Positions 1 through 64,000 of a DNA stretch of 64,000 nucleotides are shown piece by piece. Under the pieces are notes generated by a model. That model saw only the letters and a program-made list of their open reading frames with translations. It made no database searches and had not been told where the DNA came from. The DNA is from Macrostomum hystrix (Eukaryota; Animalia; Platyhelminthes). The position numbers were made by a program, and so were the translations under genes. The DNA is taken from assembly GCA_950097015.1 (NCBI GenBank), contig CATNEN010000010.1:1488001-1552000 (forward strand), in the 5' to 3' direction. How positions within the stretch are numbered: the first letter of the stretch is position 1; every line of letters begins with the position of its first letter.

Positions 1-428
1 AGCTATCCGAATGATACTTTAGACTTATCTCTTGTATCGACTGCCATATTCCAGCGTGTATTTATTTGATTAAAGTTCAGCTTGCTGTTTGACTTTCTAG
101 TGAGGTTACCAAAAGGTATTGGCGTGCTATTAGCTGAACACTTTAGCTTGAAACTGCTGCAGCTTCATGAAGTAAAATATATACTCATTTGAAACTAGTC
201 GAGGCATCTCAGCATCGCACATTTTTTTTGCCTAAATGCACGATCATCTACGAAGGCATAGCTACGGATAACTCTCCAGCTCGGTTTGTGATTCCATTAA
301 TTCGCTGTTTTTACCGAAAAAATATTTACATTTTTTCCGACGTTTGTTTGCAAACTGTTTTTTCCTATTCAAGCCACCAGCTCAAAGAAGGGGAAGATTA
401 TCTGCCTGTCTGCTTTCCATTTTCAACA

Positions 429-2210
429 ATGGCCCTGAGCTTGCATTTCCTACTTTCAATGTCAGCTTTCACTCTTCAATGCGCCACCTCAATAATTTCG
501 CCGGACGAGGCTGTCATGTCGGCACTGAGGCTCGACACCGATTACAAAAATGGAGCCAGGCCGCCACCTGACAATGGCACCGCAAACACAGTCAATGCCT
601 TTGTCTTCTTGAACACTCTGGCAAAAGTGGTTAGTGATTTTGCGAAAATTGAGTTCAGACGCAATTTTATTTCATTGCGATTCAACCCAACCAAACAGCA
701 AACTCGTTATGTACATAGTTCCCTCCTGACCGAAGAGTACGATCCACTAGGAAACGTTTAGCAAAACCTTGGCTCACAACACGGCGGATGAATTATTTTT
801 TCAGGATTCCACAAACCAGGAAATAACAACGAAGGTTTGGTTCACTATGGTAAGTCCAGCAAAGTTGACTGTTTACTGCCGTTTCACCAAAAATGCACCA
901 AACCGAGTTGCGATTTGCAGCACTGGATTGATCTTCGGCTTTCCTGGCTGGGAAAGTTTAACTCAAGTCTAGAAAACATTAGCGTTGTGCATGTGCCCCA
1001 GAGCATGATTTGGCAGCCGGATGTAACTTTCTTCGACGCGTAAGTCATGAAAACATCATACAGTTTCCTCTTTAGCGAACAAGGATAAGTGGCAACTGAC
1101 AAGTCACTGACACTTTCCAGAATAAGCGTTACAGCATACTCAGTGATATCACAGACCTCTGAAGTGCGGAACACGGGGCTAGTGCTGACTGGCAATGGTT
1201 ACATCATCACATCGAAGTGCAAGATGGACATGCGCTATTTTCCATTCGACACGCAGACTTGCTTTCTGGGACTGCTGACCACCCAGCAACTGACGGGTGC
1301 TATTCGACTAAAAATAAAGCCGATATCCGAAAATGACTCGACTACTCAATACCTCTCGGGCAGCAACGAGTTCTGCATTTTTGGTGTCGACATTCTCAGT
1401 GCTGAACTAGGAGGCTATTATACGGCGGCAGTTAGGATTAGTTTCAAAGTAAGTCTGTCACATCTCTAAAAAATTATAACTTTGGGATCAATGATTAACT
1501 AGATTTAAACTTATACTGCACACTATTGAAACGAATGGCGAAACTTCCCTATGATCGCAGCGATTGCCAACCTTCTACATCGTCAACTTGATACTGCCGA
1601 GTGTTCTGCTCGTCGCTATTTCTACGATTCCATTCCGCCTGCCGCCCGAGTGCGGTGAGAGAATGTCATTCAGCATCACGATCGTGTTGTCCATGTGCGT
1701 GTTCCTGCAGCTGGCCGGCAACTATACGCCCACGCAGAGCGAGTCCGTGCCGCTCATCAGTGAGCTCCATTGTTTAAAAGTACAAAACAATCGAATTGCC
1801 TTGAAAAATCTGGACCAAAAGTTAATTTTGGTTAATTTTCAGCTTATTACACTGTGGCTACAGTTCTAGTAACTGGGCTGAATGTACTCTGCAACGCATT
1901 CGTGCTCAGCTGTCATTTTAAGCAGCGAAACGATGGACCGGTCAGCAATAGGGTCATTCGCTGGCTGTTCCTGAGAAAAAGAAGCAGGCAGATTGGGGTA
2001 GCTGTTGGGCACAACGCGACTTCAAATCAGCCTGAGCCATCTGATAAGGAAGATGTCCATAGTAACGAGTGGAAGGCAGTCATAACTGCTGCTGATTCTA
2101 TTTTTTTCTGGCTTTTCATAGCAGCCACTGTTTTTATCTTTACTGTGTCGCTTAGTTTTCAGGCTAAGCTCATTGGGAAAAACTGCCTTGCCGCAAGTGA
2201 TTATGTTTAG
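429..2210 (+). CDS. Cys-loop ligand-gated ion channel subunit, nAChR-like non-alpha (copy A), intact, ~419 aa
   Basis: Six GT-AG exons join in frame: 429-629, 805-849, 921-1039, 1121-1448, 1561-1759, 1843-2210. Signal peptide, RPPPDNG, WQPD (loop A), Cys-loop CKMDMRYFPFDTQTC (C-x13-C), M1-M2 with GERMSFSITIVLSMCVFLQL, M3, short loop, M4. Confidence 0.93.
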
Positions 2211-2821
2211 CCTGCGGCATTCGTTTCGTTTTTCTTCATGGCCCAGTATAATATTTGATGTTATCTAATAATGAAAGAACACAGAGAAATTATATAGGAG
2301 ATAAAGCTCCTAAATGCTAGATTTCGCGCAATGATGAGCCTCATAAAACTAAACGAAATAAATGGCGTTGGTTGTCACTTTTTATTCCTCTAGTGACAAG
2401 CCTAAAACGCACTCCAGACTATCTGTAGAGAACGTCTGCAGTATATTTTAACGAGTATATTTTAACAAGCGCAAGCATTAACTATTTTAGGTCTAAATTA
2501 TTATAATTATCTGTTCCACAGAGACCACTTCAAGTTCTAAAAGAGCTGCTCATTGTAATTATACTCGTATTTCGAGTAACTTACTGTGGTGCTTAGACAT
2601 AGCGGGACTGTGTGACGCCTCGAAAGGCTCCAATGTAAAGAATGTACGAGCGTATTGTTCTTGCAGTTTAGACACAAATACAACAATTTGTGGCCAAGAA
2701 TTTAATGTCTGGGGTCTCGACTTAAAGTCTATATAAGTTTTGGGCTACTATAGGTTAGTATTATAGACCAAAGCGCTGATTTCAATATGCACTTCGCTAT
2801 CAGTAGAAAAGAAAAATATTG

Positions 2822-5800
2822 ATGTCAGAACTTGCGCCTCAAGCGAAGGCGGCGTACGACGGCGACTTGGAACACCTAAAACTTTATATCCGGTCCAGTG
2901 GAATTAAGGGTGCGAACTATGTTGACCAGTCTACTAAAATGAGCCTGCTTAGTCTTGCCGTCATGAGCAACAATCCAGAAGCCGTTCGTTTCCTCTTGAG
3001 CAAGAGAGCTCGCCCTACCTTTTCAAATCCAGGCGGCATGACTCCTATAATGCTTGCTTCTAAATTCTGCAAGCTGGAAGCGGCTCAGGTCCTAATTGAA
3101 AGTAACAAGCTATCAGGCGAAGATCTTTCTGTTAAGGATTCTAAAGAGTATGATGCACTGATGCACTGCTGTTACGAGTACAATCAAAGTAAATCCAAGG
3201 AAGACAGGGAGAAATTTAAAGCGATAGCTAAACTGTTAATCTCTTCGGGGATCGACTTAAAGCAGCGAGACAAGCTAAGACGGAGCGCTTTGCACATCGC
3301 TATCGAAGAAAAATGCGTGGAGATTTCCAAAATTATTATTGAGAGTGACCGCTGTGAGTTGACAATGAAGGACAACAAAAGAGACACACCTCTGATTTTG
3401 GCCTCAAAGAATGGACAAACTAAGATCACCGAACTTCTGGTGGAGCGCCTCAACAATAGTGAAATCGATACAACTAATGCTGAAGGAGACACGGCCTTAC
3501 TGCCGCGGCAGCGCATGGTAATGTGAGGCAGCTGAAGCTCCTACAGATGGCCGGCGCTGACATTTTCCACAGGAACCGCAGAGGCTTGAACGCAATTGGT
3601 GTAGCCCAGGACAAAGCCAATCGTGACGCCATTCGATTCCTGGAGAGGCTTTACAATGATAAGAAAGCGTTAGTTATCTCTGAACGGCTGATTTGCATTT
3701 TGATTTCTAGAACACTTTTTTTCATCACCGAAGAAGACGAAAACGAAAACATATTTTTCACTTCAGGAATTTGATGGTTCGACAGAAGACAAACATGGAA
3801 AGCGGTGAGTCTGTTCACTTCTACAACTACAAGCAACCACTTTAAGCTGAGAAAAAATTCTGTAATAGATTTGGCTTTGAAACTTTCTTGTTTTCTCGTA
3901 ACTAGAACTCCGAGCCTTAAAGAATGCAAATTTAAAACTGAAATTTCTTCAAATAGTTGATGTTGTGAGGTACTCTTTTCATTCGATGGAAATCAATTAT
4001 GAATTTTTGCTCAAAATGATTAAAGTTGTGGATTTCTATTATCTTGAATGTCACAGGGTACAACCTTATTTAAATGCAGCCATTCACATGGTTGAAAATA
4101 CAGTAGTAACAATTGTCTGGGCTGTGTGTAGCTCGTATTACTAATGAAACTCGAAAAACAATTGCAGATCCAGCCTTTTTTGACGAAATGTTTGGCCTAA
4201 TAAAAAATAACATCCGCCAGCAATTCCAAAGCAATCTTTCCACCGTGCTCAACGTTGACGCTCTAAGCGATAAAGAAGGGCATGAATATAGCCTCCTCAT
4301 GGCGGCCGCAAAGCACAACCGCATTCAGCTTATTCAGGACCTAGTGAATGCTGAAGCTAATTTGGACCTCTGCGACAGAAATGGCAAGACGGCTCTTCAC
4401 TACGCCGTTGAAGAAGGCAGTGTTGACTCCGTCCTGAAGTTGCTTAACTGCCAAGCCAATCCTAATATTCAGGAATTTGAACATGGCTACACCCCTCTCA
4501 TGATGTGCTCAAAAACGAAACGCTTTCGAGAAGAAATAGTTCGACATTTTTTAACGTTCAGGGCAGATTTAACCCTGAAATGTCGTGATTCGGCCAATAC
4601 AGCTGCACACTTGGCCGTGGTGCATAACAAGAAAACACTGTTGAACCTGTTACTTGAAGGCAACAGTCATTGTGTGCTTTCGAGCGTAAATGAGCGTAAA
4701 GAAACGCCACTACTCTTGGCTGTCAAACTGGACAAAAAAGAAGCTATTAGAACTCTTGCATTGTATACTTGTAGGTGCCCCGAGCACCAAGCTTGTAACA
4801 CTGAGCACCTTGAGCATTGCGACCTAGATGGGAACACGGCTTTCTCGTTGGCGGCTAGTCTCGGCCATCTCGACATAGTTCAACTGCTGGAGAGGTCGGG
4901 GGCGAACTTCAAACACCGAAATCGATCAGGGATGGAACCCATCGATCTTGCAGGGGAAGCTGGACATTCGCAAGTCGTCGAGTACATTAGCAAGCTGTAA
5001 GTTTTTTGTTCACTTTCGATTTTTTGGGTTGCGTAAATTTACTATTTTAAAGATTTAAAGATACCATTGAATCTCTACAAAAAATGAAGCATTTTAGAAG
5101 AAGATATATAAATTACGTAGTGGCCAACGCAGGCACTCATAGAAATAGGTGGAAAGTCGGTGACGTTAATGTTTCTGTCATGAAATACTAAAGCTCAACA
5201 TAAATTCTAATTTAAATAGGAAGCGAACTTGGCGCTACCCTTCCATGTTGCTACGTAGCAAGAACGAGTACCGTGGCGACTGTGTCTACATCTCCGTCTC
5301 GTCCGACAGCGCTCACGAACTGGCTGTCACATATGATGGGAACAGACTGTTGAACCTCTTCCAAACAAAATTGCGCTTTAAGTTTAGGCCGATGAGCAAT
5401 CCTTCAGCAAAAGAGATGCAGAAATATATGCAGGATATCGCCAATGAGGACCACAGCCGCAAAGCATCCTTCATTTGTGTTGTATCTGCCCACGGTTATA
5501 GCGATGAGGAAACAAAGAGAACCTACATTAAAGGAAGAGATTCCACTGATGCTTCTACCGAGAGTGCCACCAAGCAACTAATCAGTGTGGAGAATCTGAT
5601 CGACCCAATCACAAAATGCGCAACTCTCAAGGGCAAGCCGAAGATCTTCTTCATCCAGTGTTGTCGTTGTCTGCAGTCGGGTCTCCGAGATCGCGCTGTT
5701 CGGACGCCAGCCAGAGGAGCTCGAGGAAACAACCAGAGAGACTTGTCTGACCTACTGCAGGTTTATTCAACTTCGTCCGGTGATGTCGCTTTAAGGACTC

Positions 5801-6012
5801 TTCGTGGAACAGTTTTCATCCAAAAACTTTGCGCGTTCATTGAGAATTACATGGAAAGGCACCACCTTCGAGAGATTATTGACAAACTGGCGGCCTCCAT
5901 GAACGACGAACCTGTGTGTCAGAATCTGTTCCAAACCATAGAAATAAGAGGAAATCTGCCAAAAAAGATGTACTTTCATGATGAAGAATTGCCGAGGGAG
6001 TCTGAATGGTGA
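2822..6012 (+). CDS. Ankyrin-repeat/caspase fusion (~835 aa if a 1-nt frameshift at ~3500 is corrected); catalytic His/Cys retained
   Basis: Exons 2822-3668, 3767-3804, 4168-4996 and 5220-6012 have GT/AG ends and matching phases. Multiple ankyrin motifs (GMTPIMLAS, RSALHIAI, DTPLILAS, GKTALHYAV, GYTPLMMC, ETPLLLAV, GNTAFSLAA). C-terminal caspase motifs ICVVSAHG, LKGKPKIFFIQCCR, GTVFIQKL and KKMYF. The frame slips at TTA CT/GCC GCG GCA (3497-3510). Confidence 0.82.
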
Positions 6013-6753
6013 GAAGGTTAGAAGTTTCAGAAATCTAACTCTTATATACCCTTTGTCGTTTTAAAATAATTCTTTTTCTTTAGCTTTAATGTTCCATTGT
6101 TATATTGTTGAAATTTTACGATTCGCTCTCTCAGTACTGAAAGCTTTGTATCTGTAATAAACCAATTGTAACGTTTTTTAATAATTAGTTTTTTTTATGT
6201 AAACAATAAGGAATCATTCTTTTTGTAATAAAACGAACATTGTATTCCTTCGTGTTATAAAATTTAAATTCGAAATGACGATAAATCATTTCGCTTAAAT
6301 TAACGTATTTTGCACAAGATTGTAACGCACATTTGTTAAAAATGAAGACTGCAAAAGGGTTTAAATACTCGTACACACGAGTTTTGAGGAGGAAAAACAA
6401 GGTATTTTGCACCCGCACGTTCAAATAATAAGAGAGAAGTTCAGATTGAGAATAAACAAGTTTTTCAATTAAGAGAGAGATTCGTGTTGCAATTTTTTTC
6501 TAAACAAGAGAGTTTGAAAATACGAAGATTAGTCGGAGACATAATAAAATAAAACTTACAGACTTACAGAACCCCGCCCTGTAGGATTCGACAAACCAAC
6601 AATTCGTGTGAATTGAAGTTAAGTGGGTATCCTTATCCTCCATCATTAATTCAATTTCTTTCCGGTTCAAGCAGATCTTAAAAGAGTAGAAAAACACTGA
6701 GGCAGAATTTAGACAGAAAAAATAAAACCTAATCGTCTCTATGCATTTTCCAG

Positions 6754-7310
6754 CGAAAGCCGATCTTTTACGTCTTGAATCTGATGCTACCCAGCGTCCT
6801 CTTACTCGTCGTCTCGGCAGTCACGTTCCGCATGCCGCCAGAGTGCGGCGAGCGAATCTCCTTCAGCATCACCATCGTGCTGTCCATGTGCGTGTTCCTG
6901 CAGCTAGCCGACAACTACACGCCAACGCAGAGCGAGTCTGTGCCGCTCATCAGTGAGTATTTTCTGTTTTCAAAAGATAAGGTATTTCAGCTGTTTCATA
7001 GTAGCCTGTTCAGCAAAAAAGCGCTCGAGTTAACAATCGACTCATCCGGCTTCTCTTCCTCAACCGAATGGTTTCTGGTAAATTTGCACCTCAAAAGGTG
7101 GCCGCTTCTAGCGCTACTGGAGTGTCCGATCACACTGGTGCGACTCACAGCGAGATCAAAGTTAATTACAACGAATCGGAGAAGGTGGTGACTTGTGCAG
7201 ACTGGATTTTCTTCTGCACCAACGTGGCGCTCACCGTTGTCATAATAGGCAGCGCCTTCAGCTATATGAGCAGGCTAAGCAACACACGCTGTGTTCAGTC
7301 TAGTCCTTGA
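6754..7310 (+). pseudogene. Orphan 3' module of an nAChR-like gene (copy B): intact M1-M2 exon plus a last exon lacking M3
   Basis: Exon 6754-6952 has both splice sites and encodes RKPIFYVLNLMLPSVLL...QSESVPLI. Downstream, RVNNRLIRLLFLNR...CADWIFF...TRCVQSSP* is present but the M3 segment is deleted. No exons 1-4 are recognisable upstream. Confidence 0.75.
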
Positions 7311-7899
7311 TTTTCAGTGCCAGTTTTCTGAATTTTCTCTTCTTCGTCACTTTGGTTATCGTCGTTAACAATAGCAAGAAACACGTTTAAATGCATATTA
7401 ATCTACGGTTCTACTGACCATCTATCGAGCTATCCTTCCTACACAATTTTGTCAATTTTTATCGTTTCTATGAGGTTTCAATTAGTCTTCAACGCGGCGT
7501 TGAACTCGTTATAATCTGACCATGCAGATGTTAATTTGAGGCAAAACACGAAGCAGAAAATGCGTTTTTACTTCTCGCTGAACAGTTTTGTCTGCAGCTC
7601 TTTTGTCGTCTATTTTTAGGCTGATAAAACGAATTGTTCAATGAGTAGATAAAAAGGTATCCCATGTAATCACCACCATTTTATCGAATACGTAATGATA
7701 TATATATTATATATATATAGATAGATAGATGGATATATATAACGCGCACGGCTGTTTATTGACCATGGTATGGAATGCGGCGAGCACCACACGCACCCTC
7801 CATTATCCCAGCTAACGCTGGTACCCATTTAATAGCTGGGTGAAATGAAGCACAGTTACGTGTCTTGCTTAAGGACACGAATTTTCCAGGTGTCGTACG

Positions 7900-8760
7900 T
7901 TTGGCAATAATGAAGACTGAGACAAGAAGCCAGTTGAAATAGTGAAATCTTTCATTCGAAGCAGGACCTTTACTTTCTTTTAAGTATGCCAAATCCAGAT
8001 GAATACGCTCGAAAAAGAACTTTGTGCCTTTCCCGGAGTGAAGGTTGGAGTTGGTTCGTTTTCTCGAATTCAGTTGACAGTAAGGGCATCGTTGAACAAA
8101 GCTGTTGATCTGGGCATCGATGTAAGGCCACCAGAAGTACTCTCGAGCGAGTCTGATTCGGACTTGGAATGATTCGGCACTGCTGACATTGCCCTGGGTG
8201 CCGTTGCCAGTCTTCTTATGAGTACTCTTCTGTACTGTGGCGATGGTTTGACTCGAATCAGTGGCTTGTGATACAGACTCAGAAAGGAGACTATCCTTAA
8301 CTGCTGTCTCTAGATCCAGAAGCAGTAACTTCTGCTTCAAAAAATTATCGGCCAGCCCAAATATAAACCGAGACAGAATTAGGTCTTCTCGCAAGTCGCC
8401 AAACTCGCACTTGTTGGCCTGGGTCTTCAGTCTCTCCAGAAATCTTGTCACTGACTCACCCTGCATAGTATAAAGTAGATGTCTGTCGTAATGAAGAAGT
8501 CGCTTGGGTTTCAAGTGGCTCAGTATCGCTGCCTTGATGAAGTCAAATGTACACTTAGAATCGTTTAGAATGTCTTCTGGCTGCACAAGTGTTTTGATTA
8601 GTGACAATGCCGCATCTCCACAAGTGGCAAGTAGAACGGCTTTACTTTGGCCAGCTTTTCCCGTTGCGCAAGCGTAAAACCGGAGGCGCTTGAAGTATTG
8701 TTCCACTTCGGGGTAGCACAGCGGCGTCTCCCCCAGTCGGAAGTCGAGCCCGGAAGACAT
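7900..8760 (-). mobile_element. Internally deleted Ty3/Gypsy (K02A2.6-like) LTR retrotransposon remnant: gag joined to an integrase N-terminal fragment
   Basis: ORF 7756-8760 has a gag-like segment (LLATCGDAALSLIKTL...GESVTRFLERLKTQANKCEFGDLREDLILSRFIFGL), then LAREYFWWPYIDAQINSFVQRCPYCQ (integrase zinc-binding region) and FERIHLD. No LTRs or RT found. Confidence 0.78.
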
Positions 8761-9224
8761 AGAAATTAAGGAATTGAAAAAATTTATAGACTAAAGTAGT
8801 TTCGAGTCGAAGAGCTTGACTTTCAAACCTGTTAAGGCATAAAAATAAAAAAGCGACAAGTGTAATAAAGAGTGAATCAGAAGCGCGTTCATGAATCTAT
8901 ACAAAATTATAATGTTAATATTTGTGTTACTTAAAAGATACAAAAGTAAAAGACTTTACAAAAGTTGAGTACAGTCTTCCGGTCCCCTGACTCGAAAGGT
9001 GATGGCGGTGCATAATATTGAATTACGAGGTAACTCTTGTTGTGGGAAACGTTTAATAGGGGAAGCCTCGGTGGGAAAACATTTTCAAGGCCGGAAAAGC
9101 CTGCACTGGCTGGAAAATCTCGGCGGGAAAGCTCGCTGCGTGAAATGCTTGAGGGGAAAGACTCGGTGCTAAAAACTGCTTCGGAGCCGTGAGCCGCAAG
9201 GAGAGCCGTGAGCACCCATTGCGC

Positions 9225-9293
9225 ATTACTTGGTGACAGTAGAACCGCAACCAGCGAGGAGGCAGCTCTGCTCGTTTCAATGACTCCTGAGCA

Positions 9294-9335
<42 letters not shown>
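9225..9335 (-). mobile_element. Partial SINE copy (3' part) with an expanded (CA)n microsatellite at 9297-9335
   Basis: Reverse strand reads GTGTGCTCAGGAGTCA...GCAGAGCTGCCTCCTCGCTGG, matching 34630-34690. The CA run sits where other copies carry a short GT-rich tract. Confidence 0.7.
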
Positions 9336-9336
<1 letters not shown>

Positions 9337-10220
9337 TTCACAGACTCTTGAACACGCACACACACATACTGAACTGGTACACACTCACTCAGGTGTTTGA
9401 TTCACCGTCGGTAAGTTTGGCGTCTTAAGTGACACAGTTATGCTCTTCCATCTGTATGTACTTGCGTTGCTAGAAATATCTATGGTTCAAGGCTTCATTT
9501 TTGGGAAATTCCATCTTGGTCACATCTGATTTGCATATCGAATTGCCCCCCCGTTTTAGCATGAGAAGTCAGTACAAAAGCCAGTTGTTTCAAGCATAAG
9601 GCATAACGTTTCATGTAAATATAGTATACTCGAGGTAGGTCATAACGTCCTCGCACCAAGCAAGCAGGCAAGAATGCAGCTCTTCATTCTGCTATGCCAT
9701 AACGTCCTTCGCCGGATCAGTGCTAACTGCTTGCACTGATGAAGTCAATCTTCAGAAAGCACAGCTAACAAAATGCTGCGGACACAATGTCCGCAAATAT
9801 TGCCTTCTGATATCCCAGTATGTTTTCTGCTTTCATTTTGTTTGCTCAGATGATCGATGCTTGCTCTGCTCGGCACACAATGGTTTCGATCGATCTGGTC
9901 AACAGAAAGTCTCGCCAAGCGACATTGTATGAAATTATACATGAGTTCATCGCAAGGATAGCCAGTCCATTGCGGGAGAACAGTGGCCTGTAGCATGTGA
10001 TCCGTCTGAACCTGATGATTGGTGCATTGAAACAAAACCTTGGTGTATAGGTGAGGCTTCTCAGTACAGGATTAAATGAATTAAACTTAAAACCAAAGGT
10101 ATAAATAATTGGCTTCCGACTTCTAAAAATGCCATTTTTTATTCTCCTCTGGCTCCGCTAGGAAAGCCTGCACTCTTTCTCAATCAGCAGTTCTACTCAC
10201 AGAGTTGATCTACCACGGCA

Positions 10221-12286
10221 ATGCCATTGCGTCATTCCATCAAGATCATTTGGATGACCTTCTATATGGTTGGTTTTTCAGTAATCGTCTCGGCGTCCGG
10301 CTCTCTGTCACCCGATGAGGTTGTGGCGAAAGCACTGAGCCTGACTACCGACTACAACAGCGCTCTGAGACCACCACCTGACAATGGGACTGCTAATACA
10401 ATCAACATATTTATATACTTTAATAGTCTACTGAAAGTGGTTCGTCGCGACCAAATATTTTCGCAATGTCGTTAGAAAGAAGCATGTTCTAAATGTCTTA
10501 TAAAATATATTCTCACTCTCCCATTGCAGGATTCAACCAGCCAGGAAATAACGACTAAACTTTGGCCTCAATTGGTAAGGCAGCGAAACACGTTAAAATT
10601 ATTTTATTGGACAACCGAACAAATTGTGATACATAGGCCCTGAGAACACTTTCATAAAATGGAAAAAATTGATTATAGTATTTTCATAAGCTTCTAATTG
10701 CCGTAGTGATTATACATTTTCGTTTCTGTGTTTCGAGCATATTAGCAATGTTACTTGCACGTCGTATTCATAAAAGTAATTCATAAAAGTTACGAACGGG
10801 ATTACCAGAGAAAAAGACCCCACTCACTAACACTCAAAGGTGCGAGTGTAGGCCATTTTGATTCGCAAAAAGGCTCCATTTTTTATCCGACCCAAAGTAC
10901 TGGCTGGACAGTCGGCTTCAGTGGCTCGGCAAGTTTAATTCCACGCTGGACAATATCAGCGCGATCTACTTGCCATCCAGCATGGTCTGGCAGCCGGATT
11001 TCATTTTCTATGACGCGTGAGGAACTGACGGCTTATTCATATTCAATTGTCGAGATCCAATCAGATTTGTAATAATTATTTCAGATTGAGCCTTTCCAGC
11101 TACTCAGAAGTCGCCCCGCTCATGGAGGTGAAGAGCACAGGCCAGGTGATGACAGGCAAAGGACAGGTCGTGACGTCCAAGTGCAAGCTGGACATGCGCT
11201 ATTTCCCATTTGACACGCAAGTCTGCCGGCTGGGCCTGGTCAGTGCCCAACAGAGGTCGGGCGTTTTCCGAGTGAAAATCAAGTCGCCCTTTGAGAACGA
11301 TTCTCCAGACGCATTCATCATCAGCAATAACGATTTCTGCATCACGGACATCCAACTGCTTCTGAGCAACCTCTCTGGTTATCAAGCTGCCGCTCTCCAC
11401 ATAAAATTCAAAGTAAGGAAGGCTAGGGGGAGTGGGTGATGCTGTTCGCGCAATAGCTGCGCTGAGCTGTCGGCTGCACATCTGGCCCAATTAGGGCAGG
11501 TTGGCCGTACTATTAGGGACGGTGTGGCCTTTCGGTCAAAAAAGACTTCCATGACTAAAAAAGCAGAAAATAATTTATAATTTTAGCGAATGCCGACTTT
11601 CTACATCATTAACCTGATGCTACCCAGCGTCTTTCTCCTCGCCATCTCCGCCATCGCGTTCTGCCTGCCGCCTGAGTGCGGGGAGAGAATCTCCTTCAGC
11701 ATCACTATCGTGCTGACCATGTGCGTGTTCCTGCAGCTTGTTGGCAACTACACACCAACACAGAGCGAGTCCATACCACTCATCAGTGAGTGAATAGAAT
11801 GAAATATTTAGGGCATTAAAATATGTAAACACCACTTTCCAAAAACAACAAAGACTGTCAGTTGATTGGCAAATAAGGATTGTGAAAATTTCAGCCCACT
11901 ACTTCATGGCTGCGATTCTTCTGACTATGCTGAATGTGCTCTGCAATGCATTCGTGCTCAGCTGTCATTTCAAGGGGCGCGGAAGCGCTGTCGTGAGCAG
12001 TCGGCTCATTCGCGCACTTTTTCTCAACGGACTCGTCACTTGGAAAAGCCCGGAGTGCAAGGTCTCTCAGCAGTCCTCGGAGCTGCAGCCCCAGTCGTCA
12101 TGCCCTGATGGCTCTTGCAGCTTTGATGCTGCCCGCATTAACGAGTGGGGAAGCGTCGTTTGTGCGGCTGATAGAATGTTTTTCTGGATTTATTGCTTTC
12201 TTTCTGCCATGCTTCTTATAGCATCATTCGGCTTCCAGGCAGTGTCCCACAATGGGACTTGTCGTGAAGCCACACTGTATTCTTGA
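10221..12286 (+). CDS. nAChR-like Cys-loop subunit (copy C), intact, ~433 aa
   Basis: Exons 10221-10439, 10530-10574, 10898-11016, 11085-11412, 11587-11785, 11895-12286. Internal exon sizes (45/119/328/199) and phases match copy A. Cys-loop CKLDMRYFPFDTQVC. Confidence 0.93.
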
Positions 12287-12959
12287 AGAACAGTCCTTGA
12301 AGATGCGGCAAATTTCATGTAAATGATGTTGTCAGTAATGATTCCTAAGTTTGAACGAATAATTAAATTGGAAGTAAAAACATGTGCTGGTAACAAGACT
12401 GCAAGTAATAGTCTTTTTATTTCGCAATCGCAGAACTGCGAATTGCAATGTAATTAAATAGAATGAGAATGAATAGAATATAATGGAATGGAATGGAATT
12501 AAATCGGGCAAGTATCCGTTGCGGAACATTGCCTTGACCTTGAACGGTCTCGGTCTGCCAGCGCGAGGTTCGTTCCCCACTTTTAGTGTGTTTCAACTGT
12601 CACTGAATTTTCTGTCACCGTCGTCTCTGCCAGAGAACTATCTGGTGCTAAGGAGCTGAGACGCCCGCGACTGTTCAGAGGTCGACTAGCTACAAAAGCG
12701 CTGTCTGACGAAAGTAGTCCCAAAATCATCAAAATCTACACCAGAAAAGCCTGTTGCAATTTGTAGCCACTCGTCCTGTACTGTTGGAATTAAAAAAAAC
12801 ATTTTTTAAGCAATAAAAGATCAACTATTTCTCAGATATTTCCTAACTTGGCTTCACAAGAGATCAATCTTGAGAGTTTTTCAGGAGTTTCAGAATATAT
12901 ATCGCCATATTATCGCCATGCTTGAGTTCTCGCCATCTAAAGTGCATGGAAACGCTCAA

Positions 12960-13085
12960 TTCTGTTCCTCGTCTATTTTATTCTGTTTACAATCGTCTTC
13001 CGCATGCTGGCCGAATGCGCGAAAGTTCTTCAGCGTCACGTGCTGGACATGTGCGCTTTCCTGCAGCTGGTCGGAGTCCATAGTC
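12960..13085 (+). pseudogene. Degenerate remnant of the nAChR-like M1-M2 exon
   Basis: gcatgctggccgaatgc...ttcagcgtcac...catgtgcgctttcctgcagctggtcgg aligns by eye with exon 5 of the intact paralogs, with several deletions. Confidence 0.55.
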
Positions 13086-13819
13086 CTCAAACGCAAACAG
13101 CGTCTGTTACAGAATCTTTAGACTATTTTGAGACGCCGTATAGACCTTAAGAACTCAAAAAGTCTCTATAGAGTCTCAAACTTATCAAAAAGTAGATTGT
13201 ATCTAAAAATGATCTAAACTGAGCTGTTTTTTGCATTTTGTCATACACATTATCGGCTCACTGGATTCATCGGGTTAAGCTATCACGGCAGATCATATCC
13301 AAACTTTCCAGCCCCGTCCAAAAAATTGCAACCGAAATCCGAATCGTGAAAGCGCTGAAAGCTTGGATGATCAATTTGAATTTATGGATAGCAAAACGCC
13401 TGCTAAGTGCATGATGCTAGCCCGATTTTTTTATCAAATCGTAATCTATGCTCGACAATGTCTTTTTTAGTGGTTCGCAGCTTCTTTCAGAGAACTTACC
13501 TAAGTGGTAAGTTCTGTGGTAAGCTCTGTGGCCTCTATACGCTTACATTTCCTTCTTAGTTTATAATTAACCTACTTTCACATGTCTAAGCATAGTAAGG
13601 CTTGCTTACTATGCTAAAGTTTCAAAATATTTTCGCAGATAAAATGAAGCACTTGCCTAGTGAATTGCGCTCATGACTGTGATCGTTCTAAGTTTCGCCG
13701 ACACACCAAGGATGGGATTTATTGTTCTACAAAATAAAATAAACGAGGAAAATTCGTCGAAGATAGATTCGGGCAGTCATATAAATTAGTCTGCCAGCCC
13801 GAATTTTAAATATTGTGAC

Positions 13820-15817
13820 TTAGTTTTGAACTTTTCCCAGACATTCCCCACGAAATACGACCAGCTGAATCGCGGCCAGACTCATAGAGAGGCTAACGGT
13901 GATCAGTACGAACACTGTGAAGAACACCTTGTCTGCGAGATGCACAACAATGGCCCAGTCGTTGCTGGAACGAAGAGCCGTATTGTCATTGTGGCAAGTT
14001 TGGGATTGCAAGCGAGCCGTATTAGCTGCAGAAGTATTGACTGTCAAGCTGCTCCAACGAGCTAGACGGTTGAGAAAGAGAGCGCGGATTGCCGGATTGC
14101 TCATTGGAACATTGCCGTGCTGCCTGAAGTGGCAACTGAGCACAAATGCATTGCAGAGAACGTTAAAAATTGTCAACAGCAAAGCCGAGCTGAAGTACCA
14201 GGCTATAATGCAATATTCAAAAGGGTTTTAGAGAGCTTTGTGAAAGTGTTAAGGACTGTAGCAAACTGAAATGAATATGCAAGTGGTTCTTACACATGAG
14301 CGTCACTGACTCGCTTTGAGTGGGTGTGTAGTTGCCGGCCAGCTGTAGGAACACGCACATGGACAGCACGATGGTGATGCTGAAGGAGATTCTCTCGCCG
14401 CACTCGGGTGGCATGCGGAAGGCGACGGTAGAGATTGCGAGGAGTAGAAAGCTGGGCAGAATCAGGTTCACGACGTAAAACGTCGACATCCTCTGCAGCA
14501 GAAAAAATAGGGATCAACGCATGATGCGCCTTATTGACTTGCTGGGTGTAAATTGAGCCCTGCTACAAATTATCATTCTGTTCTTACCTGGAATGTTATC
14601 TGGAACTCTGGCACAGTCTGGTATCCAATTCGCGTAGTATCATGAGCAAAACTAATGATGCAAAACTCGTTGCTTTTGGTCAGAAACAGGTCAGTAGAAA
14701 TGTTTTCTAGTGGCGTTACCCTGAGCAAGGTGCTGCCAGTTCTTTCATATGTAGATATCAGCCGCAAAGCGCAGGTCTGCCTATCGAATGGGAATAGGCT
14801 AATCTGCATCTGGCACTTTGTCGTGACTATCAGTCCGTTGTCTCGCTGCACAATGCCGCTGCTGTTCAGCTGAATGAGATCTTGAGCCCTGCCTACGTCT
14901 TTCATGTCAGTTCTGAAATCATTACAAAATTAATTTTCTGTTGACATATATAGAAACTAATGTATGATTATTTTGTTCTTAGGTAGGCATAAGTATTTTT
15001 GTGTCAGGAACTATTAAATTCTCAAAATTGACTACTAAAAAGAGAGTCCCTGATCTGTCTCTAATGGGTTTTGCCTACGCTTCAAAGAACGACACGTCCG
15101 GCTGCCAGAGCAGTCTCGCCGGAAGCACAATGGACTTGATGTTGTCCAGAGTGGAGTTAAATTTGTTTAGCCAGGCCAGACGAGAGTCGGTCCAGAGCTG
15201 AAAGGAGTTCAGCGACTGTGACTGAAATCAACTTGAAACTACCTGAAACCGCTTAATTAATCTATGCATGCATACAACAGAGGTCCAGATTCTTAGGGTC
15301 ACTTCCTGAGCCGTAGAGTCCTGAAATTGGCGGCGTCAGTTTGAAACGAGGTTATTTTTTTATTAATTTTTTTATTAACTACTACTACTGCTAACATTTT
15401 CCACATAATAGGCACTCCTAATGCAAATAGGTTGCAGGTATATTCGCAAGCAGCACCATTCACTAAGTTTATAGCATACCCCACAGGGCGCATTTTTAGA
15501 CTCCAATTGTTTCCTGGCCTTTTGATCTAGGCATATGCAATAGTACTGGGAATTTCGTAGGCTATGGGTAAACTGAGTTCAAGAATTCGTTTAGCATATG
15601 TAAACATGATGCCCAGACTCTCTCACCACTTTGGCTATGCTGTTGAGGTATACAAACAAGTGGATTGTGTTTGCACTGCCATTGTCAGGCGGCGGCCGTT
15701 GTACTCCGTTGCGAGCTTCAGGGCTGCCGCCACCACCTCGTCCGGTGAGGCGCTTTTTGTCCCGACAGCGACCGCCATAGCGGCGGCGACGATAAACAGC
15801 CAGATCGACGAAGGCAT
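13820..15817 (-). pseudogene. nAChR-like subunit (copy D): full six exons, single 10-nt deletion in exon 1
   Basis: Exons 15817-15627, 15320-15276, 15197-15079, 14912-14588, 14492-14294, 14202-13820. Exon 1 is 191 nt versus 201 in copies A and H. TACAACGG-CCGCCGCCTGAC shifts the frame before RPPPDNG. The other exons and splice sites look intact. Cys-loop CQMQISLFPFDRQTC. Confidence 0.85.
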
Positions 15818-16449
15818 CAGTACTGACTGGCGGTCTTTGAAATCAAGGAGCTTCTTAAATTTATAGGGCCACGGGTTCACTATTTGCTATCTGCTATCGG
15901 TGGCGGACATTGCTTACAATCTAACTCATCCGCACTTGGCACTTTCGTACTACGCATTAAATTTCTTCTCAGCAAGGCTGGAGATTTCTGTTTGCTCCTT
16001 GGGCTAAGAAATTGGAAAGTGGAGTGCTTAAAGACTGATTACTCAATAAATACAGGCGCAAATACTTTATTTACGCACAGTAGACAAGTATCTTTTGGAG
16101 ACAGACAGATACAATACAATAACCAAATAAAATTTGGTTCGAAATATTGATCACTTTTTAAAGCAAAGTACACAAAGTTATCCCTGAGCCAACAAGGTCA
16201 TCTGATAAGCTGGAAATTCATTAGACATTGGACTAGTGATGTTTACGCACTGTCACAGCGCTTCACTGTACAAATTAAATCTGATAATAATTAACATGGA
16301 ACTCGGTGCACTGAATTGAGTTTTTATGACTCCAGGTACTAAAATAGCTGGCATCCTGGATAGGCTTCACTGCGAGCTTAAATCTAACGACAGCCTGTTC
16401 AAGTGTCGATGAGCTGACCTTGTTAATCAGCTTCTTCTTAGCACTAGCC

Positions 16450-18130
16450 ATGTCTTCTTTATATTTTATCATAGTGTGTGCACTTCTTTCAACGCTGCCG
16501 CTCAACAGAGCGGATGCTGGGCCTGCCTCGCCAGATAGTGCAGTGGTGGCAGCGCTGAAGCTGGCTACGGACTACAGCAGCTGGGTTCGTCCACCACCTG
16601 ACAACGGAACGTCCAATACAGTGCATGTCTACATATACATCAGCAGTCTGGTCCGAGTTGTGAGTACATTCTGAACATTCGGCAGTCAAGATTGTAGCAA
16701 CTTTGCATTGAATTTAATTTTTAGGACTCGACAGCGCAGGAGGTGACTTTGCAGATCTGGATCATGAAGGTACGAATACAGTGCCCCTTAGAAAAACTAT
16801 TAATTCGTATCCTGGGAGCAGAAAAGCATGACTTAGAATGAAATGCCACCTGCAATGGGTAGACGGTCGTCTGGCATGGCTGGGAAGATTCAGCGCAATA
16901 TTGGACCAGGTGAAAAACATCCTCCTGCCAGCCGATGTTCTCTGGCGACCGGATGTAACTCTTGTCAACGTGTAAGATTTGAATTACCTGTCTGAGGGGC
17001 CTCGTTGAGTGAACACGATCGTATAATAGTTGTATAAACTTTGAGAGACAAGTTCAGTTTAAAGGACGAGAGCACCCCTTGGAGACTAAGTGGCTTTGAG
17101 AATCTCTAAACTTAAAACTTTAATGCAAAACTAAAAAAATCCCATAGTCGTATATAGATTCCGGCTGTTCGAGCGTCCCAAAAAAGTGAAATGGAGATTA
17201 TAGTTCACAAAGTTCATGGGACGCAATGTTAAGAGCATTGAAATCCACCAATTCCCTATAGCATGGAGCAAAAGAACGCCTCCATTGAAACTTCTCCCGC
17301 GCTGGTCTTTCAAAATGGCAGCGTCCTGCATGCGAAAGAGATTGCTGCTACCTCCAAGTGCCGAATGCAAATGGAAAATTTCCCATTCGACGTGCAGACG
17401 TGCAAATTTGCAGTCTCGTCAAGGATGCAGATGCAGGAGAATATGAGACTGGTTGCCTCGTTAAAGCCTTTCAGCGGAATAATAGTTCGAAATACAATAC
17501 AAAACAATGAATTTTTGCGTCCTGGGCGTACATCTGACGCAATACGAGGATGAAAAATACGGAACCGGCACAATCGAACTGAGCATTGAGTTTTAAGTAC
17601 GTAGGATGTCTAGTGTCTAACTTGAATTGTTCGAACAAAACGTATACATAGATCTGAAAAACTCGACCATACTTATGCTAATGCGCCTAAAAATATGTAG
17701 AGAAAGCCATCTTTCTACGTGGTGAACTTGATGCTGCCCTGCGTTCTACTCCTCGCCATCTCCGCTGTTGTCTATCGTCTGCCAGCCGGGTGCGGTGAGA
17801 GAGTCTCCTTCAGCGTCACCATCGTGCTGTCCATGTGCGTGTTCCTGCAGCTGGCCGGTAATTACACGCCGATGCAGAGCGAGTCAGTCCCACTTATTTG
17901 TGAGTCCCACATTTATTGACTTTACTTTTGCATCGACTCTCAGTACTTAACGCTGGAGTAAAATCCTAACTGCAGCATGGTACTTCACCGTGGCCGTTCT
18001 GGCAACTATGTTGAATGTAGGCTGCAACGCGTTCGTTCTTAACTGTTACTCTAAGCAGCATGGCGGCTCTCGCGTCAGCAATCGACTCCTCCGTGCGCTT
18101 TTTCTAAATAAGCCGGGAAGATCTTTCTGA
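16450..18130 (+). pseudogene. nAChR-like subunit (copy E) with several lesions
   Basis: Exons 1-2 intact (16450-16659, 16725-16769). The expected exon-3 acceptor is TG not AG (16851-16852). Exon 4 has an extra T in GAATTTTTGC (~17510). The last exon stops at TGA 18128-18130, before M4. Cys-loop CRMQMENFPFDVQTC. Confidence 0.82.
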
Positions 18131-18699
18131 AGCAAGCAGCCGAGTCTAATGCCAGAGAAATGCAATCAGGAGACCCTGCGACCATTGACAAATCTAGCAT
18201 CGGTGAAAACGAGCGTCTGTTGGATGGCAGCTCTAGTAATTTTCCATGCGTCCAGTGTGCGAGGGCCCTGCAAAGATTTTTAATTGAAGTCTTATGGCGG
18301 CAATGAAGCGCAAAATTACCTGAAAAAGACCCGCGGGCTTTTACTTAGATGAATGAGTAAGCGTAGCGGCGAACCTCGTCGCTCAAACGCACACACATAA
18401 ACACGATCTCTCTGTCTCTCAATGCTGGAGTTCAGGAGTTTTGCGCGAAAATTTGACGCTTCCAAAAACGCAGCTACAATTGCCAGAAATTGGCTCTTAT
18501 GAATTAAAATGCGCCACTAAAGTCCAAATAATACCACTTGTGCTTTTATTTCTTTAGGACTTTATATCAATGTTAAAGAAAAGTATCTTATAAAAAAGTC
18601 TTCAAAAAGTAGGAAAATACGGTAAAAAAAGTCTGTACTCGCGAGGATTTCCGCCGTTCATTTACTGCGGTACTGGACCTGTGGTACATTCATTTACAC

Positions 18700-18935
18700 C
18701 ATTTGGTGACTCTAGGCCCGCAGCGAGCGAGGAGGCAATTCTTCCCTTTTCACTGACCTCACGCATACAGATACAGTACGCAGGCAAACACTCACAGTTT
18801 TGTACATCTGCCCTGACCTTCTCATCGTCAGCAAGCAGTTTGCACTCTTACTGCGCCTAGGTGGTTGGCCCTATAGGGCATAAATTGCACGACATGCCCC
18901 CAAACCCTCTCTCCGCGGCTGCGCCCCAAATGAAT
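18700..18935 (-). mobile_element. tRNA-derived SINE family copy (5'-truncated)
   Basis: Shares the TGTCGTGCAATTT, TGACGATGAGAA and GAATTGCCTCCTCGCT blocks with the copy at 34383-34715. Confidence 0.7.
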
Positions 18936-19129
18936 GATAGTTTGGTTCAAGTTTTTCAACTTTGATCTATCGTCTATCGAAGTGACTTATTGAAAATTCT
19001 GTTGAGAGCCGAGGTCAAGGCCGTCGCTGCCGCGACAAAATAAATAAAAATAAATTGGATTTTTTCTTTCGAAAGAAAGTTGTTGGCTTACAATTAAAAG
19101 TAAATACAGTGAAATTCAAGCTATTAGTG

Positions 19130-20248
19130 CAGCGGTTCTCAACCTTTTTTTCATGCGACCCTAATTTATTCCCTTGCATCTTTTTTGTCTGTTTGCGACC
19201 CCTTTTATAAGCATGCGACCACGCGATAGCCAGCGAACTTTGGTGTGGAGAAGGAGGGAACTGTGCTCAGCCCCCATTTTCTCGCACAGCGCTGTGAACA
19301 GTCGATGATTCAGAGGTCGGCTTTTGATGAAATTCACCACGGGAACGTCTGTCAAGACGGCGTGGAGGTCAGCTGACAAGTCTTTGGCTGCCAGTGCTTC
19401 ACGATGGTGAAGCAATGTGTCCAGCTAGCGTCAGGCGCGACATCTTGGATGCGTTTCACAGCACCACTGTTCTTTCCTGTGCACGCTGCCGCTCCATCTG
19501 TGCACACAGCGGTTCAGTGATACCAACTGATGGAATTTGACGCCTTAACCTTCTCCATAAAGTATACTTGCGTGGCTTAGTCACAACTTCAGGGTGCTGG
19601 GTTTGCAGATGGCGCTTGACTTTTTTTGTTTCGTTGACTCCTTGACGATGTGACTTCGCAGATAAGACATTGTGGTTGTTCATTCGCAGTTGTGAAACTC
19701 AAGAAATGCTTCATTATAACTGCGCTTAGGCGAGTTTCAGACGATGCCATTAACAACAGATGAGATTGAATATCTGAGCAGATGCCTCTCTACTCCTAAT
19801 CTAACCCTAATCCTAAGCAGGATATTGTGCCTCCAATCGGCTAAGCCAAAAGGAACGGGAATGCGTTTGAATGTGGGGGTGGATTGGTGAGAGGAGTTCC
19901 TCCTCTGGGTAAGGAGTTGCGATCGTTCATTTTAAACTCGCTGGGGTAAGGTAGAAGGGAGACAGTGTGACTCAGCCCATATCTAGCAGAACAGGCTTAG
20001 CTTGCGATTGCGTGCATTTTTGTGTTGTGACTTCAAGTTGAGTGCTAGGCCGCTAGTGCTATAGCCATTGCAATGTAGCTAACAGCCTTTGACTAACTTT
20101 TACTTTTACTGAAATGTTTTACTCTAATATCTCTAAAGGGTTCTTCTCCCCAAAAAAATTCATTTTTTATTTTTCTTTTTGCTGTGACCCCCAGAAAATG
20201 GTCACGCGACCCCACTGGGGGTCGCGACCCACAGGTTGAGAGCCACTG
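19130..20248 (-). mobile_element. Non-autonomous hAT (Buster/Charlie-type) deletion derivative, copy 1
   Basis: TIRs CAGCGGTTCTCAAC...GTTGAGAGCCACTG. 8-bp TSD TATTAGTG at 19122-19129 and 20249-20256 (central TA). Transposase scraps HREALAAKDLS and KRHLQTQHP. Confidence 0.92.
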
Positions 20249-20693
20249 TATTAGTGCACCATGCTGCAGGCAATAGCACGAACATGGAATTTCAATTTGG
20301 CTCTGGTGTAAACCCGTTAGTTCTGTCGAAAAAGGACGATTTAAAGACCAAAAGACAACTTTAAAAGACTAAGCATTATTATTTTAGCTGTGGAATATTT
20401 TGGTCAGTTTCATGGTAACAACACAAAAATAGCTCTTTCGCACTCAAAACAGACAGATCCTATCGTGAAATGTAACAAATTAGTTTTATCTCACAAATAT
20501 CCATTGACAATAGCTTGTAGTAGGGATGGAGATTTAGTATTTGGGGGACTCTCATTGTTAAGGAGTCAATTAGTTCAATTATATTTTCATAGTATGAGTT
20601 GCTAGACATTACAGTATTCTGCATAGGGCCACGGGCGGCGAATCGTAGCTCGTAAGCAGGAATCCAGAAATGGTAGTTCCAACCAGTTGATGT

Positions 20694-23075
20694 TCAGTGC
20701 CAACGTCCCTCCATACAGTCCGATTGAGACATGAAAATCGCTGCGCATGCGATGAAAATTGTCAGCCCTATTGACAATCCCAGAAATATGATGCAAAAAG
20801 CCCGATCTGCCACAGAGGTGACAATTTTCCACTCGTTTAAATTAGGATTCGCCGAACCTTCTTTGACTGACGATTGAGAGCTCGAATTAGCTGAATCATT
20901 CGAAGCAACGCCATTACTTCGCTTGACAGCAAAGCGATTGAGAAAGAGGGCGCGGATCAGCCGGTTGGTGACGCGAGCGCTGGTGTACTGCTTAAACTGG
21001 CACTTGGTGACGAATGTGTTGCACAGTACATTTAACATTGTCAGCAGCACAGCTGCACTGAAGTACCAGGCTGAAGTGGGTTTGTAGCATTGCTGCTGAA
21101 GGTATTTCAGAGAATGCTCAATACATATTGATGAGCAATTAGCATCACTGAACTCACTGATGAGTGGCACACACTCGCTCTGAGTGGGTGTGTAGTTACC
21201 GGCCAGTTGCAGGAACACGCACATGGACAGCACGATGGTGACGCTAAAGGAGACCCTCTCACCGCATTCAGGAGGCAGACGGAAGGCCACGGCGGAGATA
21301 AGAAGCAGCATTACACTGGGAAAGATCAGGTTTATCACGTAGAAGGCCGATCTTCGCTGAAGCAGGTGAGATTGCCGATATGAAAAAATCTTTCTTGCAG
21401 AATGACCGTGGGCATTAGCACATATTTTAGTGACAGTAGACCTATACAGCCAGCAAGAGGCTGGCTCCTACTACTAACTACTGACTCCGGAATATACTGG
21501 ATTCAGCCTGAATGTACAGTCTACTGGCGCAGACAAATTAGGCGAAGGCACACACTCAGACAGGGGTGTACATCTGCCCTGAATTTTCGTTTCAGAAGAG
21601 CTATTTACGATATTGTGTATTGTATATTGTGTACAGTTACTGGTGCCCCCCAAGGACGTAATTTGCACGACAAGCCTCCAAGCCTTTTCTTCACGGCTTT
21701 GCCCCATATAACTGTGGCCTCGCTGATGATTAAAGCTCAGGGACCTTGGTGCGAGAGGCAGACGTATCGACCGCTCTGCCACTCACACCCTAGTGATTGG
21801 CGACACTGTTGCCTAAACTTGCACAGGACAAATGTTCTGTCTTACAACTCCTCGCTTTTAAATTAAGCAAACGCTTCTTCTTTTAACAAGAAAACCCACA
21901 AAGAACTCACTCGAAAATAAATAACGAATTTGACGCTGCCGATACCGAGTTGATTTTCCACATCCAATGTCAGTTTTTTTATGCAGAACTCATTGTTATT
22001 CAGCATATAAGTTGAAACGTCGTCGCCCTCATACCATGGCTTTACAGCAAACTGCATCGTACTTTCGTCTTGCAGTCTCGAATAAATCCTCAGGACGCAT
22101 TCTTGCGAATCGAATGGAAAGTAGTTGAGCTTCATGCTACACTTGAATGTACTGAGCAGCTCCTGCCCATGCAATAGGTCGCCTTTGCTACTTATTTTGA
22201 CCAGTCCATCTCCAACGGAAACTTCTTTAAGCTCGATACTAAAAATATGAGGAATTGGTGGGGGCGAGTGGCGGAGCGGCAACGTTCCAATTCTCACATC
22301 AGAGTGTGAAAGTCCCAGAGACCCATGACGCCCATGAGGGCAGACTCCTCAAGGTACAGTGATAGTGTACCATCCACTAAGGGGTCAGCGGAAAAGGCAG
22401 AATTGCCTCCTCGCTGGCTGCAGGTCGACTGATTTTCATTCATGCGTCAGTGTACACAGCCCCCAGCGAACAGTACTATTAATGATGATAATTTAAATAA
22501 TTTTGGTTTTGTGGAGTGTCTCAGTTCTGTGAATCTTATTCAGAAAACTAAGCAGAAATCTCACGCATTATAAACTGAGGCATCCGGTTTCCAAACCATG
22601 TTTGGGGGCACAAAGATTGAAGTCACATTATCTAGGCTTGAATTGAACTTCCCAAGCCAGGCGAGGCGTGGGTCCAGCCACTTCTAAAAAGTAAAATTGC
22701 GAATCAATTCAGCATTTTCACAGTTCATTTCTTCAAGCTTGCAAATAAAAAATGCAACCTTCTCAAGCCAGAACTTCAGCGTCACCTCCTGCGATGCTGA
22801 ATCCTGCAAAGGGAAATAATTAGGGGCCAAACTTCTTCCTATCTTAAAAGTAGACCAGTATTTCTCACCACTTTTACTAGACTATTGACATAGACAAAAA
22901 TAATGACAACAATGGTGCTCCCGTTGGTAGGTGGCGGCCGCGCGGCGCTGTTGTATTCAGTGGCGAGCTTCAATGCCGACATGACCAACTCGTCTGTTGA
23001 AACCTGCGCAGCAGCCTCGACAGCGATCGCCGCCACGGCTGCCGTGAGGATGATGATAGCTCCTAGAGTCAGCAT
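20694..23075 (-). CDS. nAChR-like Cys-loop subunit (copy F), intact, ~424 aa
   Basis: Exons 23075-22869, 22803-22759, 22683-22565, 22238-21911, 21356-21158, 21070-20694. Same sizes and phases as the paralogs. Cys-loop CSMKLNYFPFDSQEC. Confidence 0.92.
21555..21790 (-). mobile_element. tRNA-derived SINE copy in intron 4 of copy F
   Basis: Reverse strand begins GGGTGTGAGTGGCAGAGCGGTCGATACG...TCTCGCACCAAGGTCCCTGAGC, matching the head at 34383. Confidence 0.75.
22330..22415 (+). mobile_element. Partial SINE copy in intron 3 of copy F
   Basis: GCCCATGAGGGC...AAGGTACAG...GTGTACA and GGCAGAATTGCCTCCTCGCTGGCTGC blocks are shared with the other copies. Confidence 0.65.
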
Positions 23076-23859
23076 GCGGAACTCTTGCTGAATCAGGAGC
23101 TGTAATGTTTCCAGCTAACCAAGCTTTGATTCTGCAGCTTTCAGAGACTAGCTATGATCAGGCGCAAATATTTCAGAGTTAGAGAAACTGGAATGATATA
23201 GATAAGCTTCTAGTTACAGCTTCAGTTAACTGGCTACTGGTTGGTACTGTTTGATTTTTCAGCCACCAAGCCATCACAAAGTCAAATATTTGCTGTCGAG
23301 CATTAGCCAGAAGCAGATGAATTTATCCGCACACATTTTCGCAAACCGTCAGCAGACCGTCACATAGCAAACATTTGTTAGCAGACCGTCATGCGACGCC
23401 TGCAGTATCTGTAGTGTAAAGTTGCATGAAACAGCTAATGTAATATGCTCCAACTATGCTCCAACCGTCCTAGATGGTTAACCAATGGGTGCTGGTAAGT
23501 TTGCAAACACCCACAAACTGCGGAAAGCTTTCGGTGCATTCAAACTGTCCTCCGCACTAATTGGGACCTCCAAGTTTCAGAGAGTACCTTCGAGCTTTCG
23601 AAACGTAAGACTTGATACTCTTGGTGCGTATTGCACAGGAGACTGCGAGATTTCAGTTTATACGAGTAAATATTGCACTGATTAAGAGGCCTAGAAACAA
23701 CTTCGATACCAAATACAAACTATTGACTCGCTTGTAAAAGAATACTAGCTCGTACATTATCTCAAATAAAAGGCCATCGAGATCGAGTTGGTCTACAATC
23801 GCTTTTTATCAAGATATACCCATTAAGCAACAAAAAATCTAGGCTGTTGCTCCCGTTCA

Positions 23860-24370
23860 TCCAGCTGCGATCCCCAAGCCTTGAAAACATTCAGTACATT
23901 CTGATGCCAGCCAGCAAGGTCTGGGAGCCGGAGCCGGAGCTCACTGTGCAATGCGAAAAGAATAAAACTAAGCTTAAATACATGAGTACATGCTAATCAC
24001 AGTTTGCATTACCATCGACGTAAAAGCAAGGACTTTGGAACCAGCACCAATTTGTTTAAGGCCGGTGTATTGGCTTAGGACAGTGACGCAAGCTTCCGAA
24101 TGGAAAGGAATTCCAGTTTCACATACGCAAGAGCCCGTTACGAGCATTGCAATGCACTAATGGCAAAATCACTGAACATCATTAAAATCCTAAAAACAGC
24201 GCCAGTCAACATTCTACCTCGTGAAACCAATGCTGCCCTGCGTCCTCCTTCTTGCCATCTCCGCCATCGCCTCCGAATGCTTCCTTCAGCATCGGCTGTC
24301 TATGTGCGCGCTCCTGCAGCAGGCCAGCAACTACACCGCCACACAGAGCAGACCATGGCCATCTCCGAGT
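23860..24370 (+). pseudogene. Heavily degenerate nAChR-like gene (copy G): remnants of exons 3 and 5
   Basis: LENIQYILMPASKVWEPE at ~23880-23935 resembles exon 3. 24198-24355 resembles exon 5 (TTCTACCTCGTG...ATGCTGCCCTGCGTCCTCCTTCTTGCCATCTCCGCC...AACTACACC) with deletions. Confidence 0.65.
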
Positions 24371-25859
24371 CAGCTGATTTCACTCTGTAACTTTTTACAA
24401 TAAAGTTATTTTACTAAATAACTCTGTATATTTTACCGTGTCAGTTCTGATGACGCCTTCGCGCTCAGCTTCGTGATCATTTGCGCGGTAATTTTTATCC
24501 GTATCTTTATTCGTCAGACTTTCGAAACAGAATGCAGCAGCGACCGACAGCAGGGAGCGTCAGTCCCTGGGTGATGCTTCTAAGCTTCAAGAAAGTTATT
24601 GGGCAGCTACTGGGGCTTTAGTGGGATAAACTGCCTGTATTCATGCTGCAAAAGTTATTAGCGGTCAAAATGCTGAAAGATTTTGGCACTTAAACTTTAC
24701 ACTTGAGCATGGAATGCTCTACTCGTATATACCCGTAGCGTTCCTCGCAAGAGGAGCTCAACTGGACAGGAAGTGAAAGTCTACCGGGTACAACATACCA
24801 GTCAACTTTTAGCCCTGAGAATCTATCGGATTTTTTGATTGGCTGAGCGCACGCACTTAAATTTATCCAAGCTTAGTAGATAAGGATCAACTGGACATTA
24901 AGACAACGGACTCTGCGAACATTTTCAACTTTTTCTTCATGCTCACACGTTATTTTGTAAATAAAATGCGACCTATTTGAACCAGTTCCAACCAGTTTTT
25001 AACCCGCTTTGCGCTGATTGGCTGGCCTAGCAGCGCATGTGTGGGCGCGCTAAACTGCTTTGGCCCCACCTCCTCCCTGCACCGCACCGTCTCTATATTA
25101 ACTGCTCGCTGGCAATGGAAAATCCACTTATGCTACTGTTTTACAGAATTACGATATTACCTTCGGGTATAATACAAGAGAATTAGAATTAATTTGTAGA
25201 ATTCAGCTCTCTGGTGCCAAGGAGGCAGCCCACAGCCATGAGTGGAACATTGTCCTTCTTGCAGCTGATCGAGCTTTCTTTATTGCGTTCATTCTTACAC
25301 CCTGGCTATTGCGACTAGCCCAGTTATCATGCAGTTGAATACACGCAGTGCAGTCTGTGTAGGCGAGTTGGCCGTATAAAACTGTCATGCAAAAATCGGT
25401 AAAAGCGTACACCACTTTTCGTGCCGTCAAATACCGGAGCTAGTTTATATTTTTAGCTTTTTTATTACTGCGCGCGCATACTTTACGTTGCTCGCTAAAG
25501 TGACAGAAGGGCCTTTTTCTATCACACTCAATATGGCTTGTATTATCACCTTTCTGTTCTGTCCACACTACCCAAAGAACGATTTTCAATCCGAAACTGT
25601 GAAAACTTGTCGGGCTGAAAAATATACACTACACCTTTTTAATTTCAGTTTCAACTAAAATCAAGTTTGCGGAACTCAAATATATGGCTGGTTTGCGCAG
25701 TGGCACTAACCAAAGTTTGTATTAACTGCCACCCCCTACCGCGGCTTGCGTCCCCTCCGCTGAGGTGGGAGTTTATTTATGTCATGGCATGGCTTGTGTA
25801 GCCCAACTGCCTTGGTCAGATTTTTTATGCCACGCAGTAACTTTTTTGAGACAGCTGAG

Positions 25860-26600
25860 TCATGTCTGACAACGTTTCTATGACTGTGGAAGAACTGCTT
25901 GCGAACGGCCTGCAAACAAAAGGTAACGAACGAGCAATGCAAGAAGCACTCGTGCAATCGGAGTCCCATGGCGCATCAGTATCAGTCTCAGGACTCATGA
26001 AGGATCCGGACGGTGACGGTTCAGCAAGGACGCGGGAGCTCACCGTGATACCATCCTACGATGGGAGGATGGTGGCAGGAGAGACATATGGGACCGGCGA
26101 CCTGGACCGCGATCTGTTGGTGGCTGTGATTCGTCAGCTGGGCCACCGAGTCGAGGAGCCTCTGCGGAAACTGGCGAATGCTTCGGCGCCCGGTGAGTAC
26201 CCCTGTTTTGACGATTCCATGCACCTGGGCGTGCACCCATGGCCAAAAAGATTGATAAGATGCGGTAGTTAGCTCAGCAAAACTCTAATGCGCACTGCAT
26301 CGGGTGCTCGATTTCATCGGGATCGAGCAAGTCGAGTCAGGCAGAAAAGCAGATCGACTTAGACGGTCTGCCGGGTTGGCGAGTGGATCACCAGCAACGC
26401 CAACGCGCTGATACAGATGCTCAAATACAGCAGGCTGCTGGTTCGAAGGCAAGTTTTTCACAGCAAGCTGTCAGATAACGAGTTTATGCTAAGCGCTTCA
26501 TCTTCCACGCCTTGAGTGCAACTCCTAAGTCAGAAGGCGGCATTCGACTCATTCATGACGGCAGTCAACCTGAAGCCAATGCCGTCAATGACCAGTAAAT
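25860..26600 (+). mobile_element. Degraded DIRS/Ngaro-like (tyrosine-recombinase) retrotransposon fragment
   Basis: 26500-26598 translates IFHALSATPKSEGGIRLIHDGSQPEANAVNDQ*, resembling the ALGAIPK..GGIRLIHD.S.P...AVND RT N-terminal motif of this class (family assignment from memory). The upstream ORF 25862-26272 is of uncertain origin. Confidence 0.55.
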
Positions 26601-27882
26601 GCTACATTTATCTTAGGCCTTTGCCAGGAGGCTGCACAACGGCATTTTATGTGTAAGAGCTGACTCATCTGATGGACAGCCGGCTACGCCGCCTTATGAT
26701 GTTCCGGTGCAGGTTCTACCATTGCAACCTCTACATGTGTGACTTCGGGATTGCTGGGTTGCTGACTGATTGCTGGCGCTTCTACACGGAGCTGACGGAG
26801 CTGGTGCAGAGTCTGGACCCACTTTCAACTGGAAGAGCTGCGTGTAGCCGACAAAGGACAATTCCCTTCAGTGGGCATGCTCCACAGAGCCTGTCATGTG
26901 ATCGGCACCGGCCGGCCATATCCGCGCTAGCTGAATGCTGCAGCGAGCTACCGGGGTTAAACAATCCGTGTTTGATGCTAGAAAGTGCCAAATCTTAACC
27001 GCAGTTTCTTGATGGTTAAAAACAGAAGCTTCAATTGATGCAGTTTATTAAGTTATTGCCGGAAATATTAAAGAAGTGTCTAAACGGGTTTGTCGGAATT
27101 CAACATTTCAACTTCGGTGAAAACTGAATCTGCCAAGACCAAAAGCTGTAGGAGTCAAATAAAATTTTTGGTTGCAGTTCAAAACTGAAAGCAAACAGTT
27201 GTAGCACCAAACATGTGTGGAATTACGACATTGTATAAGCTAGTGATGTTGGTACTCGTAGATGCTGTGAGTTTCGTCACGGAAAGCCAACAATAGAACC
27301 TGCGAGAAGTATCAAAACCCATGAGCTAGCTTTATTGACGCGCGCCCCACAAGCTAGCTCGTACATGCTTTTAGTGCATACAAAATCTCGCGAAACAAAC
27401 ACGAGAAAAGGCAAGTAATTAATTCTGCTTCAGCGTTCAATTGTTTGACATGTCGGTTTACACAAAACACACGGAAAAGTCATTAAAAATGGTTTGCCTA
27501 TGCGCTTCACTCTTCTATGCTTTCTCAGATGCCAGCACTTCGTAATAGAAGTAGCAGCCAATCTCGCAGAATTAGTGGACGATGGCGATTTTTTCAGTGA
27601 AATGGCTTGATGAAAAATCGTAGGTCAAACGTATGGGAGTTGACTCAGCTAGAGAGCTTGTCAGTCCGGATGTTTAATTAACGTGAGAATTCCACATTTG
27701 CCGCCATCGCAAATGCAAACACTGATCTGTCAATAGCTGCAATTGGAAGAGTGGCCTAGTTAAACGGATGCAAGGGCAAATATAATTAGGGGTAAAAATA
27801 GGGTCGCCCTTAAGACCACAAAGCAATCGCATATATTTCGCAGTCCAGTACGCGGCATTCTTTATTCCATCCCGCAGCCGCC

Positions 27883-30800
27883 ATGGTCCTCATCCTGATC
27901 TTGGTTGCCCTTCTGTGCCCCAGTGCAGAGGCTGAAAAGTTTGCATCATCATCTCCGGACGAAGCTGTCTTGAATGCTTTGAAGCTGTCGACTACCTACA
28001 ATAGTGCAGTGAGGCCTCCACCAGACCATGGCCAGGCCAACACAATCAATGTCTACGTCTACCTGAACACTCTGGTCAAAGTGGTAAAATGCCAAGTGCT
28101 ACCTATGAAGTTTTAGCTCTTCTCACTTCTGAAATTGGCAGAGTTATAATATAGCTTCTTTTATATTTTAGCCATACTTTTGCTCTGGAAATATTATAAC
28201 GGTGACATTCTAAATAGTCTTATACGACTTATGCGAGCGAATGCTAGTGCTGGGGAATCTGCCAAGATATTTTGCCTTTAGATGCTCATGTACGAGTACT
28301 TTAAGCTGAGCAGCCACATGAACCAAATGAGTATAGTAAAATTAATACGGCATCTGGATACGAAGAAATGAGCGGAAGTGAGAAAGGGTTAATATATTCT
28401 CTAGCGTATAAGATAAATTCTAGTCGTCTCATTGTCTCATGGTGACTGCTAGATGACTTATGGATCAATCAGCATGGGATAAAGCCGCTAAAATACCTAC
28501 GCATGTCATTTTATAGGACTCGACCGCCCAGGAACTAAGACTGAAAGTTTGGATGCTCGTGGTAAGCTTGTGAATTCAGTAATGCCAAATTTTAGTAATA
28601 TAGAGAAATTTTGTAACCATCATATTGCCCACCGTTGTAAGCATTCAGTAAAGTTTCCTTTGTTTGTGGAAAATATTACGACTCTTACATGTACAACATA
28701 CAACATTCTCAAACACGCTTTTAGGGCACTGTGCACTTAGTTTAGGTTTGCTTAGTGCAGCACTAAGCAAATAGTGCCCTAAGAGCGTGCTTCACCGTCG
28801 ACATCACAGGACAGAAGTTCTGTGTTCTACATAGTGTTGGTTTTGGGAAGTGGAAAGAACTCCCATCCGGTTTTAGTGAGTATCAGCCTTTAGCTCAACT
28901 CTGCAGAAACATGGTATTACGTCTCGCTTTTCTTTCCCGTTTACATTATCCGACTCTTTAAGCCAAAAGAATATTAGTTGAAGGCTAATAAATTAAATTA
29001 AAGTCTTCCACAGTACAAGTATGAGCACTGCTAGGTCAATACAGCTCGATGATTTTTTCGCATGAACTTCCCATGCTGCATCTAAAAAATGGCCAAATCA
29101 ATTGTCATTTTAGCACTGGATGGACAGTCGCCTGGCTTGGAAAGGCAAATTCAACCGCAGCCTGGATAACATCAGCGCCATCGGGCTTCCAGCTAGCCTG
29201 CTATGGCAGCCGGATGCCTCCTTCTACGATGTGTGAGAGTCGAATTCATTGCTTCTTGATTCCTAGCGCTGTCACGCCGAGATAGGGCCCGTGGCGAAGT
29301 TGTCCCGCAGCCAGAGTGAAGCAGATTTTTACTGATTGATGAATTCAGAGTTAACATCAGACTGATCTCTCCTGACTTTCTCATTTTAAATGTCTCACCG
29401 AAATTGTAGCCCTATAAGTGCGAAGTCGTGTCGTCGGGGTTAGGCTCGAAATTAATGCGACATCATGAATTAAAACCGATCCGCAGTGAGATACTTCACC
29501 GCGCTTTTACTTCAAAATAAACTTCAGGGTTGAGCTCACTGACCAGACAGAAGGCAAGGCGACATTCACAGTGATGTCCTCAGGGCTGGTACTCAAGAGC
29601 ACTGGCATATCACTAACGACAAAGTGCGGTTTGCAGATGCAGCGCTTTCCCTTCGACACACAGGACTGCACCGTGAGGGTCTCCACACTCCAGCAACTGA
29701 CAGGTGCCACTCAGCTCCAGATAAAGTCGTTAGTGGAAGGTGACTCACCTGAGAGGTATATTATAAAAAGTAGCGAGTTCTGCATTCAGTGGGCGAAGAT
29801 TGAGAGCGGAAATTTCGGGGATTACAACGCGGTTCTTTTAAGGATAGGCTTTCAGGTGAGTCTTTGATTTTGAGATACTTGTAGAGCTACGAGTACATAC
29901 GAGCTATAAATTCGATACGAAATTGACTTATAAACAGTAGTTTCTTTACGATCCACTTTCCCAGAGAATACCAACCTTCTACGTGGTGAACCTGATGCTG
30001 CCGAGCTTCCTCCTTCTCGCCATCTCCGTCATCGCCTTTTTAATGCCACCTGAGTGCGGTGAGAGAATCTCCTACAGCATCACCATCGTGCTGTCAATGT
30101 GCGTGTTCCTACAGCTGGCTGGAAACTACACGCCAACGCAGAGCGAGTCCGTGCCTCTGATCAGTGAGCTAAAATAGAAATATTGAGTAATATAATCGTA
30201 ATAATGACATTTCATTTGGGGCTCTGAGCACTGGTGAATTAACTGACGACAGTCGACCCGACGCCAGACCCCTACTTTCAAACACTGATGTACGAAGACA
30301 GTGAGGAGGCAATTCCGCCCAGACTACTGAGCATACGCTGGCTGACGTACCAGATCTTCCCCCTGACTTTCCCATCGTCAGGCAGTGTTGTGTAAACTCT
30401 AATTTTTATTGGGGTTTGGCATCGGCATAAATTGCCTGACAGGCCCACGCCTTCTCAGCGCAGTTGCGTCCCAAATAAATGCAGCCTCGCCACAGATTCG
30501 GACTGTAGTGAAAGAGTGAAACGCGTTATCGCTCCGCAAATTTCCCCGACATTATGTATATAGTGAGACCTACAAAACACAATTCACTTCTGTTAAGATT
30601 ATTTTCCTCAATAACTCATGCAGCTTGGTACTTCAGTGCGGCTGTGGTGCTAACAATCGCAAACGTTCTCTGCAACGCATTCACCCTTAGCTGTCACTTC
30701 CAACAGCACAGCAGCCAGCGCGTCAGCAGTCGGTTTATCCGCGCAATCTTTCTCAACAGGTTTGTGATTAAGAAAGCCACACGGATTTCTGCCACATGTT

Positions 30801-30994
30801 CCGAGATTGTAGGATCACAATCATCCGATTCGAGCTCTGCGACCAATATTCGCGACACTGAATGGACTGTCGTCAGCGCTTCTGCGGACAGAATGTTCTT
30901 CATAGCTTTCAGCTTTGCTGCATTGGCGATGATGTTCGTGCCAGTTGCAATATATCTGATGTTCATGAATATGCAGTGCTTGGGCATGAACTGA
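27883..30994 (+). CDS. nAChR-like Cys-loop subunit (copy H), intact, ~420 aa
   Basis: Exons 27883-28083, 28517-28561, 29114-29232, 29528-29855, 29965-30163, 30624-30994. Cys-loop CGLQMQRFPFDTQDC; M2 GERISYSITIVLSMCVFLQL. Confidence 0.93.
30285..30545 (-). mobile_element. Diverged SINE copy in intron 5 of copy H
   Basis: Reverse strand has CCTGACGATGGGAAA, GAATTGCCTCCTCAC and TGTCAGGCAATTTATGCC blocks plus a degenerate A/B-box-like head. Confidence 0.6.
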
Positions 30995-31382
30995 ACAGGA
31001 AAGCAACTGTGTCTGATTGAGCAATGTAAATCCGAACACCTAATAATCTAGCAACAAGTTTCAAATCTCGCGGAATTCCGATGCTTAGAGTCTGGTGTTA
31101 GTAAATTCACAATTATATACTTGCGCATCTTACAATGTGCGTACTGTTTAAAATAAATCGACAATAAACTCGCATCAAAATAGACAAAATCATATCGAGA
31201 TTGCAAGCAGCACAGCAGCCGTTGGGCGCAAGACACTAGCACAAATTCTCGTCTTAACATTCTGAACGCGATGGAAGTGTCATGGAAGCCATGGAAGATG
31301 TATAAAACTTGAAGGCTTTAATACACGATTCTGCATATCTCAGTCAATTGAAAAGTCGGGTAAACAATTGATTCAAGAAATA

Positions 31383-32625
31383 CGAGGGTTGCTCAATAAG
31401 TTTCCGGAAAAAACATAGGCATTATTTTTAGGAGCTTTTTTAGGAAATGATCGGGGAATATGTTGAGACAGTATGCCTAAAATTTCAGCTCGCAGCATTT
31501 CCATGTTAACTCGAAAGAAAGCCCAGACTGACGAGAACCAGGATCCACCTCCAAGCCTGACCCGGCGTGACAAGAGAGCCATGCTGCTGCTGCTTTTCCG
31601 CCTGGGAAATTCTCCATCCCAGTGCCTGCAGATGCTTCAAACGGCGCTTGGAAGTGAAGCCCCAGGCCAGAGCGTTGTGTACGAGTGGCACGCTCGTTTT
31701 CGGACTGGTGCATTCGGTCTTGACGACGATCCGCCTGAAGGACGTCCGAATTCAGCCATCACGCCTACAACTGTGGCTGCCACCAGGCGTCTGCTTGACG
31801 AAGACAGACGTGTGACCACTCGTGAGCTCGTGCAGAATGTGGGGGTGTCAGATGGCATTATGAATTCCATTCTGCACGATCGACTTGGCGTACGCAAGCT
31901 GTGCGCCAGATGGGTACCCCATCAGCTAACTGCCGAGCACAGGGCAGCCCGAGTCTGTTTCTGCCAGTCTGCGCTGCGTCAGTTCAATGCAGGAGCCTCA
32001 CCGCTGGTGTCCAACGTGCTAACAGGTGACGAAACCTGGATCTACTTTTACGATCCAGAAACTAAAGCTCAGAGCCGGCAATGGGTTGCTGATGGTGAAG
32101 AAGTGCCGGTGAAATTCGCACGAGAACGCAAAAGTGATAGTCGGGAAAGTGATAGTCGCAGTTTTCTTCCGTCGCTGTGGGATTCTGCCGCATGTGGTTC
32201 TGGACAAGAGTGCCACAGTGACGGCAGAGTGATACACAACCAGATGCCTCACTGAAGTGCTGCGATCGCTTCAAGAACAGCGGCCAAAGACCAGAGATCG
32301 GCACATCATCCAGCACCACGATAACGCACCGGCACACAAGGCCCGAGTGACGTCAGAGTTTTTGTCGGCGACAAACCTGACGCTGCTGCCGCATCCGCCG
32401 TATTCACCTGATCTGGCGCCTTGCGATTTCTTCCTCTTCCTCTTCCTCCTCTTTTCCTCTTTCAAGCGGAATTTGAAAGGGAGGCGTTTTGACACCCAGG
32501 AGGAGCTGCTGAATGCGATGGAAGGCGAATTGGCGAAAATCAACAGAGACCATTTGGGGGCATGTTTTTCTGCGTGGTTTAACAGGATGAAAAAGTGCTT
32601 GGATTGCGATGGCGGATATTTGCAT
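31383..32625 (+). mobile_element. Mariner (DD34D) transposon, frameshifted and 3'-truncated
   Basis: TA-CGAGGGTTGCTCAATAAG left end. Transposase motifs WVPHQL, TGDETW, HHDNAPAH, PHPPYSPDLAPCDF. A duplicated GAAAGTGATAGTCG (~32130-32160) shifts the frame. No right TIR found. Confidence 0.9.
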
Positions 32626-34382
32626 CTGAGACGCAACAAGCCAAAATAGATGTTGAGCCTTGGATGTTCCGATTCCACGCGCTGCTGTGGAAGCTTGAGC
32701 TGTTGAACTGCGGATTCTGTTGAACGCTTCGCGTTCCGCCACTGATTCACTTAACATGAAGGCCATAAGTCAAAGCGCATGCTGAATAGCACCGTAAATG
32801 GGTGTAGAAAGGTAGATGATCCTAACCTAAGTTCAGCTAATTGAGTGTCCTTCTGAGGCCTGACACTGCGCAGTCAGGTGGCACTCTGCTAGCAGTCGCG
32901 CTTTTATGCTCTGACTCTTCCAGGCGAAAAGATTATTCCCGAAAAGAACTCCCTAATAGCAAAAAATTAACTCGCGGGCGAAAATGGATCGATTTATTTT
33001 GTCGCAGTTTTGACAGGTGACATTTTTACTACTGCGATTAGAAAAGGAACACTAATTACTATATCAAATACTTATTTTATTTTATACCCCGTATGTTTAT
33101 TTGTTGCGTCCATACGCTCGAATCAATATAAGAATCTGTAAGTTCCAGTATCGTGAAATTTTCTCGATGCATTATGCTTGCGAGTGCATTGAGCTAATGA
33201 GAAAGCTAATTTGAAAACGAAAAATGATGGACGGACAAACCCTTAGTTCGAATCGCGATCTCTATTTTATTACGAACCAAGTCTTTAACTAAAGTAATTA
33301 CGAAAATATCTTTCCTTGCCTTGTTCCCCCCTATGAAGATAGGGGAGTCATTTAACCAGCTAAAAATGTAAAAAAAGAAAAAAAGAAGAAAACGGAATCC
33401 TGTTCCTACCTACTGGACCACTGGCGCCCAGCAAATATTGCATGAGATCTTTACGCCATTGTTTGACTCGAGGCTTCAATCTGACTGTTCTTTTCCTTTT
33501 ACGTACAAGTACTGCATCGTTAGCCTGCGAAGTTCAATTGTTTTAATTTAGTTTGCGTAATTTAGCGTGATATATGCGTCCTGTTTCCATATGGCTGTAG
33601 TAGCTCGAAAACTTTTTCTTTAGCCTCGATGCTCGGCCATCGCTGTAAGTGATCGCTTAGTGTCGCGTCACTGATGCGAACTTAGTACAGGGAGCTGTAC
33701 GAAATATACTGGCCCACTGACCCTTGTGCGTCATCGTCAAGTGCTCACTTATAGCACAAATATTCACAAGCTTCTCAAACCTCAATTGTGCGTTGTCGCC
33801 AAACAAATACACAACAGCTCGTCCCCGTCCTCTACATCAAGAGTATATTATATATTATATTTTAGTAGTTTATTTCACGAACTGTAAAACAGTCCTCGTA
33901 ATAAACAGTGCTTCTGTGTGCATAATCGTGTAAACTTCGTCCTCGCGAATCGAACAGTGTAGGGTTTAGTCAACCATTGCGATAAAAACCATCGCTTCTC
34001 TGTGTCGCCTCGCTGGACTCCGAAGCGCATATTGAAGCCCATTGTCAGGGTGTTATCAACCACTTCGATAAAGACCATGGCAGCGAGAGTTGCCCTGTAG
34101 GACTCCGGAGCTTATAAGAAGCCTGTCATTGTTTTGAAAAATGTGCAGGTGTCAGACTAGATGTCCAACGCCGCCGTGATCAGCAGAGTTGGCACGGCGT
34201 ATTGATTGAGTAGCCACGTGATGGTGAAGCCAGCCGCTGTGCGGACGGTTGACGAGCACGGATTTTCAACATCAGACCAAGGGGATCCTGTGCTACCTCT
34301 TGAAGTTCCCGCTGTTGCTCAATTATTTGACAGACTTCGTGGAATAAGTTTATGGATTTACGAGCTACTTTCCTCGATACCA

Positions 34383-34715
34383 GGGTTGAGTGGCTGAGCG
34401 GTCTAAAGCGTTTTCTTCTCGCACCAAGGTCTCTGAGCTCGACTCCACGGCGACGTCACATTAAATTTGGGTTCAGCCGCTGAGAGAAGGCTTGGGGACT
34501 TGTCGTGCAATTTCCGCCCATGAGGGCCGACCTCTAAGGCACAGAGAGGGTGTACACTGCCTGACGATGAGAAAGCCGCGGCAGATGCACGTACACATCT
34601 TTATGTGCGCGCCTGTGTATGGTATCTGTGTGCGTGTGTGCTCAGGAGTCAGCGAACGAGCAGAATTGCCCCCTCGCTGGCGGCGGGTCTAGTGTCACCA
34701 AATGATGTGCCTTTG
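34383..34715 (+). mobile_element. tRNA-derived SINE, most complete copy in the window
   Basis: Head GAGTGGCTGAGCGGTCTAAAGCG (tRNA Ser/Leu-like A box) and GAGCTCGACTCC (B-box-like), followed by body blocks shared with six other copies. Confidence 0.75.
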
Positions 34716-35522
34716 CACGAAGCCCCCTGTAACAATTCATACTACGAGTATTTTTATTATTATCGTTATTATCAAACACCAACCTGCGAATATTTATCTA
34801 GTAATATTTACATCCTCATTATACCCCGACTTTCAAACACAAAGTAGCATTGTAGAGCAATCATAACAATAACTCTAGTGGTTCTGGTATTTTATAACCT
34901 TTTAATTTCGCTTGTTGAAGCAAAATTTGTGCAATTGAATGAGACGAAATCGTTTTCCCCGTGGTCTCCGTCAACCGGTTGGCTGATTCTGTCAACCGTG
35001 TTAGTGAGAACCACTAGCAATGCTGGTAGACTGCTTGCCAACGATTCGGCGCTTTGCAAACAAGCAGGAGTTCTCGTCTGAGTTCGAGCTAGAATTCGCT
35101 CAGAATTGTCTGTCAAAATTACCGGTCTATCCGGAACACCCACTCGAAGAGCATGGTTAGCATATCGAGTATAGCATGAGCATGAGCAATATAGCTCGTA
35201 TATTATAGTTTATTCAAAGCAGCTTGGCTGCAAATAACGAATTGTACAACTTATAGAACTAGGCTGTTAGCAAAAGATTCTATTCTCGTAGATGTACAGT
35301 ACGTAGTCACCTGGCAGACAGATGTCCACAACTGTGACACTTTTAAATTGAGAATCAATGAGAAATTTATACTTTTCAAAGCAGCGTATCAGAGATCCGG
35401 TCTATGGAGTGAGCTGTTTTGGTGCAAAAAATTCAATTCAGGCTGGTGTTCGCTTCTCGACGAAAGCTTTGTTGAAAAGTTACTTATTGCCTAGAAGTAA
35501 AGCAATACTGAGCATGCCGGGG

Positions 35523-37151
35523 CTATCGGAACAGCAGTTGCTTGTCTAGACTGTGCTGGACCTCAGTCAGCAGCGTTGGCTCCACGCAGCCGTCAGCTTG
35601 GCTAGACATCGAAATAGAAGCGGCATGGAGACGCTCCCCGGCGCTGAGGAACAACCGACCGAAGTCGGCGTGCTCGGCCTCGGTGTCCAGTGCGCGACGC
35701 AGGCGCCGTAAAAATTCTGTGAGGCGACCGCAGCTGCCAGAATTGCTGACGCAGGCATAGGCCAGTAGACAGTCGGGCTGGCTGGGCTCCGGTCTCGTCG
35801 GGCCGGGCCCTCGGCTGCGCGACGCTGCCGCCAGCAGAAACAAGAAGAGCTTCGGCTTGCCGGCCAAACTGGGGCAGGCGGCAGGCGAGAAGCAGTCCAC
35901 CAGCTGGCCGATGTCAGTCGGTCGGCCGTCGAAACCGACGACGCCGCCGCCGAGGCCGTAGCCAATAAATGCGAACACGAGCAGGTCAGCGGCGGAGTGA
36001 TCGGCAGAAGCGAGACGCTGCGCACGGACCAGAAGGTCACCACCGGTGAGACCAACCGCGGGCCGGATTAGTAGCCGGAGGTCGCTAAAAGTGTCGGTAA
36101 GGAGCGCGAGTCGCTCATCGGCTCCGTTCAGGGCAGGAAAGTCGAATTCGTGCGCAAATCGGGCGCAGTTCGCTAGCAGACAGATGCCACGCGGCCGCGC
36201 TGCACTTGGGTAGATTCCAGATGGCAGCGCCGAGCGCGGTCGGCAAGGCGCTAATGAATTCATTCTCCGTGTTGACTGCCGGCGCAATGTCAATGCTTGC
36301 TTGGAAGCGGCCGCTGCAGCTGCTGTGGTGGCTGTACTGGACCGTCGACGCTCAGAAATTCGGCGACTTAAAAAAATGGGGCGTTATTTGTTGACCTCTC
36401 GTTGTGTCGTGCTACTGTAGGTGAAGGCAAAAGCTACTAACCTTCGCAGAAGAGTCTCAAGACACACAAGCAGCTCCGGACGGCCCCTGGCCAGGGCGAG
36501 CGCGGTGCCCTCCTCGGACACGTGCTCGAGGTCGGCGCCGCGCTCCGCCAGCATCTCAATCAGTTTCGGTTGGCCCCCAACAGAAACTGCTAGCGTTAGC
36601 GGAGTGTGCCGACCGTGGAGTTCGCAGCTGACGGGATCAATATCGGCACCAACCTCCAGGAGGCGCTGCGCGATGGAGACTCGACCGAAGGTGCAGCACA
36701 GATGCAGCGGCGCCAGACCGTCACCGTTGCGCCGGTCCGGATCGGCACCGGCCTCCAGCAGCAGCGCCGCTGAGGCCTCGTCATCATTCTCAATGCACCA
36801 GAAGAGTGCAGAGTAGCCAGCCGAGCTGAAGGCGTTAAGCCGAGCGCCCGACTCGGCGAGCAGGCGTAGGACGCCGCGACTTCGCTGCTGCGCCGCCAGC
36901 AGGGCAGCCGTGCAGCCAAGCTCGCGGTCGCGTACATCCAGCGCGGCGCCGTGAGCAATGAGAAGCCGCGCCGCCTCCAACTGGTCGGTCATGGCGGCTG
37001 CCATCAGGGCGGTCCGGTGAAATTCGCGCCGAGTGGCGCTGTCAACATCCAGCCCGGCGTCGAGCTGAAGTCGCATAGTGGCAAGATCACCGCGTCCAGC
37101 AGCCAGGTAGAATTCATCCACTTCGTCTGCACTGAACTGGCGTGAAGGCAT
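35523..37151 (-). CDS. Ankyrin-repeat/pseudo-caspase fusion, ~517 aa, catalytic His and Cys lost
   Basis: Exon 37151-36442 (ankyrin repeats HRTALMAAA, GCTAALLAA, GYSALFWCI, GLAPLHLCC, RHTPLTLAV) splices via a 75-nt GT-AG intron (36441-36367, phase 2) to exon 36366-35523. That exon has a caspase-fold pattern: PRGICLLAN, ADHSAADLLVFAFIGYG, CPSLAGKPKLFLFLLAA, SLDKQLLF. The 5' end could extend further. Confidence 0.85.
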
Positions 37152-38668
37152 GCTGCTGAGAACCTCTCCTAAATTCGGTTGCAATTTAAATCTCGAGTTA
37201 CTTTTGCTTTCGCGAATTCAAGAAACGATGGAGCTGTTCGCAATTGGTTTCCGCCAAGCAAGATTCGCTCAATGCATGTAGCACTGACTTGTTGAGGTAC
37301 AATGATTACAAGATTACATGCACAGTTCAGTGAGCTCACCTAGCCGACCAGTCGCGAATGCGGTTGCCCAGAATGTGTTAGAGCTACGTCGCCTCTTTTA
37401 TGCGAATTCTGTTCACTTGACAGTCAACAAGTTGTAGAGCTTATTTATAGCAAGTAAAGCTTGGTGTCTATTACACACAGCAATTCAGTCTAGAAGCAAC
37501 GCGCAAGCTTATTGAGTTCAGATATGCGAGTTTTCTCACAGAAAAAAGCTCTATAACCCAGTTGGCCTGTCTAGAAATGGCAGTTAATGCGTGGCGGTGA
37601 AGTGATTCTGTCTCGCCCTGAATAGACTGCCAACTGCACAGACGGTCCAAACTAACAGAAGCAGTTGATACAGAATACACGACGGAGAGAGCTCAGAATT
37701 AGATTTGAGCATACATCTGATTCATAGCACAGAACAATAGAGAAACAAGTAAACCTGTCAGGTGGGTTGCGACAGGACCTGGAGAGCCTGCTCATGGCAG
37801 AGGGCCGATGCTTATCTACGTTGCTAGCTCAGAATTGGGCGCTGTTAAAGCTTTGCTTTGCAGATTACTGAGTTCATCTTTGCAGAGCAGAGACCCTTGA
37901 CCAAAAAATAAATTGGCCACCCCGAGGGCCGCTTCGTTTAGCCTCGCGGGATGAAGAGAAGATGCAAAATCTGGTTGAGAACCGTAACAACACTAACAAA
38001 CGACCCACTTAGGGTCCCCATTGTATCAAAAGCTTTGACAAATTACGGTTTCTGTCATCATCTCTCGCTAGTACAATCATCTAAGCAAGGGAATGCTGCA
38101 AATTTAACCTGGGTTAGTAAAGTGAATATTAATAAAGCAACATCAACTGGACATCAACTGAAAATACTACTATTAACTCATTGCCGTCCGATGACACAAT
38201 GGAGAGGCTTGTCGACCATTCCGCAAATCCCAAAAAAATGCGCAAGTAGCCATGGCGCGGTGCCGTTCAGGGAGGTCTGTTGATCCTTATTTCAGTTGGG
38301 AAGGAGGGAGGGGCTCGTTTGTTGGCCCGTAGGAACAGCAGCGAACTGTTTCCAGTCGAATAAGATGCCGCACAGATAACCTGCTAGGAATGGCCTCTAA
38401 AAAACTTAGAACTATGTGCTATTCTACGCATTTTTATACGTCTAACATTAGCGAAATTCTAAAATAGTAACTCGAGAAGGAGAGCTGGTACAATTTTGAT
38501 CCACAGACAAAAGCCAGCGGTCAGCCAAGAATGAAGGCTCTCGTGAGCAGGCTATTCTGACGTCTGATTTATTTTACTTCATGAGAAGATTGAGAACACA
38601 GCGCAGTGCTCGTCATAAACCAACAGACAAATCTAATTGGCCAGTTGAACAGTTGCTTTAAAGACGCC

Positions 38669-39025
38669 TTAGTTCTTGTTCTTCTTCTCCTTCTTGTTGC
38701 CCTCCCTCTTCTTCTTATTCTTGCGCTCCTTGCGCTGCTTCCGGCTGGCCTCGCGAGTTCGCTTGACCCTGTGAAACTTCTTCATGTAGTCCGGACTGTC
38801 ATAGATGAGGGCGTAGCCGCGAGACTGACCGCCGCCAAGGCTGGTCCTGAAGCCGTAGCACACGATCAGGTCCGGCGTGGTTCGGTACTTCTCAGCCAGC
38901 TTGCTCTTTACTTCATTCTTGCTGACATTCTTGCCTGAACCGCCGTGCGTCACATTCACAACCATCTGCTTGCGGTAAAGCAGACGGTTGGAGAACACTT
39001 TGAGGGTGCGCACACTCAGCGACAT
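38669..39025 (-). CDS. RPS24: Divergent 40S ribosomal protein S24 (eS24), intronless CDS, copy 1
   Basis: [38 protein letters not shown] and [10 protein letters not shown] match eS24 family motifs; 118 aa. Confidence 0.9.
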   Translation of the reverse strand: [118 protein letters not shown]

Positions 39026-41176
39026 CGCTGCTGCAAGGCGGGCAGGGGCGGGTGCTTGTCAGTTTGATATTCAACCTTGGAACCAACTGTTTTTGTCAGG
39101 CATAACTTCCTAAAATATTTTTTTTCTTATTAGAGACTTGATACATTCTATAATACTTGCATAACCCTTTAAGTCTAAAACAGTATAATCGTAATATAAG
39201 ATGATATATATTATAAAAAAGTTCTGCTAAGCCTAAATTGTCCTGCATTAGGCATGAGAGGCATCATCAGGAGCTTTATTTTATATATGCCAGGACTGAT
39301 TTAGATCATTTATAGCAAAGCTATATAGTTAAATAAAATATACAGCTATGCTGGTACATGCGATAAATTATCTGAGGGTAAGCTGAAGCTGTGCAGCATC
39401 CATCATGCCATCAAACAGCCACCTATAGGCATGTTGTATAGCTTTCTATAGGACAACTTTGATAAGGACATAGATATATGGCCAGAGACATCATTTTCTG
39501 GCATTCAATGAAATTGTTGCACCATTTCTTATTCTGCAATATGTGAAAGAAAGCTATACAATAAAAAGAGGAATTTGCCTAAGTCAAATAAGTAAGAATT
39601 GACTTGATCAGTTTTAATGCATTATTAAGGTTTTAAAGTGGATATAGTAATATTTTTCTGCCTGTACCCAGTGCCCAACATTTCTGTACATGTATAAATA
39701 AAGGTTCACTCCTACTCCTACATTTCAATTATTTTTATTCCAAATTGTTCGTTTACTAGTATTTAGCTATATTAATGAATTAAATCAAAGAACAAATTGA
39801 TTTGAGAAACTTCACTCGATTCACTCAAGCTTTTTTTAACACCCGTAAACAATTGAGTATATTGATATTATATATTTCTTGAACCAAGCAGTGATTAGAC
39901 TGATTAAACCCATAGCCCATGTCATTTAGAATTGGCATGTCATTTTCAGCATTGTGTCTTGACAGGCAAAAGCCATAATGGAAGCCATAGTCTGCATCAA
40001 GTAGTTAAGCCCAAAAAATTGGGTGTGTATTGGTCTTGCCTGCCAAAATTAGCATGAATGTCTGGCATGCACTTGCCTTATTGAATTCTTGTTGGGCACA
40101 TTTTGTGCTCATGGTTAGTATAACAAATTTGTAGCACTAATAACTAGAGGTGGTCCAAAAGCAGATTTTAAATAAAAAATAAATTCTAAACTCACACTTT
40201 TCTAACAACAAAATGTTTTAGAAATTTCCTAAATTTAAAATTTCCTTCACTGGTTACTCATAGTACCATTTTTAGGATTAATAGTGCAATATTTTGACTG
40301 CTTCAACTTGTTAGTTTTTTGTAAACTCTCATAAATTCATTTTTATACATTTCAGCATACATAAATTTTACAGAAGGAATGCACTTAAATCAAATCAATG
40401 TTTCAGTTTATAGGAATATATATTGTTTATGCAATTCAAGTTCTTAAACCTTGGAACCAATAGGCTGTTATTAGCAAATAGTTGAGTTTGTGCTCTTGAC
40501 AAAGACACAGAAAGATCACCCTATCCTATCAAAATCTAACATCCCCATGATTTGCCACTGAATTCTATTATAAATCAAGCAACCTATGGATTGAAGAACC
40601 TACTAAAACATAAAAACATTATAAAATAGAAAATAGTAAAAGGCAAAAATCAGGAAGAGAAAAAGATAATAAAGTTAGAGAGTAGAAGAGAAGAAGAAAA
40701 ACAAAGAAGTTGGCTAGCAACCATATAAGAAACAAATGATATCATGGTGCTGCATAGCACTGTACCAAGCTATGCCAACTACTAGACATGTGTCCATGAA
40801 ATTGTCAATTTTTCCTATGGCTATAGGGAGCATAGAGACATTTGTAACAAGTAAAAAGGTTAAATGCAAGTTTCACCAAAAAATCCTGACTTGCACCTAG
40901 ATTTTAGGAATCAGGTGCAAAGTTTATTTTCAAGCTAACATTATTATAGGCCTAATGTCTAAAAAAAATTTTTGTTTGAAAATTATAAAATTATAATGAT
41001 ACTGTATGACTAGCATTCTATAGTAGATGCAAAGAAACTAAAAAACAAAAGTAAGAAATAGTTCCAAAACTTATTATTAACCTCTTTTAGACATGAATAC
41101 AATTTGCACGATGGTTTTATTATAATCTGGATTTTTTGGCCTAGCGTGTGTAAAAGGGTAGTTTTAAAGTATATTA

Positions 41177-42962
41177 CGAGGGCTGTCCCAAAAGTAGTGT
41201 TACTTTTGATTATATCTTTTGTTCTGATGGTTCAAATAACGTGATTTGACACAGACTTATAGCGGCAAGTCTCTTCTTTCTATTAATTCAAATCTTTTTT
41301 CTAACAGACTAAGGAAATAGAAGTTATCAACGAAAAACTAACAGGACCTCAAACATAGACTTACAGTAAATCAACAAGCAAGCAAAAATGACCAACAGTT
41401 GAGTGGTTGCGAATATGAAGTTTTCTCGTAGCAATTGAAACGCTCCTCTTCACTCGTCGGTGGGAATGCTTGACTTCTCAACGTAGTCACCACCGAGCTG
41501 AAGGCATTTTTGCCACCGACTGAACAAACCGTCAATAGTGTTGGCATAACTCTCGCGTGGAATTTTGTGGAGCAGGACATTCCGCACTGCCTGTTCGAGG
41601 TTGTCACGGTTCTCATGAACTTTACCTCGCAGATACGACTTCATTAGTGGAAATAAGGCAAAATCTGCTGGTGCCAGATCAGGCGAATACGGTGGATGAG
41701 GCAAAATATTAAACTTGAATCTGCTGAGAGCCTTGGAGGTTTTCTGTGCAGTATGGGGTCTGGCATTGTCGTGGTGGAGAAGAAAGGGCTTGATTCCAAC
41801 CCGACGCTTGTTCCAGATTTCGAACTTCAATTTTTCAAGGGAAGCAATGTAGCACTCGGCATTGATGCTCTTCCCTGGCTCAAGAAATTCGATTGTAAGT
41901 GGTCCATTTCTGTCGAAGAACAAAGTCAGAAGCACCTTTTTGCAGTGAGGCTCTCGACGTGCCTTAACAGGGGGGTCTGAACCCCTGATTGTCCAAACCT
42001 TGGACTCCTGTTTGGTGGGGGGATCGAAGTGAGGCACCCACGTCTCGTCACTAGTAACAATGATTTGCCGAAACGTTTCCCATCCACCATGTTGCCTGAC
42101 GAGCTCCAGATTCTCCTGGCACACTCGCTGCCGCTGCTCTTTCAGGTCTGGTGTCAGAAGGTCTGGAATCCAGTGAGCACTCAGCTTCACATAATCCATG
42201 CTGGTGAGACTTCGATGAACCGTTGATTGCGGAGTATTCAGCCTATCAGCAATCTCTCTGATCGTCATTTGTGCGTCCTCATCAAGAAGATCCAGGATAG
42301 CGTCAGCCAGGACGTCAGAGTCTCGAACATGAGGGCGACCTGTCCTGAGCTGATCAGCAAGGTCCGTCCTTCCCGCTCGAAACTGTTCTATCCAACGATA
42401 GATGGTCATTTTACTGACCACGCAAGACCCATGAGCTGATGAAAGTTGCGGGTGAATCTTGGCTGCACTGTGCCCCATCTTCCAAAGGGTGTAAATCACA
42501 CTCCTCTGGGCAAAACTTAAGTGCACATCCATGATCTTTGGCACAGCAAGAAATGAGAACAAAAATGCTCGTACTGAAGCCAAGTCCAAGTGAAAGATAT
42601 GAAGATTTCATTCCATATTTTCCAGAGACAACTTTCAAATTATAACTTCATTATGATTTTTCCAAAGACATATCTTTGTCGCAGATTGAGAAATTGAGAA
42701 ATTTTGGTTGAAAGAGGGACCTCAGTCGAAAGCACTTTCGTAGTATTCCGATAGCTTGTTGATTTACTGTAAGTCTATGTTTGAGGTCCTTTTAGTTTTT
42801 CATTGATAACTTCTATTTCCTTAGTCTGTTAGAAAAAAGATTTGAATTAATAGAAAGAAGAGACTTGCCGCTATAAGACTGTGTCAAATCACGTTATTTG
42901 AACCATCAGAACAAAAGATAGGCCTATAATCAAAAGTAACACTACTTTTGGGACAGCCCTTG
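41177..42962 (-). mobile_element. Apparently intact mariner (DD34D) with ~200-bp TIRs; transposase CDS 42532-41450
   Basis: TA at both ends. TIRs 41177-41379 and 42754-42962 are near-perfect. Open ORF with TSDETW, HHDNARPH and YSPDLAPAD; 34 residues lie between the second and third Asp. Confidence 0.93.
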
Positions 42963-44361
42963 TAATATATATGTGATTGTATATATGCCATAGTCAGGAT
43001 CATACAGTCACCCCTCGCTAACCCTATTGGTGTACATTGGCATACAACCAAAAAATTGGGCCCTACCTATTGGCGTGAGTGGCATAGACACTTGCTGTTG
43101 CAACTTACAATGTAATGTACATAAACATCAGTATTTTTTAGGAATTTGCATAATTAAAAAAATGGAATCTATGTTAAAAAGACATTCACTTTAACAAAAT
43201 ATATGCCTATCTATTGTTCTATTGAATAGGCATAATTTTAATATTCTAATAAAACCTGCTGCTAGAGGCATAATATATATTTTACTTGCTTGCAGTATAA
43301 CAGGGATATATATAACATAGATGTAACTGTATTTAAATTGTGATATGCTCCATTTTTCGTTAACTATTAACTGATTTCTGATTAATGCTAACTGATCAAC
43401 TGATTAATTGATAACTGAAACTGACTGGCATTATTTTCTTGTAACTTTCAAATAGACACTTCTACTGCATCAATCGCAATGAAAATTTACAAAACCTCTG
43501 ATGCAGTTATCTGATTGCCTGATTTTTTCAGTTTCGCTGTAATTGAATGGTTATTTTTTATGTTACAATACTCTTGTTTGAATGTGAACGTGGATGTGAA
43601 TGTCAATCGTGAAATTAATACGTCGTCCGTGATCGTCCGCAAGCGAGCGACCGAAGCTCAAACAAAACTTTAAAATTACAAGAAAATAAAGCATTAAAAC
43701 AATTTCCATGCAATTAGTATGAATTTCTTGGGAATTTACAAAAAGAAGAAAAATTTTGTTAATAAAAAGCTAATTAATACCTTTTTAGCTTTTTCTAAAA
43801 GAAATTTCTTTTGAGTTGAAGCCTATTTTAAATAGCTTTAATAATGCGTGCATCGAGGACGTTAGTTAACTAATATAGCGTTAGATAGTTTGGACCTTCG
43901 GCTTTATTGTACCCACATTCAATTTAGCTATTGAGACTTATGTATGAGCTTGTAATACAGTTGTCATTGCGTTTGTAATAAGTTTGTGTATATTTATCTT
44001 CAGATGGTGTCTAACTAACTATATTGTACCTTGGACTCGTCCTCACCCCCAGCAGTGCATTATGTCACCACAGAACTGTAAGGATAATACCTACCTAGCT
44101 TATCCACATGGTAGCTGGTCATAATAAATCTGAATAAATAGTAATAATACTATGTGATCTTCCTTGTATGCCAATTATTGCAAGTCATCAGACACATAAC
44201 CAGGAATTTGTTTCAGGCCAATAAATTGGGGGTATAGTATTTTTTATAGTTTGTCTTATCACTATCACTTGACTTGGACTCTGCAGTTCAATTAGTCTTA
44301 GGAAACATAAAGGAAAAAAAGACAAATGACTATGGGGTTAGGTGGATGTTTCCCTGGGGCC

Positions 44362-44750
44362 TGGGTGCTAGTTATCTTGTCAATGACTCAATGGACCCTA
44401 GAAACGTTGTCATCTTACATCTTCGTCATCCACTTGTAAAGTAGGACACTTCGTCATCCAGCCAATTGGCATGCTTTAAAGTTTGGTCAGTTCATCATCT
44501 AATGATAACAAACAATCAAGTTCATCATCAATAAAGTGAGGTTGGGGTGGTGGGGCAGAGGTGTGAACATACTTCACACTCCAAATTGTCTAACAGTTTA
44601 AAAACTTTTGTTTTATAGATGACAAAGTGTCCACAAGTCTAAGTCTCTTTGTCATCCACCCTCTGAGATTTTGGACAGATTGTCATCTGGATGACAAAGT
44701 TGTAAGATGATGAAGTTTCTAGGGTCCATTGACAAGATGACTAGCACCCA
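44362..44750. mobile_element. MITE-like element with ~70-bp imperfect inverted arms
   Basis: TGGGTGCTAGTTATCTTGTCAATG..GACCCTAGAAAC at left and its reverse complement at ~44690-44750, with internal TTCGTCATCCA-type subrepeats. No TSD identified. Confidence 0.55.
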
Positions 44751-44771
44751 TGCCTAAATGGTCTGTTAAGC

Positions 44772-45907
44772 CAGTGGTTCTCAACCTGTGGGTCGCGACC
44801 CCCAGTGGGGTCGCGTGACCATTTTCTGGGGGTCGCAGCAAAAAGAAAAAAATGTATTTTTTATTGGGGAAGAACCCTTTAGAGATATTAGAGTAAAACA
44901 TTTTTAGTAAAAGTAAAAGTAAGTCAAAGGCTGTTAGCTACATTGCTATGGCTATAGCACTAGCGGCCTAGCACTCAACTTGAAGTCGCAACACAAAATA
45001 TGCACGCAGTCGCAAGCTAAGCCTCTTCTGCTAGATATGGGCTGAGTCACACGACACCCCACGACAAGCAAAACAAACTTTCCCTCTCTGTCTCCCTTTT
45101 ACCTTGTTACCCCAGCGAGTTTTAAACGAACGATCGCAACTCCCTACCCAGAGGAGGAACTCCTCTCACCAATCCACCCCCACATTTAAACGCATTCCCA
45201 TTCCTTTTGGCTTAGGATTAGGGTTAGATTAGGATTAGAGAGGCATCTGCTTAGATATTCAATCTCATCTGTTGTTAATGGTATCGTCTGCAAACTCACG
45301 TAAGTGCAGTTATAATGAAGCATTTCTTAAGTTAGGTTTCACAACTGCGAATGAAAAACCACAATGTGTTATCTGCGAAGTCACATTATTGTCAAAGGAG
45401 TCAATGAAACCAAACAAACTCAAGCGCCATCTGCAAACACAGCACCCTGAAGTTGTGACTAAGCCACGCAAGTATACTTTATGGAGAAGTTAAGGCGTCA
45501 AATTCCATCAGTTGGTATCACTGAACCAGCGTGCACAGGCAGCGTGCACAGGAAAGAACAGTGGTGCTGTGAAACGCATCCAAGATGTCACGCCTGACGC
45601 TAGCTGGACACATTGCTTTATCCATCGTGAAGCACTGGCAGCCAAAGACTTGTCAGCTGACCTCCACGCCGTCTTGACAGACGTTCCCGTGGTGAATTTC
45701 ATCAAAAGCTGACCTCTGAATCATCGACTGTTCACAGCGCTGTGCGAGGAAATGGGGGCTGAGCACAGTTCCTTCCTTCTCCACACCAAAGTTTGCTGGC
45801 TATCGCTGGTTCGCTGGTTCGCACGCTTATTATAGGGGTCGCAAACAAACAAAAAAGATGCAAGGGAATAAATTAGGGTCGCCTGAATAAAAGGTTGAGA
45901 ACCGCTG
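44772..45907 (+). mobile_element. Non-autonomous hAT (Buster/Charlie-type) deletion derivative, copy 2
   Basis: TIRs CAGTGGTTCTCAACC...GGTTGAGAACCGCTG. 8-bp TSD TGTTAAGC at 44764-44771 and 45908-45915. Transposase scraps KPQCVIC, ESMKPNKLKRHL and THCFIHREALAAK. Confidence 0.93.
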
Positions 45908-46655
45908 TGTTAAGCCACATGTTGCCTACATTGCAGTGTCCTTGCAATACAAACTACATATTTACTAGGATTGTCTTGGCCTCATAAGCAAGCAGTTTGA
46001 CCAGCATATGGAACTTTAATATGGTAGTATCCTTTAAAGTTTTTATTAGAATATATGGCTGCAAGTGTAAGCAATTGGGCACTATCCACACCACCTTAGT
46101 ATTGCCTTGGCACACTGTCCACAGTAGCTGAAAACTTATTCCAATATGGGCTCCATGTTAGTAATGTCAATAATTGAAAGTCAATTTAAGTTAAACATAA
46201 ATGCTCTGCAACCCTTCACTCCACTATGCATTTAATCCAGATTCCATCACAAATAAGTCATTACTGATGAGAGCTGAGTATATGGTACTTAAAGTGTGTA
46301 CTTGCTTTAACAAATCTTTTAAAAATTAACTAGCCAGTGGCTTAATTACTTAATTTATTAAGCATATTAAGGGTGTTTTGTAAAAGTAATATTTAGGAAG
46401 GAGTGTCTCCTCTAACTAGTACCCATCTGATTACCATATACAACTTTTGTGTTTAAATTTCTTGTTTAATTTTTGCGAATTATAAAGCCTATGCCAGGCA
46501 GTACAATAAATACACTTGCATATAGGCAATTTATTAAAATAAAGTGTTCTTTAACGTGTTTCGCTTTTCTATTCAAATTAGCCAACAGCTTATTAGGTTC
46601 AGATAATAAATATCAAGATAACAATAGCACCCGCCCTGCCCGCCTTGCAGCAGCA

Positions 46656-47012
46656 ATGTCGCTGAGTGTGCGCACCCTCAAAGTGTTCTCCAACCGTCTG
46701 CTTTACCGCAAGCAGATGGTTGTGAATGTGACGCACGGCGGTTCAGGCAAGAATGTCAGCAAGAATGAAGTAAAGAGCAAGCTGGCTGAGAAGTACCGAA
46801 CCACGCCGGACCTGATCGTGTGCTACGGCTTCAGGACCAGCCTTGGCGGCGGTCAGTCCCGCGGCTACGCCCTCATCTATGACAGTCCGGACTACATGAA
46901 GAAGTTTCACAGGGTCAAGCGAACTCGCGAGGCCAGCCGGAAGCAGCGCAAGGAGCGCAAGAATAAGAAGAAGAGGGAGGGCAACAAGAAGGAGAAGAAG
47001 AACAAGAACTAA
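46656..47012 (+). CDS. RPS24: Divergent 40S ribosomal protein S24 (eS24), copy 2
   Basis: Inverted duplicate of 38669-39025; same protein, with one synonymous difference seen (TCC vs TCT). Confidence 0.9.
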   Translation: [118 protein letters not shown]

Positions 47013-47875
47013 GGCGGACAGCTGGACTGTGTTTTGCGACTGTGTGGGGACAGTGTTAGATTTTATCGCCACTTTGTTGATGACTCGCTGGCCAGTTAAA
47101 TACACGCGCAGAGTCCCCGATGGTTGAGAGAACTCTTGCTGTTGCAACTGAATGGAAACCGGTTCTTTGTGGCGATCGTTTTTTGTGTTCGTTATTTGCG
47201 ATAGCTTTAGCCTGATTGGCTATTAGAAGCAGAAACAGCACTGGGCTATTTCCAATGACTACATTTTTCTTTTTGTGTCTACAAAAATTTTCAACCAATC
47301 ACCATGAAAATTCAGAACACATGCTAAAATTTTCCGCTCTACCCGATAACAAAAACATCCGGAATCTCAAAACATCGGCATCGTCGAGAAATTCAACGGT
47401 TCTGTTGGCAAAAAACCACAAGTATAGGCATACTTTTTCTGTTCACAAAATGTCAAAATGTAATAATATCGGCTATCATGTAATTTATTTCATTTTTGAG
47501 CTAATATAGGTTTGCCATATGTATAGCTTTATGCAAAGCAGTGCTGGTTGTCCTTGTCACCTGGCTCTTCGGCACGAATCGCTGTATTTCTTCTGACTTG
47601 GACGGTTTTGAAAGTTAGGGCGGAAAATATTTATTTATTATTGGACTTTTTCGAAAATAGGTCATTCGGTTTGGGAACTATCGTGAGTAGGCAGTTGCCA
47701 TTTGAAACACCCCGTGCTCTTTCCCAAGGTGGGAAATTGCACGGTCTTCCTATTGTTTGCCAAGATATTCTAAGATATCTAAGACTGCGGAGCATTTTTC
47801 AAGATATTAAATGATTCTGAGAGAAGTTCCACTTTCCCATAAGAGCTGATGCACTCAGTACACCCATGTGCGCCG

Positions 47876-48956
47876 GGAGCCCGACATTTGACTGCTGCCA
47901 TTTGACTTCCACCATTTGACTGCCGAGCATTTGACTGCGGACAATTTGACTGCGGAGCATTTGACTGCGGACAATTTGACTGCCGAGCATTTGACCGCGG
48001 ACAATTTGACTGCCGAGCATTTGACTGCGGACAATTTGACTGCCGAGCATTTGACTGCGGGCAATTTGACTGCCGAGCATTTGACTGCGGGCAATTTGAC
48101 TGCCGAGCATTTGACCGCGGACAATTTGACTGCCAGCCATTTGACTGCGGACAATTCCACACTTTTGGCTGCACATTTATTGACTGCCACTTCAAAACGC
48201 ATTTCGTTTAGATGTTTATAATTAGTCGCAGAGCGGTTGAAACGAGGGTCACTTTAAACCCATTGCAAATTCCCATGGCTCCGTGAGGATAATTTCAATT
48301 GCAAACAATTGTCAACAGAGGATTTTCCTTCTCTCAGAGCTCGAAATTTCCTAGATAAAATGACTATAACAAAGTGTGAGAGCAACTCATAATTGGTTGC
48401 TGAGAAACAATTTTTCACTGACAAATTTATACTTATTTATCCGGAAATAATTATATACCTATTGCGAAGCTTTCTGGTCGTGGAGATAGAATGTTATAAT
48501 GAAAGAATTTACTGGGGAACTGGGGAATCAGACTGTGGCAGACAAATGCTCGGCAGTCAAATTGTCCGCAGTCAAATGCTCGGCAGTCAAATTGCCCGCA
48601 GTCAAATGCTCCGCAGTCAAATTGTGGCAGTCAAATGCTCCGCAGTCAAATGCTCCGCAGTCAAATGCTCCGCAGTCAAATGCTCCGCAGTCAAATGCTC
48701 CGCAGTCAAATGGTGGAAGTCAAATTGCCCGCAGTCAAATGCTCCGCTGTCAAATGGTGGAAGTCAAATTGCCCGCAGTCAAATTGCCCGCAGTCAAATG
48801 CTCCGCAGTCAAATGGTGGAAGTCAAATTGCCCGCAGTCAAATGCTCCGCAGTCAAATGCTCCGCAGTCAAATGGTGGAAGTCAAATTGCCCGCAGTCAA
48901 ATGCTCCGCAGTCAAATGGTGGAAGTCAAATTGCAGCAGTCAAATGTCGTAGTTCC
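47876..48956. mobile_element. Foldback/MULE-like non-autonomous element with modular inverted arms
   Basis: Arms 47876-~48150 and ~48545-48956 are inverted arrays of CATTTGACTG/CAGTCAAATG modules. Termini GGAGCCCGACATTTGAC and (reverse) GGAACTACGACATTTGAC. 10-bp TSD ATGTGCGCCG at 47866-47875 and 48957-48966. Confidence 0.85.
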
Positions 48957-51095
48957 ATGTGCGCCGATCAGCACTGCACCTGTCAGCTTTGCCAAGCGTG
49001 CATTGATCAATAAAATTGTAATAATATTATTATTATGTATTAATCTATTTTATCAGCTTGAGACTGTGTCTACATCATCTCAGACTTGGTATCTACAATT
49101 AGATTTGTCAAGTAGATTTTCTTATAATCTTCTCTTGCAGTTTGTATGTTTTGGTTATCTGCAACAACAGCCCCTTACTGTCAGTAGTATTAACGGTAGT
49201 TTTTGTAGGGTGATTTATAACCACTTTTTCCCTTGAAACTTGTATAACAAAACTCTGCTGGGCTTCAAAACAGCTGATTTATGAGCGATGCTAGGCTCAT
49301 GTCTTATTTTAGTATCAACAGTTTCTCGAATGCTATATAGATCAGTGTTCGCTATTTTTTGTGAGTAGCGAAAATTATTTATTATTATCAAGTTATTAAG
49401 TTATTATTACATTTTATAAATTGCTGTCCACTCGGCAAGAAATTGCTCATACAACAATGCTACTGGAGGAAATTGCGCGTGCAGTTCTTGGCTTCACGTT
49501 AGACAGTCTCGGATTTGGGACACCCAGGCTTAGTCGCATGCTGCCTACCTGGAGCTGGAGTGGCTCTGTAACATCTATATTGCTGCGTCACGCCCCGTAC
49601 TGGCACTCGACTACCCATCTTGGCACTCCGCTTCATTTCTTGGCACTCGACAGCATTTCTTCGCTTTAACTTCATTTCTTGGCACTCGGCTCCATTTCCT
49701 GGCCCCTCATTTTATTTTGACACTCTGCTATCCGTCCTGGCTCCGCGCTTAATTTCTTAGCACTCCATCCAAGCACACCACCCTATTTTATGACTTTCAT
49801 TAAATTTTACTATTCATCATTGACCGAATCCGCAGCTCGCATTACCGGATTGCATCTAACTGTACGGCGTGGCAGAGAATGCTAATTAAATGTACGCACC
49901 GCAGGCCAGGATATGCGGTGCAGTGCAGACACGCTTCGCTGTGCAGTCGGCTCGGCTCTGAGCTAGCTAGCTATTTAGGAATTCATTGCCCGCTTAGTGG
50001 GCTTGGACGCTCTGGTCCACTCCCTATCGATCCCCCACTCCCTGGGGTACAGGCCGGTGGGTCTAGGCTGTACTCCGCCCAGCCTTCTCCAAGGATTTCT
50101 CTGCCGCGCTCTCCAATCTCGTCCTCCTCTGTGTTGCCTTCTCTTGCTCCTCTCTCCAATGCCTCGCCATGCAGTACAGTGGACTCAAGCTAAAAGCGCG
50201 GGGAGTCTACCCGACTGAGAAAACTTCCTCCAGTCATTTGGCAGCTCCCAGCACTCTCGGCAGCCCAGAGCTCCGCACACCACCAATCGACTCTAAAGGG
50301 GGAAGTTATTTCTTGGCAACACAAATTGAAATCAAAGGGCGTTGGTGATATTTTGGTTGGCAGTGCCGCGCGGACCTCCAAGTGACTGCGTTTTCAGCTG
50401 TTCAGTTTCCAAAGCGACTGGTGAGTGAGGACCGATTGCTGCTCTGCTCCTTCTCAATTCTTCCCATAGATGAGACATCTACGCTGGTAATGCTGAGTCA
50501 GCTGCAGCGCTGGCGCATAGGCAGCGAGGGGACAGTTAAGGTCTAAGTGTGACTCAGCCATGCTGCCGGAGGGTTAACATCGAAGTTAATTGATCAGAGC
50601 AAATTCAGCCGCAGCAGAAGCCCTCAGGTTTCAGCGAATGATGAGCTGTAAACTGAGATCCTGCGCTGCAGCTGTGCAGCAATCCTTATTTAACTAGCAC
50701 TAGGGCGGCTTGTTTTTCTTCAATTTGTCGAACACATTTTCTGTTCCGGTGTCAATGTCTCGAGTGCCGGCTTGAGCAACGCGTAGCCCCAGCTCGGTAG
50801 GCAGGTGCCGAGGGGTAGCTGTGCCGCCTAGTACCCCGAGCCCCCGCCCCTACTACGAGCTTTGGCTTTGGAGCTACCATTTCCCTGTTGCTAAGCCAGG
50901 ACAAGTCCGTTAGCAACCACCAGTTGTGCCAAAGTATTTGCACAGCTGCACACACACATACACACTGTGCGCGTGTCTCCGTGCACTGTGGCTGTGGCGC
51001 TTTCTTTTTAACCGCCGCAAGTGGTCAAGTATCGGGAAACCGAGAGCCCTGTAACCGAATTCTCCGCCAGACCCCATTCAGAAACCGCAGCTGAC

Positions 51096-53098
51096 ATGAG
51101 CAACGGCGTCGAAGATGTCAGCAGCCAGGCAGCTGGGAACTCCGGCTCCGCTGCGATTGACGACTGGCACCGTGTTGCCGAGGAGACCCGCATGGCCTGG
51201 ACAAAGCGGCGTGCCGAACTGGTCCGCATTCGAGACCGCGAGGCAGCAGAACGTCGAGAAGTTCTGGACCAGATGGAACGCAGCTTCCAGATGGTGGAGC
51301 GATTCCTGCGCAACCGGAAGACCCGACTGGCCGAGTCACTCGATGAATTGGCAGCTGCCCGTGCCGAGGCCATTCGGGAGGAGGAGGCACGCGCCGACGC
51401 TGCCGACGCCGCTGTCACTGATCTGCTCCAGCTTCTCGACGAGCAGCCAGCCGAGTCAGCTGGTGAAGCCGCGGCCGCCGCTGCCAGCCTAGCTGCCGAA
51501 CGACCATCGGCCCACCCGAGTGAGTCAGACTCGCTGTCCTTCTACCCGGCTGAGCTGGACCAGCTGCTCAGCCGGCTGCACCTTGTGGGCCTGGTGGTGC
51601 TGGGCGGTGTACAGGCCGCGAACTGCCGCCTGCTGGAGGCTGGCGGGGACCTCCTGCGCACTTGCCCCGTGGCTACTGAGTGTGTGGCCACAGTTCTGGC
51701 CCGGGATGCGCAGAACCAGGCGGTTGACCCGGCAGCCCTTGCCAGTGTCAGCTGCACTGCCAGCATCAGCTCGCCCTTCGAAAATTCCTACTCCGTGGTT
51801 GTGCAGCAGGAGGGCGACCATCTCCGGGTGAAGTTCCAGCTGGACAGACCTGGCGTCTACGACCTCAACGTGAAAATGCTCGGCGAGCACATTCGCGGCT
51901 CGCCGTTTACGGTGCACGCCGTGGCTCCAGAGAACGGCAGCAGCAGCGCAGTTGGGGGAGGCGGTGCTGGCAGGCGATCCACGCGGCCGGTCAGCTCGAG
52001 CCGCCTTCCTGTCACCAGCCGAAGCGTTGGTCCTGTCCGCGGCTCAGCGCGTTCGCTGACCAGTGCAGGCAGCAGTATTGGCGTCGCCACCTCTCTCCGT
52101 CGTTCTGTCAGTCGAACAGGAGTCAGCCGACGCACCGTTGCAGTGTACGGCGATCACGGCGACCCAGACGACCTTATTTTGCGTGTCGGCGCCCGCGGCC
52201 GCGGGCACGGCGAGTTTAGCAACCCACAGGGAGTCCGCGTTTCTGGGCGAACCGGACGCGTGCTGGTTGTCGATGCCAACAACGCCAACGTGCAGCTTTT
52301 CGGGCCCGGCGGTGACTTCGTCAGTCGTTTCGGTGTTCGCGGTCGTGACCCTGGTCAAATGCAGCGCCCAGTAGACGTGGCCGAAGCTCCAGACACCGGT
52401 GACATTTTCGTCAGCGACTACGACAGTCGCTGCATCCACGTGTTCAGCGCAGAGGGCCGCTACAAGAAACGGTTCGGTGGGAATCGACTGGCCGGACCGA
52501 AGGGCCTCGCTGTGATGACGGACGGCCGGGTGGCGGTGGTTGACAACCGCGCCTGCTGCGTGCTGGTGTTCACTCCTGCCGGCAAGGTGGAGCGCCGATT
52601 CGGCAGCCGCGGCGTGGCGGAGCACCAGTTCGCCGGGCCGCACTACATCGCCACGACGTCGCGCGACGAAATTGTGGTGACCGACTTTCACAACCACTGC
52701 GTCAAGGTGTTCGACAACCAAGGCGCCTTTTTGTTCGTCATCGGCTGTACGGGCCGGGAGGCCGGGCGGTTCAACGCGCCAACGGGTGTGGCGGTGGACG
52801 CCAGGGACAATATCATCGTGGCGGACTGGGGCAGCTCATCTTTGCAGGTGAGATTCTCGAGCACAGTTCAGTAAGTCTCAGGTGCCAGATGTTCTCAATG
52901 CTCACGCCTGTTCCCGTGTTGCAGATCTTCAATAGCGAAGGCCGCCACCTGCACACAGTGAGCACCCACGCTGACCAGCTGTACGGACCGCAGGGGGTCG
53001 CCTACCTGCCCGAGTACAACCAGCTGGTGGTTGTTGACACTGGCAACCACTGTTTTAAAGTTTACAAAAACCTGCCCATTGCGCAGGAGGCGGCCTAA
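51096..53098 (+). CDS. TRIM2/TRIM3-like protein: coiled coil, filamin repeat and NHL propeller (~641 aa); no RING/B-box seen
   Basis: Exons 51096-52847 and 52925-53098. Filamin HIRGSPF; NHL motifs GPKG..V, VVDNRACCV, FAGPH, TDFHNHCVKVF, FNAPTGVAVD, IIVADWG and LYGPQG are typical of TRIM2/3. Start codon uncertain. Confidence 0.85.
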
Positions 53099-53489
53099 GG
53101 CTCCCAGCTACCCCTATTTCTGACAACTGATTCATCGATATTAGACAGCTTAAAATGCTTCCATTGCTTTTCCAGTGTATTGCAGATAATAGACTTTCCT
53201 CTGCTGAAGCAGTCTAGTCTTCAATTTTGCTGCTGCCACTATAGCCATCTGGTATTGCCTTGTATTCCTATAAAGTAGTATAGCTAGTTAGCCACCTACA
53301 ACTTTGACTAATATCAGCTAGATCTAAAATGATTGATTTGCAGCTCAAACTTTTATCGCTTGCACTACTCTGACATACTGCCTTCGCTCTCCACTGCTTC
53401 CTACAGCCTGTCTTCCATGTAGGCTTTGTCTGTAACTTGTACCATCATGTTCTGATGGATTTTGTCTCCGGTTCCCGCCATCTCGCCTC

Positions 53490-53822
53490 ACCTGTCCTGT
53501 TCCCTCCTTTCCATTCCCTGCATCCTCTCCCCTCCCCTCTCCATTCCTTGCATCCTCTCCCTTCCCCTACCCATTCCCTGCATCCTCTCCCCTCCCCTCT
53601 CCATTCCCTGCATCCTCTCCCCTCTCCATTCCCTGCATCCTCTCCCCTCCCCTCTCCATTCCCTGCATCCTCTCCTCTCCCCTCTCCATTCCCTGCATCC
53701 TCTCCCCTCCCCTCTCCATTCGCTGCATCCTCTCCCCTCCCCTCTCCATTCCCTGCATCCTCTCCCCTTTCCATTCCCTGCATCCTCTCCCCTCTCCATT
53801 CCCTGCATCCTCTCCCAAGTCT
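53490..53822. repeat. Pyrimidine-rich minisatellite, ~25-30-bp unit CCATTCCCTGCATCCTCTCCCCTCCCCTCT
   Basis: About 11-12 tandem units are directly visible; the ORFs over it are low-complexity artefacts. Confidence 0.9.
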
Positions 53823-54539
53823 CCCCTGATTCCTCTGTCCTCCTGTTCAAAATGTCCAGTATTTTCGTCAGTAATATTGGTGACTAATTAATCGACCGAA
53901 GCGACATGTCACTGTCAAAGAATTCTCCCACTTTTCTATGCCTGAGCGGCGCTGAGCTCCACAGCAAAATCTTCTGCTGTCTTATATAGCGCTTCGCTGG
54001 TTGTGTTTTTCTTTGAAATATACAGTAGCGAATCTACTGACAGTAGTGCATATCACATTTGACATGTTTTCTCTACATATGCAAACTTATATATGAAAAG
54101 CAAAGAAAATGGCTGACTCGCCATCAAAACTTGCCTGGCTGTTCAAGTTATAAAAAATGTATTCAAAACAGTTAGCCAATTCAGTATACTCGTAGAATAG
54201 GAATGTATATTTTGTTATTCTTTCTAGAACATTTTCGGACTGTCAGTGCCAGCGACAGACCAGCTTGATTGAGGCTTCGAGTAAGTAAAATAGAGAGCAT
54301 TGGAAACAATGTGGCTGCGGACTGTAAGTAACACGGTGCCGCATGAAACAGTGAAGACATTGAAGTCTGCAATCGAAATTAAAACAAATCTAGCGATTGT
54401 ATGGGTAAGTCAAAACAGTACTTGCTTCTAGACGCACTTCTGCTGTGAATAGCAGGTCTGCAGGTAGGCAGGTACGGACGGATCTGTGATTGAAAATAGC
54501 TATTTCTATTAACACGACGCTTCGATAGGATACCAAGGA

Positions 54540-54865
54540 TTCCTCATGGAAAAGTAGAGCATTCCTCACAGGAAATCATGGATTTCCTGAAAGCGAATTA
54601 AAGATTCCTCAACGGAAAATCAAGGATTCCTCAAACCAAAATCTACAATTCCCGAAAGAAAAAATCTGGGATATCTTGATGAAAAATCAAGGATTATTAA
54701 AAGAATAATCAAGAATTCCTAAAAGAATAATCAATAATTCCTAAAAGAATAATCAAGAATTCCTAAAAGAATAATCAAGGATTCCTAAAAGATTAATCAA
54801 GGATTCCTAAAAGATTAATCAAGAATTCCTAAAAGAATAATCAAGGATTCCTAAAAGAACCAAGG
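54540..54865. repeat. Tandem array of ~22-bp units (AATCAAGAATTCCTAAAAGAAT)
   Basis: Degenerate GGATTCCTCA-core units at left and near-identical units at ~54705-54860. Confidence 0.8.
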
Positions 54866-55257
54866 ATTTCTTTAAGAGAGGCAAGGGTTCCTCTTTGAAG
54901 CATGGCGGGTTCATCTCGTCCGTGCTAATGTCTTGTGCGCTGAAAAGTACCTTGGAATCAGTACAGGCAAACCAGTATAGCGCTCTATAACTGGCTATAG
55001 CAAATTATAGATCTAACAAGGACAGGCGAAAAAATAGCATAAAAAATCCAGGATAAGTTAATTGAATATTCGCAGGGCCCGCTGTTCTCAGATGAATTTT
55101 AATTAGTCACTAAAGACAAACTATACTTAAGAGGCACGGCACTACAACAAGAAGAAGCAAAAATACCAAGTCTCGACTTTTTTATCCGCGCAAAAATGTA
55201 CATTTCTCTTAGTGAGCAGCAGCAGTTGCAGAGCGGTCTTCGAGTCTGAGGTTTCAA

Positions 55258-55384
55258 TTACCGACCGGAGCCGCCTTGGTTGGACGATGAAGCTCGGAGG
55301 CTGCCCCGGCTACCAGGCCGCGCGGAGCTCTGCGCTGATTGGTTGCTCGCGGCCAGCGGGGTTCTGTCGCCCCCGACTGTCGCG

Positions 55385-55468
<84 letters not shown>

Positions 55469-58400
55469 CTGGTCAGGGAGTTGATGCGATCCTTGCTATT
55501 GAGCTGCTCGCTGTGGCGCTCCGCTCGGCGCACCCGCTCCTCCAGAGCGCGCAGCTTGGACTCCAGGTGCTGCACGTAGTTGTCCGAGTTCTCGGCGCCT
55601 GCCGCGGCCCGGGCAAGGCTGCTCAGGCTGCCGCTGCTCAGCCGGGTAGCAGCTACTGCGGCGGGTCCGGCTGATGCGGCTGCTGCGGACGCTGCCGCAA
55701 CCGGGTGTCCCCGGCTGGGCAGCAGCTCGGGCGGTGCGGCGCCGGTGCGGTTGAAGAGGGTCTTGCGCAGGCCGAGATTCTCCTCACGTAGTGCGCGGAC
55801 TCGCTCCTGCAGCTGGGAGACCACAGCGCTGGAGGGATCGTAGCCGCTGAGCTCCACCTGCAGCAGTTGGGGAGGGTTCAAGTCCAACGTACTCTTAAAC
55901 TAGTTTCCTCCTGCCTTCACCCAGCGTCACTCACAAAATTTCGGTCCCGAGCCACTTGGCCCGGTGCCACCGTCACCGACACCGGGTGCGGATCCGCCTC
56001 CTTGCGGAAGCTCTGCAGTTCCTGGTCCTTGGAACGCACCGTGTTGCGCAGATCGCGGATTTTTCTGAAATGAAACGTGGAAACGTCAGCTGTAAATCAC
56101 GAAGGACAAAAGAGAAAACGTACCAGCGCGTCACTGAAACACTCCGGCTGCTCACTTGTCAAACTCTCGCCGAAACTCCTCCTGCAGACGGACGGCTAGC
56201 CGCTCCGCCGTGTCGCTCTTCCACTTCTTCATATTGGCGCGCAGCTCGCGTACCTCGGCCTCCTTCTCCTTGACGCTCGCCTCCAGGCTCTCGTTCTGCG
56301 CCTTGGCCATTCGGGCTATCTCTGCCATGTGTTCACCGATCAGCCGTTCTCTCTGCGCCTGCAGCTCGGCCGTCTTCTCCGCTGTTAGGCGGGCCGCGTC
56401 GTCTTCGCGCGACTTTACCTCCTGCGCGAGGCGCTCGCGGTGCTTCTGGCTCTGCAGGATTTGATGCAGGTTTTTTGCTGTTCATTCGGTTCTAACTGAC
56501 GCATCCCAAAAGTGGGATTCGGTCGAATATTCGGAGATCCAACTAACCTGTTCGCGCAGTTCATTGACGTAGCTCCGCAGCTCCTCTCCACAGGCCTCCA
56601 GGTTGGCAAGAGCTGAAGTCACTGGATTGGTTCGATGCTCCGACGGAGACGTCGGCTGCTCCGACTGCGACTGCCGATAGCTGCCCGGCGCCACCTTGCG
56701 GGGTGTCACACCTGAAGGTCATGATAAGATGGCCGTAGTCAGTAAATCATACAACCATGCAACCACACAGCCACCTCATTTGTCACACCTATGTCACTCC
56801 TCCTGCCTTACTCTTAACACACGCCTCTTTCCTTAAAATCGACTCACTCTTCAGTCGCGAATTCATGACTCATAATTCATCACTCACCCAGCACCTGCGC
56901 CATGCGGCTGCACTCCGCGTTAACCTGACCAACCACGGCTCTCTCGAGCTTTTCCAGCAGGGCCGCGAGCTCTGCTTCCCGCCTCCCGGACTCCTTCAAT
57001 TCGGCGCGCGCAGCCGCCAGGGCCGCTTCGGCCGAACAAGCTCGCCCACGTTCCCGCTGAAGCTCTTCAAGGGCGACGCTCTCGTACTGCTCCCGGACGC
57101 TGCGCACCTCCCGGGCGACCTCCTCGCGAGCGGAGTCGCGGGCGCGGCTCACGGCTGCCTGCTTCTCGCGCTGCGCTGCCTTTGCGGCCTCGCGTTCTGC
57201 TTCCAGCTCGGCGCTGACTCGCTCCAGTGCCTCCTCCAGGCCTGTTGATGCGAGGCAAAAAAGTTCAGTTAGGCAAAGCATTGACCTAGCACAAATTAGT
57301 TAAGCGTTAACATGTTAAAAAGAAAAATGCTCACTGGCAATTGTCTCGCTCTTCTTGCTGCTCTCGGCCTGCAGACTGTCGATAGTCTTTGCAGTCTCCT
57401 CCTTGAGTGCGCCGAGCTCCCGGCGCCAGCGCTCCGAGCTGTCCTTTTCCCACTTCTCCTTCTCGCTGCGCACAGCGGCTCGGAGACGCTCGCGAAGCTC
57501 AGTGCGGAAGTCCTGCTCGGCAGCCTTCGCCTCCGTCTCCTTGGACCTGATATTGCGGAGAGTCCAATTTGTGAGAATAACATCTGAAGCAGTTAGGTCT
57601 TCGCTCCAAATACGAGTACATGGATTTTTTTCTATAAAGTTAGTCATTAGTCATTATATGTTTTACTATACATAAGAGCGCATTTTATAAAATCTGAACT
57701 TCTACATATATGCTCGTATTTTTTACATCCGTTTTTTGGTTGTCCAGCATAGCTACCCCACTTGCCACTTTCAGCGGCACAAAATTTATTTTATACCACT
57801 CTCTGCAAATACCCCACTCCCTGCAGCCTACTCGCTCCTTACAGCCACCTTATTCCTTGCAGCCACCTCACTTCTTACAGCCACCTCACTTCTTACAACC
57901 ACCTCATTCCCTGCAGCCACCTCGCTCCCAAGAGTCACGTCAGTTCCTAGGCCCAGCAGTCGCGCACTATCCGAGTATCGCCAAGGCTACAGGCCAAGGC
58001 TACTTACTTGAGCGCCTCCTGCAGGCTGCGCAGCTCCTCGTCCTTGCTAGCCAGCTGGAACTCCAGCTCAGTGGCGTTGCGCTGCTGTTTCTCTTGGGCG
58101 GCGCGCAGCTCTTTAGCGGCCTCGAGCTGCCAGGCGGCCCGCTCCCGCGTCAGCCGCTCCTCGGCCTCCTTGCGCATCTCCTCGCGCACGGATTCCAGGC
58201 GGCGCTCTGCCTCTGCGCCAGTTTTCTGAAGATGTCGCTCGGTCTCGCTGATGAGGTGCGTCTTCGTCTCGGCCTCGTGACCCAGTTCCTGCTCCAGGTG
58301 GGCGATCTGCTCCCTGCAAGTTGTAAGGAAATGCTTGGGGAGTCTTATGGCGTCTTATGATGGTTGCTATGGAGACTCTGACAGCGGCATCTAATTTAAT

Positions 58401-61400
58401 CAATATCAACTCACCTCAGCGCGCAGTTGATCTCGTCTTTTCTAATGAGTTCACCTTGGAGGCCCTCCACGGACTCCTTCAGCTGCTGAATCTGTCGTTT
58501 GAAGGCCAGCTCCTCGTCCTCAGTGCGCCGCTGAATGTGCGCCAGATCCGCCTGCATCCGCTGCTTCAGGCGCTCAACTTCCTCGACTCTCTCCTGGGCA
58601 CGGCCGATGATTTGATACAGGATGTGTATGTGTATTTGAGTTCTGACCCGAACGTTCACACCCACTACAGCGCTCACCTTCTCTGTGACCTCCTTGGCCC
58701 TCGCGAGTCGCCTGTTGGCCTCGGTAAGGTCGTCCAGACTGGAGCCGACGACGCGCAGCTTCTCGTCCATGTCGCTCAGCCGCATCTTTAGCGCGTTCCG
58801 ATCCTCTGTGGTCTCGGCGATCTTGGTCAGCGAGGCCTCCAGCTCCTGGGGTGAGTTATGTAATTAAGATGTGGAAGGCGAGACTGCATGGTACTAGATT
58901 CCTTGAACCGCGAGCTGAATGTGACTCACCTCCTCGAGCGCGATGACCTTCTGCTGCGCCATGCTGGCCTGAGTCTGCATCTCCTCCCGGGTCTGTGTCA
59001 GCTTCTTCTCCAGCTCATATCGCTGGAACTCGGCGTCCTCATTCTGCCTGATGAGCTGGTAGAGCTCGTCCCGCTCGGCCAGGATGTTCTCGATCTCCTC
59101 CCGGGCGATGCCGATGCTTTCCAGATCCTGCAGCTCCTTCATCCGGCTGCGGCACGACTCCTCCATGCGCTTCAGCTGCTCCTTTTTCTGATGCAGCTCA
59201 TCGTTCAGGCCGTCCAGCTCCTTGGCTGCAGCGTCGCGCCGCATCTCGGCCAGCATGAGCTCCGTCTTGGTGTCCTCAGCGCGCGACTTGTTGTCCTTGG
59301 AGAGCTTCTCTGATAGCCGCACTTCAGCCTGGTGCTTGCGCAGGCAGTCCTGCACGTAGTGCAACTCGGCCAGGATTTTCTGCGGTGACACAGAGTAGTA
59401 AGTTTTTTCACATTAAGCACATAAATACTTCTAAGGTAAATTGAGATTTTTCAAGGTACATGAGTGCTTCTGAGGTGCATGAGTACTCTTAAAGTACATT
59501 TGTACTTTTAAAGTACGATTTTTTTATATATGAGTACTTTAAAAAAGCTTGAGTGCTTCTAAAGCATGCAGTTTAAGCAACAGGATTTTCAACGCTCTTA
59601 TCGTTTTCAATTTACATGTTCAGTATTTGAGCATTCGTTGTATAATTAAGTATTAGAGAAAAATTTAATGATTGACTTTGCAATAAGAACGCGTTTCATT
59701 AATTTAATTTTTTCGTCGAAGAGTACGTTAAGAAATAATCGCATTTATCTATGCTCACCTCTTTCTCCTGCAGGGTCTTGCGCACCTGAAAGTTGAGCTC
59801 GTCCAACTCGTGCACCTTGCGGTCCAGCGACTCCTGTGTTGATTGATTGCATGGCTTAAATGTGTCGGAAGTTTTCAGAAATTCTCTTGTCATCTACTAC
59901 TCTAAGTAGCTACGTGTATTCGATTTACAGTACGGATTGAGATAATGTGAAACACTTTGAGTATGCCATCTTAGTCCCCAGCTCACCCTGGGAGTGATGG
60001 GCTGCCGCAGCGGCGAGGCGGACCTTTCCCTAGCCAACCGCCGTCGCCGCTCCTGCTCCAGCTCGCGCTGAATCAGGCGCGACTGGTAGCGGACCTCGTT
60101 CGCGAACTCCTCGTCCTCCATGGCGCAGTCCTCGGCTGCCGCTGCCGCTGCTGCCGCCGCCGCTGCTTCCTCTTCGAGTTCCTCGCGGTTTAGGCTGCAG
60201 TTGGGGATTTTTCAACTATTAACCATAATCGCAAATGAATAATAATATTTACACGAGCTGGCTGGCACCGCCACATCATTTGGTGGACCCGCAGCCAGCG
60301 AGGAGGCAATTCTGCCTATTCCACTGACTCCCTCGCACACACTCACACTTTCTCATCGTCAGGCTGTGTACACTCTCACTGTGCCTTGGGGGTTAGCCCT
60401 CATTAGGGTAAATAGCACGACAAGCCATAGATGCAGTTGTGGCACAGAATAATTTTTTTTGTAAAGAGTAGGCAATTACTGAACTCACCTCCTGCTCAGA
60501 GAAACCTCCTTGATTGGCGAGATTCGAGTCCTGGACCGGCTGTCGCTAACTCGGCTTGGAGATAGGCGCCTCCCGGCGGTCAGCGAGGTCACCCTTGGTG
60601 CCGAGGGTTTCTGGCCCTCTGTGTTGAAAATATATTTTCTTCTACTCAGATCATGAGTACATTAGATAGCTTGCATTCTACTCAGATCATGAGTACATTA
60701 GATAGCTGACATTCTACTCAGATCATGAGTACATTAGATAGCTGACATTCTACTCAGATCATGAGTACATTAGATAGCTTGCATTCTACTCAGATCATGA
60801 GTACATTAGATAGCTGACATTCTACTCAGATCATGAGTACATTAGATAGCTGACATTCTACTCAGATCATGAGTACATTAGATAGCTGACATTCTACTCA
60901 GATCATGAGTACATTAGATAGCTGACATTCTACTCAGATCATGAGTACATTAGATAGCTGACATTCTACTCAGATCATGAGTACATTAGATAGCTGACAT
61001 TCTACTCAGATCATGAGTACATTAGATAGCTGACATTCTACTCAGATCACGAGTACATTAGATAGCTGACATTCTACTCAGATCATGAGTACATTAGATA
61101 GCTGACATTCTACTCAGATCATGAGTACATTAGATAGCTGACATTCTACTCAGATCACGAGTACATTAGATAGCTGACATTCTACTCAGATCATGAGTAC
61201 AAAAAAACAAAGAGTCAGTCTTTTGCGACTACTCACCCCGCAATGCCCTGGCCTGCCGCAGCTCAAGCAGCCGCCGCTCGGTTCTCTCTGTCTCCGAGTC
61301 AGACAGCGGGTCGATTGTCGGAAGTCGGCTGCCGCCTACAGTTTGATAGTGTTGGTCGCTTTTTAAGCTTGTTAAGCTGCTCAATAAGCAAATTCTTCCT

Positions 61401-61680
61401 TCGCAATTAGTGATATTTGCCAGCGTAGAAGAAGAATCTCATTGTGAGTGTGATTTTTTATTTATGCCTTCTGTTCTCGCAGAAAATGTGCTCAACTATG
61501 CTCAGCGGCCGCCGCAGTTTTCTGTCCTGGCATTTGTGCACTGCAACTGCAGCTGGCTAATTGTTTGTTGTGCTCAGCACCTGCTGTCCGCCCGCTTTGA
61601 ATAGTTCCTAGATTTCTGCCCGCTCTCTCAGACCAGCAGTGGTCTGTCTCAAAGTCTCTCGTTGTGTTGCCTGTCGGCAT
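55258..61680 (-). CDS. Large multi-exon coiled-coil protein with C-terminal polyQ; family not recognised
   Basis: At least 13 GT-AG exons encode E/K/R/Q/L-rich heptads, e.g. 61335-61237, 60618-60489, 60194-59991, ~59378-58930 and a last exon ~55858-55258. Phases were checked only for the 5' exons. The start at 61680 is tentative and internal boundaries are approximate. Confidence 0.72.
55387..55467 (-). repeat. Pure (CAG)27 coding repeat giving a polyglutamine tract
   Basis: 81 nt of uninterrupted CTG on the + strand; lies in frame in ORF 55258-55887. Confidence 0.9.
60270..60430 (-). mobile_element. SINE copy in an intron of the coiled-coil gene
   Basis: GGCTTGTCGTGC, CCTGACGATGAGAAAG and GGCAGAATTGCCTCCTCGCTGGCTGCGGGT on the reverse strand. 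Confidence 0.7.
60641..61200. repeat. Intronic 36-bp tandem minisatellite, ~15.5 units
   Basis: Unit ATTCTACTCAGATCATGAGTACATTAGATAGCTGAC repeated head-to-tail with rare variants and no spacers. Confidence 0.95.
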
Positions 61681-62316
61681 GAAAAGAGCGCGGAGACTCG
61701 AGCAGTGGCGAAGTTTCTTAAAGCTGCTTTGACAAATTTTCTTCATTTTATTTCTTTGCATAAAAAATTCTGTCTCTCCTCGGGGCCAAATTTTGTTCTG
61801 CCTCAGTTTTGCCTGGCTTGTTGCGCACCGCCACCCCCCTCCGCCAGTAACGGGAGGCTGGGCGAATGTTTAGCGAATTCGGAAGCAGCTCTGGGGCCGC
61901 GCTCCGTTGCACTGGTTATTTAGCGGTCCCACTTGTTGCTATAGACCGGCTCTAAGGCAACACTCGACCCCTGTCTGACTGCCTTCTACCCCCATCTGTC
62001 AAACTGGCCTGCAGTTTGGACATGCTTGTTCTCAGACAGACTCGGTGCAGTTGTGTTTCTGCATTTATTAAAGCACAGATTCTTTCGAAAAAAATGGTCA
62101 GTATTTCTCAACGCTTAATGCGGCTAACAGGCATTTTTTCTTAACCTTTGACTTTGGACAAATTCGATATTTGAGTATTTGGACTTACACAAATCAACAA
62201 CTACTTATAGCCTGGCTAAGGTACATTGCAGCCATTCTCTGATGAATCCAACTTTGACACATCACGGGGAAATAAGCGAAGCATGCACAAAGCCTAGGAA
62301 AATCTGGGTAGGTCCC

Positions 62317-64000
62317 AACTACAGTTCCTGCTTCGATTCTAACTACAGTTCCAGCTTCGATTCTACCTACAGTTCCTGCTTCGATTCTACTTACAGTTCC
62401 AGCTTCGATTCTACCTACAGTTCCTGCTTCGAATCTAACTACAGTTCCTGCTTCGATTCTACCTACAGTTCCTGCTTCGATTCTACCTACAGTTCCTGCT
62501 TCGATTCTAACTACAGTTCCTGATTCGATTCTACCTACAGTTCCAGCTTCGATTCTACCTACAGTTCCTGCTTCGATTCTACTTACAGTTCCAGCTTCGA
62601 TTCTACCTACAGTTCCTGCTTCGAATCTAACTACAGTTCCTGATTCGATTCTACCTACAGTTCCTGCTTCGATTCTACCTACAGTTCCTGCTTCGATTCT
62701 ACCTACAGTTCCTGATTCGATTCTAACTACAGTTCCTGCTTTGATTCTTCCTTCAGTTCCTGATTCGATTCTACCTACAGTTCCTGATTCGAATCTAACT
62801 ACAGTTCCTGCTTCGATTCTAACTACAGTTCCAGCTTCGATTCTACCTACAGTTCCTGCTTCGATTCTACTTACAGTTCCTGCTTCGATTCTACCTACAG
62901 TTCCTGCTTCGAATCTAACTACAGTTCCTGATTCGATTCTACCTACAGTTCCTGCTTCGATTCTACCTACAGTTCCTGCTTCGATTCTACCTACAGTTCC
63001 TGATTCGATTCTAACTACAGTTCCTGCTTTGATTCTTCCTTCAGTTCCTGATTCGATTCTACCTACAGTTCCTGATTCGAATCTAACTACAGTTCCTGCT
63101 TCGATTCTACCTACAGTTCCTGCTTCGATTCTAACTACAGTTCCTGCTTCGATTCTACCTACAGTTCCTGCTTCGATTCTAAACTACAGTTCCAGCTTCG
63201 ATTCTACCTACAGTTCCTGCTTCGATTCTACTTACAGTTCCAGCTTCGATTCTACCTACAGTTCCTGCTTCGATTCTACCTACAGTTCCTGATTCGATTC
63301 TAACTACAGTTCCTGATTCGATTCTACTTACAGTTCCAGCTTCGATTCTACCTACAGTTCCTGCTTCGATTCTACTTACAGTTCCAGCTTCGATTCTACC
63401 TACAGTTCCTGCTTCGATTCTACCTACAGTTCCTGATTCGATTCTAACTACAGTTCCTGATTCGATTCTAACTACAGTTCCTGCTTCGAATCTAACTACA
63501 GTTCCTGCTTCGATTCTACCTACAGTTCCTGCTTCGATTCTACCTACAGTTCCTGCTTCGATTCTACCTACAGTTCCTGATTCGATTCTAACTACAGTTC
63601 CTGCTTTGATTCTTCCTTCAGTTTCTGATTCGATTCTACCTACAGTTCCTGATTCGAATCTAACTACAGTTCCTGCTTCGATTCTAACTACAGTTCCTGC
63701 TTCGATTCTACCTACAGTTCCTGCTTCGATTCTACCTACAGTTCCTGATTCGATTCTACCTACAGTTCCTGCTTCGATTCTACCTACAGTTCCTGCTTCG
63801 ATTCTACCTACAGTTCCTGCTTCGATTCTACCTACAGTTCCTGATTCGATTCTAACTACAGTTCCTGCTTGATTCTTCCTTCAGTTCCTGATTCGATTCT
63901 ACCTACAGTTCCTGATTCGAATCTAACTACAGTTCCTGCTTCGATTCTAACTACAGTTCCTGCTTCGATTCTAACTACAGTTCCTGCTTCGATTCTACCT
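62317..64000. repeat. 24-bp minisatellite/satellite array running off the window end
   Basis: Unit TTCGATTCTACCTACAGTTCCTGC with a few recurring variants; about 70 units in the window. Confidence 0.95.

Follow-up and report, generated by a model that had tools for sequence, protein, structure and literature searches.

Much of the channel repertoire of invertebrates consists of orphan Cys-loop receptors and, to our knowledge, ligands have been established for very few of them. Large expansions of nAChR-like receptors have been described from lophotrochozoans (PMC6896357), and one orphan invertebrate receptor that belongs to these expansions, Alpo4, lacks the loop-C Cys pair and has no known agonist (PMC10338036). 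In this regard, a stretch of 64,000 nucleotides from the flatworm Macrostomum hystrix (contig CATNEN010000010.1, positions 1,488,001 to 1,552,000; hereafter the window) raises the question of what gates a cluster of receptor-like channels in which key residues of the transmitter site are missing. Here, we present gene models for this cluster together with analyses of its pore, ligand pocket, kinship and divergence. On balance, we lean towards the view that the genes of the cluster code for subunits of pentameric Cys-loop channels that are cation-selective, belong to a macrostomid clade and are gated non-canonically by another ligand or an ion. A literature search returned no paper describing this family of flatworm Cys-loop genes.

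Gene content and channel architecture

Searches with the exons of gene A (tblastn) located nine related Cys-loop receptor loci between positions 429 and 30994 of the window, a span of ~31 kb (Table 1). The complete loci are all built of six exons, and their GT-AG introns agree in phase. An initial annotation of this DNA, made from its letters alone, had already described nine loci in 31 kb with six exons wherever complete, and the searches and gene models bear this out, with intact copies confined to genes A, C, F and H (419-433 aa, free of stops). The remaining five loci are damaged, namely one frameshifted gene (D, with the frameshift as it stands in the assembly sequence), one pseudogene with multiple lesions (E) and three fragments. 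In pseudogene E, exon 3 has lost its acceptor, which reads CAA, an additional T in the run at ~17510 shifts the frame (NEF|C), the last codon of exon 4 is TAA, and exon 6 runs into a stop at 18128 and is without M4. In fragment B, neither tblastn nor the list of open reading frames revealed exons 1-4 or M3.

Table 1 Receptor loci in the window, with exons listed in order of transcription.
Locus	Position	Strand	Exons	State	Basis
Gene A	429..2210	+	429-629, 805-849, 921-1039, 1121-1448, 1561-1759, 1843-2210	intact, 419 aa	GT-AG reading of DNA; no stops
Fragment B	6760..7310	+		copy of the M1-M2 exon (80% identity with A) and M4-like remnant	tblastn, ORF list
Gene C	10221..12286	+	10221-10439, 10530-10574, 10898-11016, 11085-11412, 11587-11785, 11895-12286	intact, 433 aa	
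M1-M2 exon relic	12989..13108	+		46% identical over 43 aa	tblastn
Gene D	13820..15817	-	exon 1: ATG 15817, donor after 15627; exons 2-6: 15320-15276, 15197-15079, 14912-14588, 14492-14294, 14202-13820	exons 2-6 intact; exon 1 frameshifted by a deletion in GGCCGCCGCC run near 15700	
Pseudogene E	16420..18127	+			
Gene F	20694..23075	-	23075-22869, 22803-22759, 22683-22565, 22238-21911, 21356-21158, 21070-20694	intact, 424 aa	
Pseudogene G	23877..25293	+		decayed relics of exons 3, 5 and 6	tblastn
Gene H	27883..30994	+	27883-28083, 28517-28561, 29114-29232, 29528-29855, 29965-30163, 30624-30994	intact, 420 aa, introns longer	

Each intact gene encodes a signal peptide, a ligand-binding-type extracellular domain and four membrane helices with a short M3-M4 loop. 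This loop measures 51 aa in A, 59 aa in C, 57 aa in D, 55 aa in F and, counted by eye, ~56 aa in H, in agreement with the ~50-60 aa first estimated. Exons 3-6 of gene A match the Pfam domains Neur_chan_LBD and Neur_chan_memb, both of which are also listed for relatives in Macrostomum lignano. The Cys-loop has the form C-x13-C, with FPFD.Q.C invariant across 20 family exons; the C-x13-C/FPFD signature is present individually in A, C, D and F and was read in H.

The pore is of the cation type, with Glu at -1' and Leu at 9' of M2 and without a Pro-Ala-Arg motif before M2. The PPECGER-M2 segment, which does not vary among A, C, D, F and H, lines up with SGEK/SGER of beta2 and 5-HT3A, and the M1-M2 exon matches nAChR beta2, 5-HT3A and alpha7 at E ~1e-11, with GE(R/K) at -1'/0'. 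All pore-lining positions compared (-4' E, -1' E, 2' S, 6' T, 9' L, 13' V, 16' Q and 20' N) are the same in these five genes. The features that define the Cys-loop superfamily and its cation-selective branch (nAChR/5-HT3/ZAC) are present and, judged from sequence, the cluster genes are Cys-loop channel subunits with a cation-type pore.

Ligand pocket

Pocket positions were mapped by alignment in the five genes A, C, D, F and H. The loop-B strings quoted in the initial annotation proved exact, being LGLLTTQQL (A), LGLVSAQQR (C), LRLISTYER (D), LRIYSRLQD (F) and VRVSTLQQL (H), and the column of the loop-B Trp is filled by T, A, T, R and L, respectively. None of the five genes carries this Trp and none has a vicinal CC of loop C in exon 4, just as the annotation had stated. 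Its wider claim, that the acetylcholine-binding box is lacking, stands only in part. The loop-B Trp, the Cys pair and the first loop-C Tyr, whose column is a gap in an alignment that is uncertain in loop C, are gone; the loop-A aromatic (F/Y) and the loop-D Trp remain in five of five genes, whereas only A, C and H keep the second loop-C Tyr. Of the five positions of the aromatic box three persist, so that a quaternary-amine ligand is conceivable. Compared with nAChR/5-HT3 types, loop C is shortened by 5-6 residues, the segment from beta9 to pre-M1 comprising 27-28 aa vs 31-35, and an extra Cys in beta9 (NEFC) is invariant.

Neither the nAChR nor the 5-HT3 pocket type was recovered. The nAChR combination of a loop-B Trp with the Cys pair and two loop-C Tyr of alpha-type subunits was absent, as was the 5-HT3 combination of a loop-B Trp of the W183 type with 5-HT3-like loops; the Trp of the 5-HT3A string TSWLHT has no equivalent in the flatworm genes, in which the M3-M4 loop and loop C are also much shorter. 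Alpo4 resembles the family in being an orphan without the loop-C Cys pair, but its aromatic cage is complete, loop-B Trp included (PMC10338036), which that of the flatworm family is not. Its structural match is Z 22.8.

The fold was examined through the M. lignano relative P0158, modelled with AlphaFold in place of the window genes (pLDDT 81, pTM 0.74). The model has a full beta-sandwich and four helices, with a loop-C turn of 4 residues. It matches the folds of nAChR and 5-HT3A best (Z ~25), and the Foldseek and VIA matches span residues 18-430.

Kinship, divergence and age

The family comprises ~23 loci in this genome, the largest cluster being that of the window. Among 1.84 billion proteins, only those of M. 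lignano match it above the general Cys-loop background, which upholds the earlier description of the family as lineage-specific. Exons were searched singly, and the full-length M. lignano proteins P0158, P0154 and P0097 served as proxies in full-length searches, tree and fold comparison. A word search with P0028 found three M. lignano proteins and one skate 5-HT3A only, while that with exon 4 of gene A gave no match among proteins of 60-190 aa and hence carries little weight. Contigs encoding P0154 were M. lignano genome contigs only, none of them transcript-like.

The family is monophyletic in the tree (SH-aLRT 100) and groups weakly (58%) with a clade that joins skate 5-HT3A to teleost proteins called '5-HT3A' or '5-HT3A-like'. 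Teleost '5-HT3A-like' proteins without the Trp, considered as kin or as ZAC, are 5-HT3A-derived and score against the family profile at general background, and the Glandiceps protein P0035, considered as a member, is an ordinary nAChR-like protein.

With nAChR (alpha7, alpha4, beta2 and muscle types) the family shares the fold (Z 25-26), a place among the best sequence matches (E ~1e-33), the M2 type, the loop-A aromatic and loop-D Trp, and a 45-nt second exon encoding D-x-x-x-Q-x-x-T-x-x-W. It differs in the pocket and loop-C length as described above, in an identity of just 20-24%, and in not being placed within the nAChR group by a tree that contained no vertebrate nAChR sequences. 5-HT3A ties with nAChR (E 1e-33, Z 25.1), and nAChR alpha4/alpha7 and 5-HT3A are equally close in sequence and fold. 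An affinity to nAChR, as proposed in the initial annotation, is one possibility among others, given this tie and the support of 58 for the sister group.

Identity between copies is 28-50% in exon 4, which spans the Cys-loop to loop C and is the least alike, 43-69% in exons 1-3 and 74-86% in the pore exon 5, confirming that the extracellular exons are highly divergent. For exon 5, omega between copies is ~0.1 with dS at or beyond saturation; omega was below 0.5 wherever computable, with no sign of positive selection. The neighbourhood is conserved with M. lignano, and several window copies have one-to-one counterparts there, among them P0160 for gene H (59% identical in exon 4), P0028 for gene D and the P0001 units. 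Between-species dN/dS was given up because dS is saturated and counterpart pairs are just 39-59% identical in exon 4. The saturated dS and the one-to-one counterparts indicate that the copies are old and do not stem from a recent burst. The term expansion, used at the outset, is therefore apt for a multi-copy cluster but not for a recent event, and birth-and-death evolution, also suggested then, fits because intact genes and pseudogenes stand side by side.

These data also bear on whether the whole cluster is decaying, with no functional copy left. The broken loci would agree with this, as would the failure to find transcript-derived family proteins in protein collections. However, the persistence of four uninterrupted reading frames of ~420 codons and of all their splice sites despite saturated dS, the low omega of the pore exon and the retention of counterparts in M. 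lignano make wholesale decay most improbable.

Candidate modes of gating

In the reading that we favour, the genes belong to a clade known to date from macrostomid flatworms alone, in which the classical agonist pocket is remodelled, with the loop-B Trp replaced, the first loop-C Tyr and the Cys pair absent, and loop C shortened. Neither acetylcholine nor serotonin would then gate the channels at the canonical cation-pi site, and some other ligand or ion would act instead. The invariant shared pore together with the divergent extracellular domains suggests that the copies sense different things and may co-assemble.

A bolder and decidedly tentative step would be to regard this clade of ~23 genes without a transmitter-type pocket as a new functional class of ligand- or ion-gated cation channels sensing external or non-classical cues, arisen independently of but in parallel with cephalopod chemotactile receptors or ZAC. 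The family pairs a pore that does not vary with extracellular domains that diverge strongly and are without the canonical cation-pi Trp. Identification of a ligand would reveal how a Cys-loop pocket is repurposed and would test whether flatworms, as cephalopods, made sensors from transmitter receptors. Should the genes turn out to be ordinary neuronal subunits, they would represent a routine lineage-specific expansion. The family is compact and easily cloned, and M. lignano, of the same genus, is a laboratory model with in situ hybridisation, RNAi and transgenesis.

Cephalopod chemotactile receptors are clustered, lineage-specific expansions that no longer use the acetylcholine site, and a chemosensory or environment-sensing family, put forward by analogy in the initial annotation, would parallel them, each flatworm extracellular domain detecting different external chemicals in sensory cells. 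Clustering, lineage restriction, the loss of the transmitter-binding Trp, the interspersed pseudogenes and a ligand-domain exon far more divergent than the pore exon all point this way. Yet the copies are old and paired one-to-one with M. lignano rather than turning over rapidly, their omega values give no sign of positive selection, and the 4-residue loop C of the model would leave little cap for bulky organic ligands. CRT1 and CRB1, although Cys-loop cation-channel relatives, do not appear in the 60 best sequence matches from the PDB and reach only Z 18.7-19.0, below nAChR and 5-HT3A at ~25 and below GABA-A receptors, and any similarity would be convergent. On this analysis we regard a chemosensory role as rather unlikely.

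ZAC, a vertebrate family, offers another comparison, in which the flatworm channels would be gated by ions or protons, or be constitutively leaky to cations, the truncated loop C leaving the pocket open for small ions in preference to organic transmitters. Both are compact, at ~420 aa with a short M3-M4 loop, and the very short loop C of the family recalls that of ZAC, reported to be much shorter than in other Cys-loop receptors (PMC11536092). Specific kinship is lacking, as ZAC falls outside the best 60 PDB matches and its Z of 21.5-23.3 lies below nAChR, 5-HT3A and GABA-A, and apart from the single beta9 Cys no conserved cluster of His, Cys or Glu came to light. Such a mode of operation appears very unlikely.

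Quite unlikely, too, is that the genes encode non-binding structural or complementary subunits that join Trp-bearing relatives (C33/C39 type) or ordinary nAChR-like subunits in one channel and only modulate them. The loop-B Trp is retained in ordinary non-alpha nAChR subunits, which counts against this possibility, some 20 highly divergent extracellular domains would be unusual for mere accessories, and Trp-bearing members account for only 2 of the ~23 loci. In its favour are the identical pore-lining residues of all copies, the Trp retained in loop D of the complementary face, and the presence within the clade of members that keep the loop-B GSW (L006, L007 and P0097).

Exon plan and state of the loci

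The initial annotation had described nine related loci with one six-exon plan wherever complete, and this was borne out: gene A exons used as tblastn queries hit nine loci at 429-30994, and inspection of the DNA, including every candidate splice site, showed six exons, GT-AG introns and identical intron phases common to every complete copy. Exon 1 encodes the signal peptide and N-terminal helix, exon 2 (45 nt) the motif D-S-x-x-Q-E-x-x-x-x-x-W, exon 3 (119 nt) a segment with W-Q/K-P-D-x-x-x-F/Y at its 3' end, exon 4 (~328 nt) the Cys-loop and loops B, F and C, exon 5 (199 nt) the stretch from pre-M1 through the M2-M3 linker, and exon 6 M3, a short loop and M4. The products of the four intact genes are 419-433 aa long and free of stops, and a fifth gene, D, is readable from exon 2 onwards. 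In pseudogene E the exon 3 acceptor is lost, an extra T lies between NEF and C, the last codon of exon 4 is TAA, and exon 6 is truncated and lacks M4.

Channel loci and neighbouring elements in the window, and loci of a second Trp-less family elsewhere in the genome
Feature	Position	Strand	Remarks
Gene A	429-2210	+	intact
Gene C	10221-12286	+	intact
Gene D	15817-13820	-	exons 2-6 intact; exon 1 with frameshifting deletion within GGCCGCCGCC run
Pseudogene E	16420-18127	+	
Gene F	23075-20694	-	intact
Gene H	27883-30994	+	intact
Fragment	6760-7310		tblastn
Fragment	12989-13108		tblastn
Fragment	23877-25293		tblastn
Ankyrin-repeat ORFs, then Peptidase_C14 (caspase) ORF	2819-6012	+	between gene A and the fragment at 6760-7310 (B)
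ORF with integrase zinc-binding domain	7756-8760	-	mobile-element remnant inside cluster
Short ORF pair	19161-19683	-	mobile-element remnant inside cluster, maybe transposase relics; just past truncated exon 6 of pseudogene E
Mariner/Mos1-type transposase, broken copy	31473-32649	+	split across two ORFs; directly after gene H
RPS24-like ORF	38669-39025	-	intronless
Mariner-type transposase ORF	41450-42589	-	intact, 379 aa; between RPS24-like ORFs
RPS24-like ORF	46656-47012	+	intronless
Tandem repeats	47.8-49.2 kb, 53.4-53.9 kb, 62.2-63.3 kb		long; open in several frames
Second Trp-less family (L014-L016, L019, L023, L024)	C11:4.74 Mb, 3.96 Mb; C37:4.02 Mb; C39:8.38, 17.36, 7.14 Mb		other contigs of the same genome (G000)

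Pore, fold and binding pocket

The spliced models were searched singly by exon, and Macrostomum lignano database proteins served as proxies for full-length work. The exons matched the Pfam domains Neur_chan_LBD and Neur_chan_memb, and the M1-M2 exon was about equally close to nAChR beta2, 5-HT3A and alpha7 (E about 1e-11). Aligned to beta2, the pore carries E at -4', E at -1', R at 0', S at 2', T at 6', L at 9', V at 13', Q at 16' and N at 20', all identical across A, C, D, F and H, and is of the cation type. For P0158, a family member from M. lignano used as a proxy whose database sequence lacks about five residues near beta2, AlphaFold gave a model (pLDDT 81, pTM 0.74) with a full beta-sandwich and four membrane helices; its best structural matches were muscle nAChR, alpha7 nAChR and 5-HT3A (Z 25-26), whereas ZAC (Z 21.5-23.3), Alpo4 (Z 22.8) and the cephalopod receptors CRB1 and CRT1 (Z 19.0 and 18.7) matched less well.

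The binding pocket was mapped by aligning the window exons, entered as fragments, with alpha-type references, a mapping that is uncertain in loop C. At the loop-B Trp column the genes have T, A, T, R or L; the column of the first loop-C Tyr is a gap, and other residues stand in for the Cys pair. The loop-A aromatic (F/Y) and the loop-D Trp, encoded in exon 2, are retained in all five genes and the second loop-C Tyr in A, C and H. The acetylcholine-binding box, which the initial annotation had taken to be lost, is thus remodelled rather than erased; the loop-B strings quoted there, the absence of a CC pair and the length of the M3-M4 loop (51-59 aa as measured) were all correct. Two features go beyond those observations. 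The beta9-to-pre-M1 segment measures 27-28 residues, shorter than the 31-35 of nAChR/5-HT3-type proteins, and the loop-C turn of the P0158 model has only 4 residues; further, all 20 aligned family exons carry a Cys directly behind the beta9 aromatic (N-E-F-C), for which the tier-1 extracellular domain offers no obvious partner.

Age, extent and affinities of the family

Among the five readable genes, identity is 28-50% in exon 4, in line with the strong extracellular divergence reported earlier, 34-44% in exon 6 and 74-86% in exon 5. Synonymous sites are close to saturated or already past it: in exons 3, 4 and 6 dS is at least 1.5 or not computable for the majority of pairs, and in exon 1 it ranges from 0.84 upwards to values that could not be computed. 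Omega lies around 0.1 in exon 5 and, wherever computable, below 0.5 in exon 4. The lower dS of the pore exon (about 0.7-1.3) compared with that majority may stem from constraint at the codon level or from an old gene conversion confined to exon 5. In the tree of exon 4, H and M. lignano P0160 form a pair (95), D clusters with P0028 and the second P0001 unit (95), A is sister to C (94), and F falls with the first P0001 unit and a copy located 110 kb downstream. The fused M. lignano prediction P0001 thus has an F-like unit next to a D-like one, the same arrangement as in the window; the cluster is therefore older than the split of the two species, and it has retained several members since then. 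Loss is continuing, as the pseudogenes and fragments show. Birth-and-death evolution, as initially proposed, agrees with intact genes lying beside pseudogenes and fragments, but it is old and not a recent burst, given the saturated dS and the M. lignano counterparts.

The pore exon is present in about 19 copies at ≥76% identity in the 220-Mb genome (8 in the window, 3 elsewhere on the same contig, 8 on contig C32), with a second tier at ~50% on contigs C30, C33 and C39. An exon 4 profile recovered 23 loci at 66-110 bits, separated by a gap from roughly 75 other Cys-loop matches among those listed, at 53 bits or less. When the profile was also run against 1.84 billion representative proteins, ranked by per-domain score, just nine exceeded the 50-57 bits of the general background; all come from M. 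lignano and have a Trp-less loop B, eight of them with the N/D/S-E-F/Y-C motif, and no trematode, annelid, mollusc, echinoderm or fish protein exceeded background in this search. The RPS24-like ORF at 38669-39025 had a single match, an M. lignano protein at 87% identity, which makes the genome that of a relative of M. lignano. A literature search found no paper describing the channel family. Public M. lignano models of the family (P0028, P0031, P0158, P0001, P0004) are often faulty, with the 45-nt exon skipped, exon 3 mis-spliced or antisense-derived C-termini, and some merge two to four tandem genes in one protein.

A tree of 36 proteins, lacking vertebrate nAChR and ZAC members, unites the three tiers in a single clade (SH-aLRT 100) that includes the C33-type protein P0097, which keeps the loop-B G-S-W, as does exon 4 of a C39 copy (L007). 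These Trp-bearing members are consistent with Trp loss within the clade. A tentative sister grouping with a clade of skate 5-HT3A and teleost proteins named '5-HT3A' or '5-HT3A-like' has 58% support, and in sequence the full-length proxy P0158 is as close to nAChR alpha4/alpha7 as to 5-HT3A (E about 1e-33); the description 'nAChR-derived' is therefore not established. Compact teleost '5-HT3A-like' proteins of 419-447 aa (P0088, P0136, P0114, P0125) also lack the loop-B Trp, and P0136, the one checked, is clearly 5-HT3A-derived (E 1e-46 compared with 1e-31 for alpha7), a case of vertebrates losing the transmitter Trp in parallel.

Possible roles and other elements

The likeliest reading is that the genes specify subunits of pentameric cation channels, the extracellular site of which would have given up canonical binding of ACh or 5-HT. 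The invariant pore and divergent extracellular domains fit subunits that would differ in what they detect and may co-assemble. Rivals to this reading are a chemosensory family, possible by analogy, and accessory subunits that would serve the Trp-bearing relatives. ZAC-like gating by small ions is a further rival, the sole pointer to it being the short loop C, a feature also reported for ZAC (PMC11536092). A dead cluster is unlikely, because four long intact ORFs persist at saturated dS.

The second Trp-less Cys-loop family in the genome is unrelated, consisting of intronless ORFs of 428-445 aa in a clade of their own (100), with a conserved D-Q/E-G where the loop-B Trp would stand (e.g. FFFSDQG, LFVSDQG, LMMNDQG) and the M2 sequence 'GEKLGFGITIMLSYTVFLLLLDG'. 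The tandem repeats comprise SNARQSNCPQ-type, PLPSPLHSLH-type and TVPASILP-type units. The two RPS24-like ORFs lie in inverted orientation, and their translations look the same.

Follow-up and report, generated by a model that had tools for sequence, protein, structure and literature searches.

A transcribed ankyrin-repeat caspase gene with a replaced S1 arginine in the free-living flatworm Macrostomum hystrix

The joining of ankyrin repeats to a caspase domain has already been published for flatworms, where such ANK caspases were described as parasite-specific (Horkan et al. 2024, PMC11463336). In these proteins, such as the Schistosoma mansoni 'subfamily C14A unassigned peptidase' and the 'Caspase-8' of Echinococcus and Taenia, the CARD or DED is replaced by an all-ankyrin prodomain (PMC11463336). 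In this study, we describe a gene with the same kind of prodomain from M. hystrix, a free-living flatworm of the Macrostomum type, the protein of which carries QCCRC and Glu where the platyhelminth ANK caspases keep QACRG and the S1 Arg. Paracaspases and metacaspases belong to clan CD and have an acidic S1 pocket with Arg/Lys specificity. With reference to the pocket itself, Arg179, Gln283 and Arg341 of caspase-1 jointly define the basic S1 pocket and bind the P1 Asp, while in para- and metacaspases the Gln283 position is Asp, the Arg341 position is Asp or Glu, and Arg179 aligns to Leu (PMC2064784).

We observed that the locus is a real and transcribed four-exon gene of M. hystrix, in which ankyrin repeats are followed by a C-terminal caspase domain. 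The searches were run exon by exon, with exon 1 taken as two pieces, one on each side of a frameshift. Within the window, which is the whole stretch of 64,000 nucleotides analysed, the gene is laid out as follows:

2822 to 3668, + strand: exon 1, with the start codon at 2822, ankyrin block 1 (about 7-8 repeats) and the frameshift site inside it; Pfam Ank families, covered by transcript contig X2 over 2865-3668, collinear with residues 4-282 of M. lignano P0164
3669 to 3766, + strand: intron 1, 98 nt, GT..AG; joint 3668/3767 in X2 and X5
3767 to 3804, + strand: exon 2, a 38-nt micro-exon linking both ankyrin blocks; in contigs X2 and X5
3805 to 4167, + strand: intron 2, 363 nt, GT..AG; joint 3803/4167 in X2 and X5, a cut one place on (3804/4168) fitting equally, with the splice-site letters
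4168 to 4996, + strand: exon 3, ankyrin block 2, with seven helix pairs and an N-terminal cap; Pfam Ank_2 6e-35, AlphaFold pLDDT 88.9, 50% identity to P0164 residues 295-563
4997 to 5219, + strand: intron 3, 223 nt, GT..AG; joint 4996/5220 in X2 and X3
5220 to 6012, + strand: exon 4, the entire caspase domain (large and small subunit), stop codon at 6010-6012; PF00656 1.4e-27, caspase-3 1e-15, AlphaFold pLDDT 90.9, Foldseek caspase-7/-3/-8 at TM 0.7-0.8
6013 to 6468, + strand: 3' untranslated region of at least this length; contig X3 unbroken from 5220 to 6468

The three junctions proposed in the first-pass annotation were looked for in transcript contigs from two studies and were all present there in spliced form, each with GT..AG: 3668/3767 and 3804/4168 in X2 and X5, and 4996/5220 in X2 and X3, with the loose end of X5 matching the end of exon 3. 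The exons and junctions of that annotation thus stand, but its phases (2,1,2) apply solely to the frame that follows the shift, and exon 1 is not the single open frame that had been assumed.

Pfam, the PDB sequence search and AlphaFold with Foldseek all agree on the caspase fold that had been claimed for exon 4. Peptidase_C14 (PF00656) was recovered with an E value of 1.4e-27 and 97.3 bits against a curated cutoff of 21.4, the PDB search with the caspase exon matched caspase-3 at 1e-15, and the AlphaFold model of the domain (pLDDT 90.9, pTM 0.90) returned caspase-7, -3 and -8 in Foldseek with prob 1.0 and TM 0.68-0.84. The domain is accordingly modelled as a caspase fold with large and small subunits, and by sequence it classes as a true caspase (MEROPS C14A). 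The title of the top Foldseek match, 'designed redox-controlled caspase-7', reflects the shared fold only and was rejected as evidence of redox control. Human caspase-3, -7 and -8 (4jr0, 1f1j, 4ps0) share the fold with prob 1.0 and have His-Gly, Gln, Cys and the small-subunit Arg in register, whereas identity to them is only about 22-24%, and the M. hystrix protein has QCCRC for QACRG/QACQG, Glu for Arg64, a much shorter L1 loop, an extra insert after the His and a 570-residue ankyrin prodomain. The active-site and pocket positions are the following:

5317 to 5319, + strand: Glu codon at the large-subunit S1 Arg position (caspase-1 Arg179, caspase-3 Arg64); in alignment A1 Arg in 49 of 56, and X2, X3 and X5 without difference
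5491 to 5493, + strand: catalytic His (SAHG), aligned to caspase-3 His121; His in 55 of 56 in this column
5656 to 5670, + strand: QCCRC pentapeptide, nucleophile Cys at 5662-5664, aligned to caspase-3 QACRG; Cys column invariant
5794 to 5796, + strand: small-subunit S1 Arg (caspase-1 Arg341, caspase-3 Arg207); Arg in 50 of 56

Both residues that had been named beforehand as catalytic, the His and the nucleophile Cys, align to the dyad residues of caspase-3, the second Cys of QCCRC falling on Cys163. The QACxG pentapeptide is replaced by QCCRC, a combination unique among 151 proteins. Among the 56 aligned caspases, Cys stands at pentapeptide position 2 in six and a residue other than Gly at position 5 in nine; QCCRG occurs in 9 of the 151, and QCC itself, as far as the compared sequences go, is not rare among related caspases. 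The Cys at the fifth position is already found in the M. lignano ortholog, which has QACRC. These comparisons lend no support to the redox sensitivity that the first-pass annotation had proposed for the extra Cys residues.

All of the nearest relatives belong to Macrostomum lignano; a word-index search with the caspase region of the ortholog matched only M. lignano itself, and one with the M. hystrix caspase exon, in which a length filter removed long proteins, gave no match. This ortholog, BOX15_Mlig019599g2 (P0164, 829 aa; UniProt A0A1I8JJC9 being a shorter form), is listed as an unnamed 'ANK_REP_REGION domain-containing protein'. Like the M. hystrix gene, it consists of two ankyrin blocks and a caspase, with exons 1, 3 and 4 collinear at 50-62% identity, holds the downstream place in a tandem pair, and displays the shortened L1 loop, an insert of 17 residues following the catalytic His, and a basic intersubunit linker; it differs in having the S1 Arg with QACRC instead of Glu with QCCRC, and is without a recorded frameshift. 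The M. hystrix gene is likewise the downstream member of its pair, the same pair being present in M. lignano, and the pair is older than the split of the two species. In M. hystrix the upstream twin is dead, with stops and frame breaks.

Again, the best tree placed the published ANK caspases together with M. lignano P0116 in a tight clade that has the DED caspases as its sister group (99/95*), and the M. hystrix gene outside it on a long branch. Forcing all flatworm ANK caspases into one clade cost 22 log-likelihood units with an AU p of 0.053, a value that neither establishes nor rejects a single origin; long branches are involved in this comparison. A grouping with the metagenomic caspases P0037, P0048 and P0114 (98/95*) was not relied on, as two long stems meet in it and long-branch attraction may be its cause. 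M. hystrix also carries a canonical ANK caspase on another contig, with 86-91% identity to P0116. The present gene, its M. lignano ortholog and this canonical copy signify that free-living macrostomids have ANK caspases of at least two lineages, and for this reason no link can be drawn from parasitism to the family's origin.

The first-pass annotation had held that the small-subunit S1 Arg is present and the large-subunit one replaced, and the alignment bears out both statements: the former lies opposite caspase-3 Arg207, and Glu fills a column in which 49 of 56 caspases have Arg. The pocket thus has Gln and the second Arg, with Glu at the Arg179 position, an equivalence drawn from sequence alignment in a region where the clade carries an 8-12-residue deletion. 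Since the M. lignano ortholog (P0001/P0164) keeps Arg in this column, the change from Arg to Glu is derived in M. hystrix. The protein resembles para- and metacaspases in the acidic residue at one of its S1-forming positions and in an Arg-rich intersubunit linker, but because Gln and Arg are both kept, its pocket is of a mixed kind, unlike their acidic one. With one S1 Arg replaced, and replaced within this species, it is reasonable to suppose a loosened Asp specificity, and the enzyme may not be strictly Asp-specific, as had been suggested earlier. Under this mechanism the catalytic machinery would be kept, while a Glu/Gln/Arg pocket in place of Arg/Gln/Arg, together with an L1 loop that is much shortened as in the ortholog, would be expected to weaken or change the recognition of P1 Asp.

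Though an ordinary Asp-specific caspase could be imagined, we consider it quite improbable. In such a caspase either the Glu would be tolerated, P1 Asp still being bound by the Gln, the Arg that is left and basic residues close by, e.g., the second Arg in LRTLRG, or the alignment at the shortened L1 would be one residue off. Speaking for it are the clade deletion just before the S1 column, where the alignment is less secure, the Arg of paralog P0151, placed one position earlier, and the absence of Arg from the S1 column in about 12% of related caspases; in addition, the conserved Asp residues of the intersubunit linker (NQRD), common to the M. lignano ortholog, could be sites of self-processing. 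However, the ortholog aligns free of gaps over the stretch (HELAVTYD in M. hystrix, HRVAIEYD in M. lignano) with its Arg exactly opposite the Glu, no Arg adjoins this Glu, and Arg179 is one of the three residues by which the basic S1 pocket is defined (PMC2064784).

Set beside the canonical ANK caspase of M. hystrix and M. lignano, this protein evolves 3-15 times faster, and the tandem pair changes its protein sequence at several times the canonical rate; dN between the two species is 0.30-0.38 for this gene against 0.02-0.10 for the canonical one. For the caspase exon dN was 0.30 and dS about 2 (2.1), while dS was undefined for exon 1; this dS being saturated, only dN and the bound that dN is far below dS are usable between the species. 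The branch of the caspase exon is 0.22 in M. hystrix and 0.35 in the ortholog, so it is not lengthened, and the Pfam caspase score equals that of the M. lignano orthologs. With dN well below dS, a branch no longer than that of the ortholog and an equal Pfam score, the caspase exon appears to have been under long-term constraint.

Within exon 1, the assembly has a deletion of one nucleotide, reading TT instead of TTT at 3497-3498. According to the translations, the ankyrin reading is resumed in the following frame at about 3496, and tblastn with the M. lignano ortholog switches frame at 3493-3499. Two features mark this site:

3496 to 3498, + strand: polymorphic 1-nt indel; the assembly and contig X6 read TT at 3497-3498, X2 reads TTT, with one T more behind 3496, and has an open frame
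3524 to 3526, + strand: premature TGA of the ATG frame in the assembly allele (ORF 2819-3526), with a 234-residue ankyrin-only product

A tiny GT..AG intron of 14 nt at 3518-3531 that would bridge the frameshift was rejected, being far too short, and X2 and X6 run straight through it. The haplotype of X2, the deepest transcript contig at depth 11, is intact across the indel, while beyond the assembly the deleted allele is represented by one transcript contig from a separate study, X6 (3331-3530, depth 2.5). Since the X2 transcript has the extra T and X6 is without it, a null allele probably segregates. An error of the assembly, with all real copies of the gene intact, would agree with the short T run at the indel and with the extra T in the best-covered contig, but it is very unlikely: X6, from the other study, reads as the assembly does, X2 belongs to a different haplotype with 15 substitutions, and the contigs that match the assembly haplotype elsewhere (X3, X5 and X6) never contain the extra T. 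Nine of the 15 substitutions are nonsynonymous and six synonymous (pN/pS 0.42). All three differences in the caspase exon are nonsynonymous, among them 5672 T>A in the X2 allele, which turns the residue after QCCRC from Leu into Gln. This allelic pattern agrees with recent relaxation but does not fit a new function.

In view of these data, a decaying gene had to be weighed, in which useful activity was lost after the S1 change from Arg to Glu and which is drifting towards the fate of its dead twin, with any remaining role being that of a non-catalytic ankyrin scaffold, or with no role left at all. This is somewhat unlikely in our judgement. It is favoured by a frameshift allele seen in both the assembly and an independent transcript contig, the death of the twin, the nine nonsynonymous changes among the 15 allelic differences, one of which lies next to the catalytic Cys, and the swap of a pocket Arg for the opposite charge; were it true, the copy would represent ordinary gene-family turnover. 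On the other hand, the deepest transcript contig is that of the intact haplotype, the gene retains His, Cys, Gln and the second Arg, the caspase branch is not lengthened, dN between the species is far below dS, and the Pfam score matches that in M. lignano. Nor does the locus fit a unitary pseudogene, X2 being open across the site and dN (0.30) far below dS, though the assembly allele itself is disabled. We rather favour, with a probability of roughly 0.55, a transcribed, long-prodomain and fast-evolving ankyrin caspase with a changed S1 pocket and with intact and null haplotypes.

The null allele suggests that the gene is dispensable, as expected of a fast-evolving and possibly immunity-related paralog and not of a core component of apoptosis. 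A bolder form, which we regard as unlikely, would make the intact allele an active animal caspase whose P1 preference has shifted off aspartate through the mixed Glu/Gln/Arg pocket and the truncated L1 loop, within a fast-evolving, ankyrin-scaffolded pair engaged in immunity or another conflict, the null allele being kept as a presence/absence polymorphism. If true, it would provide a natural case of a true caspase, and not a para- or metacaspase, departing from Asp specificity. The locus offers a natural experiment on the definition of a caspase, as one of the two arginines of Asp specificity is swapped for the opposite charge with the dyad kept, the ortholog retains the arginine, and the intact and null alleles are both available in culture.

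As in the platyhelminth ANK caspases, ankyrin repeats precede the caspase domain, and the transcripts carry those of exons 1 and 3 (Pfam Ank_2 6e-26 and 6e-35, respectively) spliced together with the caspase exon. The repeats form two solenoids of about 7-8 repeats each with the micro-exon between them, and the resulting total of about 14-16 fits the 12-15 repeats counted previously. The two blocks could stand in for CARD or DED as a protein-binding platform that would gather zymogens for proximity-induced activation; an initiator-like role of ankyrin prodomains is a hypothesis of the literature and not a demonstrated fact. Moreover, a Cys/His-rich insert was noticed within ankyrin block 2, at 4770-4820.

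We observed that the gene under study is an expressed ankyrin-caspase of Macrostomum hystrix with an intact catalytic dyad and a changed S1 pocket, that it evolves fast and has a null allele, and that its tandem twin is dead. The window (C10:1488001-1552000, from an assembly of 42 contigs and 220 Mb) is eukaryotic with GT..AG introns, and the gene model comprises the following features, the frames being taken from the ORF listing and its translation.

From ATG 2822, + strand, ankyrin-rich frame, block 1
4168-4996, + strand, ankyrin-rich frame, block 2
5220-6012, + strand, caspase-like frame
3668/3767, + strand, junction, spliced in transcript contigs X2 and X5
3804/4168, + strand, junction, spliced in X2 and X5
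4996/5220, + strand, junction, spliced in X2 and X3

In searches run one exon at a time, exons 1 and 3 matched Pfam Ank families (6e-26 and 6e-35). Several of the public runs that contain this region look like transcriptomes, in that their contigs skip the introns; four such runs (X2, X3, X5, X6), from two studies, were aligned over 2400-6500, and the three junctions proposed in the first-pass annotation were all present among them, including the joining of 4996 to 5220 in X2 and X3. Each is of the GT..AG type, the splice-site letters are good, and the loose end of X5 at 5220 carries the final letters of exon 3. X3 extends to 6468, which gives a 3' UTR of 456 nt or more. The upstream gene ends at 2441, where a contig has a poly(A) loose end, and this places the caspase transcript start between 2441 and 2865. 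The flanking + strand exons at 1854-2210 and 6775-7191 show similarity to the transmembrane part of neurotransmitter-gated (Cys-loop) ion channels (PF02932, 7e-16 downstream, weak at 1e-3 upstream).

The first-pass annotation overlooked a frameshift in exon 1 of the assembly. The ATG frame stops at TGA 3524-3526, from about 3496 onwards the ankyrin reading is in the next frame, and tblastn with the M. lignano ortholog placed the switch at 3493-3499. X2 (2390 nt, depth 11) carries one additional T behind 3496 (TTT against TT in the assembly), past which it reads GDTAFTAAAAHGN, a normal ankyrin repeat, and its coding sequence is open throughout the covered part (from 2865). X2 is a separate haplotype with 15 substitutions against the assembly, nine nonsynonymous and six synonymous (pN/pS 0.42); the caspase exon differs at three of these sites, all nonsynonymous, one altering the residue directly after the catalytic pentapeptide QCCRC. 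X3, X5 and X6 agree with the assembly wherever they overlap it, and X6, from another study than X2, lacks the extra T over 3331-3530. On the simplest interpretation, both an intact and a null allele are present and transcribed; the null allele's predicted product would be a 234-residue ankyrin-only protein. That the one-nucleotide deletion is an assembly error is improbable, and we retain this chance because the depth of X6 is just 2.5.

A profile derived from the repeats of this gene itself found five to six units per block besides caps and a unit spanning the frameshift, and the AlphaFold model of block 2 (pLDDT 88.9) shows an N-terminal helical cap and seven helix pairs. The resulting total of about 14-16 agrees with the 12-15 repeats first estimated. 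Within a block 2 repeat, a Cys/His-rich insert at 4770-4820 (CRCPEHQACNTEHLEHC), missing from the M. lignano ortholog and modelled with low confidence, could be a metal site or a mere loop.

The proposed caspase domain was borne out by a Pfam match of the last exon to Peptidase_C14 (1.4e-27; 97 bits, cutoff 21) and by phmmer against PDB sequences, which reached caspase-3 at 1e-15 and aligned SAHG with His121-Gly, QCCRC with QACRG (its second Cys opposite Cys163) and ALRTLRGTVFIQ with the segment that holds Arg207. It also models as a caspase fold (AlphaFold, input alignment of 56 sequences, pLDDT 90.9, pTM 0.90), for which the Foldseek hits were caspase-7, -3 and -8 (probability 1.0, TM 0.68-0.84). 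The established basic pocket for P1 Asp consists of Arg179, Gln283 and Arg341 in caspase-1 numbering (PMC2064784). As the annotation had suspected, the large-subunit arginine is lost, with Glu (codon 5317-5319) where 49 of 56 sequences have Arg, while the small-subunit Arg that it reported (50/56) and the Gln (48/56) are retained. The Glu codon and the pentapeptide do not differ among the three transcript contigs covering them. The gene's clade has a much shortened L1 loop (in the model, a strand to residue 25 and a helix from residue 30), 17 residues inserted behind the His, and an intersubunit linker rich in Arg. The adjacent Cys pair is not unusual, since 9 of 151 related proteins have QCCRG. 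An ordinary Asp-specific enzyme seems unlikely.

When 1.84 billion representatives were scanned in full with HMMER, only two proteins fell below 1e-30 (64% and 48% identity), both from the free-living flatworm Macrostomum lignano, with the full-length forms P0164 (829 aa), the ortholog, and P0151 (823 aa). Along exons 1, 3 and 4, P0164 runs collinear with the gene (50-62% identity). Their genes stand in tandem in the same orientation, an arrangement also found in M. hystrix, but with the upstream copy broken.

L027 5293-8035 and 10001-12850, M. lignano tandem pair, both intact
G000:C10:1484500-1487051 (L026 6500-9051), upstream twin located just upstream of the window, ortholog of P0151
G000:C38:33358036-33361033 (L028-L030), canonical ANK caspase of this genome, ortholog of M. 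lignano P0116

The upstream twin shares 66% identity with P0151 in the large subunit, and is considered a dead copy because of its in-frame stops, frame breaks and ESCRV replacing QACRT. P0164 reads HRVAIEYD where our gene reads HELAVTYD, with Glu for Arg, and has QACRC for QCCRC; judged from this comparison, the Glu and the extra Cys are derived in this species. The non-Gly fifth residue is older; P0151 has QACRT.

Between the two species, the gene showed dN of 0.30 for the caspase exon and 0.38 for exon 1, against 0.02-0.10 in the caspase exons of the canonical ANK caspase, whose core is nearly identical, indicating 3-15 times faster protein evolution in the tandem pair. Its dN is still far below dS, which is saturated in all between-species comparisons, and the gene's terminal branch, at 0.22, does not exceed that of the ortholog (0.35). 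Decay towards a non-catalytic or functionless locus, with the null allele and dead twin on one side and the open X2 haplotype and a dN far below dS on the other, is a less likely alternative. We favour, at a probability of roughly 0.55, a joint reading in which the ankyrin solenoids would act as a recruitment platform for proximity-induced activation (a hypothetical role proposed in the literature for ANK caspase prodomains), the Glu/Gln/Arg pocket and short L1 loop would weaken or alter P1-Asp recognition, and the expressed gene would be dispensable in this species.

The ankyrin-caspase architecture is already published; what is new is the divergent lineage of the tandem pair, the derived replacement of Arg by Glu at a defining position and the null allele that probably segregates. 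'ANK caspases' were described as a monophyletic flatworm group, sister to DED caspases and restricted to parasitic species, with only a kinase-prodomain caspase mentioned for M. lignano (Horkan et al. 2024, PMC11463336). Querying with P0116 (599 aa, Ank and C14) returned ANK caspases of Schistosoma, Trichobilharzia, monogeneans and cestodes at about 38% identity, and in the maximum-likelihood tree P0116 groups with them (99/95), beside DED caspases; its clear ortholog in this genome is 86-91% identical. In this tree the gene, P0164 and P0151 form a separate long-branched clade elsewhere (100/99); forcing all flatworm ANK caspases into one clade cost 22 log-likelihood units (AU p 0.053, short of rejection).

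M. lignano also has P0051 (2049 aa), an ankyrin protein whose caspase domain is internal and whose ortholog in this genome (own_L003) pairs with it at 100/100, and P0110 (1060 aa), a caspase that bears a protein-kinase prodomain and matches ankyrin weakly. On the minus strand at 35715-37163 lies an ankyrin and caspase-like stretch with 26-28% identity to P0051 and P0116. The apparent nearest non-Macrostomum relatives of the gene's caspase clade are caspase ORFs directly upstream of NB-ARC/NACHT-LRR ORFs in metagenome and Logan contigs of 45% GC (L021-L025, carrying P0037 and P0048). Because at least the L021 caspase ORF starts with TTG right behind a polypyrimidine-AG, these may be exons of a eukaryote, possibly of a caspase-NLR gene, rather than bacterial genes.
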